Assembly: GCF_964194155.1 (NCBI RefSeq)
Contig: NW_027596099.1
Location: forward strand, 2,418,001 to 2,482,000
Source of the DNA: Cetorhinus maximus
Lineage: Eukaryota
Direction: 5' to 3'
DNA length: 64,000 bases
Under the pieces are notes generated by a model. It was not told where the DNA came from. It was given only the letters and a program-made list of their open reading frames with translations, and ran no database searches. The position numbers and the translations under genes were made by a program. Positions within the stretch are counted from its first letter, which is position 1. Each line of letters begins with the position of its first letter. Shown here one piece after another: positions 1-64,000 of the stretch.

Positions 1-20
1 CATCACTATACTAACGAGGA
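1..20 (-). tRNA. 5' end of a tRNA-Asp-like copy, cut by the window edge
   Basis: Reverse complement TCCTCGTTAGTATAGTGATG matches the vertebrate tRNA-Asp(GTC) 5' end TCCTCGTTAGTATAGTGGTG at 19/20. Its flank (21-500) is homologous to the flank of the copy at 35660-35731. Confidence 0.7.
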
Positions 21-914
21 GAGGCCTGCTCCTGCTTTCCAAGGGAGCGAATGAGTTTCCAATTTGCCGTGGGATTTTCAGTTTGAAGAAATGGTTACAC
101 AGTTTGACTGCACAATGCAGATATTTACCTTCCATCGGTTTAAACGGGAGGCATCTTCTTTCTGCAAAATCGCTACATGGCCACAGTTTTGCCCGTTGTA
201 CAGAAGCAAAGATGCTTCTTCCTCGGCTACTTCCTTCATTTTGTCACTCGCAAATTCTCGCAAAAAAATCACAAGGAATTCAAGTTGGCCAACTGCTTCA
301 GACGCCTATCTCCTGCAGCCAAACTCCCTGCTCTATTTCCTTAACCCACACAAACCAAGTCATAGTGTCGGATACAAAACATCACATGTAACCGGTAAGG
401 GAAGACGATTCTTTATTCATTTGCACTCATAAGCAAACTTGTCAGAAGCAACGTTTCCAAATCACGGGCTGTGGCTCTCTGGATTTTAAGTCCTTCTTGG
501 TCCCTCTTCAGAGATAAAGGATTAGTACAGCGGCAGGATCCATGTACGAAAGCGGCGCCATGCAAAATGGATAACAAACAGCTTGAGTTCTCATGGTCCG
601 CTTTCAGGACAGAAATAAAACAAGGCGCTCGATCGAAGGGTTAATAATTAAGAATTTCTTCAAACCTGCAGATGCAGAAGTGAGGACCAGCAGAGGGGGA
701 TGAGGTCAGGGGAGCAGAGGCTACGTGGGGAAAGGTTTTTTTGGTGCAGTGTATCCGAGACTATTGGATAGGATATCCACAAGGCTGTTTTCAGTTCAGA
801 CTGAATGTTAACTGCCTAAAGAGGAGTGCAGAAATGTGGTGAGTATAGCCTGCGTACGGTAGCATATGCAAACACGTCCGAAAAAAGTTTACAAACTAAC
901 GTTTTTAAGAAGTG

Positions 915-1000
915 CCGCACGGACCCGTACAGTAAACACTGTCTTTCTTCCCACAGATGCTTTCAGGCCCGCTGAGTTTTTCCAAAATTTGCTTTTCTAT
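915..1000. mobile_element. Short Penelope-type terminal fragment
   Basis: ctgtctttcttcccacagatgct...cgctgagtttttcca resembles the right arm of the inverted repeat at 52779-52867. Confidence 0.45.
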
Positions 1001-2034
1001 GAATATTGACCGGGTTTCTCGCCCAGGGGACATTTTTGACATCTGGGCATCTTACTTGGGAAAAAAACCTCTTACTTGGGAGGAACAAGCCATGGATGAC
1101 ACGGGCTGCTGGCAAAGCTGAAATCGAATACCTTATCTCACCTTTAAGCAGAGCGTGTTTTGAAGAGTTTATTGAGCGGTTTTCAAAATCCAGGCCCATT
1201 TGGCAGTCAGAACTTTAGTTGAAGTAGGGCGAGTTACCATGCGGCAATGATTTGATGCGTTGCTGACATAACCAGAGGATTCTTGGCGAAACTTTGTTTA
1301 TACTCATGATAATCTTGGCCTTTTGAGGCGACTGCATGCCATGTTGTTATTTCCTTCGGCTTGAATTTTTATGTGCTGAAGGGAAGTGTTCACATACTAT
1401 AAGTAATGTAGAAAAACAGGAATAACGTGAAAGAAGGGTAGAGTGGGTAATGGAAATTTGCCTGCCTTCAAATGTTCTTTCATTACTGTGTTTGCCAATT
1501 TGAAGCTCACCGAAACGCATTATGTACATTTCAGTTGGCACTCTGACCATCACAACCTTATTTCAGGCTTCAACAGCTTCGGGTTCAGGCGACGTGAAGC
1601 TGTGATCCTGCCTGGAACCTGTTGTCGTCAGTTCGCCCTGGATGCTCAGTTGTGGTCGGGATGTGAATTACGTTGACCTCATCGGTTATCGTAAAGTCTG
1701 GTATTACTTTCGCCGTTGTCGATTATAAAGCATGTTTTTTTTTAATAGATTGCCCTGGATAAACATTGGGATGCGCTATTTTGGGTAAACTTTGCGACGT
1801 TTACAAGATGGAAGCCGGCAGCATGATGGATTGAAGGGCCGTTGCCCACAGGGGATTATGATATCCAGATCTTTCCAGAATCTTTACTCATGATGTATAT
1901 TTGCCAAACTGCCTTCTGTCCCAATTGATGAGGAGGTGCTCTTTAGGTCGATCATCATGCGGTAATGAAAACCGATTTGCTAATCAAAAGCGTGCGCACG
2001 TCTTCTGCAGCGCACAATTCAAACAATGACTTTT

Positions 2035-2106
2035 CACCCCGTCTGTGAATTAAACCCCTGTCTCCCGTGCGGAGGGTGGGGACACGCACCACGATACTAA
2101 GGAAAA
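2035..2106 (-). pseudogene. tRNA-Asp pseudogene
   Basis: 72 nt. Reverse complement TTTTCCTTAGTATCGTGGTGCGTGTCCCCACCCTCCGCACGGGAGACAGGGGTTTAATTCACAGACGGGGTG is colinear with tRNA-Asp(GTC). Acceptor stem, anticodon loop and B-box are damaged. Confidence 0.8.
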
Positions 2107-2200
2107 CAGACCTGCCGCTGCATCCCACGGGAGTCAATGCGATTCCAAATTGCTGTTGGATTTCCATTTTCGAGCAACATTTACCCAGTTTGCCTGCACA

Positions 2201-2410
2201 GATCTGAATCTGAGAACAATAGATTAGGATGTTACAGCAACGGATCTGAATTTGAGAATAACAGAATGAAATGCTGCAACAATGTATTTGAATCTGAGAA
2301 CAATCGATTTGAATGTTGCACAACTGGATCTGAATCTGAGATCAATTGGTTCGAATGTTACCACAATGCAGTCGATCTGGGAACAATAGAGTGGAATGTT
2401 CAAACAAGGT
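2201..2410. repeat. 42-bp tandem repeat, about 5 copies
   Basis: Unit of the form GATCTGAATCTGAGAACAATAGATTAGGATGTTACAGCAACG recurs at 2201, 2243, 2285, 2327 and about 2369. Confidence 0.85.
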
Positions 2411-3249
2411 ACAGCGGATTATCTTACATTTTCAACGTTATTTCTGCAGATCATTAGTCAATAACTAAGCCAAACGGATCCATTTCGGACTAGTGCTTTA
2501 ATACATTTATTCGTTATCGTGGCTATTGTTTGTGCCCCAGTAAGAGACTCTACTCAGTGAGTAATTGTATGAACGATGTTTGACTCTCTCACCCTTGTAG
2601 CCATTTAATCTGCCCTGTTTTGTGTTTTTATTTCTGAATATCTGCATTCAGTTATTAACAGGACTCCCCATTCTTAACTTACTGATGATCTCGTTAGCTT
2701 ACTCTCCCATCATTGCTTTGGCGTACTTTCTGTTAAAACATTATATCCAGATCTAACACCTGAAATCAATGATTCATTGCATTACAGTCCGTGTTGCTCA
2801 AAATTGTGAAGATGGCGGACATTTTCCTCATTTCTGATCAATACGCTTTCCTGAACCGGTGTCTGGCCAATATCTGATGCTGAACCAGACAGGTCACAAC
2901 CTCTGCGATCTACTTGGCCATGATTGCCATGCACCTCCAGATCATCACACTCACCCAGCACTCGATCCCCAACATTATATCAGAACATCTACTCCGGATC
3001 ATCTGCTGCTCAGGGCCTCACCTGTCCTTTTGGGAAATCCAAGCTCAACTTTTCTAATTATTTTCCTGGCAACACACAATGACAAATCCGTATGATCAAA
3101 ACTTAACTAGAACTTTGCTGCCTATATCCGAACTCACACGAAACCTCATTCACCCATCCCCCTGGTGCTCACTGAGCTCTTTCGCTCTGGCAACAACTTA
3201 AATTGAAGCTCTATGTTGTTGTGATCAAATTCGTCCATGTCGTCACGAT

Positions 3250-5180
3250 TAAGAATATACGAACACAGAAGATTTGAGCAGACATAGGCTATTTGGCCCA
3301 TCGAGCCGTCCCCACCTTTCATTGAGTTCATGGATAATCTGTTTTTTTCGAGTTCAAAAATCCCATCCAAGCCCATAACCTTTGATTAATTTTATTGCAG
3401 GTAGTTGAAATGTCAGATAAACCTTGAGTCGAAACTAAAAAAAAACACACACAAATTCATAACCTCTGTCCTAAAAGGGCAAACCATTTTTTTTAAATAG
3501 ACGCCTCCTAATTCATGGCTCACCCAAAATATGAAAGATGGTTTCCCACCGCCTTGTACAAAGCTTTCAGGTTCGCATACACTTCAATTATTTCACCCCT
3601 CCCTCCCGTAAAATGCTGTGCCGGCAAGTCCGATCTTCCGGACCTTTCCTCACAAGACATTCCATTCATTCCAGGTGACAACCTAGTGAGCCTTCTCTGA
3701 AGCGCCTCCATGCATTCACGTCCTTCCATAAACATGAAAATCAAAACTACAAACAATATTCCAGACTTCAGAAATGATCTGTTTAACTGAAGAATAATAT
3801 CGTTATTTTTAATTTCAATTCCCCTTACAAATAATGCATAGTATTTCATTACCCTTCTGAACTAGAATGCTCTCCCTGCATGGCCACTTTTTCCAACTCA
3901 TGTACTTAAGCTGCCTGATTCCCCTTCAGTTCGGAATCCTGCAGCCTTTCTCAGGTTAAGTATTACCAGTTTTATTATCCTTGTCCCTGCTAAAGTGAAA
4001 ACGTCCCATTTTCCCAAATTACGCACCATCGTCTCTGCTATCTGCCAGCTAACCAATTTCTATCCATGCTAATAAGCTACCCCATAGGCCATGAGCATTT
4101 TTCATCTAAAATAAACTTTGATGCGGCATCTTATCAAATGCCTTCCGAGAATCCGAAATACAGCACATAAAAAGCACCCCTTTATCCACAACGCACGTTA
4201 ATCATTCATGAAACTCCAATTAAATGGTTAAACAAGATTTCACAATAGCATGTATTCTCTTCCTGATTATCTTGATTATCTCTAAGTTCCCAGCTATAAC
4301 CTCCTGCCTGATCGTTTCTAACACTGTCCCCATGGCAGATGTCAAGCTAACTGGCACGTAGTTTCCTGTTTTCCATATCCCTTCCTTCTTAAATAGTGAG
4401 GTTTTTTCGTGCTCCCAGTGGAATGGACCGTTTCCAGAAACTAGGGAATATTATAATTTTAACACCAGCGCATCTACTACGTCATTAATCACCAGTTCTA
4501 TGCTCTGAGGATGATGTTCCTGAGGACCCTGAGACGTGTCTGCCTGCAGCTCCATCAGTTTGTTCACGACCTCTTTCCTAGTGATTGCAATTTCATCTAG
4601 TTTCCCTCTCCCTTTCTTCTCTTGCTTTGCAGCTATTAGTGGAACATTTGTGTTACTGGTTTGCTGAATACAGAAGAAAAATATGTCTTCATTTCATCCT
4701 CCATTTCCTTATTGGATAATATGGACTCCATTTTTAAACTCAGAATTGGAATATCCCTCTCTTTACTTACTCTTTTCCTTTCGAAATTAGCTGTCGAAAC
4801 TGTTTTTGTACGTTTTACATCTCTAGCCTATTTCCCCTCATACTCTAAGTTCATATTCCTGGTAACGATTTAGTCATTCCTTGATGTTCATTTTAATCTG
4901 GGCAATCATCTGACCTGGCAGCAAATTTTTCACGGTCTATTGCTCATCAGCTCAATGCTTTCCCTAACATTTTTAGTTATCCGCGGATGGTGGGTCCTCC
5001 CTTAAGAATCTTCCTTTACTGCAGAGATATACTTATTCTGAGTATACTCAAATGCCTCATTAACTGTCAGCCAATGCTTTCCCCTAGCCTAATATCCCCG
5101 TTATATATCGGAGGCATTCTATGTATTATTCATCCATCCTTCTACTACCAACCTGATTTTTCCAGTTTAAATGTAAATTG
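3250..5180 (-). mobile_element. Decayed CR1 LINE (3' tail plus ORF2 RT region)
   Basis: The reverse complement of about 4110-4170 (gcggcatcttatcaaatgccttccgagaatcc) gives a degenerate LDFxKAFDKxPH RT motif. A CR1-type 3' tail lies at about 3250-3330. Many stops; boundaries approximate. Confidence 0.75.
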
Positions 5181-5889
5181 AATTCACCCATGATCCGTTC
5201 CTGGACCATAAACGGCCGACATTTCTTCTTGTGAATCTTGTCATAAATTGTAGTTACCCAAACAGATGTCGGGGACTTTTTTCTGAAACAACTGGTATCA
5301 TCTGACAGCTTCACTTCACCACCATGGATCCCGCATTCCTCACGTTTGCATGCGCCAGAGGCACCCATCACAGCTTCCACTTGGTTACTGTCATGTCATG
5401 AAAACCAGCAACAACAAAGAAATCATTAACATCGATATCCCGCAACATATGTAATTCTACAAGAGAAGCATAATTTTTCAAACTTGTGGAATACATTAGG
5501 ACCTTTGTTGAGCATTCCAACGACGTGCTTATTGCTCCCATATAGTCATTCCGCAGTGTCCCACGGCAACCGGCTGTGGGTGCTAAATGTCATCCCCTGC
5601 TGCTGTCTTACAGGTTCGAAAATAGGATGAATTGTGTTCCCCCCTCTCCCTGTGTAGTAGGATCGACAGAGACTGAATGCCTTCCGCCTCCTTGTCTGTA
5701 ACAAACACCAGGAAGACTGAATAGCCTTCTTCTATTTCTGCGAAACTGGATCGAGGCATTGAATACCTACTCCATTTCAATTCAAAAATACCCGACGCTC
5801 AGAATGACCTTATCATGTTCATGTGTAAAAGGCTAAAAGTGGCTGAATGGCTCTTTAAATCAATCTTAATGACTCGAGAGTAGAGACAA

Positions 5890-6200
5890 AGAATTATGTA
5901 TCTACCTTTGCTGATGATATAGACCTATGCAGAAAGGTTAGCTGAGGGGAGAACAGAGAGGTTGTAGAGAGATATAGAAAGATGAATTGAGCGTTCAGTA
6001 TGATGTTAGATGAAGTGTCATGTGTCGAAGTGTGAAGTCATTTACTTCTGCCCTAATATTATTGAAAGCAGAGTATAACATTTAAAAAGTGTGAAACACG
6101 AGGACTTGCGTTTAAAGAAATCTATTAAGAGGGCAGATGACACGTTGACATTATTTGAAAGAGGATTGGAATACAGGAGTAAATAAGTATATACATTGTT
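5890..6200 (+). mobile_element. CR1 RT fragment
   Basis: tttgctgatgat (FADD) at about 5907, followed by degenerate LQRDID and KCEVIHF-type sequence. Confidence 0.6.
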
Positions 6201-6489
6201 TACAATTAGGGAAAAAGTTAGATTTGAATATAGGGCTTCGCGGCTTGAGCAGCCCAATCAGCACTTCTATCCTGCTCCACTATTCATTAAGGTCATAACT
6301 GACCTGCAAGCTCTCTGTACACCAACTTCCGACATGGTCCATAACCCATAATCCCCTGCTCTGCTAAAAATCTTTCCAACTCTACAATGAATAAATTCCA
6401 TGACATTGCATTCATTGTTTACTAACAAATTGCCACATATTGACGAAAAGTTGGAAAAATACTCACCTCATTAACATGTCTATATTTTA

Positions 6490-8030
6490 TTATTCTTTTA
6501 CTGGATGTTGGCATCGCTGTCTAGGCAGCCATTTACTGCCCGTCCTAAATACCCTTGAGAATGTGGTGGGGAGCTACATTCTTGAGCCTTGGCTGTGCAT
6601 GTTGTGCAGATAAACCCACAGTTCAGTTAGGGAGGTAGCTCCGGGGTCTGACCCAGTGACAATGAAGGAACGGTTATATTCCCAAGCTAGGATGATGAGT
6701 GGCGGGGAGGAAAACTTGCAAGTGCTGGTGTTCCCATGAACCCGCTGTTCTTGTCCTTCTAGACGGCAGCTGTTCTGGATTTGGGATGTACTAGCTAAGG
6801 TAAAGTGGTGTGTTCCTGAGGAAGATATCGTAGCTGGTGTGCACTGCCATCACTGTTTGTCGGTGGTGGTGGGAGCGCACGTTTATTGAAGGGCTGCCAA
6901 TCATGCTTTGTGGAGGATGGTTTTGAGGTTCCTGAGGGCTGTTGGAGCAGCATTCATCCGGGAACTCCTGAATTGTGCATTGTAGGTGGTGGCCAAGCAT
7001 TGGAGAGGCAGGTCGTGAGTTACTCGCCCCAGATTTCCTAGCCCCTGGCCTGCTCTTATAGCCACAGTATTTGTATGGCTGGGCCAGTTCAGTTACTGAT
7101 CAACGGTTGTTCTTAGGATGATGATAGCGGGGGTTTCGGAAATCATAATATCATTGAATGCCAAGGGACGATGGTAAGATTATTTTTTGGATATAAAAAA
7201 TGCTTAGTGCTTATGTGGCGTGAACGTTACTTGACACTTCTCTCCCCAAGCCTGGATAATGTCCAGATATTCCCATATTTGGGCATGGACGGCGCAGTAT
7301 TTGAGGAGTTGCAAATGTTCTGTCCATTGAGCAATCGTCATCGAACATTCCCACTTCTGAGCTTATGGTGGAAGAAAGGTGATAGATGAAGCAGCTGAAG
7401 GTGCTGAGGACTAGGCCCAATCCTGAGCATCTCCTGCAGTGACATCCTTGAACTGAGATGAATGACCTGCAACTACCACAACCATATTCATTTGTGTCAG
7501 ATAAGACTCCATCCCACGGGGAGCTTTCCCGTTGATTCGCATTGACTCCAGTTACTTGCGGGCGCCTTGATACCACATGGGATCACATGCTGCCTTGAAA
7601 TTAAGTGTGGTCACTGTCACGTCACATCTGGAGTTCAGCTCTTATCCCCATGTTTGGACCATGGCTGTGATGCTATTGGGAACAGATTGAACCTTGTGGA
7701 ATCCAAACTGAGCCTCAGTGAGCAGAGTACTGCTGATCAGATGCCGCTTGATGAACCCTTCCATTTCTTTCCTGATGATGAAATGTTGGCTGATGTGACT
7801 GTTAATGAACGGGTTGGGTATGTGTTGCGTGTTTGTGTATCACGTCCCTGGGCGATTGTTCACATATTTGCGTAGATGCCAGTGTTGAATCTGTACTGGA
7901 GCAGCATGGGTATGGCACAGGGCACTATCAGGTGCACAAGCCTTCAGTACAATTGCCGGAATATTCTCGGTGCCCATCGTCTTGCATTATCCAGATGTTC
8001 AGCGGCTTCCATCTTTCGCATCATTGAGAG
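6490..8030 (-). mobile_element. Decayed CR1 LINE
   Basis: 3' UTR-like ggcatcgctg...tttactgcccgtcctaaatacccttgaga at about 6510, with degenerate ORF2 upstream. Same family as 10450-11370 and 57150-58510. Confidence 0.7.
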
Positions 8031-8995
8031 ACTCAGACAGGCTTTGCCAACTTTTATCTTGAATCAGCAGAAAATAAATCAAATCCTACCTTCGATTCAC
8101 ATCTTCAGAAGTCAGCTCAACCTAACGAAGCACAAGGAATATCTCATCTTCATCAGTCAGGCCAGGGGTACTGACAAGATTAAGCACAAGGTGTATTGCA
8201 GCCTTTACCTTAACAATAAGGTTTATTAACTTCAGGTGCGACGCCATCATCGAAACTAGCTCATTTTGAATACGAGGTCCAAGAAAATGGTCAGGCGTGT
8301 ATTAGTATTTTACGCATGGGACATAACCTTGCATTATGGGGTCGAATTTAGCTCTAATGTCAATTAATCCAAGAAAGGATTCACTTTTCTGTTCATAAAG
8401 TCTTGCATGTGTTCAACGGAATTCTGAGTTATGTTCGACTAAGAGCTGAACGGCTGCTAAAATGCCTGTCAACTTTGGTTGTCAATTTTTTTCACCTTTG
8501 TTGATAATTCGATGACATTGCAGTCTTTCATTGAGATGATTCCAGGCACTGCAACATTCTTTTCATAATTTGCGTGCGGTTTCTGAGACATACAATTTGC
8601 AGCAGAATCAAAAAGCCGCATCAGCGATTTTCCATGTGCACCAGGCAATTTGTTTCAATTCTGTCTCCGTTTGGCATTTCCCGTGAGCTTAAGTCTCCTG
8701 AAAGGTTTCGCTCTCATCAGCGTTTGGAAAGACATAGGCACTGCTCATTTATTTCACAGGCCGCCTCCTCTCTGTAATGTCTATCGTCTTCTTGTTGAAT
8801 AAATCTGGCCAATTTGCTGGACCATATATTACTTCTTCAGTGGAAGCGCGTCGGAAGAATTCGCTATTTCATTAACTTGTGTATGTTTTGCACTAATGTC
8901 CTCTTCCTCGGCCTCGGTGGTACATTCGCTGGAGTGCATTAATTCAATATTTTGCAGATTTGCCGATAAACGTTTCAAAGCCTTCTAGGTTTCCA
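8030..8995 (-). mobile_element. Fossil hAT-superfamily transposase (ZMYM1-like / TTF zinc-finger type)
   Basis: Manual minus-strand translation across stops and frameshifts: PANWPD..., MPNGDRIETNCLV, AAF*FCCKLY, WNHLNERL, LAAVQLLVEHNSEFR*, LYEQKSESFLGLIDIRAKFDPIM, HFLGPRIQNELVSMMA, VKAAIHLVLNLVSTPG, FLLIQDKSWQSL. These are colinear with the hAT motifs FCFCCKLF, LAFRG, NGNFLGLIE..KFDP, YLS..IQNELI and FS.ILD.TPD. Confidence 0.85.
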
Positions 8996-9329
8996 TAGAA
9001 CATTTCAGGATCTTACCATTCACTTGTTTCTTTTCCGTCCTTTCTCCGCACCCGAGCAATATTTCCCCCATTTTCCCTGTCTCTGCTCGTGCTAGCCATT
9101 GAATCCTAAAGACGAATAGGGCCGCTCCTTTGAGTCACTGAACAGACACCTTCAAACTTACTCAGATAGGAAAGGTCGCCCGCATTCACCCGTCACCGCA
9201 GCGCACTCCATATCCCGACCTCAAAGCGCGGTGCCATGCGCGGTGGCGGCAATTATCTATAACCGAGGCACGGCTCTGTCTGCCACACTCTAACATCGAA
9301 GCACAAGGACCTTGGTCCCTCCATCCTAT

Positions 9330-9900
9330 CATATTATTTAGGACAGGGACATTCCGTCTCTATTTCCCCTCACTATCCCTACTGCCAAATTGTGTTATTT
9401 TACTTTGCAATACATTAAATTGCATCTGCTAATCACCTGCCTATTCTGCTCGTCTCTCCATGTCCTATTGCGACGGATTCGTATCATCTTCACTGCGTAA
9501 CTCCCACCCCGCCATGTGTGCATCACTAGCACTTGTGGATACGTTGTGCTTTATTCCAAGATCCAACTGGTTTATATCGAGCAAAAATATAACAAACCCA
9601 GATTCGTGGGGAACACCACTAGCAACCATCATCCAGACTGAAACAAAACGATTACAAACAGTATTTGTTTTATTTGCATTACCGAATTGCATGTAGTTGG
9701 AAAACGACCCCTCCTCCACCCACATCCCGCGCCTCTGTCCTCTTTAATGAGCCTAAATGTTCTTAAGCATCCTTATATGCGATAAGTTGTCAATTAATAT
9801 CTCAAAATGCAGTTCGCCATGCATTCTCTTCATTCAACTTCTCTGTTGTGATATCAAAATGCAACTAGTTGGTACAAGCATGTCCTTATTTTAAGGCGTG
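9330..9900 (-). mobile_element. Old CR1-like RT fragment
   Basis: The minus ORF 9465-9725 contains ASGVPHESGFVIFLLDINQLD...ASDAH, a decayed SGVPQGSVLGP.LF.IYINDLD...FADD. Confidence 0.65.
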
Positions 9901-10009
9901 ATGTTACAAACCAGTGATCATTCTTAATTAAACTCAACAGTCTCCAATTCCTGGATAGACTCTTGGCAGTCAGGGCAGGTTTAATTACTCTTTTAGTGCT
10001 GCAGCTGAA

Positions 10010-10400
10010 CAGTGAGAGCAGAGATTTCACGAGAGAGCAGGGAGCTGAGCACGAACAGGTGATATTTTTTAAAAGAAGGGGATTTGAGGCGCCAGGGTAG
10101 AAAGGTAAAAAGAGCGGGCGCCGAGCTGCCAGAGGAGAGATTCAAAAAGAGCTACAGCGAGATGTTCAAAGCACAGAATAGAAAGTGGCTGCTCCCCCAT
10201 AACAGAGTTAAAAATCGTGGGAGCTATGTAATCAAAACTCAGATTGGAAAGTAAAAGGCGCTCTTCTGCCAGAGCAGAGATTTATAAAAGTGCAGGAACT
10301 AAATAGCTAGAGCATAGTTTTATAAGAAGCAGGTGGAATTATCTAGGATAGTGATTTAATTATAGTAACAGAGCTGTCAGACTGGAGAAATGGGAAGCGC
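10010..10400. repeat. Degenerate purine-rich ~40-bp tandem repeat
   Basis: Recurring cagagcagagattt..aaaaga..gg(g)agct motifs. Similar units resume at about 11390-11530, after the CR1. Confidence 0.5.
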
Positions 10401-10449
10401 AGTAGATGTGTAGACACGGAGACAGTGATAAATTATTAATATTCATTAA

Positions 10450-11370
10450 GGGGGTTTTGGCGTCAATCACTCGCACAGCATTTATTGCGCAGACGTAGGT
10501 ACACTTGAGAAGATGGTGGTGAGCTGCCTTCTTGAATCGCAGCAGGTAACCCTACACACATGGTGCTCATACGGAGGGTGTTCCTGGAATTTGACACAAC
10601 GACACTGAATGAACAGGGATATCTTTTCTAATCAGGCTGGTGAGTAGCTTGGAGTGGAACTTCCAGATCGTTGTGTTGCATTGCAACTGCTGCCCATTAT
10701 CCTTCTAGATTGTTGCGGTCGTGGGTTTGGACTGTAATGTCTAAGGTGACTTCGAGAATTCCTGCAGTGCACCTTGCAGATAGTACACACTGCTGCTATT
10801 GTTCGTCGGTGGTGGAGGGCAGCAACGTTTATTGACGGCTGATTTGTCCCAGATGTTATCATGCTTCCTGACTGCTATTGGAGCTGCACGCACCCAAGCA
10901 AGTGGAGAGTACACCATCAGAATCTTATCTTGTGCCTAGTGGATGGTGGAAAGGAATTGGGGAGTCAGGCGGTGTGTTACTCTCCGCAGGATTCCTTGCC
11001 TCTGAACTGCAGTTGTAGACGTTGTGTTTATATGACCAATCCAGTTCTGTTTCTGGTCAATGCTGATAGTGCGACTTTCGGCGAGGGTAATGCCATTGAA
11101 TGTTAACGGGTTATTGTTTGATTTTCTCTTTTGAAGATAGTCATTGCCTGGTACTTGTATGGTGTGAATGCCCTTTGCCACTTGTCAGCCAACGCCTGAA
11201 AATGCTACATTTGGCCATGGACAACCTCATTACCTCAGGCGTCACGAATTGTGTTGAACATTGCGCAGTCATCAGCGAACATCCTTATTTCCTACCTTAA
11301 GATGGAGAGAAGGGCCATGAGGCGGGAGATAAACATCGTTGAGCCTCGGACACTACCCTGAGGAAGTCAG
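10450..11370 (-). mobile_element. CR1 LINE 3' portion (duplicate at 36420-37370)
   Basis: Minus-strand peptides LHHRRTIAAVCTICKVHC and GILRRVTHRLTPQFLSTI are typical of the CR1 ORF2 C-terminus. Confidence 0.8.
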
Positions 11371-12756
11371 GTTCCCTCAGGAACTAAAAGGGCTGCGGGC
11401 TGAGCAGTCGGGGTGTATATTTAGAAAGTGCAGGCACCGAAAAACCAGTGCAAACAGTTAGAAAAGAGTGCGAGCTGAGCCGGCTGTGTGGGCATTTAGT
11501 AATTCAAGCCCTAAGCAGCCAGTGCGAAGACGCTCGTAAATCCTGCAAAAGACGGATCACGTATGCTTTGCTGTAAGAGTAATTAAAGATTGGCAATAAT
11601 TATTTTTCTTGTCAGCTATGCCCCTCATGCCATGACCGAACCTGTCTTGTTTTTAATGATAATTTATTCAAGGACAGCGGTTGTAATTTTCTATTTAATG
11701 CCACTTTAATTGGCAGTTGTTCTGGCCAAACATTTTACTGGGTGATTGGGGTGGTTAATTAGGAATCGTCAAGACGATTTTGGATTAATACCTGAGAAAA
11801 GCGAATGACCCAGAAAACAGAGAGAAGCCGGAGGAGTGGCTGCCGGCTGCAACTTCCTTCAAAGTGACAATAAGGAAAGGACGGGTCCAGTGGTCTGCTT
11901 CTGTGCTGTAGGCCGTCTATGGTTGCATTCTACGAACGGCATTTAAGTTAAGTAAATTATAAGAATATGCGACGAGAGGAATTACATTATATTTTTTCAC
12001 GTTCAATACGCGTAGGTACACAAAGAAGGAAGTTGATGGTAGGGCCATGTGTGATCAGAAGTTTCTTGGCTGGGAATTCGTGCTGATACCGAGTTGAAGC
12101 GTCACTCGCTATATTGATGAGTGGATATCAAGTTAAACATGTTAAAACAATCGGGAATTATGATAACAGCCATTTGGTGGCTGTGTGTGTGGAAGGACCA
12201 AATAACATGAAAGAGAGAGTGTTGTGAATGAGCATGTAGAGAGGAGGTAGCCCCATTAATCGTGAAAAAAATTAAGATGAGCTAGTTGCGCTTTCAAATG
12301 AATCGTTGGGAAATCGGATTTAAAAGTTCTCAATCCAATATATGGAGTCGTCGCTCAGCCCTATGGATCGTGGGACTGAGTGATCAATTGCGCCAATACC
12401 CGTCCTTTCACAAAACACGTGATGTCCAGGCCTTCCTTGTTTTAAACATGTGAGGTATATGGAACTCTGAGAAGCAGCTCATTGTGCAACTGTCCGATAA
12501 TTGGAGGGTGCCAGACTTCATGAAACGTGTACTGAAAATTCCCACTATGTATTATTTGGCCCAGAAGAGCCGTTATAGGAAATTTGTGACGTTTGTCTAT
12601 GCTACATTTGTCGAGTTATAGTGATCCAGCTGGTAATGTTTGGGGTGTTCTCTGCTTGATCAGAACAACTGTTCCAATGAACACCAGGCTGTCAGAACCT
12701 GGCATCACAATTCATCATTTCAAACGCTGCAACGCTAGCAGGGGCCGTTCAGTATT

Positions 12757-12762
12757 TTTATT
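12757..12762 (-). terminator. Candidate poly(A) signal for GPCR copy A
   Basis: AATAAA on the minus strand about 185 nt past the stop codon. Conserved in copy B at 38757-38762. Confidence 0.45.
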
Positions 12763-12945
12763 ATCATTTGTATTATTATTATCAGAACTTACAATTCAAC
12801 ATTGATTACAGTATACTGTGAAAGGGAGTTCAATTTCACATTATATTATAAAAGAGCATTTTTAGTAGGGATATCATTTTATCCAGAGTGCTAAAACATT
12901 GTTACAAGCATTTTGCTAACATGAGTTTATGTCCTCCTGTAAAGG

Positions 12946-13850
12946 TCAATGGGTATTCAGCTGTAATTTGCCTAATTTTACGCACAGTTTCACAAGGTAC
13001 TGCATTCCGCTCTTCAGCTCCTCCCTAAACTTAGCCTGTGTCAGCACATAAATGAATGTGTTTGTGCAGCAACTGAGGGCCGCAAGCATGGATCCAACTG
13101 ACTCAAGCACATTTGTGCCTGAATTCCATGTGATTGTTACATGAGGAGAGATAATATATATAATCGGAGTCATCCAGAGCAATATAAAGCTGCCGGTTAT
13201 ACTGAAGAGTAAAATAATGGACTTTCTTCGGCTTTCTATTTCAGAATCCTTGTGATGTTCTCCATTGCTGCAACCGCGGAGACCCCTGCGAACTTTACTG
13301 GCCACCAAAATACGTCTTGCCGTCAAAACATTTAGCAACAAAATTAGAATGAATGGGACACATGGGGTCAAGGTAAGGGTAAATAAGTCAAATGCGGCCC
13401 ATTCAGCCGAAATGAAAAATGTCTGTTTTACAACACAACCACGATTTATATTGTCCATTATATACGCAGGTTCATATGCAAAATACCAGGGAATGTTTAT
13501 CGAACAACTCAAAACACTCACCACTGATATGACAGCTACCGCTGTTATCTCCGTGCAATATTTTTTTCGCAGCTTCTTACAACATATGACCACAAAACGA
13601 TCGAAGGTGAACACCACTGTTAACCAGACGGAGGCTGATGTGACTACATAAGTCACTGTCACTGTTAGATGGCACATCGTGCTCATGGTCAAGAAGGAAA
13701 CAGGGAAATAAATATTCAGCATATTCTCCAGCAGGACTTCAGTACAAACAACCAGGAGATCCGCCGCGGCCATTGCGATCATATAGTATGTAATACATTT
13801 GGAGAGGCCACACTTTCCTCGAGAAAGAATCATAATAGCAACAACATTAA
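12946..13850 (-). CDS. GPR139/GPR142-like class A GPCR, copy A, coding exon 2
   Basis: Seven-TM pattern with motifs AMAAADLL, SVWLTVVFTFDRF, NIPWYF, CCTNTFIY and KFREEL. A polypyrimidine tract plus acceptor (ctcttacag|TT) sits at 13851. Exon is 905 nt and joins exon 1 in phase 1 to give 324 aa. Confidence 0.93.
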
Positions 13851-16800
13851 CTGTAAGAGAGGAATAGAGGGAGCAGGAGATAGACGACACAGATTAACGT
13901 GATTAATTTTCTTCCTGTTGCAGCAAAGGATCCTTCATTTGACCTAAATATGCACAGTCTGCTTTCCGAGGTGAACCTGTTCTAATTTTAAACTGGACCG
14001 ACTGAAAGTGGATAGGAAAGGGAAACTTCAGTTGATAATTCCTCTTTTGAAAGGAACATCTTCAACGTAGACAGGACAACTATTGTTCAATAACGATTGA
14101 GATTGCTGAGGGCGAATGTGACCTGGACAATTTGAATACAGACAAACGGCTTGGCATGGTGAATATTAAAAGTTAAATGGGAGGTGTAAAGTGTCAATTC
14201 ATGTGTGTTGGTAAAATGTGAAGTTGTAAACGAATGCGCAAAATAGAATCTGGGTTAAGTAGAGTTATACTCTGGAAGAGATAGTGGTGAAATGCATGCT
14301 GGGTGGTCTATAAATGTGATAAGTACTGGGAAGGATTGCTTTGCAACAGGACTTACAGCTTGAAGGTAAAATATTGCCATGGGGCACGAACGTACTCTGA
14401 ACATTTTGTGAGGGTAAAGATGGAATGGTAAAAACACAGGAACAGAAAATGGTCACTGAGCTACATAAAAGACAACGTTAGATGAGGCCGAATGCAAGTT
14501 TACACAGGCGTCATTACAGTTGCGGTACAATGTCAATCAGTACAAGGTGACATTCTTATGCAGGTTCTCAGGGAGAAGTTTTATTCGGGGATGAGAGCGG
14601 ATCAGTCCTGTGTTTTAAGTCAGACTGAGTAAGGTGAGATTGATATGCTGGCTCGGCATTGTGCAAGAATATTTCAGGTGAATGCATTGCTAATTGATTG
14701 CATAAAGAGTGAAGCAACATTGCTATGCAGAATGGGTGCAGTCAGTGCTGATCAAGAGGGCAGTTTAATGGCGTAATGGGAACGGTGACATTGCTAACAG
14801 ATTGAGTGGGCAATGGGGCACATTTCTTACAAAGCATGGTGAATGAGCAATTCAATGATGTTATTATACTGAAGTCATAACTAGAGTTTTGATTCCGGGT
14901 GGACAGGAGAGAGTTCCCATTAGTTGATCGGATGCAAAACAAATCACTTTGTTGTCGAAAGGGCAGAATTGAGTCGCTTGCGCCTCAAGCACAGCATCCG
15001 TGCGAAGTGATTTGAAATGTGAAGCTTAAAATTTATTTTTCCTGGTCACCAAGTGCAGAAAATCACGATAATGATTGACCATGATGGGCACATCGATTTG
15101 AGGCTGTAGACTAATATATGTTCAGAAAACTGAAATTGCGAATTGTCGTTTACCTGATGATAAAGACTTAACACCTAACACAGCCAACTTTAAATTAATA
15201 TCCTCTACAGCTTATTTCATTTCAGTTTGGCCAGGCGCATAAAACCCATGAATCTTAGCATTATTTGTTAAAATGCATTTTTTTTTTCAGAATGCAGGAA
15301 CCTTTTTAGAGAATTAGCGAAGCTATTCAATGCTGCATTATTATACAGAGGATTAACTTCAGACATTTATACTGATTACTGATTAAATTAAATGATCCAT
15401 TTAAGTCAAGCGAAATTGAAGTGAGCCTCAGAAAATCACGGTTGCATCATGATTTCTACTGTTTACTTCTTAAATGTCCATTTGAATTTTGAAGAGTAGA
15501 CTTTCTAAATGAATCTCACTGATCTAATGTGCAGCTGCCAGATATGTAATAACTTGATGCGCACGTTTATTAATTATTATATGCATTTCCAAGAAAGTTA
15601 AATAACTCTGGTCTGAATTAATGTTAATATTAATATTCGGTTCGCTGCCGAAATTTTCTTTGTAGTTCTGGTGGCTTTGCTATAGGATAGGATGTCTTGC
15701 TAGTGGCAACGGTGCAGAATAGCTTTCCGACTGAAATAACCGGTCAGATTCGGGAGGCACAGATTAGGGAATGGAAAATGCACATTCTCAAAATAATGGG
15801 ATGAGTAGATAAAGAATTATTTCAAGTACCAACTGTTTTCAAGGCTATGCAACATGGTGCAGACTGAAGGTAGATTTTTCGCAAACTTGAACTTAGGGAA
15901 ATAACAATGCATTGAACGTCTATAAAAGGGGTGGGGAATTAACATTTTGTATCATTTTATTTCAGTAGGTTGTTGGGTAATGATTCAGAAGAACTTTGAA
16001 TGAAGTAAGGCGAATTATTCGGTTAAAGATAAACAGCTTTTTACATTTTTGTATCAGATTGCAAGTTGGCAAGCTTTAACCACACAAACAAAAAAATATC
16101 TATTTGCGTTACATAGACAGCCCAGTTGGCAGCCTCCGATTCACAATTCTCTAACTTGAATGCAAGCATCAAACATTGATTGACTTCATGGAGCTGTAAA
16201 CGATAATCAGAAACAGCCTTGAAAACGCCAGGCAATGGATAAAAATTAAAGTTTGAGTTTCTATTGACCATGTAGGATTCACTGGAAAAAGTGGAAGCAT
16301 TATTAATCAAAGCTATTTTGATACAATTGCAGCTTAAAAAAGATGTCAAAAATGAAAATTGACCGTCATTTGCCCGATACCTATTATTATTTGAGCGAAC
16401 CTAATATATATATATTCCTACAATAACATGCATATAAACTGAGAGACATTATTATCCGTGCGCTATTGTGAATTATACAAAGATGGTTAGCCATAATATC
16501 AGCATTTGAAACTGTACTGACCAGCACTGTAAATAAGCAAAAACAGTTTAAACATTACAGAACTTTAAACAATTACATATTGAAGCAGCCAATGTTTGAA
16601 CAAATTAATTATCAAAACTATTATCCAATAAATTATCAGAATATTCCTAGAATTTTCCTCCGAATTAAATGTTGAAATGCATCAGGAATGAACCACCCAA
16701 TTACCTACCGAATGAAATAGTGACCTATCCAAACCATTATCCACTATATCGCTTGCAAATTCAATATACAGTCATCAAATATATTATCAACAGTATTCCC

Positions 16801-18499
16801 TGCTAAATGAACTAGAGAAATGAACATGTATATATGCTACAGAATTACCCATTTCTCTCTGCAACTGCAATCTCCTTCTGACCTGTTATTAATTTGCTGT
16901 TTGGGATAAGGAACATGGAGCTGGTGTAGTGCACTTTGGTTTATGTGCCTCTTGGTGTCGTTACTGCAAACACCTGAGTCTGAAGAAGGACAGACCGATG
17001 GAGTTTCCTCCACGGTCCCAAATCCATATCACTTTAACAGCAATGTTCTATTCGCAATTTAAGTGCCAAATAACAAGTTTCTATGGCATCCTTTGCCTGC
17101 AAAACACATCCTTAAGGGGTTATTCATTTCAGTCAACTTGTGAATGTCATGGTGAACGCGCCACAGAGTGTGTCCCACTGAATCGTGCTTGTGGTTATGA
17201 CGCATTGTTGAACGCTCGACAGCAGCAGTTACACTAGAGATGTGAGACAAATCCTCTGGTGCAGGTTCAAAACACTAATCGTGATTTAAGATCATAAAGC
17301 AACATTACAATCAGGAGACAACGTTTTTCGGCTGCGTGAGATTGGAGCAATGTAAAATTAGACCTTTTCCTACTCACCCTCCCTTAGAAAATCTCCCGCT
17401 CTACAATTCATTAAATTCCCACGGAGAGGAGCCATTGAGTGATGCAAAATGGGGTCCGCGTCGAATCGGCAGTGAAAGCCTGAACACCGTGCGGCAGAGT
17501 GTAATGCTGTGAACAGAAAGTCGGTATGGCTGCAAGCTCAACACCACCTGCTCTCAGAAACTGATTTTCCAAAAAATGTTTTTCATTGAAAGCTCAGGCA
17601 AGAAATAAAAAAATGAAAAGTAAACATGAAGGCGCTGCCACCTTCCCCAGCACAATTTGTTGCTACATTTAATCATGGTCCCGGAGGCAGAACCTCTTTT
17701 CCGCGCGATTCTCGTCTGATGGTAGCTGCCCAGAAACATTTTTTTCTCTCTCGTCTGGACTACGGCAAGTGCAAAGCACGAATCAAGAAATGATACGATT
17801 GTTTCGTTCACAAACTAAATAACTTGCTAATTAGTAACTTGTAAAAGGTTCTCCACCTGCAACTGGGAGATTCATGTACGTGACGTCATTATACCTGATT
17901 CACGTCATTGATCTTCGTGCGGATTCGGCATTTTTGTGGGGGTTGGGTGGTGGGGAGTGGGGTTTTGGTGGGTGAGGTGGGGGTGGTTGGGGGGGCGGGC
18001 GGGGGGGTTGTATTTCCCGGCGTAAAAAACAGCCAATCCTTTTGGTTAAAGATTTAGACATTCAGGAATGAATTCAAAATATACGTTCTCAGTTAGGGGC
18101 CAATGTACTCCGAAATAATTTACATTTAAACATGCATTTTGTAGTTAATCTTTGTTGAATTGGAACAAAAGAAACAGCCAGGACCGTCATTTCAATACAA
18201 AAAGGACATCAATATTCATAGATTCGTCATCATACAACATTTTCTTATCTTTCGGTATATTGACAAGATTAGCACTTTTATTTCTGTTTTCACTAATTCT
18301 TCTTGAAAATAAGGCTTTTCTAGTGTTGCAGGTCATGTGAAGCGGGAGCAGACACCATGCTGTGAGCGATGGATTTCCAGGTTCTTGACCCAGTGACAGT
18401 CAAGGAACGGTGATGTATCTCAAAGTCAGCTTGGTGTGTGACTTGGAAAGGATTTTGTAATGAAAAGTGTTCCCATGCCTCTTCTACTCTTGTCCTTCC

Positions 18500-20150
18500 A
18501 GACTTTCGTGGTCAAATGCACAAACAAAGGAACTTTGCCGACATCTGTCATGTGTGCAGAGCAGCATCGATCATACCTAACAACACGTCATAACCTGGTG
18601 AACTGCAAGACAGGGCTACTTGCAACCAAAACAGCGTATTCAGCATGAGAAAGACAGGGCTCATTGATCCCCCTTCCAAATAACGAAAGTTCAGCTCCCA
18701 AGTCCTGTCACAGACGCCTTGAATGGTGGTGGAAAGTTCTGCACCTCACTGGTGGGCGGCTTCCACCAATATACCCATCGGCAATGATTGTGGAGCGCAG
18801 CGCACCAGTGCATATACATGGCTGAAGAATTTGCAGCCACATTCCCCTGAAGTGACGGGTAGATAACCATCCCGGCCTCCTCCTACCGATGACAAGCATC
18901 ACAGATGCCAGTCTTCATACAATGTGATTTTCAGCACTTGAATTTAAGGAATGACTGAAGGAACTGGACGATGCAGAGGCTTTGGGTCATTTGAGATGAT
19001 GCCAGAAGTGCAGGAGATCAGTGCTGCTGAATAAATCTTCCTATCGAAGCTGGTAAGGTGCATCTAAATTACTGGTATCTATGCGAAAATGTGAGCATTT
19101 TCACAGGTATGCCTATCCACAAAAAAACACGACAAATCCAACGAATCTAATTGCAGCCCCATCTGCCTACACTTCCTCATGATCGAAGTGATGAAAAGTA
19201 TAGTGGACAATGCTTTCAATCGCCGCGTATTCGGCAGTAAACTGCTCACTGACGCTCACTTTTTGCATCGTGCGAGCTCCAGGTCTCGGTTCGGCCTTGG
19301 TCCAAACATTGTCAAAAGTGCTTTATTCAAAAGGTGAGGAGCGAGCGGCTGTGTTTTATATCAAGACAACATTTGTCACACAATCGTATCAAGGAGGGCT
19401 ATGAAAATTGCAGTCAATAACAATAAGGGGTAACTTCCAAATTGCTTGGAGTTATATATACCAAGCAAAAAGTTTTTTGTTTTTTTTTTGTTTTGCAGGT
19501 GAATCATCCCAGCCCCATGACATAACTGGGCGAGAGCCTGAGGGCAGTGTCCTGAGCCCAACCATCTTAAGCTGTTGCATCAATGAACTTCTCTCCATTA
19601 TAAACGCAGAAGGAGTTTAGTGTAGTGGGGAGGGGTTGGGAAGTGGGAGGGGCTTGTGTGCGCTGATCATTGTTCAAAGTTCAGCACCATTCGCGACACA
19701 ACAGATGCTGATGAAATCCGTGCCCGTGTGCATCAAGACCTGGGCAATAGCCAGACTTGTGCTGAAAGATGACAAATAATATTCGCCACAACAAAATTAA
19801 AAGGCAATGACCACCTGCACCAAAATAACATCCAACAAAGTACCGTTGAGATTTAATGGCATTAGCATCAATTAATACATCATTTTCTACATCCCTGGAC
19901 AAAGCATTGACAAGAAACTGTGACTACAAGGGCAGGTCAGAATCTCAGAATGCTGTTGTGAGAAACACACACCCAACTCTCCAAAACCTTTCCTCCATCT
20001 AAAATGCACAAATCAGGAGTGTGATGGGATACACTACACCTGTCCAGATGATTTACGCTCCTATAGAATGCAAGGAAATTGAATTAATCCAGGACAAAAC
20101 AGACTGCTTGATTTCCAATCATTCGGTAAACTTAATGATTCAAGCCATTT
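18500..20150 (+). mobile_element. Decayed CR1 LINE in the intron (duplicate at about 44200-45810)
   Basis: PEGSVLSPTILSCCINEL (decayed PQGSVLGPTIFSCFINDL) at about 19540, with CR1 ORF2 C-terminal sequence downstream. Confidence 0.8.
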
Positions 20151-21099
20151 ATCCTTATATGAATAATTCTTCTTACTGCTTTTAAAGTTCATATGCATCA
20201 TCAGCAATCATCTGAGTGAAATAACCTTATCTAAAAGGTGAATTGATCCATCCAATTTCTCGGTATCGCTCAATTGCATTACTGCTTTCCTAAATACCAT
20301 TTTGCAACAGTTTCAGTGTGCACAATCTTTCAGATCCTTGAGAGCACGTGGTACTTAAATGAAATCTCATGACATCATGTAATACATGGGCAAGGAATAT
20401 TGCCTCCTGCTGTCCACCTCCCGTTCCCATCGGCGGATGAATCAATGATCATGAACCAAGGGGAATGAGACGGGAAAAAAAAAGTGCTTTACTTCGGGGG
20501 GCTTCGATATCTGTGAGCAAGAGAGGATCGCTAGCTCCACTAATGGCCGAGCTGGCCGAGGCATAAAGATAACTGCTAGACTGGGACTTTGGCAGGTGGT
20601 CAGGGAACCAACCAGGCGCAAAATTGAATTCGCTCCACCAAATTAACCATCACATGTGCATCTGTCCATTAAAGGATTGATAGGAATGACCACCGCACGG
20701 TCCTCGTGCAGAGGAATTCCACCTTCACATTCGGGCTTCTCTCCACCGTTTTTTGTGAGACAACCATTGTGCTAAATGGGGTAAATTTCACCCTGTTCAA
20801 CAACTCAAAAGTGCGCATTCACGAGACACTGTGGACCATCAGCTGCAGATGATTTGTGCAGAAGCATGATTTGTAACTCCAAGCCCAGCGTATCCCCAAC
20901 TCTGCAATTTCCATGTGCAGTGTTTATGGTGATGTCTGTGGTGCCGGTCAAGCATTCTACTTTTCTCCTTTGGTGCAGATTTCATTCGGTGTTGCTTTAG
21001 CTCTGGACAAGGAATGTTCAACAGGTTACTTCTTGAATTACTGGGATTTAGATGGGATTGTCCTATGTGGAGTCATTGATGAGACTCATCCTCTGCTTT

Positions 21100-21505
21100 C
21101 TGGAGCATGGGCAAAAATGAAGTGATCTCACTGAAGCATTCACCTTTCTTATAAGTTTCGGTGGTGTAGATTATTGATGGATGATTCCCCTGGCGGGTCT
21201 GTCTAAAACCAGGAAAAGCAATATCAGAATAAGAGGTCTGCATTTAGGACTGAGATGAGGAAGAATTTCATCACTCAGGGTGGGGTAGATTTTCGAAATA
21301 ATGTACTGCACCCTCGGCAGATTTGCAGTCATTGAGTTTGTTGAAGGTGCCGATGATTTGATTTCTCAATATTAAATGCATACAGATATCTGAGATAGTG
21401 CATGGAATATCGTGGAGGCATATTTTCAGCCATGACATATTTGAGTAGTGGAGCACCCTCGTGCGGCCAAATAGTCAACTTCTACTCGTATTTCCTATGC
21501 TCCTC
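21100..21505 (+). mobile_element. CR1 3' end fragment (duplicate at about 46780-47165)
   Basis: catttaggactgagatgaggaagaatttcatcactcaggg (FRTEMRKNF.TQ), followed by a CR1-type tail ending ctactcgtatttcctatg. Confidence 0.7.
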
Positions 21506-21794
21506 TGTCCCTTTGTCAGTGCCACCATGTAACGTGGCAATGTGAGTTTCCCAAATCCACAGGGGATTCCGACAATGCTTAATATCATTCCACTGCAATT
21601 CCCAATGTAAATCAGTAATATTTGGAAGCAGGGTTTTTAACAGCAAGAAGTGGAGGGCTAGAAACTGAAATGTGCTGAATAATGAGAACCAGATAACTAT
21701 TCGGAGTGCTACTGTGTTCCAAAATCGGACCACCTCAGTCTCAGTTAGAAACCTCCGTGCTGAAATAGATGTTTGACTACTTACGTCCCGCGTC

Positions 21795-22150
21795 AGTACT
21801 TGAGAACAAACTTCTCGGCTAATGCTCCATTGCCGTAGTGAAGTAGTTCTGCACTATCGGACGTTGTAACTTTCAGAACAGATGTCAAATCGATTCATAG
21901 GGTAAACGTCAAAGAATCTATGCCACTATTTCGCTGAACAACATTGTCGTAGCCCCTTGCGTCGTGACCAGTATTTAAACCTCGGCTAAAGAACACAAAA
22001 ACGGTCATATTGTCATTGTCAACTTGCTGCTTGTGGAAGCTTCCCGACCAAAAATTTCCGGTCACCTTTTGCGTTACTGCAGTGACCACACTTCATGCAA
22101 ATTCATTAGGGTGGTCGATAAATGAGGCTATAGAAATGCATGTATTTCAA
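21795..22150 (+). mobile_element. DeuSINE (SacSINE1/AmnSINE-like) remnant (duplicate at about 47445-47795)
   Basis: Colinear with the Deu-domain consensus as I recall it: acttgag...ctgcactatcgga...ctttc...acgtcaaagaatctatgccactatttcg...cagtgaccacacttca...gctatagaaatgca. Confidence 0.7.
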
Positions 22151-22666
22151 TAGAAAACTGACTAAGACATCGGAATGTCTTCAGCGCACACAGCAATCTG
22201 TTTCACCCAGAGTTCCAGATATCCTCTCTGCATACAGATTAGTAAAAGCATCGCTGTGGTAATGAGTATGTGATTTTACAGGGATTCCGTTCCTTTAAAT
22301 ATTCGAAAATGGATGAAGACCATTAGCAAAGGCTTCAAGTATTTGAAGCAGAATTTTGCAGGATGCGAATTTACCTCTGCACAGATTTTCACAGATTGTG
22401 TTTTCTACAAGTTTAAACTCGGTTTGCAGTTGATTATGACAATAATTGCAGAGCCCACCCTGTTACATGACATTCTCTAAAGCAAGAATAAGGTGTTAGC
22501 AGTGGATACCACGGAGTGAGAGATACAGAACAAGAAGAAATCTGTTAAAGTTATGGTTAAACATACGTCCCTGCTTTGATTACTCCCCAATAGTAAAGAA
22601 ACAATTCCATGTTATCGGAACGCCAACATCCATTTATACAGGTAATGGTTGTATTTAGGCTCTTAC

Positions 22667-22736
22667 CAGGAACACCAATAGCCGCGAGAATAGGATAGTA
22701 AATGGCTTTTATCTGGTGAAGTATCACTTCTCCCAT
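22667..22736 (-). CDS. GPR139/GPR142-like GPCR, copy A, coding exon 1
   Basis: ATG at 22736. Encodes MGEVILHQIKAIYYPILAAIGVP plus 1 nt, then the donor CCTG|GTAAGA. Supplies the N-terminal half of TM1 missing from exon 2. Intron is 8816 nt. Confidence 0.9.
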
Positions 22737-22999
22737 GTTTATGAGGAGATGTCTTTCCTGCAGAGATGGATGCACAAGATGGAATGAACGTCTGAGCTGA
22801 AGCGTAAAAATCCCCTTCTTCTTTAAATTCATTTCAGGAAAATAAAATAAACACGTTAAAATCACAGGAGATTTGGAGGAAATGCCACATTAATTATTCT
22901 AGGGCATCAGGGTAAAACTGGCAAGACAGCATTCGTAACAGGGAACAGAGAAAAGCTGTTAACTTTACCTAACATTAAACCATTAGTTAACTAATCAAA

Positions 23000-23295
23000 C
23001 CCACGGCCGCTAAGATCTAGAAAGTCAAAGGCAACATGACCATGGGAACACCACTCGCTGAACGTTCCTCTCCCAGCCACTCATCGCCCTGGTTCGGAAA
23101 AATATCGCCGTTCCTTCACTGTCTCTGTGTCAAAATAATGGACCCCCACCACCACCCGCCCCGCTAACAATACCGTGGGTGTAACTGCTCCACAAAAACC
23201 GCAGCAGCTCACCACCGACTTCACAAGGGGAATTAGAGATGGGCAATAATTGCTGGCCCTTTCATCGTTGCCCTCATCCATGAATGGAAATAAGG
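23000..23295 (+). mobile_element. CR1 3' end just upstream of exon 1 (duplicate at about 48645-48940)
   Basis: gcagcagctcaccaccgacttcacaaggggaattagagatgggcaataattgctggcc is the CR1 3' UTR core, also seen at 58425-58510. Confidence 0.7.
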
Positions 23296-24822
23296 ACAGA
23301 AATATATATTGTTAGTCCGAGAGCATGTTAATAAACGTACATCGGAAAACGAGAGCTTCGAGAATGGGTTTGTAAATGGCCCGTATCTGATGAAGTACAG
23401 CAAATTATATCCTCGGTGAGAAGCGCTAACTCCTGTTGAAACAGATACACCGAGCCTGTTGGAAAACATGAAATGTGACATTCAGAGAAGCTGTCATGTA
23501 GGCAGCACATAAATCCCCATGCGCGCATTCATGTCCCCTAAAGAAATCAATTAGTTTCAGTCATTGAACAAACAGGTTACGTCAGTCGCTGTCATTGTGA
23601 AAGGAACCGTTTCGAAGTGACACGTCGAACATTGGAATGATGTGTGCGGTCAGTACAATTGAAAGGGCTATATTTTAACGAGTAGCGGGTAGATCCCATA
23701 GTGGATAGTCACGGAGGGAAATGACTAACCAACAGAGCGATGTTGGGAATCAAATCGTTACTAATTTAGATCAAATTGATTCGAGGAAACTCAATTCGCC
23801 TGAACAGCCAGGAGAAGTAGTGGGGAAATTTCAGATGTTCTCCACTGTTTTGTGTTTCGGGCCCTATTCTATGTTCCAACAGGGCACATGGCTGATGTAT
23901 GTCTTTGTCATTTAATCTTCCAGAGGGAACTCATACGCTGCCCAGATCTTTCCGTGGATTACTCTGGCAATGACATTTCCGTCAGTGACTTGACCTACAT
24001 TCTGTGTCGTTGCACATAAATTTGCACCATTCTGCCTCGAAATTATAAACGCAACCATAGGACCTGCAAGGTTGGCGTTGGTGGTGACCTGATCCGCAAT
24101 AGAAAGTGTTCGAGAAGGATTTTGTTTTCTGAACCGAAATATTTGAAAATAATGCGTTCAAAACAATCCGACCCCATACACCTTTAGTGACGATTCCCCA
24201 CGCCATACACTCCTCCTGCTCACCCACTCACATACTCCATCCAGAGTGATGCTTGAACTGAATGAAAAAGAATGTTTTGAATAAAGTAATGGGATATCTA
24301 GAGTACATCGCTGGGAGGGTATTCCACGATTAACATTTAACTCTTGGCCCTCAAATGTCTTCTGCAGACAATCATTAGCAGATGGATGCACTGCTTAAAA
24401 TGAACCCGAATCGACGGCGCCTTCTGCTTTGGTGTGGGCTGCATTTCAAACAAGCACCAAAAACAGAATAGTTTAGGTCAGTAGGTCATTCGGCCCCTTG
24501 AGCCTGTTCTGCAACTCGGAAAACTCATGTTTTATATGGTCGTGTCGTCAGCCCCGCTATCCTGCCTGCGCTCCCCCAACCAGCGTCGTACACCGGCCCT
24601 CTCCATAATTGGTCAATAAGTCTCCCTTATTGGTCAATAATCTATCCAACTCAGCCATGATTGTGCGACAGACCTGATCAGATGATCAATGTCGTTCGCT
24701 CTTTGGTGATGACGTCATAATCAGATCGAGGCAAAGTGGTTCGAGTGAACCCATTTCATGTCACTTGGCTCGGCATTTTGAGGAATCACTCACAGGCTTA
24801 CCATCTTTCTTCCTCATTGGAA

Positions 24823-27800
24823 AGTGTGGGCTCTGTGATCAGTGTGGGCTTTTTGTAGAGTTTGCGCTCTTTGCTCAGTGCGGGCTCTGTGCTCAAGTTG
24901 GGTTACTTGGTCAGCGTGAGCTGTGAGTTAATTGTCAGCCCTGTGTTCAGTGTGGGCCTTGTGTTCAGTGTGGGCTCTGTGTTCAGTGCGGGCTCCGTGC
25001 TCAAGCTGGGCTATTTGGTAAGCGTGAACTGTGAGTCAATTGTCAGCTCTGTGTTCAGTGTGGGCTCTGTGTTCAGGGTGGGCTCTCTTTTCCGTACGGG
25101 TTCAGTGTTCAGCGAGGGCACTATTATCATGGTGAGCTCTCGCTTCAGTGTGGTCTCCGTGTTCATCGGGGCCTGTGCCTTTAGTTCCGGCTCTGCGTCC
25201 ATGAGGGCTCTGTGTTCAGTGAGAGATCCGTTTACAGTGAGAGCTCTTTGTTCAGTGCTGGTTCTGCGTTTATTGTGATCGCAATATTCAGTGAAGGTTC
25301 TGTTTTCATTGGTAGTCTATGGTAGTGCTGCACCCTATCTTCATGGCGAGTTCTGTGTGCAGTGTTGCCTCAGTGTTCAATGCGACCTCTGTGTTCATTG
25401 TGGGCTCGGCGTTAAGGGTGCGCTGTGTTCAGTGTTTTCTCTCTTTTAAGGTTTGCATACTATGTTCAGTAGGAGGTCTGTGTTCAGTGTATGTTTTGTG
25501 TTCAGTCTGGTCTCTGTGTTCAGCGTTAGTTCTGCGCTCAGTTTTGGTTCTTTGTTCAGTGTGGGCCCTCTTTTCAGTGTGGGCACTGTGTTCATTTTGG
25601 TGTCTGCGCAAACTATGAGCTCTGTGTTCACTTTGGATATGTGCACAGCTTCGCCTCTCTTTTCAGTGTGGGATCTTTTTCAGGGTGAGCTCTGTGTTCA
25701 GGGTGAGCTCTGTGTTCAGGGTGAGCTCTGTGTTCAAGGTGAGCTCTGTGTTCAGGGTGAGCTCTGTGTTCAGTGTGGGCTCTGTGTTCAGGGTGAGCTC
25801 TGTGTTCAGTGTGGGCACTGTGTACAGGGTTGGTCCTGTGTTCAGTGTGGGCACTGTGTACAGGGTTGGTCCTGTGGTCAGTATGGGCTCTGTGTTCTGT
25901 GTGGGCTCTGTGTTCTGTGTGGGCTCTGTGTTCTGTCTGGGCTCTGTGTTCTGTGTGGGCTCTGTGTTCTCTGTCGACTCCGTGTTCAGCGCGGACTCTA
26001 TTTTCAGTTTGTGCTCTATTTCTATGGTGTGCTACTGTTTCAAGGTGAGCTCTGTGTTTTGTGTGGACTCTGGGCTCAGTGAGGGCTGTTTTCACTCTGA
26101 GCTCTGTGTTCAGCGCGCGCTCAATATTCTGGGTAATCTGCGGATTCAGCGTGGCCACTGTGTTCATTGCGGTATCTGTGTTCATTGTGAGCTTTGTGTT
26201 CATTGTGGGCTGAGTGTTCATTTTGGATTTGTGATGAGGGTGAATTCTGTTTTCAGTGTGGCTTCTGCGTTCAGTGAGGGCCCTATGCTCATTCCGGGCT
26301 CTGCCTTCATGGTGGGCTCTGTGCACAGTTTGGCTCCTGTGTTGAGTCCGTGCTCTGTGTTCAGCGTGATCTCTTTGTTCAGTAGACTCTGTTCTCAGTC
26401 TTTGGTCTGTTTTAATTGAGCGCCATATGTGCAGGGTTAGCTCTGTGTTTAGTGAGGTCTTTGTGTTCAGTATGGGATCTGTGTTCATTGGGGGCTCTGT
26501 GTTGATTGCGGGCTCAGTGTTCAGTATGAGCTCTGTGTTGACTGCAGGCTTTGTGTCAGTGTTGGCTCTGTGGTAAGTGTGGGTTCTGTATTCAGAATGC
26601 GCTCAGTTTTCACTGTGAGGTCCGAGTTCAGTGTGTGTTCTGTGCTCAAGGGCTATTTGTTCAGCTTGAGCTCTGTGTTCGCTCTCAGATCTATGATCAG
26701 TGCGGTCTCTGTGTTCAGTGCGGTCTCTGTGTTCAGTGCGAACATTGTGCTCAGTGAGAGCTCTGTGTTCAGTGAGGGCTCTGTGTTCAGTGTGAGCTCG
26801 ATGTTCAGTGTGAGCTCTGAGCTCATTGTGGGCTCTCAGTTCCGTGTTGGCTCTGTGTTCAGTGCGGACAAATTTATCAGTGTCAGCTCTGTGTTCCGAG
26901 CGGCCTCTGTGCTCAGTGTGGGCTCTCTTTTCAGTACTGGTTCTCTGTTCAGCGTGGGCTCTATGATCGTGGTAATCTCTGCGTTGAGTGTGACCTCCCT
27001 TTTCATCGGGGCCTCTGCCTTTAGTTCCGGAACTGCGTCCATGATGGCTCTGTGTTCAGTGACAGTTCCCTTTACAGTGTGAGCGCGTTGTTCAGTGTTG
27101 GCTCTACATTCAGTGTGAGCGCAATTGTCAGTGAGGGCTCTGTGTACAGTGCCGGCTCTGGTTTCAGTGGGGGCCGGTTGTCATGCAGCGCCGTTTTTTC
27201 AGGGCGAGTTCTGTGCGCAGTGTTGCTTCAGTGTTCAATGATACCTCTGCGTTCATCGTGGGCTCGGCGTTAAGGGTACGTTTTGTGTTCATTGATTTCT
27301 CTCTTTTAATGCTGCACAGTGTGTTCAGCATGAGGTCTGTGTCCAGTGTGGGTTCTATGTTCAGTGTGGTCCCTGTGTTCAGCGTTAGCACTGCGCTCAG
27401 TTTTGGTTCTTTGTTCAGTGCGGGCACTTTTTGCATTTTGGGCAATGTTTTCATTTTGTGGTCTGTGTAAACTGTGAGCTCTGTGTTCACTTTGGTCTGT
27501 GCACAGCATCGGCTCTCGGTTCAGTGTGGGCTCTGTGTTCAGTGTGGGCTCTGTGTTCAGTGTGAGCTCTGTGTTCAGTTGGGCTCTGTGTTCAGGGTGA
27601 GCTCTGTGTTCAGTTGGGCTTTGTGTTCAGAGTGGGCTCTGTGTTCAACGCTGACTCCCTTTTCAGTTTGCGCTCTATTTCTAGGGTGTCCTCGTTCTTC
27701 CAGGTGATCTCTGAGATTTGTCTGGACTCTGTGCTCAGCGAGGGATGTTTTCCCTCTGAGCTCTGTGTTCCGCGTGCTCTCAATGTTCTGGGTAATCTGT

Positions 27801-30800
27801 GCATTCACTGTGGACACTGCATTCAGTGCAGTATCTGTGTTCATTGTGAGCTTTGTGTTCAGTGTGGGCAGAGTGTGCATTGTGCGATTTGTGATGAGCG
27901 TGAATTCTGTTTCCACTGTGGCTTCTGAGTTCAGTTAGGGCCCTATGTTCATTGCGGGCGCTGCCTTCAATGTGGGCTCTGCACCAAGTATGGCTCCTGT
28001 GTTCAGTGCGGGCTTTGTGTTCAGTGTGGGCTCTGTGCTCACTGTTTGCTCTGTTTTCATTGGGCGCTATATGTGCAGGGTGAGCTCTGTGTTTAGTGAG
28101 GTTTTTGTGTTCATTATGGGATCGGTGTTCATTGGGGGCTCTGTGTACAGTGTGGGCTCTGGGTTCAGTGAGGGCTCTGGGTTCAGTGTGGGCTCGATGT
28201 TCAGTGCGGGCTCTGTGCTCAATGCGTGCTATTTGGTCAGCGAGAGCTCTGTGTGCTCTTTAAGCTCTGTGTTCAGTGCGGGCTCTGTGTTCAGTGCGGG
28301 CTCTGTGTTCAGTGCGGGCTCTGAGTTCAGTGCGGGCCCTGTGTTCAGTGTGCGCTCTGTGAATAGTCTGTGCTCTGATCATGGTGAGCTCTATATTCAG
28401 TGCTGGCTCTGTATTAGTTTTGTGCTCTGTGTTCATCTCGGTCTCCGTTTTCGTTGTGGGTTCTGTGTTCTTTTGGTACGCTGTGTTCCAGCGAGCTCTG
28501 TTTTCAGTACTAGCACGGTGTTCAGTTTTAGGTGTCCTTTCTGTGATCAGTTGTAGCTCTGTGTTCAGTGCCGCTCCTGTGTTCAGTGTGGGCTCTGTGT
28601 TCAGCGTGCACTCTGTGTCAGTGTGGGCTCTGTGTCAGTGTGGGCTCTGTGTTCAGTGTGGGCCATATGTTCAGTGTGCAATCTGTGTTCAGTGAGGGAT
28701 CTCTGTTCAGGGTGAGATCTGTGTTCAGTGCGGGCTCTGTGATCAGTGTCTTTCCTGTGTTCAGATCGGGCTCTTTGATCAGTGTTGGCTCTCTTTTCAT
28801 TTCGGGTTCTGTGTTCATCGTGGGCTCTATGTTCATGGTGAGCTCTGCTTTCAGTGTGGCCTCCGTGTTCATCGGGGCCTCTGAGTTTTGTTCCGGCTCT
28901 GCTCCGTGAGGGCTCAGTTTTCAGTGAGTGATCGGTTTTCAGTGTGAGCTCTTTATTCAGTGTTGACTCTACGTTCAGTGTGAGCGCTGTTTTCAGTCAG
29001 GGCTTTGTGCACAGAGTCGACTCTGTTTTCAGTGGGGGTCTGTTGTCATGCTGTGCCCTATATTCAGGGTGAGTTCTGTGCGCAGTGTGGCCTCAGTGTT
29101 CAATGAGAGCTCTGTGTTCATTGTGGGCTCTGTGTTAAGCGTGCACTCTGTGTTCAGTGTTTTCTCTCTTTTAAGGGTGATTACTATGTTCAGCATGAGC
29201 ACTTTGTTCAGTGTGTATTGTATGCTCAGTGTGATCTCTGTGTTCATCGTGAGCCGTGCGCTGAGTATTGGTTCTTTGTTCAGTGCGGTCCATCTTTTCA
29301 GTGTTGCAACTCTGTTCATTTTAGGGTCTGTGTTAAATGTTGTCTCTGTGTTGACTGTGGGCCTGTGCACAGCGTCGGTTCTCTGTTCAGTGTTTGTTCT
29401 CTGTTCAGGGTGAGCTCTGTGCTCAGGTGGAGCACTGTGTTCAGTTTGGGCCCTGTGTTCAGAGTGAGCTCTGTGTTCAGTGATGGCTCTGTGTTCAGTG
29501 TGGTCTCTGTGTTGAGAGTGAGCTCTGCGTGCCGGATGAGCTCTGTGTTCAGAGTTGTCTCATGGCACAGTGTGGGCGCTGTGTTCAGAGTGAGATCTGT
29601 GTTCAGTGTGGGCTCTGCGTTCATTGTGGGCTCTCTCTCCGTGTTGGCTCTATGTTCAGTGCGGGCTGTGTGATCAGCGTCATCTCTGTATTCAGAGCGG
29701 GATCTGTGAACAATGTTAGCTCTCTTTTCCTTTTCGGGTTTTGTGTTCAGCGTGGGCTCTATGTTCCTGGTGAGCTCTGCGTTCAGTGTGGCCTCCGTGT
29801 TCATCGGAGCCTCTGCGTTTAGTTCCCGCTCTGCGTCGGTGAGGGCCCAGTTTTCAGTGAGTGATCGGTTTACAGTCTGAGATCTATGTTCAGTGTTGGC
29901 TCTACGTTCAGTGTGAGCACTATTTTCAGTCAGGGCTCTGTTCACAGTGTCAGCTCTGTTTTCAGTGGGGGTCTGTTGTCATGCTGTGCCTATGTTCAGG
30001 GTGAGTTCTGTGTGCAGCGTTGGCTCAGTGTTCAATGAGACCTCTGTGTTCATTGTGGACTCTGTGTTAAGGGTGTGCCCTGTGTTCAGTGTGGGCTCTG
30101 TGTTAAGGGTGTGCTCTGTGGTCATTGTTTATCCTCTTTTAAGGGTGATTACTATGTTGAGCATGAGCACTTTGTTCAGTTTGTGTTGTTTGTTCAGTGT
30201 GGTCTCTGTGCTCAGCGTGAGCTCTGCACTCAGTTTTGTTCTTTGTTCAGTGCGGGCCCCCTTTTCAGTGTGGGCACTGTGTTCATGTTGTGGCCTGTGT
30301 TAAGTGTGGTTTCTGTGTTCACTGTTGGCCTGTGCACAGCGTCGGCTCTCTGTTCAGTGTGTGCTTTGTGTTCAAGGTGAGCTCTGGTTCAGAGTGGGCC
30401 CAGTGTTCAGAGTGGGGCCTGTGTAAAGAGTGGGCTCTGTATTCAGTGTGGGCTCTTGTTCAGTGAGGGCTTTATGTCCGGTTTGTGCTCTGTGTCCAGT
30501 ATAAGCCCTGTGTTCAGTTTGGGCTCTGTGTTCAGTGTGGGCTCTGTGTTCATTGTGGGCTCTTTGTTCAGCGTGGGCTCTTTTATCAGGTTGCGCACTG
30601 TGTTTAGTTTGGCCTCTCTTTTCATTGTGGTCTACATGTCCAGGGTGCGCTCTATGTTCAGAGTGTGCACATTGCGCAGGTGCGTTCTATGTGCAGATTG
30701 TGTCCTGTGTTAACTGGGGCTATGGGTACAGGGAGGGCTCTTTGTACTTTTTGGGCTCGGTGTTGAGTGCGGCCGCTATGTTCAGTTTGGGCTCTGTGTT

Positions 30801-32571
30801 AATTGTGGGTGCTGTGTTCATGGTGTGCTCTATTTCATGGTGGGATCTGTTCAGAGATACTTCTCCTGTTCATTGTGTGATCTGCGTTAAGTGCGGGCTC
30901 AGTTCTCGTGTGGGTTCTGTGTTATTTGAGGATGATGTGTTCCAGGTGAGCTCTGTTTTCAGTTTGAGTTTGGTGTTCAGTGTTAGGCGCTTTTTGTGTG
31001 ATTAGTTTGAGCTCTTTGTTCAGTACGGGCTCTGTGTTCAGGCTGCGCACTGTGTAAAGCATGTGACCTATGGTCATGTTGGGCTCAGTGTTCAGTGGGG
31101 CTCTGAGTTCAGTGAGGGCTCTTTCTTCGGTGTGGGCTCGGTGTTCAGTGTTGTCCCTATGTTCAGCGTGGGCTCTGTGTTCAGCGTGGGCTTTGTGTTC
31201 AATGCGGGCTCTGTGTTCAGCGTGGGCTCTGTGTTCAGCGTGGGCTCTGTGTTCAGTGTGGGCTTTGTGTTCAATGCGGGCTCTGTGTTCAGTGTGGGCT
31301 CTGTGTTCAATGCGGGCTCTGTGTTCAGTGTGTGCTCGGTGTTCAGTGTGGGCTCCGTTTTCAATGTGGGATCTATGCTGATGAGGCGCTCTCTGTTGAA
31401 CGAGGCCCTCTTTTAAGGGTGCACTCTCTTTTTAGCATGACCTCTGTGTTCAGTGCGGGCTCCGAGCTCTGTGTGAGCTCTGTGTTCAGCGTGAGCTCTG
31501 GATTCAGTGTGAGCTCTGTGTTCAGTGTGTGCTCTGTGTTCAGTGTGTGCTCTGTGTTCAGTGTGGCTTCTGTTTTCAGTGCGGGCTCTGTGTTCAGTGC
31601 GTGCTCTGTGTTCAGTGTGGGCTCTGTGTTTAACGTGGACTCTGTGGTCAGTGTGGGCTCTGTGTTCAGTGTGAGCTCTGTGTTCAGTGTGTGCTCTGTG
31701 TTCAGTGTGGGCTCTGTGTTTAACGTGTGCTCTGTTTTCAGTGCGGGCTCTGTGTTCAGTGTGGCTTCTGTTTTCAGTGTGGGCTCTGTGTTCAGTGTGT
31801 GCTCTGTGTTCAGTGTGGGCTCTGTGTTCAGTGTGGGCTCTGTGTTCAGTGTGGGCTCTGTGTTCAGTGTGAGCTCTGTGTTCAGTGTGAGCTCTGTGTT
31901 CAGTGTGTGCTCTGTGTTCAGTGTGGGCTCTGTGTTTAACGTGTGCTCTGTTTTCAGTGCGGGCTCTGTGTTCAGTGTGGCTTCTGTTTTCAGTGTGGGC
32001 TCTGTGTTCAGTGTGTGCTCTGTGTTCAGTGTGGGCTCTGTGTTCAGTGTGGGCTCCGTGTTCAGTGTGGGCTCTGTGTTCAGTGTGAGCTCTGTGTTCA
32101 GTGTGTGCTCTGTGTTCAGTGTGGGCTCTGTGTTCAATGCGGGCTCTGTGTTCAGTGCGGGCTCTGTGTTCAGTGTGGCTTCTGTTTTCAATGTGGGCTC
32201 TGTGTTCACGATGCGCTCTATGTTTAGGATGTGCACTGTGTAAATGATGCAATCAATGTTGATGTTGGGCTCAGTGTTCAGCTGAGCTCTGCGTTCTGTG
32301 AGGGCTCTTTGTTTGGTACCTACTTGATATTCAGGCTAAGCGCTGTGTGCACTGTGAGCTGCGTTAAATGTGGTCTCGTCGTTCATTTTGGGCTCTGTGT
32401 TCAGAGTGGCCGTTGTGGTCAGTTTGAGCTCTTTGTTTTAATTGTGGGTGCTTTGTTAAGGGTGCGCTCAGTTTGGGCTCTGTGCTCAGCGTGAGTTCTC
32501 TGATCAGGGCGGGGTCGATGTTCAGATTGAGCTCTGTGGTTATTGTGAGCTCTTTGTTCAGTGTAGGCTTG
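24823..32571. repeat. 18-bp minisatellite array (about 430 units), consensus TGTGTTCAGTGTGGGCTC
   Basis: Continuous 18-bp periodicity. Translates to SVFSVG/CVQCGL/CSVWAL on + and LNTEPT/TEHRAH on -. Most homogeneous at 31440-32210. Confidence 0.97.
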
Positions 32572-33127
32572 TGTGGAAGAATAAAATACATCTACAGGTC
32601 AACTAAGGGTTAAACAGTTAGCACCATGGTGGAATACTAGTTCCCTCTCTCGTTAGCACAATGGTGGAATACTACAGCACAGTTCTCTCTTTTGTTCTAG
32701 CAGGCACACCTGCAGCTGCCAGCTAATTGAGCAGGAGGGGAGAAAGGGGAGTGTCATGGGCAGGCTTCCTGGAGTCCTTGAGACGGGATGTCTGCCCCCA
32801 GGATCAAGCAATGGTCATCTATTCTCTGTCTCACTTTTGTTACTACGTGAGCTTCCCCCAATATCCTGTATAGTCATAAACTTAGAATAGACTAATTGTG
32901 TGACAATGATTCTCAATGTAATTGATCATTGAAAGTTAGACAGCCTTATCACCTTCAAGCTCTTTGATATGTACAACTTCTACTATAAATATGTGTGTGC
33001 TCTGATGCTTCCTCAGAGTGTCAGCTAGCTACCTTGTATGCTACTGGGCTCTCCGTGATATCACGATTAATAAAGGCTTCCGAGTCAAACCTCCTGGGTC
33101 TGAGTGTTCAATCCGATTTCCGCGACA
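32572..33127 (+). mobile_element. ERV 5' LTR
   Basis: TG...CA ends, a U3 direct repeat (gttagcac.atggtggaatacta twice, 32616-32675), TATAAA at 32984 and AATAAA at 33069. A PBS follows 3 nt after the end. Confidence 0.85.
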
Positions 33128-33130
33128 AAT

Positions 33131-33148
33131 TGGCGACAAGGATGGGGT
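33131..33148 (+). promoter_or_regulatory. Primer binding site for tRNA-Ser(GCT)
   Basis: TGGCGACAAGGATGGGGT matches the complement of the tRNA-Ser(GCT) 3' end (TGGCGACGAGGATGGGAT) at 16/18. Confidence 0.8.
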
Positions 33149-35072
33149 CTGACTGAAGTCCAGTAACCTCTTATGTTAGAGAGGTGATTGAAATCCTGGG
33201 CCGTCGGATCTCTAAAAAAGAACCCTCGCGGAAATAAGGGAGGAATACCTCTCCCAAGTTAGGGAGAGTGCGAACTGCATCCTAGCTGAAAAGGGGATTG
33301 CAGTTAAATAGCGTCCCAGCTACCTCTTAAGTTGGAGAGGTGAAAGGGGAACGAACAAGTATCCTAGCTGAAAGGGGAACTGCTTGCAAAAAGGGTAGCT
33401 ACCGACCCAAAAGATTTGAAAGACCCAAGGATTTGGAGGAATTGTTGAGGAATTCTTAAACACCGGTGAGCGCATGGGGTAGGAAATGCGCCGCGCTGTT
33501 AATTGTGTTTTCTTTTCAGAAAAATGGGAGGTCGCAACAGCAGAGCGGCATCTGCCACTCCCCCCGCTTCTCAAAGTACTGAGAACAAACCGAAACCGGC
33601 GAAACCGGAGCTTAAATCAGGAACTTTGAAGATGGGTAAGAAATCGGAAAAAAAATAGTAGTAGTATACCCAAGTGTTCAAGTTCCCTGGAGGTGAAAAG
33701 TAAGTAATTTCTGTGTTTTTCTTTTGTGTCCATTACGGTCCTGAAAATGTTCAATATGTTTCTGATTGGGTTAAATGGACTCAAAGTAAAGGAGAGAGCT
33801 TCCCACCAGCTGGAACTTTTAATCGGGACAGATTTGAGCGCTTATAATATGTTTTAAGGGAGGTAGATAGTCCGATACTGAATTTTCTGCAAGTTAGAAA
33901 AAAGAATGAATTGACCTAAGTTACAGGAGCTGTTTGTGCTGAAGAGAGAGGGAGAGAGAGAGGCTGCCCCGAGGGGGTTAATGAGCAATTTGCAAGCATC
34001 AGCAGAGAAAATGTGAGCTTTCGTCAGTTTGAAGGTCCCTATAGGTGGAGCCTTCAAGATCCCTTTATTCCCCCCACTGCTACTCGAAGCTTCGTTTAGA
34101 GTTAAGTTCAATATTTTAGCAGTATCGATCCATACCTTTATCTATGTTTTTGTTTGTGTGCAATGAAGCATTTGTATGTGAGCTTTAATGTGTTTTCTTC
34201 CCTGAATTGTCTTGTGTGTGTGTATAGTTGTTCTTCCCTGAATGGTCTTTTGTGTGTGTAGTTGAGCACTTGAGTTGAAAGCCCCATATTAGATTAAAGG
34301 AAAAGTTTATTCAAATATTCCAAAGTTTTGAGTATACGGTTTGAGTTGAGATTTCTGGCAAAAATCGTAATTTGAAGGTAGTGTAAAGATAAAACAGGTC
34401 TTTCCTTTGTTTGAGATGAACCAACCTTTGTACCACCCCGTTGCAGACTAGTAGGGAATAACCCTTATCATCAGCTTCCAAGATGATTGGGATTAATACA
34501 TACGAGTTAGTATTCTAAAATTCTGAGAAAAAGAATTACTTGAAATTCAGAAAGATTCTAGGAAAACGAAAAGACATAAACACAAGATCTAGGTGGTTCC
34601 AATGGATAAAAAGGGGTTTCTTATGAAGAGATGAATTAAATATTTAAGGAAATCTGCTTCCCAAAAGCACTCAAATTTGAATTGTGGACAATCTTGAGAG
34701 GTAAAGTGCAGTGTAATTTTACAGGTTACTTTTGAATCAATAGGATGCTATGTAAGATAAATAACGTGTCGATAAACATACGGAAATTATATCTTGGATA
34801 CAAATCATTACACATGAAAAAGAGGTTGTTTTAATTTTGATGGTGTAGATTACAGTTTTTACAAAGTTTAAAAATTTGAGGTTTGGTTCTTGATAAAGTT
34901 CTCAAAAGGGAATTTTCATTTTAGAGGTTTGACAGCAATTGGCACTAATTCAAATGCTGCAAGCCTTTGTGTTTATAAGTCTGTTCCCAAAATATGAAGC
35001 TAAGCTCAAGACCTTGGCGCGATGAAATGAGTATCTTTTGAAATAAGACTTCATTTTTCCTATTTATTGCAA
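33149..35072 (+). mobile_element. ERV internal region: leader, decayed gag, AT-rich filler; 3' truncated
   Basis: ATGGGT (MGKKSEK) at 33632 and FPPAGTFN at 33800-33823, resembling the gamma/epsilon-like matrix motif WPxxGTF. Multiple stops. No pol or matching 3' LTR seen. Confidence 0.6.
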
Positions 35073-36218
35073 GTAATGGAAATTTGCGTGCCTTCACATG
35101 TTATTGCTTTACTGAGTTTCCCAGTTTGGAGCTCACCGAAACGCATTGCGCACATTTCAGTTGACACTCTGTCCATCACAAGCCTACTTCATCCTTGAGC
35201 AGCATCTGGTACAGGCGACGTGGAGCTGTGAACCTGCCTGGAAGGAGTCGTCGTCACTTCGCCCTGGATGCTCAATCGTGGGCAGGATGTGAAGTACGTC
35301 GGCCTCAGCGATTAAGCAAAATCTTTTCAAAATTGTGCTGCCGCCGTCTCTAAAGTCTGTTTTTTTAATGTAAGGAGCCCTGGATCCACATGGAGATGCG
35401 TTATTTTGCGTAAACGTTTCGACGCTCACAAGGTGGAAGAAGACATAATAGTGGCGGAAATGTCCGTTGATCACAGTTGATTTTTATAGGCAGAACTGAC
35501 CAGAAAATTTGCTTATGCTATATTTTATCAAATCTGCCTTCTGTCCGAATTGCTGTGTAGATGCTGCATAGATCGATCGCCATGTGGAAATGAAAACAGG
35601 TTTGCGAATCAATAGCGTGAGCACGTGTTCCACCTCGCACAATGCGAACAAGGACTTGTCTCCCCGTCGCGGAACTGAACCCCGGTCACGCGAGTGATAG
35701 GTGGGGACACTCACCACTATACTATCGAGGAGTGGGCGGCTGATTCGTTCCAAGGGAGCTAGTGATATTCCAACTTGCACTGAGATCTTCATTTTGAAGC
35801 GATCGTTACACAGTTTGCCTGCAAAATGCAGACAATTAAATTCCATGGGTTGGAACTGGATGCATCTTCTTTCTTGAAAATCGGTACATGTCGTCAGTTC
35901 CTCCCGTTGCCCAGAGGCACAGATGCTTCTTCCTCGGCTGTTTCCCTCATTTTCTCACTCGCACAGTCTCGCAAAGAATTCACAAGGAATTCCAGTCGTC
36001 CATCTGCTTCAGACGCCTATCTCCTGCAGCCACACTCCCCGCTCCAATTCCATAATCCACACAAACCAAGTCATAGTGTCGGATAGAAAACTTCACATGT
36101 AAACGGTAAAGGAAGACGTGTCTTCATTCATTTCCACTCAGCAACGTAAGTAAACTTGTCAGATGCAACGTTTCCAAATCACCGGATGTCGCTCTCTGCA
36201 TTTTATTTCCTATTTGGT
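35073..36218. repeat. Relic of the tRNA-Asp repeat unit
   Basis: 35073-35825 aligns with 1447-2200, and 35712-36218 aligns with 1-501. Confidence 0.85.
35660..35731 (-). pseudogene. tRNA-Asp pseudogene (anticodon GTC changed to ATC)
   Basis: Reverse complement TCCTCGATAGTATAGTGGTGAGTGTCCCCACCTATCACTCGCGTGACCGGGGTTCAGTTCCGCGACGGGGAG. Clearly tRNA-Asp derived; anticodon stem is broken and the B-box is altered. Confidence 0.88.
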
Positions 36219-36419
36219 AAGTAAAAGGCGCTCCTCTCCCAGATCAGAGATTTATAAAAGTGTGGGAGCTAAATGGCTGGAGCATACTTTTCTACGAAGC
36301 AGGAAGTATTATCTAGGACAGTGATTTGCCTATAGTAGAACAGAGCTGTCAGGCTGGAGAAATGGGAAGCGCAGTATCTGTGCAGCCGCAGAGACAATGA
36401 TAATATAATATTATTCATT

Positions 36420-37370
36420 AAGGTGTTGGCGTCAATCGTTCGCACAGCATATTTATTGCCCAGACGTAGGTACCTTTGAGAAGGTGGTGCTGAGCTGCCT
36501 TCTTGAATCGCAGCAGTTCCTCTGGTCCCTTACACCCATTGTGCTGTTAGGGAGGGAGTTCCTGGAATTTAACCCAACGACAATATAGGCACAGGGATAT
36601 CATTTCAAATCAGGCTAGTGAATAGCTTGGAAAGGAACTTGCAGATCGTTGTGTTCCCATGCACCTGCTGATCATTTTCCTTATAGATGGTTGTGGTCGT
36701 GGGTTTGGAATGTAATGTCTAAGGTGATTTCGAGAATTCCTGCAGTGCACCTTGCAGATCGTACACACTGCTGCTATTGTTCGTCGGTTTTGGAGGGAGT
36801 CAACGTTTATTGATGTGGTGTCAATCAACGGCTGATTTGTCCCAGATGCTATAATGCTTCTTGACCGCTATTGGAGCTGCACGCATCCAAGCAAGTGGAG
36901 AGTATACCATTACAATCCAATTCCGTGCCTTGTAAATAGTGGAAAGTAATTGGGGAGTCAGGAAGTGTGTTACTCGCCGCAGGATTCCGTGCATCTGAAC
37001 TGCATTTGTAGACGTTGTGTTTATATCGCCAATCCAGTTCTGTTTCTCGTCAATGGTAACCGTTATAATGCTGATAGTCCGACAATCGGCGAGGGTAATG
37101 CCATTGAATGTTAACGGGCGATGGTTTGATTTTCTCTTTTGGAGATAGAATTGCCTGGTACTTGTATGGTGTGAATGTCCTTTGCCACTTGTCAGCAAGA
37201 GCCTGAACACGCTGCATTTGGCCATTACCTCAGGAGTCACGAATTATGTTGAACATTGCCCAATCATCAGCGAACATCCGCATTTCCGACCTTAAGATGG
37301 AGAGAAGGACATTGATGAGGGAACTAAACATCGTTGAGCCTTGACGCTACACGAAGGAACTCAGGTTCCC
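36420..37370 (-). mobile_element. CR1 LINE 3' portion (duplicate of 10450-11370)
   Basis: Minus ORFs 36610-37240 encode GILRRVTHFLTPQLLSTIYKA...YSPLAWM, a CR1 ORF2 C-terminus. Confidence 0.8.
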
Positions 37371-38961
37371 TCAGGAACTAAAACGACTGGGAGCAGAGGA
37401 GTTGGGGTGCATATTTAGAAAGTGCAGGCGCCGAAAATCCAGAGCAAACATTTAGAAAAGTGTGCTAGCTGAGTCGGCGGTGTGGGCATTTAGTAATTCA
37501 GGCCCTAAGCAGACATTGCGAGGAGATCAGAAACATTGTAGCTACTCAAAAGACGGATCACGTATCCTTTGCTGTAAGAGCAATTGAAGATTAACAATAA
37601 TTGTTTTTCTTGCCAGTTATGCCCCTCATGCCATGACCGAATCTGTCGTGTTTTTAATGTTAATTTATTCAAGGACAGCGGTTGTAGTTTTCTATTTAAT
37701 GCCACTTTAATTGGCAGTTGTTCTGGCCAAACATTATACCGGGTGATTAGGGTGGTTAATTAGGAATCGTCAAGACGATTTTAGATTAATATCTGAGAAA
37801 AGCGAATGACGCAGAAAACAGGGAGAAGCCGGAGGAGTGGCTGCCGGCTGCAACTTCCTTCAAAGCGACAGTAAGGAAAGGACGGGTCAAATGGTCTGCT
37901 TCTGTGCTGTAGCCTGTCTATGGTTGCATTCTACGAACGGCATATAAGTTAAGTAAATTATAAGAATATGCGACGAGAGGAATTACATTATATTTTTTCA
38001 CGTTCAATACGCGTAGGTATACAAAGAAGGAAGTTGATGGTAGGGCCATGTGTGATCAGAAGTTTCTTGGCTGGGAATTCGTGCTGATACCTGGTTGAAG
38101 TGTCACTCGCTATATTGATGAGTGGATATTAAGTTAAACATATTAAAACATTCGAGAATTATAATAACAGCCATTTGATGGCTGTGAATGTGAAAGGACC
38201 AGATAACATGAAAGAGAGAGTGTTGTGAATGAGCATGTGGCGAGGAGGTAGACGCATTAATCGTCAAAAAACAAGCATGAGCTATTTGCGCTTTCAAATG
38301 AATCGTAGGGAAATCGAATTTAAAAGTTTTGAATCCAATATATAGAACCGTCTCTCAGCCCTATCGATCATGTGAATGTGTGACCAATTGCGCCAATACC
38401 CGTCCTTACACAAAACACGTGATGACCAGGCCTTCCTTGTTTTAAACATGCGAGGTATATGGAACTCTGAGAAGCAGCTCATTGTGCAACTGTCCGATAT
38501 TTGGAGGGTGCCAGACTTTATTAAACATGTTCTGAAAATTCCCCCTATGTAGTATTTGGCCCAGAAGAGACGTTGTAGGAAATTTGTGACGTTTGTCCAT
38601 GGTACATTTGTCGAGTTATCGTGATCAAGCTGGTGATGTTTGGGGTGTTCTCTTGTTGATCAGAACAACGGTTCCAATGAACACCAGGCTGTCAGAATAT
38701 GGCATCACAATTCACCCTTTCAAACTCCTCCACGCTAACAGGGGCTGTTCAGTATTTTTATTATTATTTATTATTATTATCACAACTTACAATTCACCAT
38801 TGATTACACCATACTGTGAAAAGTAGTTCAATTTGACATGATATTATAAACGAGCATTTTTAGTAGGATATTATTTTATCCAGTGTGCTTAAACGTTGTT
38901 ACAAGCATTTTGATAACATGAGTGAATTTCAGGGCACAAAGTTTATGTCCCCCTGTATATG

Positions 38962-39866
38962 TCAATGTGTTTTCAGCTGCAATTTGTCAAATTTTACGCC
39001 CAATTTCACAAGCCACTGCATTCCGCTCTTCAGCTCCTCCCTAAACTTAGCCTGTGTCAGCACATAAATGAATGTATTTGTGCAGCAACTGAGGACACCA
39101 AGCATGGATCCAATTGACTCAAGCTCATTTGTGTCAGAATTCGATATGTTTGTTACACGCAGAGAGATGAAATATATAACCGGAGTTGTCCAGAGGAATA
39201 TAAAGCTGCCGGTTATACTGAAGAGTAAAATAATGGACTTTCTTCGGCTTTCTATTTCAGAATCCTTGTGATGTTCTCCATTGCTGCAACCGTGGAGACC
39301 CCTTCGCAATTTACTGGCCGCCAAAATACGTCTAGCCGTCAAAATATTTAGCAACACAATTAGAATGAATGGAGCACAAGGGGTCATGGTAATGCTAAAC
39401 AAGTCAAATGCGGCCCATTCAGCAGAAACGAAAAATGTCTGTTTTAGGACACACCCACGATTTACATTGTCCATTATAAACGCAGGTTCAAATGCAAAGT
39501 ACCAGGGAATGTTTATCAAACAACTCAACACACTCATCACTGATATGACAGCTACCGCTGTTCTCTCCGTGCAATATTTTTTTCGGAGCTTCTTACAACA
39601 TATGACCACAAAACGATCGAAGGTGAACACCACTGTTAACCAAAAAGAGGCTGATGTGACTACATAAGTCAGTGTCACAGTTAGATGGCACACCGTGCTC
39701 ATGGTCAAGAATGAAACAGGGAAATACATATTCAGCGTATTGTTCAGTATGACTTCAGCACAAACAACCAGGAGATCCGCCGCGGCCATGGCGATCATAT
39801 AGTGGGTAATACATTTGGAGAGGCCACACTTTCCACGGGAAAGAATCACAATAGCAGCAACATTAG
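38962..39866 (-). CDS. GPR139/GPR142-like class A GPCR, copy B, coding exon 2
   Basis: Intact seven-TM frame with DRF and NTFIY motifs. Acceptor ctcttacag|CT at 39867. Exon is 905 nt; the junction reads GVP|ANVAAI. Confidence 0.93.
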
Positions 39867-42800
39867 CTGTAAGAGAGGAATAGAGAGAGCAGGAGATAGA
39901 CGACACAGATGGACATAATTAATTTTCTTCCTGTTACAGCAAAGGATCGTGCATTTGACCCAAATATGCACAGTCTGCTTTCCGAGGTGAATATGTTCTA
40001 AATGTAAACTGGACCTACTCAAAGTGGATAGGGAAGAGAAACATCAGTTGATAATTCGCCTTTTGAAAGGAACATCTTCAACGTAGACTGGACAACTATT
40101 GTTCAATAACGATTGAGATTGCTGAGGGCAAATGTGACCTGGACAATTTGAATGCACGCAAACGGCTGGGCATGCTGAATATTAAAAGATAAATGGGAGG
40201 TGTAAAGTGTCAATTCATGTGTGTTGGTACAGTGTGAATTTGGAAATGAATGCGCAAAATTGAATCTAGGCCAAGTAGAATTATACTGTGGAAGAGCTAG
40301 TGGTGAAATGCGTGTTGGTTAGTCTATAGATGCGATAAGTACTGGGAATGATTACTGTGCTAGAGGACTTACAGCTTGAAGGTAAAATATTGCCCAGGGG
40401 CAAGAACATACTTTAAACGCTTGAAGGGGTAAAGATGGAATGGTAAAAACACAGGAACAGAAAATGGACACTGAGCTACATAAAAGACCAGCATAGATGA
40501 GGCCGAATGCAAGTTTACACAGGAGTATTCACAGTGGCGGTACAATGACAATCAGTACAAGGTGACATTCTTAAGCAGGTTCCCATGGATAAGTTTTATT
40601 CGGGGATGAGAGTTGATCAGTCCTGTGTTTTAAGTCAGACTGAGTAATCTGAGATGGATATGCTGGCTGGGCAGTGTGCAGGATTATTTCAGGTGAATGC
40701 GTCGCTAATTCATTGCAGAAAGAGGGAAGCAACATTGCTATGCAGAATGGGTGCAGTCAGTGCTTATCAAGAGGGCAGTTTAATGGCGGACTTGGAAAGG
40801 CGACATTGCTATCAGATTAAGTGAGCAATATTTATTGGCCATTGGGGCACATTTCTTGCAAAGCATAGTGAATGTCCTATTGGATGATGTGGTTCTAGTG
40901 AGGTCATAACTAGCATTTTGCTTGCGAGTAGACAGGACAGTGTTCCCATTAATTGATCGGCTGCAGAACAAATCACTTTGTTGCCGAAAGGGCAGAAGGG
41001 AGTCACTTGCGCCTCAAGCACAGCATCTGTGCGAAGTGATTTGAAATGTGAAGCTGAAATTTGATTTTTTCTGGGCACCAAGTGCAGAAGGTCGCGATAA
41101 AAATTGACCATGATGGGCACTTCGATGTGACACTGTAGTTAAATATATGTTCAGAAAAGTGCAATTACGAATTGTTGTTTACCTGACAATAAAGACCTAA
41201 CTCCTAACACACCCATGTTTAAAGTAACATCCTCTACAGCTTATTTCATTTCAGATTGGCCAGGTTCATAAAACACGTGAATCTTAGCTTTATTTCTTAA
41301 AATGCATATTTCGTTTTTTCAAAATGCCGGAACCTTTTTAGAGAATTAGCCAAGTTATTCAATGCTGCATTATTATAAAAAAGATTAACTTCAGACATTT
41401 ATACTGATTACTGATGAAGTTAAATGATCTCTATAAATCAAGTGGAATTGACGTGAGCCTCAGATAATCACGGTTGCATTATTATTTCAGTTGTTTACTC
41501 AGTAAAGAGCCACTTGAATTTTGAAGAATATATTTTCTGACTGAATCTCACTGAACTAATTTGTAGGTGCCAGATATGTACTAACTTGCTGCGCACGTTT
41601 ATTAGATTATTTACGACATTATAAAGCAAGTTAAATAACTCTAGCCTGAATTATTATCGAAAATAGTTAATCGACTCGCTGCCGAAATTTTGTTTGTAGT
41701 TCTGGTGGCGCTGCTATAGGATAGGATGTCATGGCTCTGGCAAGGGTGCAGAATAACTTTCCTACTGAAATCTCCGGTCAGATTTGGGAGGCACAGAGTA
41801 GTGAACGGATAATGCACATTATCAAAATAATAGGATGAGTAGATAGAGAGTTATTTCAAGCACCAACTGGTTTCAAAGCTATGCAACATGGTGCAGACTG
41901 AACGTAGATATTTCGCAAACTTGAACCCAGGGAAACAACAATGCATTGAACGTCTATAAACGTGTTGGTGAATTAACATTTTGGATCATATTATTTCGGT
42001 AAGTTGTTGGTTAATGATTCAGATGAACTTTGAATAAAGTAAGGCGATTTAGTCGGATAAAGATAAACAGCTTTTTTACATTTTTGGATCAGATTTCAAG
42101 TTGGCAAGCTTTGGCCACGCAAACAAAAAAAAATATCTATTCGCGTTACATACACACTTATCATACATACATACACATTATCAGCATTTGAAACTGTACT
42201 TTTCAGTACTTTAAATAAGGAAACATTTTAAGACATACATTTATTCAAACAATTATATGATGAATCAGCCAATGTTTCAACAAATTAACTATCAAAAATA
42301 TTATCCAATAAATTATCAATATATTTCCAGAATTTTCCTCTGAATTAAGCGTTGGAATGCCGCAATAATGAACCACCCAATTATCTCCCTAATTAAATAG
42401 TGACCTATCCAAAACATTATCCACTATTTAGCCAGCATATTAAGTATACAGTCAACAAATATATTATCAACATTATTCCCTGCTAAATAAACTAAAGAAA
42501 TGAACATGTATATATGCTACAGAATTACTCATTACTCTCTGCAACTGCAATCTGCTTCTGACCTGTTATTGATTTGCTGTTTGGGATAAGGAACATGGAC
42601 CAGGTGTGCAGTGCACTTTGGTTTATGTGCCTCTTGGTGTGGTTACTGCAAACACCCGAGTCTGAAGAACTACAGAGCGATGGAGTTTCCTCCAGGGTCC
42701 CAAATGCATATCACTTTAACAGCAACGTTCTATTCGCAATGTAACTATAAAATAACAATTTTCTATAGCATCTTTTGCATGCAAAACAGATCTTTAAGAT

Positions 42801-42999
42801 TCATTTCGGCGAATTTGTGAATGTTGTGGCGAACGCACCACCGAGTGTGATCCACTGAATTGTTTTTTTGATTATGACACTTTGCTGCAGGCTCGATAGC
42901 AGCAGTTACACTAGAGAAGTGACAGAAATCCTCCGGTGCAGGTTCAAAACGCTAATCGTTATTTAAGATCATAAAGAAACATTATAATAATTAGACAGC

Positions 43000-43728
43000 G
43001 GCCTGGATTTTACGTTTTTCGCAGCGTGAGTTTGGAGAAATGTAAAATTATCCCTTTTCCTACTCACCCTCCCTTAAACCACCTCCCGCTCCAAAATTCA
43101 TTAAATTCCCACGGGGAGGAGCCATTGAGTAATGCAAAATGAGGTCTGCGTCCAATCGGCATTGAATGCCTGAACATCGTGCGGCAGAGTGTAATGCTGT
43201 GATCAGAAAGTCGGTATGGCTGCAAGCTCAAGACCACCTGCTCTCAGAAACTGTTTTTTAAAAAAGTTTTTCGTTTAATGCTCAGGCAAGAAACAAAAAA
43301 GTGAAAAACAAACATGAAGGCGCTGCCACCTTCCCCAGCACAATCTGTTGCTACATTTAATCATGGTCCCGGAGCCAGAACCTCTCATCCGCGCGATTGT
43401 CATTTGATGGTAGCTTCCTAGAAACATTTTATTTTTCTCTCGTCTGGGCCACGGCAAGTGCAAAGCACGAATCAAGAAAACATACGATTGTGCCGTTCAC
43501 AAACTCAATAACTTGCCCTTTAGAAACTTGTAAAAGGTGGGCCCGCCCGTTCTCCACCTGCAACTGGGAGATTCATGTACGTGACGTCATTATACCCGAT
43601 GCACGTCATTGATCTTCGTGCGGATTCGGCATTTTTCACGGGGGTGGGTGGTGCGGAGTGGGGGTTTTGGGGGTGAGGGTTGGTGGGGGAGGGGTGGCGG
43701 CTGAGATTTGCGGACGAAAATTCCAGCC
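43000..43728. mobile_element. MITE / non-autonomous DNA transposon in the intron (copy A at about 17320-18034 has lost its left TIR)
   Basis: Imperfect terminal inverted repeats GGCCTGGATTTTAC (43000) and CGAAAATTCCAGCC (ending 43728), with a C-rich left and G-rich right subterminal region. No ORF. Confidence 0.55.
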
Positions 43729-46700
43729 AATCGTTTTGGTTAAACATTTAGATATTCAGAAGTGAATCAAAATATACGATCTCAGTTAGGGGCCAGTGTT
43801 CTCCGAAATAATTTACATTTAAACATGCATTTTGTGGTTACTCTTTGTTGAGTTCGAACAAAAAAACAGCCATGGCCGTCATTTCAATACAAAAATCACA
43901 TCAATATTCATAGATTCGTCATCATGCAGCATTTTCTTTTCTTTGGATATATTGACAAGATTAGCACATTTATTTCCGTTTTCACTAATTCTTCTTGAAA
44001 ATAAGGGCTTTCTAGTGTTGCAGTCCATGTGAAGCGGGTACAGACACAATGCTACGAGCGATGGATTTCCAGGTTTTTGATCCAGTGACTGTCAGGGAAC
44101 GGTGATCTATCTCCACGTCAGCTTGGTGTGTGACTTGGAAAGGATTGTGTAATTAAGAGTGTTCCCATGCCTCTTCTACTCTTGTCCTTTCAGTCATTCG
44201 AGGTCAAATATGTCCACAGCAGCAGCGATCAGACCTAATAACGCAGCTTAACCTGGTGAATTGCAAGACAGGGCTACTTGCCAGCAAAACAGCGTATTCA
44301 GCATGAGAAAGACAGGGCTCATTGATCCCCCCACCAAATAACGACAGCTCAGCTCTGAAGTCCAGTCACAGTCGCCTTGAATGGTGCTGGAAAGTTCTGC
44401 ACCTCACTGGTTGGCGGCTTCCACCAATATCCCCATCGGCAATAATTGTGGAGTGCAGCGCACCAGTGCATATACATGACTGAAGGATTTGCACCCACAG
44501 TCACCCTGAAGTGACGGGTGGAGGAACAATCCCGGCCTCCTCTTACCGTTGACAAGCATCGCAGATGCCAGTCTTCATATAATGTGATTCTCAGCACTTG
44601 AATTTAAGGAATGACTGAAGGAACTGGATGATGCAGAGTCAATGGGTCATTTGAGATGATGCCAGAAGCACGGGAGATCAGTGCTGCTGAATAAATCTTC
44701 CTATCAAAGCTGGTAAGGTGCATCTAAGTTAATGGCATCTAGGCGAAAATGTGAGCATTTTCACAGGTATGCCTATCCACACAAAAAAACACGGCAAATC
44801 CAACCAATCTAATTGCAGCCCCATCTGCCTACACTTCATCATGATCAATGGGATGAAAATTATCCTGGACAATGCTTTCAATTGCCAAGTACTCGGCAGC
44901 AAACTGCTCACTGATGCTCACTTTTTGCATCGTGCGAGCTCCAGCTCTCGGTTCGCCTTGGTCCAAACATGGTCAAAAGTGCTTTATTCAAAAGGTGAGG
45001 AGAGAGGGGCTGTGTTTTATATCAAGACAGCATGTGTCACACAATCGTATCAAGGAGGGCTATGAAAATTGCAGTCAATAAGAATAAGGGGTAACTTCCA
45101 AATTGCTTGGAGTTATATATACCAAGCAAAAAGGTTGTTATTTTTTTTTGTTTTGCAGGTGAATCATCTCAGCCCCATGACATAACTGGGCGAGAGCCTG
45201 AGGGCAGTGTCCTGAGCCCAACCATCTTAAGCTGTTGCATCAATGAACTTCTCTCCATTTTAAACACAGAAGGAGTTTGGTGTGGTGGGGAGGGGATGGG
45301 TTTGTGGGAAGGGGGTTGTGTCCGCTGTTCATTGTTTAAAGTTCGGCACCATTCCCGACACAACAGATGCTGATTAAATCCGTGCCCATGTGCATCAAGA
45401 CCTGGGCAATAGCTAGAATTGTGCTGAAAAATGACAGGTAATGTTCGCCCCAACAAAATTTAAAGGCAATGACCACCTGCAGCAAAAGAACATCCAATAG
45501 AGTACCGTTGAGATTTAATGGCATAAGCATCGCTTAAGACCCCATTTTCAACATCCTTGGACAAAGCATTGACCAGAAACCGTGACCAGAAGGGCAGGTC
45601 AGCATCTGAAAATGCTGTGGTGAGCAACACACCCCCGACTCTCCAAAACCTTTCCTCCATCTAAAATGCACGAATCAGGAGTGTGATGGGATACACTACA
45701 CCTGTCCAGATGATTTACGCTTCTATAGAATTCAAGGATATTGACTTAATCCAGGACAAAGCAGACTGCTTGATTTGCAATCATTCCGTAAACTTAATGA
45801 TTTAAGCCATTTATCCTTATCTGAATAATTCTTCTTACTGTTTTTAAAGTTCATATACATCATCAGCAATCATCTGAGTGACATAATCGTATCTAAAAGG
45901 TGCATTATCCATCCAATTTCTCGGTATCGCTCAATTGCATTACTGCTTTCCTAAATACCATTTTGCAACAGTTTCAGTGTGCACAATTTTTCAGATCCTT
46001 GAGAGCACGTGGTACTTAAATGAAATCTCATGACATCATGTAATACATGGGCAATGAATATCCCCTCCTGCTGACCACCTCCCGTTCCCATCGGCGGATG
46101 AATCAATGATCATGAACCAAGGGGAATGAGACGGGAAAAAAAAAAGTGCTTTACTTCGGGGGCTTCGATATCTGTGAGCAAGAGAGGATCGCTAGCTCCA
46201 CTAATGGCCGAGCTGGCCGAGGCATAAAGATAACTGCTAGACTGGGTCTTTGGCAGGTGGTCAGGAAACCAACCAGGCGCAAAATTGAATTCGCTCCACC
46301 AAATTAACCATCACATGTGCAACTGTCCATTAAAGGATTGATAGGAATGGCCACCGCAAGGTCCTCGTGCAGAGGAATTCCACCTTCACATTCGGGATTC
46401 TCTCCACCGTTTTTTGTGAGACAACCATTGTGCTAAATGGGGTAAATTTCACCTTGTTCAACAACTCAAAAGTGCGCATTCACGAGACACTGTGGACCAT
46501 CAGCTGCAGATGATTTGTGCAGAAGCATGATTTGTAACTCCAAGCCCAGCGTATCCCCAACTCTGCATTTTTCATGTGCAGTGTTTATGGTGATGTTTGT
46601 GGTGCCGGTCAAGCATTCTACTTTTCTCCTTTTGTGCAGATTTCATTAGGTGTTGCTGTAGCTCTGCGACAAGGAATGTTCAACAGGTTACTTCTTGAAT

Positions 46701-48313
46701 TACTGGGATTTAGATGGGATTGTCCTATGTGGAGTCATTGATGAGACTCATCCTCTGCTTTCTGGAGCATGGGCTAAAATAAAGTGATCTCACTGAAGCA
46801 TTCACCTTTCTTATAAGTTTCGGTGGTGTAGATTATTGATGGATGTTTCCCCTGGCGGGTCTGTCTAAAACCAGGAAAAGCAATATCAGAATAAGAGGTC
46901 TGCATTTAGGACTGAGATGAGGAAGAATTTCATCACTCAGGGTGGGGTAAATTTTCGAAATAATGTACTGCACCCTCGGCAGATTTGCAGTCATTGAGTT
47001 TGTTGAAGGTGCTGATGATTTGATTTCTCAATATTAAATGCATACAAATATCTGAGATAGTGCATGGAATATCGTGGAGGCACATTTCCAGCCATGACAT
47101 ACTTGAGTAGTGGAGCACACTCGTGCGGCCAAATAGACAACTTCTACTCGTATTTCCTATGCTCCTCTGTCCCTTTGTCAGTGCCACCATGTAACGTGGC
47201 AATGTGAGTTTCCCAAATCCACAGGGGATTCCGACAATGCTTAATATCATTCCACAGCAATTCCCAATGTAAATCAGAAATATTTGGAAGCAGGGTTTTT
47301 AACAGCAAGAAGTGGAGGGCTAGAAACTGAAATGTGCTGAATAATGAGAACCAGATAACTATTCGGAGTGCTACTGTGTTCCAAAATCGGACCACCTCAG
47401 TCTCAGTTAGAAACCTCCGTGCTGAAATAGATGTTTGACTACTTACTTGAGAACAAACTTCTCGGCTAATGCTCCATTGGCGTAGTGAAGTAGTTCTGCA
47501 CTATCGGATATTGTAACTTTCAGAACAGATGTCAAATCGATTCATAGGGTAAACGTCAAAGAATCTATGCCACTATTTCGCTGAACAACATTGTCGTAGC
47601 CCCTTGCGTCGTGACCAGTATTTAAACCTCGGCTAAAGAACACAAAAACGGTCATATTGTCATTGTCAACTTGCTGCTTGTGGAAGCTTCCCGACCAAAA
47701 ATTTCCGGTCACCTTTTGCGTTACTGCAGTGACTACACTTCATGTAAATTCATTAGGGTGGTCGATAAATGAGGCTATAGAAATGCATGTATTTCAATAG
47801 AAAACTGACTAAGACATCGGAATGTCTTCAGCGCGCACAGTAATCTGTTTCACCCAGACTTCCAGATATCCTCTCTGCATACAGATTAGTAAAAGCATCG
47901 CTGTGGTAATGAGTATGTGATTTTACAGGGATTCCGTTCCTTTAAATATTCGAAAATGGATGAAAACCATTAGCAAAGGCTTCAAGTATTTGAAGCAGAA
48001 TTTTGCAGGATGCGAATTTGCATCTGCACAGATTTTCACAGATTGTGTTTTCTACAAGTTTAAACTCGGTTTGCAGTTGATTATGACAATTAGTGCAGAG
48101 CCCACCCTGTTACATGACATTCCGTAAAGCAAGAATAAGGTGTTAGCAGTGGATACCACGGAATGAAAGATACAGAACAAAAAGAAATCTGTTAACGTTA
48201 TGGATAAACATACATCCTTGCTTTGATTACTCCCCAATAATAAAGAAACAATTCCATGTTATCGGAACGCCAACATCCATTTATACAGGTAATGGTTGTA
48301 TTTAGGCTCTTAC

Positions 48314-48383
48314 CAGGAACACCAATAGCCGCCAGAATAGGATAGTAAATGGCTTTTAACTGGTGAAGTATCACTTCTCCCAT
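48314..48383 (-). CDS. GPR139/GPR142-like GPCR, copy B, coding exon 1
   Basis: ATG at 48383. Encodes MGEVILHQLKAIYYPILAAIGVP plus 1 nt, then the donor CCTG|GTAAGA. Intron is 8447 nt. Confidence 0.9.
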
Positions 48384-50329
48384 GTTTATGAGATGTCTTT
48401 CCTGCAGAGATGGATGCACAAGATGGAATAAACGTGTGAGCTGAAGCATAAAAATCCCCTTCTTCTCTAAATTCATTTCAGGAAAATAAAATAAACACGT
48501 TAAAATTACAGGAGATTCGGAGGAAATGCCACATTAATTATTCTAGGGCATCAGGTTAAAACTGGCAAGACAGCATTCATAACAGGGAACAGAGAAAAGC
48601 TGTTAAATTTACCTAACATTGAACCATTTAGTTAACTAATCAAACCCACGGCCGCTAAGATCTAGAAAGACAAAGGCTACATGAACAGGGGAATGCCACT
48701 CGCTGAACGTTCCTCTCCCAGCCACTCATCGCCCTGGTTCGGAAAAATATCGCCGTTCCTTCACTGTCTCTGTGTCAAAATAATGGACCCCCACCACCAC
48801 CCGCCCCGCTAACAATACCGTGGGTGTAACTGCACCACAAAGACCGCAGTAGCTCACCACCGACTTCACAAGGGGAATTAGAGATGGGCAATAATTGCTG
48901 GCCCTTTCAGCGTTGCCCTCATCCATGAATGGAAATAAGGACAGAAATCTATATTATTCGTCCGAGAGCATGTTAATAAACGTACATCGGAAAACGAGAG
49001 CTTCGAGAATGGGTTTGTAAATGGCCCGTATCTGATGAAGTACAGCAAATTATATCCTCGGTGAGAAGCGCTAACTCCTGTTGAAACAGATACACCGAGC
49101 CTGTTGGAAAATATGAAATGTGACATTCAGAGAAACTGTTATGTAGGCAGCAGATTAATCCCCATGAGCGCATTCATGTCCCCTAAAGAAATCAATTAGT
49201 TTCAGTCATTGAACAAACATGTTACGTCAATCGCTGTCATTGTGAAAGGCACCGTTTCAAAGTGAAACGTCGAACATTAGAATGCTGTGTGTGGCCAATA
49301 CAATTGAAGGGGCTATATTTTAACTAGCCATGGGTAGATCCCATAGTGGATAGTTATGGCGGCAAATGATTGACCCACAGAGCGATGTTGGGAATCAAAT
49401 TGTTACTAATTTAGATCAAAATGATTCGAGGAAACTCAATCGGCCTGAACCGCCAGGAGAAGTAGTGGGGAAATTTCAGATTTTCATCACTGTTTTGCTT
49501 ATCGGGACCCATTCTATGTTCCAACAGGGCACATGTCTGATGTATGTCTTTGTCATTTAATCTTCCAGAGGGATCTCAAACGCTGACCAGATCTTTCCGT
49601 GGATTCCTCTGGCACTGACATTTCCATCATTGACTTGACCTACATTCTGTGTCATTGCACATAAATTTGCACCATTCTGCCTGGAAATTATAAACGCAAC
49701 TATAGGACCTGGAAGGTTGGTGTTGGTGGTGACCTGATGTGCAATAGAAAGTGTCTGGAGAAGGCTTTTGTTTTCTCAACCGAAATATTTCAAAATAATG
49801 CGTTCAAGATAATCCAACCCCATACACCCTCAGTAACAATTCCCCACGCCATGCAATCCTCCTGGTCACCCACTCACATAGTACATCCAGAGTGATGCTT
49901 GAACTGAATGAAAAACAATTTTTTGAATATAATAATGGGATATCTAGAGTACATCGCTGGGAGGGTATTCCACGATTAACATTTAACTTTTCGGCCTCAA
50001 ATGTCTTCTGCAGGCAATCATTAGCTGATCGATGCACTGATTATAATGAGCCGCAATCGAAGGCGCCTCCGGCATTGGTGTGGGCTGCATTTAAAAACAG
50101 ATTAGTTAAGGCCAGTAGGTCATTCGGCCCCTTGAGCCTGTTCTACAACTCGGAAAGCTCATGGTTTATCTGATAGTGGCCTCAGCCGCGCCGTCCTGCC
50201 TGCTCTCCCCCAAACAGCGTCGTAAACCGGCCCCCTCCGCCAACTCCCTCACAACACACACTTACATCCTCATGACCCGAGTCTCCCTTATTGGTCAATG
50301 AAATATCCAACTCAGCAATGAATATGCGA

Positions 50330-51950
50330 CAGCCCTGAACAGATGATCAGTGTCATTAGCTCTTTGGTGATGGCGTCATAATCAGAACGATGCAAAGCGG
50401 TTCGTCATTGTGAATCCATTTCATGTCACTTGCGGCGCCAAATAAGGCTGTTTAATGGCTCCAGCTCTGTTTGTCATATATTTGTCGGTCATTCTCCAAG
50501 CATGCACTCAAAGAGCTTGACACCGGATTACACATTCATTTCAGGACCACAGGCACACTTTTCAAAGAGCCAAAATTAAATCCTTGCACAGAGGTTACTG
50601 GAAAGCTACAGAGGGAAGTCTTATTCGCGGACCAATGCGCACTCATAGCTCAGGATCCGGAGACATTCAGCTGCGTGCTGAGCGCTTTGCTGCAAACTCA
50701 GAATGTTTTCGATTGACAATATATCTGAGGGTAGAGATGGTGTATCAGACCGTTGCTGGTCACGTTCTCCAAGATACCACAGCCGCTTCGAACAACGCAC
50801 TCCTCAGTTCAGTACGAAAGTTTTGTTAACTTGGCAGCATGCACTCCAAGGGCACAAACTGGATGGGAAAATTACCCACCGCCTGACAAAAACAAGCTCA
50901 GCACTTGGCAGGCTTCACTCACTGACTTCTGCCAATCAAACATGGAGTTTCCCTCAGATGGAATATCGAGTCCAGCCAGGCAGTGTTTTTTATATCACTT
51001 CCATATCAGTGCGAGACTTGCATAATCTTTCGGCCTCATAGAAAGCTAATGAAAACTTTCCAACTTCATCGTCCATGAACCATTTCCAACGGTTGTTGGC
51101 AAGGGCAAAATCCGCAAAACCGATCATCTTGCAAAGTGCAGCATGCCTGACATCGAAAATATGTTCATTAGAGCCCCGGTTCCCGTGGTAGGTCATGCGG
51201 TTCATCTGGAAAATGCCTACGTACCAAAACGCCACACTCGGTGAGCACGGGGAGCTCCACTACAGGATGCATGAAATCTCAAAGACAAACTCAGAGATTG
51301 CAAGCTGGATCCCACTGCATAGGGTCCTGACATCACCTTCCTAAAAGCAAAGTGGCGTGCCTGCACCATATGAAGCATACACCCGGCGCACCGGAATCCT
51401 AGTACGAAAATATGGGGTTCGCAGGCCTGCTTCAGGCGATAAGCCCAGTGAGGAAGGAGGATTGGGGACCGGGGAAAAACTGTTATGGCCCCCAGTCAAA
51501 ATCCTGCACAAATGTGGCAGATATGTGGCGGTCGTCGGGCACATTTTTCGGGAAAGTGGTGCTTTTCCATACCTGCATGTGCTACTTAGCATTCCTCGTC
51601 CAAAGCGCGGCCAAAGGGAAAGGTGTAAGGCTACTCCCCAGGTCTCCCTAAAGCACGGAGGCCTTAACACCAGGGAGCGGGAGGAGATTGCTGCCGGTCT
51701 CTCGGCCTGGCACAACGTGTTCAATCAAATCGAAAACCGCTCCGAGTCTCAGCGACTCAAAAGAGTGGAGAAAGGCCGAGTCACAACAAGGAGAACTTAA
51801 CCAACCTGGACCTTTCATTTCCACTTGTTAGTGCAAAAAGCGTGTCCCACGGCGGAAGAACATGTAGGTCCAGAATTGTACTCCTCAGTCATCTGAAATC
51901 ACACTGAGCCTGACGGACTTCATTCTAGCTACTGAGGGAATGCCACTGAC
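50330..51950 (+). mobile_element. RTE-clade LINE, 5' truncated and decayed
   Basis: GAK*GCLMAPALF, GLHIHFRTTGTLF and REVLFADQCAL match the RTE motifs GVKQGCVLAPTLF, GIYIRFRTDG.LF and RELLFADDCAL. C-terminal CPHGGRTCRSRIVLLSHLKSH* at about 51845-51908. Interrupted at about 51345-51700. Confidence 0.85.
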
Positions 51951-52349
51951 GTCACTCAGATGAAATACACAATTTCAGGAAGGTAGGACACCTTCACCTT
52001 GTCAAGGGAAATTTGGATCGAGCAATAAATTGTGGCCAATCTAACCACATCCCCGCCACATGAAAGGATACGTTTGAAAACATGATTGTGAACAAAATAA
52101 CAAACCTTCGGCACAACCAAATGGAGGAATCATCCAGTGATTTCAGCATTTGTGGAGAACAGAGTCAAGCACATTAAGGACAAGGAAGCACGGGTTAAGT
52201 TAGTTTATTCCGCTGAACAGACATTTTATGCAGAATTTGGAAATCGATTGTGCAAGTATAGATTGATCTAATCTCACACGTGATATCACACTGACATTTT
52301 TTTTGCAGCGCTCTCACATGTCGAAGGGCCGGGAGAATTAATCATCAAG

Positions 52350-52562
52350 ATAGTTAGACAGATAGACCAACAGACAGATAGACAGACACATATCTGCCCA
52401 GATAGGCAGACATTCAAATGGATAGATTGATTTGAAGAGAGAGTTGTACACGAGAGAGAGAGCGAGACAGAGCGTGCGGCAAATGCAGCGAGCGAGTGAA
52501 TGAGCAAGAGAGTGAGAGAGCGAGATGGACGGACGGACTGACAGACGGATCGGTGGATGGGT
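52350..52562. repeat. Compound microsatellite (GACA/GATA/GA/GGAC)
   Basis: Degenerate tetra- and dinucleotide runs; GATA/GGAT units resume at 52872-52900. Confidence 0.8.
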
Positions 52563-52564
52563 GG

Positions 52565-52867
52565 AAAAAACTGCGGATGCTGGAAATCAAAAACAAAAAC
52601 AAAAATACCTGGAAAAACACACCAGGTCTGACAGCATCTGCGGAGAGAAACACGGTTAACGGTTCGAGTTCGTATGACTCTTCAACAGAACTAAGGAAAA
52701 TTTAAAATAGGTAAAATATAAGCTGATTTAAAGGAGGGGGTGGGACAGGCAGAGCTGGATAGAAGGCCAGTGATCACTGTCATATCGACTCGAAACCTTA
52801 ACTGTGTTCCTCTCCACAGATGCTCTCAGACCTGCTGAGTTTTTCCATGTATTTATGTTTTTGTTTT
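52565..52867. mobile_element. Penelope-type element with ~90-bp inverted arms
   Basis: Arm 52589-52678 (aaaaatacctggaaaaacacaccaggtctgacagcatctgcggagagaaacacggttaacggttcgagttcgtatgac) is the near reverse complement of 52779-52867. Confidence 0.7.
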
Positions 52868-52928
52868 AGTTACATAGACAGATGGATGGATAGATAGAAA
52901 GATTTGAACATAAAGGGCTGAAATACAA

Positions 52929-53219
52929 GTGCTTCTTGCAACAAATAGCCACTGTTGGATCATTGATAAAGGCAACTGTGAAGCAGAATTACGTGATTGT
53001 GAATTAAAAAGAAACATAGAAACACAATAAATTTACACATGTGAGTTGCGAGTATTGCACCCGAATAAAATTGGGAATTTCGCCTGACAAATCCCCCTTA
53101 ACAAGGGTTCGGATGTAACGTCCATGAAATCGTTCGCTGCCATTCGAATCGGGGAGGAAATAATACAATTTGAAGGATAACAGTTTCCTCGCGACAGGAA
53201 CAAAAGCATCATCAATCTG
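52929..53219 (-). pseudogene. Third GPR139-like paralog, decayed 5' part of exon 2
   Basis: The acceptor tctcttcccag is followed by LMMLLFLSRGNC..SNCI....RMAANDFMDVTSEPLL......FP, a stop, then FTVAFINDPTVAICCKK. This is colinear with ILSRGKCGLSKCI...AMAAADLLVVCTEVLL...FP...LTVVFTFDRFVVICCKK of the intact copies. Confidence 0.85.
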
Positions 53220-53389
53220 CTGGGAAGAGAAAGCAACTGGGAAAAATGAGTCAAAACTGATTCACCAGACCTGGAGCCAAGGGCACATTTTCCCTCGACC
53301 TGGCCTAAAACCCTCAGCTCTTTGCTGCATTAAATATGTAAAAAGATAATCAACCTGGACAACGCATTCAGTCACTTAAATGTGTCGAA

Positions 53390-54798
53390 ATACCATTACC
53401 AAAAATGCCTCGTGAGAATCCCAAAAATAAACTGAACAATCTTTCGAATGAAGAAAAAAGATGGTAATATGGGGAAAAATCATCCATGGCGAAACAAGGA
53501 AGTTAAACGTGACACAAAGTCCAAAACTAAGGCATACCAAAAGGCAAAGGTCAGTGACAAGCTGGAAGATTGGGAACTTTTTAAAGATGAACAAAGGGTT
53601 ACTAAAAAGCATAAAAGACCAAAGGAAAATTGGCGCAAAATGGAAAAACAGATATGAAAAGCTTCTACAAGTATATAAAAGGAAATAGAGTAGCAAAAGT
53701 GAATGCTGATCCCTTGGAGTGTAGGGCTGGGGAGTTAATATTGCTGAACGCTGAAATGGCACTATTTCTTTTGCCTAAAAAGTTTGCCTCAATTTTCATG
53801 GTGGAGGAAACCAGTGCCACCCCAATCGTAACATGTAGAGCAGAGGGTACAGAGAAGGAGGAACTTAGAACAATTACCATAACTAGAGAAAAAGTACTGA
53901 GCAAACTATTTTGATTAAAGGGTGACAAGTCCCCAGGGCCTGTTGACCTACAACACAGGGTCCTGAAGGATGTCGTACCGTAGATAGAGGATGCATTAGT
54001 AATTATGTTCCAAAATTCCCTGGATTCTGAAAAGGTTACAGTGGATTGGAACAATCCTAATATGACGTCCTTATTCAGAAAGGCTGGGGGCGGCAGAAAG
54101 TAGGAAATTGTAGACCATTTTAATGTCTTTCATTGAGAAATTGTTGGAATCCATTATTGAGTAATTACTAATGGGGCATTTGGAAAGTCGAAATACAATC
54201 CAGCAGAGGCAGCATTGTTTTATGAATAGTAAATCGTGTTTGGGTAATTTGCTAGAGTTTTGTGAAGATGTGAAAAGCACAGTGGATAATGGAGATACTG
54301 TTGATGTTGTATTTCTGGACTTCCAGAAGGCCTCTGTTAAGGAGCCGCACAAAAGATTAATACACAAGGTAAGATCACACGGAGCGATGGGTAATATATT
54401 AGATTGGATAGAGGATTATCTAACTAACAGAAAGCAAAGAGTCTGAATAAACGAGTCTTTTTCTGGATGGCCAGCTGTAAATAATGTGTTTCCACAAGGT
54501 TCGGTCATTGGGGCCCAACTATTTACTATCTTTATGAATGACTTGAATTCAGGGATAGAAGTTACTACAGCTAAAATTGCAGCTGAAACCAAAATAGGTG
54601 GGAAAGTAAGTTGTAATTAAGATTTAAGATATTTACAAATGGATATGGACAGTTTAGGTGAAAGGGTGAAAATTTGCCAGATGGTGTTTAACATGGATAA
54701 TTGTGAGGTTATACATATTGTTCGGAAGAATAAAAAGGCGACTTATTGTTTAAATGGAGAGAAACCTCAGAATGCTTCAGTGCAAAAGGATCTGGGTT
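53390..54798 (+). mobile_element. Decayed CR1 LINE ORF2
   Basis: KSFYKYIK, KSPGP, QHCFMNSKSCLGNLLEFCEDV, VDVVFLDFQKA and FPQGSVIGAQLFTIFMNDL. Ends at kDLG where ERV sequence begins. Confidence 0.9.
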
Positions 54799-56242
54799 AA
54801 CTCGACTGGCCTGTAAACTGTTGACCAGAATGTCCGGCCCTTGATCTACAAGATTAAGGAAATTTAAAACGGGGACAGGGAATTCACAACACCCAATTTA
54901 ATACAGGCCATGAGATGATACAGTTAATTCATACCTTGGCTACCGTGCTGGAAGGTCCTGGGGGACTATCAATACATTGATTGGGATAGGAAAATATATT
55001 TCAGGTGAAGCAAGCAGAAATTATTTCTGCAGCCCCAATGGACACAGGACCCTGGAACAAGCCCGAGAGAATTTTAAAAAGATTACAGTATACGTAGTTT
55101 ATTAATGGGTAACTAATGAACATTTATTTACTCTTTCACGCAATAAAGATCATGACTTGACTGCTTGCCAGCTCAGAGGTTTTACACGTGCATATAGAAT
55201 CAATGTCGAATGTATAGTAAATAATAATATGCTCCTAGGCATTGCCTTAGTGATACTTGTTATTCCTATGTCAACACCCGGCAGAACATTTTATTGAGCA
55301 GAAAAGATTGGGGTGATGCAGGGAAACTATTATGTTAGGCACCATGATATTCTGCCATAGGCAGTAGACATAGAGAGGAATATAGTTAGCACAACATTAG
55401 AAGGGTGTGGTATAGAGGGCACCGCTTTATTATGCGCACATCCAATATATGAGTCGGAAGCAGCAAAGTGTGCATTTAAAGCAGCAGAAATTGTACAATG
55501 GAAACTACATGGGCTGCAAAAGAACCGACCCATGTTGCATACATGGGGAATGGGAGATATTGTATCACCATGTAACAGCAAATGATCCAGTATGGGAGCA
55601 AATGGATGTGCCCCATACATAATCAATTGGCGTGCCCACACCTGCAGGTGCCGGCAAGCGTGGAAAAGGTACAACTGCTCGAAATGTACAGGAGAGGAAC
55701 GACTACTACCCAGGTAATGGAAATTCTTAGCGATAACCTGACACGATATTTGAATCAGTTCTCGTGTGAAATTCCAAAAATATCAGAGCACCTAACCCCG
55801 ATTCGGAGACAAGCTCAGCAGATGTATAGATCTTACTGTAAACTGCAGCAACAGGTTAGCGCCTCAAAAGAGTATATCGAGCAGGTAGATTCTTCCTTAT
55901 GGTGACTGTGGAATTGGGCCTCCAATGCACAAATACACCCGGATTATTTTCCATGCCCTGGTTCTGATTCAGCTGATACCAGTTATATATTAAACATACC
56001 TGATTAATCGTGACTGAGGGTCACAAAAGAGGAGCTGGGGGAGTGTAAACAGATGGAGAAGAGGTTTAGCAATTCCGTAGCCTCAAGTGAAGGGCCAGAT
56101 GATACAGCCGATCTGACCAGTGCCGTTTTACGTGCAAAGCTGGAGAACTGGCCAGTATCAATGGGCGGCGGTACATAACGGGACGGACAGTACAACTGTA
56201 TTTGGATAATCTGGGCTATGCGATGATCCAAAAAGGGGGGAT
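54799..56242 (+). mobile_element. ERV 3' internal region: decayed env plus polypurine tract
   Basis: Cys-patterned peptide EKIGVMQGNYYVRHHDILP*AV...LEGCGIEGTALLCAHPIYESEAAKCAF, a heptad-like stretch in ORF 55582-55905, a Trp-rich segment, then hydrophobic IIFHALVLIQLIPVIY. PPT AAAAAGGGGGG at 56230-56240. Confidence 0.7.
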
Positions 56243-56776
56243 TGTTAGGGGAAATGCAGCAAGAATGTATCGAAAGTGAATGAATTACTTAAAATCTCCA
56301 TGCAGCCAGTGCTATCAAGCACATTAACAGTTAAAATTACCAGATGAACCTTGCACAGCCTTAGAGCCTGCAAACAACAGAAAGGCCTTGAGATACTGAT
56401 TAGAGACATAGGATGACAACAACATAGATTAAGTGCTCTATTCAAGCGGTTTGGAAAGGACAGATGGTCCCAACCAGGATAGGAGGAGAGGTCTCTGCCG
56501 GGGTTAAAGAGCATTTATTATAAAACATATATTTTGACAAGAAGTGGATCTGAATATTGTTCTTTTACGGGAGCAGTAATATATAAAATACGCTGCATGC
56601 TTGCAGTTTGTCCGCGTGCTATCTCATGATGCCTTGAGATGGTTCTCTCCTTGCAATTGCTCGAATAAACGATCGTGACCTATACCTGAGCCTCCTGTCG
56701 TCCGTTGGTCAAAGTTAGCGCTGCACCAGCCCGCCGCGCTTATCGATTGGAACGAGGGAAATTAGGAGACTCAATA
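56243..56776 (+). mobile_element. ERV 3' LTR
   Basis: Starts TGTTAG 2 nt after the PPT; TATAAAA at about 56582 and AATAAA at 56664. The right end is approximate. Confidence 0.75.
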
Positions 56777-57149
56777 GTGGGCGGTCTGTATATTGTCCAA
56801 ACACGCGGGCAGTGAGCAGTTGGATCCTATCCTGGGGCCATTCATTAATTCCAGATCCTCACACCGTGTTGAATACAGTCAGACAGGATGGCAACTGCCT
56901 GAACTGGTCAGATCCGTGTTACAGGCAAATATTTAACAGATTGGCAAAGTGCTCCAAATATCCATGGGAACCAAAACTCATTTGGTCAACATGCAAAGCA
57001 TTGGAGAAACGTTCCATTCTGGACACCTTCAACATTTTACCCTCTCCTGTAAAAATGAGTTTACTTTAGTTTCCAGCTAATGTCCACACTGGGGTACATT
57101 GAAATAGGTATAATCGTAGTGATTTCGGCACAACAGACCATTCGGTCCA

Positions 57150-58510
57150 CCTTGCCCATGCAACTTGAAGGCAGTGAGAGATCATTTCTGTCGACAAAGT
57201 TTGAAAACATTGGACAAGAACGTTATTTCCAGCGGTGAGGTGAGAATGAGTGCCTTTGACATAAAGGCAGCATCTGAGCGTGTGTGGCATCGAGGAGCGG
57301 GAACAAAATTGGGGTCAATTGGAAACTCTCCTTAGGCGCAAAGGAAGATGGCACACTGCAGAATTTCCTCAGGGTAATTCCCGAGTGCCAACCAGCGTCA
57401 GTTGCTTCATCAATGTGTCAGAAGTGAGGATGCTCACTGATGATTGCACAATGTTCATGAGCATTCACGATTCCTCAGATAATGAAGCAGCCCAGGTTCA
57501 AATGCAGCACGACCTGGTCAGGATGTTGCGGCCCCTCCCGCCCGGCGGAGTATGACGTTCCTGCCGAACTGATTGGGATTAACATAGCTCGTCTCATCCT
57601 CAGAGTAGGGGTTTGGTCGGCTTGGGGTAAGGGTGGAATGGTTGTTGGCGAGAAACACCGTGTCAGGACAAAGAAATACTGGCCCTGCAAATTATTCAGC
57701 CTGTCGCTGAAAAGTTGCAAGTAACATTCACGCCAGAAAAGTACCAGGCAATGACCATCTCCAGCAAGAGACAATCCAACCATTGCCCCTTGACAATCAA
57801 TGGCATCACCATCACTGAATCCCCCCACTATCTTCTTTCAGGAGGTCACCTTTGACCATAAACTGATCTGGACTAGTCACATAGGTAATGTGGCTACAAA
57901 AACAGTTCAGATGCCAGGAATCGCCTGGGGAGTTAGGCACTTCCTGACTCGCCAAATTCTGTCCACTGCCTATAAGGCACAAGTCCCGAGTTTGTCGGAA
58001 TACTCTCCACTTTCAAGGATGAACGCAGTTCCAAATCTCTCCAGAAACTCGTCACCATCCAGGACAAAACAGCCCGCTTGATTCTCATGCCTAACCAATC
58101 ATTCACTCCCTCCACCACCGATGCACAGCAGCAGCAGTGTGTACCATCTATAAGATGCACTGCATGAAATCACGAAGACCCCTTCGACTACATCTTTCAA
58201 GCTCATGGCCACTAACCTCTCGAAGGAAAAGTTCAGCAGATACTGGGGAACAAGACAATTTTCAATCCCGTCCCCAACGCACGTCCATCCTAACTTGGAA
58301 AGACATTAGTGTTCCTTAACTGTCGCTGGTTCAGTATCCTTTGGTACGACCAACACCTCGACCCACCACCCCCTAACAACACTGTGGGTGTAGGTATACC
58401 ACAGAGACCATAACCGTTCAAAAGGCAGCTCACAACCACATTCACAAGGGCAACTAGGGATGGGCAATAGATTTCCTTCAGCCAGCGAAGCTTCCATCCA
58501 ATGAATGAAT
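57150..58510 (+). mobile_element. Decayed CR1 LINE 3' half
   Basis: FPQGNSRVPTSVSCFIN...MLTDDCTMF and VRHFLTRQILSTAYKAQV...EYSPL, followed by a CR1 3' UTR ending atgaatgaataaa. Confidence 0.85.
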
Positions 58511-61500
58511 AAATACAAACCACTCACATGAGGAGCTTTTGGCCCATATGATAAACAGGTTGAAGAAGGCCTGGGCAAGAGGCACCATCCAAACCTAATC
58601 GATTGCATCACAGAGAACTCGGAGCAATGTCCTCTTGCGGAGAGTTCAGGTAGTTTAGTAGAACTCAAACAGGCTGGTGAGTGGATGCTCGTGATGCTCC
58701 GCTGTAGACAAGGCTGAACCCTGGCACGAAACGGCAGTTTAGCGTGACACACGGTCTTTTGCTAATGGTGATGAAGCCACTGCCTCAAAAACACATCACC
58801 CAAGACAGAGACAGTTCTGCACTAATCGATTATGTTGCACCGGGAACAAGGGACATCCTAGTCAGGGTCATCCTACTGGGGTGGGGGTCGGGCGGTGGGG
58901 AGTTTATCCTTTGTTCTTTAGGGGAAACGGGAAAATGGGATGAGGCCAAACAGCACCAGCTGTAGCTGGAGAGAGGGGCAGCATGGTGCCTTCTCCCCTC
59001 CCACACTTCCCCTTTGGCAGACTCTCCTGAAAAGCTAGACCCCCGTCCGAAAGTGCACTTTATTAACAAATCTCCCAGTTAGCAGATCCATTCACACGTT
59101 GATTAAAACCTGCCCATATCGTTATATGACGGAACTCAGTGATATTTGACACTCATCAATGGACAGCCTGTCCATTCAAATCATAACCAGATAGGGTGTC
59201 CGTCAGTTTATGTCCCAGGAATATGACTGCATAGCTTTCACTTAAATAGAGCTAATTTTAACCCCACAGCACTCCATGTGGTAGTGACTTCCACATTCTC
59301 ACAACTCTCCGGGGAAATAAGTATTCCTGAATTCCCTGTGAGTTGTCCTGGCGATTGTCTCTTATTTAAGACCTCGATTTATAAACAGCGTCGTTAGAGC
59401 AAACTTTCGCTCTGCATCCACTATATTAAAATCTTTCATAATCGTAAATATATAGATATGAGGACCCCACTCTGTTCATTCAGACTTTCCAGTCTCCTTC
59501 CTTCGATCTATATTTATTTCAAATGCTTTCCAACACGTAGCGCAGTCTCTTCACTGAACACACATCTTGTGTCCCTGCAAGTGTACGTGATGGTGTGCAG
59601 GTGTGCAAGCGTGTGTGTTGGTGGTTTTCACCAGTGACTCATGAATAAAATTCGGTCACTGCGTTTTGTTCATGACGATGCTCACAGCGTGTCCAAGTTC
59701 ATCTTAAGCAAAACTCCAGGTTAAGCCTCGTTTTGCCTGAGGCGACATCTTGGGTCAGGCAATTTAAAACAGTGCCTCCAATGGACATCAACTGAAAATA
59801 GTGACTTCTGTGCTCCTTGAACATACTGGATACCTGCTGGGTTTCACCGCGGGGTGGGGAGCTCTTGGTTCTTGGTATCTTGCTAACTGTCCCCTTAGAG
59901 GACAAATGGAGGGTAGGAAGCAGGATCTGTTTTAGGGAGAAAGCGACAGTAGGGTGAAGTGGCGTCATGCACCCCTGCTGCAGTGAGAATCCTTCTTCCT
60001 CTGTTATATCTACATTCGAATCTCCTGTGAGCTGTTCCAACAGACTGTGCTCCGTCACCCTTGGCAGGAGAGTCTCCGGGCAGGGTGACGCTGTATGCCA
60101 GCCAGTCCTCTACACACAGAGATCGTGCAAGGTGCCCACAGATAATGAGAGAAGAATATTGTGCTTAATCTGGAATTGGGTGCAATTGAGCGCAGCTGTT
60201 TCCGTGTTAACCTCAACTGGCAATTCTAAATTAATGTAATTGACAACCAGAAACAAAAATAGGAAACATCCTTTCAGGGCCCTTTTCAAACCTTTCACTG
60301 AAGGGCAACCTTCAGTGTTCAGCAAGTGAAACAAACGGTTTTTTGGTGTGGACACTCGGCCATGGGCAGCCTTTGTCTTGTCCAAACTGACCAGCAATGG
60401 GCTGTTCGATCCTATCCTATGATGATTCATTATTTTCCCATCCTCACGCCTTTGTGCCAAACTATCTGGTTGGATGGTAAATGGCCGCCAGTCAGCCCTT
60501 TACCCCGGCAAATATTTAACAGACTCATAAGCTTCCGACAACGACCCGTATGTTTTCCAAGTCAGTTGAACGTTATTTAGCACTGCGCACACTAACTGCA
60601 TATAGCACACACGACGAACATTATATCTTGTACTATTATTCCTAAGTGCATATTAGACTCCAGCCAATGCCCACCTTTGGAATACCATTGAAGACCAACA
60701 AAAGTTAGAGACAGCAAGGACCAGGAAGCCATTCTGACCAGCGAGTTCTCGCAGCTGCAATGCAATGTGCGATCAATGGGAAGAGCGGTCATGTGAGGAC
60801 GGGGTGGATAGTTCAGAGCAGGGGAGACAGGAGGCTGGGGGCTTTGGTTGTGAGGGGGGCGTTCGAAGGGCAGGAGGAACCGGACAGGAAGGAAAATTGG
60901 GCTGTGCAGTTGTGAGGGAGGTGTTAGACAATGTCACAGATGTAGGTGCAGCTGCAGGATGTACCCACTCGTAATATGCAACTCTACAGAAAAAGAAAGT
61001 GTCTCCGGGTTCACTGATTTACCCACTGATCCCCAAAAAAAGGGCTCAGTTCACGACTTTCAACACTGTCCCAGGGGATGGCATCCCGGGGATTTTGTAT
61101 GCCACCAGCGGCAAGCTCAATGCTGGGTTTCAGGAAAGGTTCATCAGTTCTGCTCCTATTAGATAAATAATAACAATTATCAGTTGCGGGCAGCAAGAGA
61201 TTATGGGATTGTACGGAAGGCCCATCTCGTACGCTTAAGGAAGGACATCTGTCCTCTTAATCCACTCTAACCTACATTTGACTGCGGACCCACAGCTTTG
61301 TTAAGTCTTAAATGACGCTCAGAAATGGTTTCTCATGTCACTCAGATGTTGTCACGGTGAAGACGAAAGGGAAACCGAATACAGTTGGATAGATCTGCAA
61401 GGGTTGAAGCTTGTATACTTCTCAAGCAAATCTACTGTCTGTCCGTCATACCTTCAGTGCATCTTCAAATGATGTTAAACATGGCGGACAAGTGATCTAA

Positions 61501-62199
61501 CCGCTGTTTGATGGTGTCAGGCGATAATCAGTGGCAATTTTCCTTGGTCACCTTCCACCAAATTCTGTGTATTTTCAAGTTTAAAAATGTTGACATTCGT
61601 TTTACCAAGCCTTATCCTATGTTTGGTGTGTTCACGTTGAAAATGAGAACACAACATGGTGGCAGCGTCCTTTTTCTTTTGAAGATTTTATTGAGAAGTG
61701 TACAAACCTCAAACATTTCAGATCCAGCTGAAGAACTGGTGCAGAAGCGACGCCGCTACTAATTACTCAGCAAGTAGAAATCATCCGCTGGTACTGTTCG
61801 AATCCTACGCACGGTGTCTTCATTCTGAAGCATCACATCAGCAAATAGGCACCAGGCCACTGTAAGTAGTTCCCCTTAATAGATGTTAATTGTCGTAAGA
61901 GAATGCTGAGCTAACTAGTGAGTCATTCGATTTTCTATAAAAACACAGGGTTGTTCAATGTGAACCTCAAAAGGGACTTGTGGACACGCGGCTACGTCTG
62001 AGACAGATGTAGATTGAGTCAGGAGTCGATCATTTGGATCAGATGAGAATTTGGGAAAGTGAGGTCAAGACGTGTTTCTTTTCCGACTTCGTCATCCTCC
62101 GGTCATTGGACAGTTTTACTCCTCGTCTCCAAAAGAGCTGATTGCAACATTCCGGGAACTTATCTCTGTAAAGTATTAACTAATTGGCTAAGTACATGA

Positions 62200-64000
62200 G
62201 TAAGGTCATCAGCAGTAGCAGGCTGGTGGTGTGCCATTATAGCAGCATGTAAGTATCGATGAAATACATTGAGCTGGATTATGAGTTGTGGATATTGTCA
62301 GGCATTTCTGGGGAGGCAATGGGGGGCCAATATTGCTTGGACACTTTGCCCCAGAATGCTGTCATTCCCCTTAGGTTAGAGAGAACTTCAGATTTGTCAA
62401 TAGTCAGGAGCAGGAGGGTGAGTTCATGTCTGGTGGATAAGGGGACCCAGCACTGAGACTCCAAGGAGCCTCGGTCCATGACCTTTTCAACAGGTATGAA
62501 GTGCTTGTAACCTTTGCGAAAGAGGAGGATGGCAAGGTAGATGAGGGGACTGATCATAACACAATGGTGAGGAATGTCCTTCGAATTGGTGGAGTAAGGA
62601 GGAATATAGTAGTGATAGGCGACAGTGTAGTGTTCGCTGCAATTGGTAACATGAGTCCAGGCTGCTGTGTACCTCAAGCTTCTAGCTTTTGAGAGACCTG
62701 CTCAGCCTGGAGAGGAGTTCCAAATTGGAGGCACTGGATTCAGTGGGCCGTTGTCCATGTAAGTACAAAAAACTTTGGAACAACTAGGAAGTAGTTTCTG
62801 CAGAGCGATTCTGGGAAGATAGGCAAGAAGTTAAACAGCAGAAAAAAACGTTAACAATCTATGACTATGATCGGTGTGATGTAAAAATTGGTGTAAGGTG
62901 AATACAATTAGGAAGATGAATACGTGTCTCAAAGAATAGTGTCGAAGAGATGGGTGCCGATGTAGTCGCACTGGCACTAGAACTGAAAAAGTGGGAGTTT
63001 TACCATTAGGGCAGTCTAGACACTAACGGTGCAGGGCCCGGTTTCCGCGCGGGATATAGAGTTAAGGAAGTAGAGATGGTTTTAAAATAACCAAAGGCTG
63101 AATAGAAAATCTCGGGAAGTTGTAATAAATGAAATGGAAATGGCAACACATTATATCAAGGAAGATATAAAGGTGAAGGTAATCAGGTAATGGAAGGAAG
63201 GAGAAGTAATTGCAAGCTTAGGGGTGTGCTAGCAGGCAGGGACAGTGTTTGCAAAAACGGTAATAAAACACTGAATTAAGGGCTCTAATTTTGAATGCCT
63301 GCAGCATCGCATGAAAACAAGGGAATTCTCATCTCAAATATAAATTGATATGTCTGATCTGATAGACATTGCAGAGACGTGGCTACAAGCAAACCAAGCT
63401 GGGAAGTGAATATCCTATGTCATCTGACATTCTGGAAGGACAAGAAGCTGGGAAAAGTTATTGGCGTATTTCTGGTGATCAAAGAGGGCATTGGTACTGT
63501 GCTGAGAAATGACCGGTGTTGTAAATGTTAAAATGTAGATTCAGTTTGTGTGCAACTAAGGGACAGCAGGAAGCAGAAAACATTGCAGTGAGTTGTTTAT
63601 ACTCCAACAAACTGCAGTGGCAATGTTAATTTCCAAACTTATCATTACATTACAGATGCTTGTATGAAGCGCAGAACTCTAACCGTGGGGGTCTCCACTG
63701 TACATACAGAATGGGTAAAACTCATTCCTTCTAATGCTTTGGGGAACCAATTCTTAGAACACTTGCAAGATGGTTTTCTAGAGCAGAACGTTCAACAACC
63801 AAATAGTGAACTTTTTATTTCAGATGAAACCTTGTGCAACTGAACATTCCTCATTGATACTCTTGATGTAAAGCAACTCTTAAGAAAGAGTGGGCGTAAT
63901 ATGATAGAATGTTTCATTAAGTTTCAATGTGCTATGTTCTAATCAAAGACAAGGGTCTTAATCTAAATAAAGAGTGTTAAGGCATTCGGCGGGTGGGGGC
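62200..64000 (+). mobile_element. CR1 LINE 5' portion: decayed ORF1 esterase and ORF2 endonuclease
   Basis: NRYEVL and IVVIGDSVV (SGNH-esterase GDS motif) at about 62490-62630. LNACSI...DLIDIAETWLQ (APE endonuclease) at about 63290-63390. Runs off the window. Confidence 0.8.

Follow-up and report, generated by a model that had tools for sequence, protein, structure and literature searches.

A GPR139-related receptor family of more than 1,300 loci in Cetorhinus maximus, distinct from GPR139 and a candidate chemosensory repertoire

GPR139 and GPR142 are class A orphan receptors activated by L-Trp and L-Phe. With solved structures in PDB (7VUG, 9M42), they provide the reference for the genes described here, and GPR139 is the nearest solved relative by sequence. 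The protostome receptors for MIP/sex peptide, FMRFamide and myosuppressin are the sister group of GPR139/142 (Thiel et al., PMC8557429), and Rinne et al. 2019 (PMC6504862) name three sets of low-copy GPR139-like orphans beside GPR139/142; their paper covers no cartilaginous fish, with 0 matches for 'shark'. The other systems for comparison are the vertebrate OR, TAAR, V1R and V2R repertoires. Known shark repertoires comprise 6–13 OR and 8–43 V2R genes (PMC10116579), and published accounts give cartilaginous fishes few GPCRs and few olfactory receptors (PMC8455134; PMC10116579), a picture that fits badly with their large olfactory organs.

We analyzed a window, meaning the whole 64,000-nucleotide stretch of Cetorhinus maximus DNA, with the following features:
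10244..24604, no strand: segmental duplicate with gene A (self-blastn 87–94% to its partner at 36214–50238, which holds gene B).
12946..13850, minus: gene A exon 2, from the end of TM1 to the stop; its frame is open behind an AG acceptor and matches Pfam 7tm_1 at E 9e-20.
22667..22736, minus: first coding exon of gene A, with 23 codons and one further base before a GT donor; its ATG at 22736 is the start common to database models.
23359..23397, minus: non-coding relic upstream of gene A that matches exon 1 at 82%.
23504..23582, minus: family promoter module of gene A (Forkhead-like element, homeodomain core, weak O/E-like site), profile E 8.8e-6.
24823..32208, no strand: array of an 18-nt satellite that separates the gene units, 412 copies, 7.4 kb.
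38962..39866, minus: gene B exon 2, likewise open behind an AG acceptor, with a Pfam 7tm_1 match at E 1e-21.
48314..48383, minus: gene B coding exon 1, GT donor.
49004..49042, minus: relic exon 1 copy upstream of gene B, from exon 1 comparison.
49139..49227, minus: family promoter module of gene B, profile E 1.5e-4.
About 52932..53257, minus: remnant of a decayed pseudogene, spanning TM1 to TM3 in the first third of exon 2, 47 bits.

Genes A and B, as predicted from DNA alone, each encode 324 residues on the minus strand without an internal stop, and the open frames bear out the two intact genes of one orientation that an earlier note on this DNA had reported. That note treated them as paralogs, and two intact copies do exist, but they are not independent: both are parts of a 14-kb tandem segmental duplicate in which introns and flanks were copied along with the genes. 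The proteins are identical at 275 of 324 residues (85%), and the genes at 91.6% of bases. Splice-site reading of both genes agrees with the proposed phase-1 intron in TM1, with predicted GT..AG junctions directly before the TM1 Asn. The single long exon suggested by the open reading frame track was ruled out, since the frames from 13893 and 39918 extend upstream past the acceptors into intron; the track starts are indeed intronic, as had been claimed. Searching the same genome at one mismatch returned no intronless family copies. Database models of other elasmobranchs use the same start, many of them at 323–324 aa. The N-terminus is as short and sequon-free as described (12 residues ahead of the TM1 Tyr-Tyr-Pro), the DRF and NTFIY motifs occur in both genes, and gene B has N-glycosylation sequons at N65 and N263. 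The relic-exon-1 layout seen at gene A recurs in 30 of 30 family loci, and we infer that the relic near gene A may be a 5' untranslated exon. As a side observation, contigs of X1 (guessed to be RNA, other species, share 0.05) cover both exon bins and little non-repeat intron; the longest piece reached 146 bases into the intron, with no splice joint listed. In X2, a DNA-like run, one contig joins near the two exons (side 34). The gene models draw on neither run.

In the tree, 39 family rows form one elasmobranch clade (99/96) whose sister is a low-copy amphibian lineage (100/99), and GPR139 and GPR142 form a separate clade (100/100). AU tests reject grouping the family with GPR139 (p 6e-6) or with GPR139 plus GPR142 (p 0.002). 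The genome also has its own single GPR139 orthologue (L031), 96% identical to the GPR139 of another shark and 86% to a human entry. Orthology of the family to GPR139 is rejected. Three low-copy lineages (amphibian; coelacanth–teleost–amphibian–reptile–shark; bichir–anchovy) group with the family at 99/94. They probably correspond to the GPR210A/B described by Rinne et al. 2019 (PMC6504862). The short N-terminus and a TM3–ECL2 cysteine pair are common to these relatives and the family, although the relatives look low-copy in database lists and the family has more than 1,300 loci. Low-copy relatives in amphibians, coelacanth, bony fishes and amphioxus have the short N-terminus too, which makes it an ancestral trait that does not point to chemosensation. 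We likewise rejected DRF and NTFIY as chemosensory signs, and the Pro of NPxxY is missing in GPR139 as well. Compared with the genome's GPR139, a single conserved gene, the family shares the position of the phase-1 intron before the TM1 Asn and keeps W6.48, but has a longer ECL2 and ICL3 and the TM3–ECL2 cysteine pair, which is absent from GPR139 and GPR142 at those columns. Among more distant chemoreceptors, Srw-bearing clusters of the nematode type occur among the Atlas look-alikes, and Srw/Srx domains are listed for GPR139; the window proteins have no Srw match, and the relation would be a distant one.

Both window proteins are class A GPCRs, scoring 71.6 and 77.8 bits against 7tm_1 (curated cut-off 30.5). 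This is their only Pfam match at E<=0.001, with none to the OR, TAAR, V1R or V2R families. The predicted structure has seven helices (pLDDT 76), and its Foldseek matches are generic class A peptide receptors, with GPR139 absent among the matches listed, which is uninformative on the ligand. The earlier note had argued for small ligands from the aromatic amino acids of GPR139/142, an argument that is weak and does not transfer, since only one of six GPR139 Trp/Phe pocket residues is kept. Residues E108, F109, H187, W241, R244 and N271 correspond to T90, Y91, S181, W249, P252 and S277 in gene B; W6.48 alone is identical, one further change is conservative, and E108, H187, R244 and N271 are replaced. 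The extra cysteine pair also weakens it. Across 30 intact members (median identity 47%), entropy is mostly 2–3.7 bits at the top of TM2/ECL1, ECL2, the top of TM5 and TM6–ECL3–top of TM7, and near 0–1 at the DRF region, the end of ICL3, the base of TM6 and TM7–helix 8. The family has the variable ligand-facing surface and conserved signalling face that are looked for in chemosensory repertoires. In the window subfamily, dN is 0.074 for the outer part and 0.034 for the inner part, and dN/dS is 0.72 (95% interval 0.47–1.22) outer, 0.46 (0.31–0.70) inner and 0.57 overall. The outer and inner values do not show positive selection and fit relaxed constraint as well.

Family size was approached through two short coding motifs, which give a range for the total instead of a full count: the TM3 motif has 1,365 matches genome-wide (control 7) and the TM7 motif 1,003 (control 5). 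Their overlap is small, a TM7 match standing at the expected distance for 13 of the first 100 TM3 places (hand count). All 60 hand-picked motif loci on chromosome-size contigs match the family profile, and exon 2 is open in 30 of them. Within two contiguous 200-kb stretches, 10 of 29 family pieces are intact, and 14 of 29 match neither motif. Counted from these motifs, the family amounts to well over a thousand gene copies, at more than 1,300 loci in this genome. The counts may be inflated by satellite-driven amplification and by uncollapsed haplotypes, as gene B has four near-identical copies (99.3–99.9%) and unplaced contigs carry a large part of the subfamily to which the window genes belong. 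The tandem birth-and-death expansion proposed earlier is supported, at a much larger scale, and such turnover in a large family is also what a chemosensory repertoire would display. Neither half of the opposite expectation, a low-copy family orthologous to GPR139, agrees with the motif counts, trees and AU tests. Database proteins gave 1,958 matches at E<=0.001, and among the matches listed all 120 are from sharks, skates and rays; these include no chimaera or lamprey. Most family members among the matches listed carry the RefSeq label 'probable GPR139'. We found no published description of this elasmobranch family in the literature on GPR139/GPR210 and shark GPCR expansion, mostly non-subscription papers. 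With its more than 1,300 loci labelled wrongly as a single conserved orphan, the family alters the GPCR count of cartilaginous fishes, whatever its role.

Of nine exon-1 copies taken from other subfamilies, seven have a match just upstream to a promoter profile built from six C14/C16 members (matches at E 1e-7 to 0.02; best reversed control E 0.88); the two without one are C21 and C34. The best-kept element is Forkhead-like. In the module a homeodomain core adjoins an O/E-like site, an arrangement that by eye resembles the composite Lhx2/Ebf probe used by Monahan et al. (PMC5608512, supplement file 27). The sites are degenerate and should be read as candidates; in the window genes the O/E-like site is weak and followed by no clear TATA box.

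On balance, we lean slightly towards reading the window as a pair of intact genes, duplicated recently, from an elasmobranch family that has more than 1,300 loci in this genome, is distinct from GPR139 and is likely a combinatorial chemosensory repertoire. Expression of any one gene would be sparse among sensory cells, in the olfactory epithelium first and oral or skin chemosensory cells second. The ligands would be waterborne peptides or small molecules, received in a pocket over which the disulfide-tethered ECL2 forms a lid, and all members would signal via one common G protein. Tandem arrays, birth and death, short receptors and a variable outer face are common to the family and the OR, TAAR, V1R and V2R repertoires, and homeodomain plus O/E-like promoter elements may be another trait in common. 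The family differs from them by a different root within class A and the coding intron in TM1. Several observations count against a chemosensory role, among them the degenerate promoter likeness and the dN/dS values that also fit relaxed constraint. The closest low-copy relatives are conserved single genes and not known sensors; catshark olfactory neurons appear to be all microvillous, expressing V2R/OlfC genes (PMC10116579); and section 11 of PMC11979771 reports no GPCR among the 50 top genes of a brain and olfactory library, where sparse receptors would not be expected. If the family is chemosensory, it would be an overlooked sensor set in animals credited with no more than a few dozen sensors. 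Shark chemical sensing becomes directly testable with existing tissue RNA-seq, and the low-copy amphibian sister gene gives practical access to the ligand of the ancestor. A bolder form, which we put forward tentatively, is a fifth vertebrate olfactory receptor family in sharks, skates and rays. Built on a GPR139-related root and driven by an OR-like Lhx2/Ebf promoter code, it would equal a mammalian OR repertoire in size, with between several hundred and about 1,000 intact genes here, and would have been missed since surveys covered only OR, TAAR, V1R and V2R and the annotation says GPR139.

It is unlikely, though worth weighing, that the receptors are innate immune or barrier sensors on leukocytes or epithelia for microbial or host peptides, by analogy with the formyl-peptide receptor and MRGPR expansions. 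Turnover and outer-face variation would leave the same signature; Ebf and Forkhead factors also drive B cells, and the Forkhead-like and Ebf-like promoter elements would fit lymphoid cells too. However, more than 1,000 loci far exceeds the known immune GPCR expansions, and a homeodomain core beside an O/E-like site is an olfactory layout. The peptide-receptor build, with its TM3–ECL2 cysteine pair and long ECL2 hairpin, would suit such sensors, as would the amidated peptides bound by protostome relatives of GPR139/142 (PMC8557429).

We doubt that most of the copy number arose as a side effect when segments were amplified in satellite-rich arrays and at chromosome ends, leaving a modest functional core and many intact copies as young, redundant passengers. 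The 14-kb duplicate with its adjoining satellite, the near-identical copies of gene B, the subfamily dN/dS of 0.57, the half or more of sampled loci that are broken and the many arrays that begin at contig ends all fit it. Against it, deep subfamilies mix sharks with skates and rays, inner dN/dS is below 1, and members only 47% identical still have the promoter in common and the same signalling residues without variation. It can hold for recent copies while the function of the core is a separate matter. It is very improbable that the genes are additional GPR139-like receptors by which brain, pancreas or gut would sense Trp, Phe or melanocortin-type peptides: human GPR139 is the best PDB sequence match (E 3e-8) and the intron position agrees, but identity to it is about 21%, the orthologue is a separate gene, the AU tests reject the grouping and the pocket is not kept.

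The pseudogene that the earlier note had placed with the two genes exists but is heavily decayed; at 52.9–53.3 kb it falls outside the 12946–48383 interval given for it, and it matches a family member at E 6e-10.

Six-frame translation of the window gives two long minus-strand frames (13893-12949 and 39918-38965), which correspond to the second exons of two intact class A GPCR genes, A and B. In each gene a predicted GT..AG phase-1 joint links two exons into a stop-free frame of 324 aa, and the two proteins are identical at 275 of 324 residues (dN/dS = 0.54), match only 7tm_1 in Pfam and have N-termini without a sequon. The predicted two-exon structure is supported by many database models from other elasmobranchs, which share the identical 12-residue start and a length of 323-324 aa. 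The two paralogs described in the earlier note, with their phase-1 intron and sequon-free N-terminus, are borne out; its pseudogene exists as a decayed third piece, but this lies beyond the range 12946-48383 assigned to it.

Features of the window
22736-22667 and 13850-12946, minus strand: gene A, exon 1 and exon 2
48383-48314 and 39866-38962, minus strand: gene B, exon 1 and exon 2
about 53257-52932: third family piece, badly decayed
24823-32208: satellite with an 18-nt unit, 7.4 kb, strand-skewed
23582-23504: promoter module of gene A (profile match)
49227-49139: promoter module of gene B (profile match)
23359-23397 and 49004-49042: non-coding exon 1 relics, with the module 172 bases upstream

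Genes A and B are carried on a 14-kb tandem duplicate, the two copies of which are split by the satellite; the satellite also yields many spurious low-complexity open frames. When window positions 38800-48600 were compared with a DNA-like sequencing run of another organism, one contig of that run joined about 39874 to about 48318, near the predicted gene B splice, and may stem from a processed or intronless gene copy carried by that organism. With one mismatch allowed, no intronless copies were found in the basking shark assembly.

The family to which both genes belong is real and large. The assembly spans 3.99 Gb in 5,087 contigs, and the window occupies C41:2418001-2482000. Searched with exon 2 of gene B, the assembly yields at least 131 scored matches; those listed are all at least 71% identical, and 113 of the 131 have no stop. 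Queries from three other subfamilies yield at least 127, 122 and 124, with 109, 80 and 102 of those listed stop-free (stop-free totals counted by hand). Some 30 rows turn up in more than one of these lists, which favour intact copies. Whole-genome totals for short coding motifs are 296 for TM2 (control 0), 1,003 for TM7 (control 5) and 1,365 for TM3 (control 7). The family, which the earlier note proposed to count genome-wide, is not low-copy. Of the first 100 TM3 places, just 13 have a TM7 partner when counted by hand. A contiguous 200-kb stretch of contig C14 holds 16 family pieces, 7 of them intact and none carrying the TM3 motif; another such stretch, of C16, holds 13, with 3 intact and none carrying the TM7 motif. 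Because few places pair and such pieces escape one motif, 1,365 is a floor. All 60 hand-picked motif loci, taken from contigs C5 to C36, match the family profile, and in 30 of them exon 2 is open across 270 profile positions or more; this score covers exon 2 only, and the 1.6-kb edge may have truncated a few of the loci scored as not open. Our estimate is a total of 1,500-2,500 loci, of which several hundred to about 1,000 would be intact. Gene B itself occurs in four copies that share 99.3-99.9% identity across 3.9 kb, all of them accompanied by an A-like gene at a distance of 23-26 kb (C41:2456965, C41:80666, C46:542830 and C48:603041; two on one contig). We attribute them to a very recent duplication of the block, to haplotypes left uncollapsed, or to a combination of these. 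On unplaced contigs such haplotypes may raise the counts, but the arrays on chromosome-size contigs are already large when taken alone.

The family matches 1,958 database proteins, the best 120 of which all come from sharks, skates and rays and are mostly named probable GPR139. The GPR139-type TM3 motif has one match in the genome, at a locus on high-numbered contig C267 that is the true GPR139 orthologue; one of its exons matches GPR139 of another shark at 96% identity, and its intron position is that of the window genes. No GPR142 gene was matched by this motif. Low-copy relatives came up in salamanders, coelacanth, teleosts, bichirs and amphioxus when 50% representatives were searched with a profile. 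A second search found orthologues of these relatives, among 120 listed, in frogs, caecilians, reptiles, fishes and three sharks; none of the named rows came from a mammal or bird. Six of these proteins (P0346, P0404, P0487, P0331, P0429 and P0399), which automatic annotation calls GPR139, represent three or more conserved lineages of low-copy GPR139-like orphans found in fishes, amphibians and reptiles. GPR210A/B, named beside GPR139/142 in bony vertebrates by Rinne et al. (PMC6504862), are probably among these lineages.

A tree was built from 76 rows, hand-chosen from match lists; its root depends on two unnamed proteins. All 39 rows of the family fall into a single clade (99/96) with an amphibian lineage as sister (100/99). 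Two more low-copy lineages join this pair (99/94), followed by amphioxus (98/88), and GPR139 and GPR142 are placed apart (100/100). On a 31-row subset and under a simple model, AU tests reject trees that join the family to GPR139 (p 6e-6) or to GPR139 plus GPR142 (p 0.002). Together with the separate clade and the genome's own single GPR139, this speaks against the family being GPR139 orthologues, the outcome that the earlier note had named as counting against its proposal. Shark and batoid sequences interleave within the family clade, so the expansion is older than their split.

Members on contigs C14 and C16 share a module in the DNA that precedes exon 1, with what we take to be a Forkhead-like site, a homeodomain core, an O/E-like half site and a TATA box. 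A profile from six pieces also matches upstream of genes A and B. Ten 20-kb upstream regions of other subfamilies gave exon 1 in eight (nine copies), with a module match within about 250 bases in seven copies, none at two, and one more match where no exon 1 was found; the best E in reversed controls was 0.88. In the window the copy of exon 1 beside the module has decayed, and the start codon is carried by a second, downstream copy (22736, 48383) at a distance of about 840 bases and after an acceptor-like site, a layout present in 30 of 30 fetched loci of the window's subfamily; we infer that an exon-1 duplication turned the old exon into 5' UTR. Lhx2 and Ebf sites are used by OR promoters and enhancers (PMC5608512, PMC7804114), and the likeness of the module to them, being by eye and degenerate, is a hint. 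At 2201-2423 (plus strand), a 42-nt tandem repeat is 71-80% similar to a stretch directly upstream of exon 1 in two C16 members; it is probably the relic 5' end of another member, since no coding exon follows.

In the predicted model of exon 2 (pLDDT 76), ECL2 forms a hairpin and seven helices are present. Across 30 members, variation is concentrated on the outer face and the cytoplasmic face is nearly fixed. Cys occurs at the top of TM3 in 27 of 30 and in ECL2 in 25 of 30, whereas GPR139 and GPR142 lack both in the same alignment. Within the window's subfamily, 25 distinct sequences (a stop-bearing one was left out) give dN of 0.074 for the outer and 0.034 for the inner face, and dN/dS of 0.72 (0.47-1.22) and 0.46 (0.31-0.70), respectively, which we read as purifying selection on the inner face and relaxation or mild diversification on the outer.

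Judged from sequence, the likeliest reading, with slightly better than even odds, is chemosensory: the family would read many external ligands through one pathway, given its size, variable pocket, fixed signalling face and common promoter. An immune or barrier sensing repertoire is possible at clearly lower probability, and mainly passive amplification is a little more doubtful still. GPR139-like amino-acid sensing is very improbable: of the six residues in the GPR139 pocket of Vedel et al. (PMC7318219), W6.48 is retained in gene B, F109 is replaced by Tyr and the remaining four are different, and these columns vary across the 30 members, with His common at 5x43 (18/30).

Cartilaginous fishes are credited with a paucity of GPCRs (PMC8455134), and Syed et al. 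give 6-13 OR and 8-43 V2R genes (PMC10116579). The family is apparently undescribed: no paper on the expansion was found in the searched literature, and GPR139 has no match in the available main text of two shark genome papers (PMC11979771, PMC10620051). Its genes are annotated one by one, under the wrong name.
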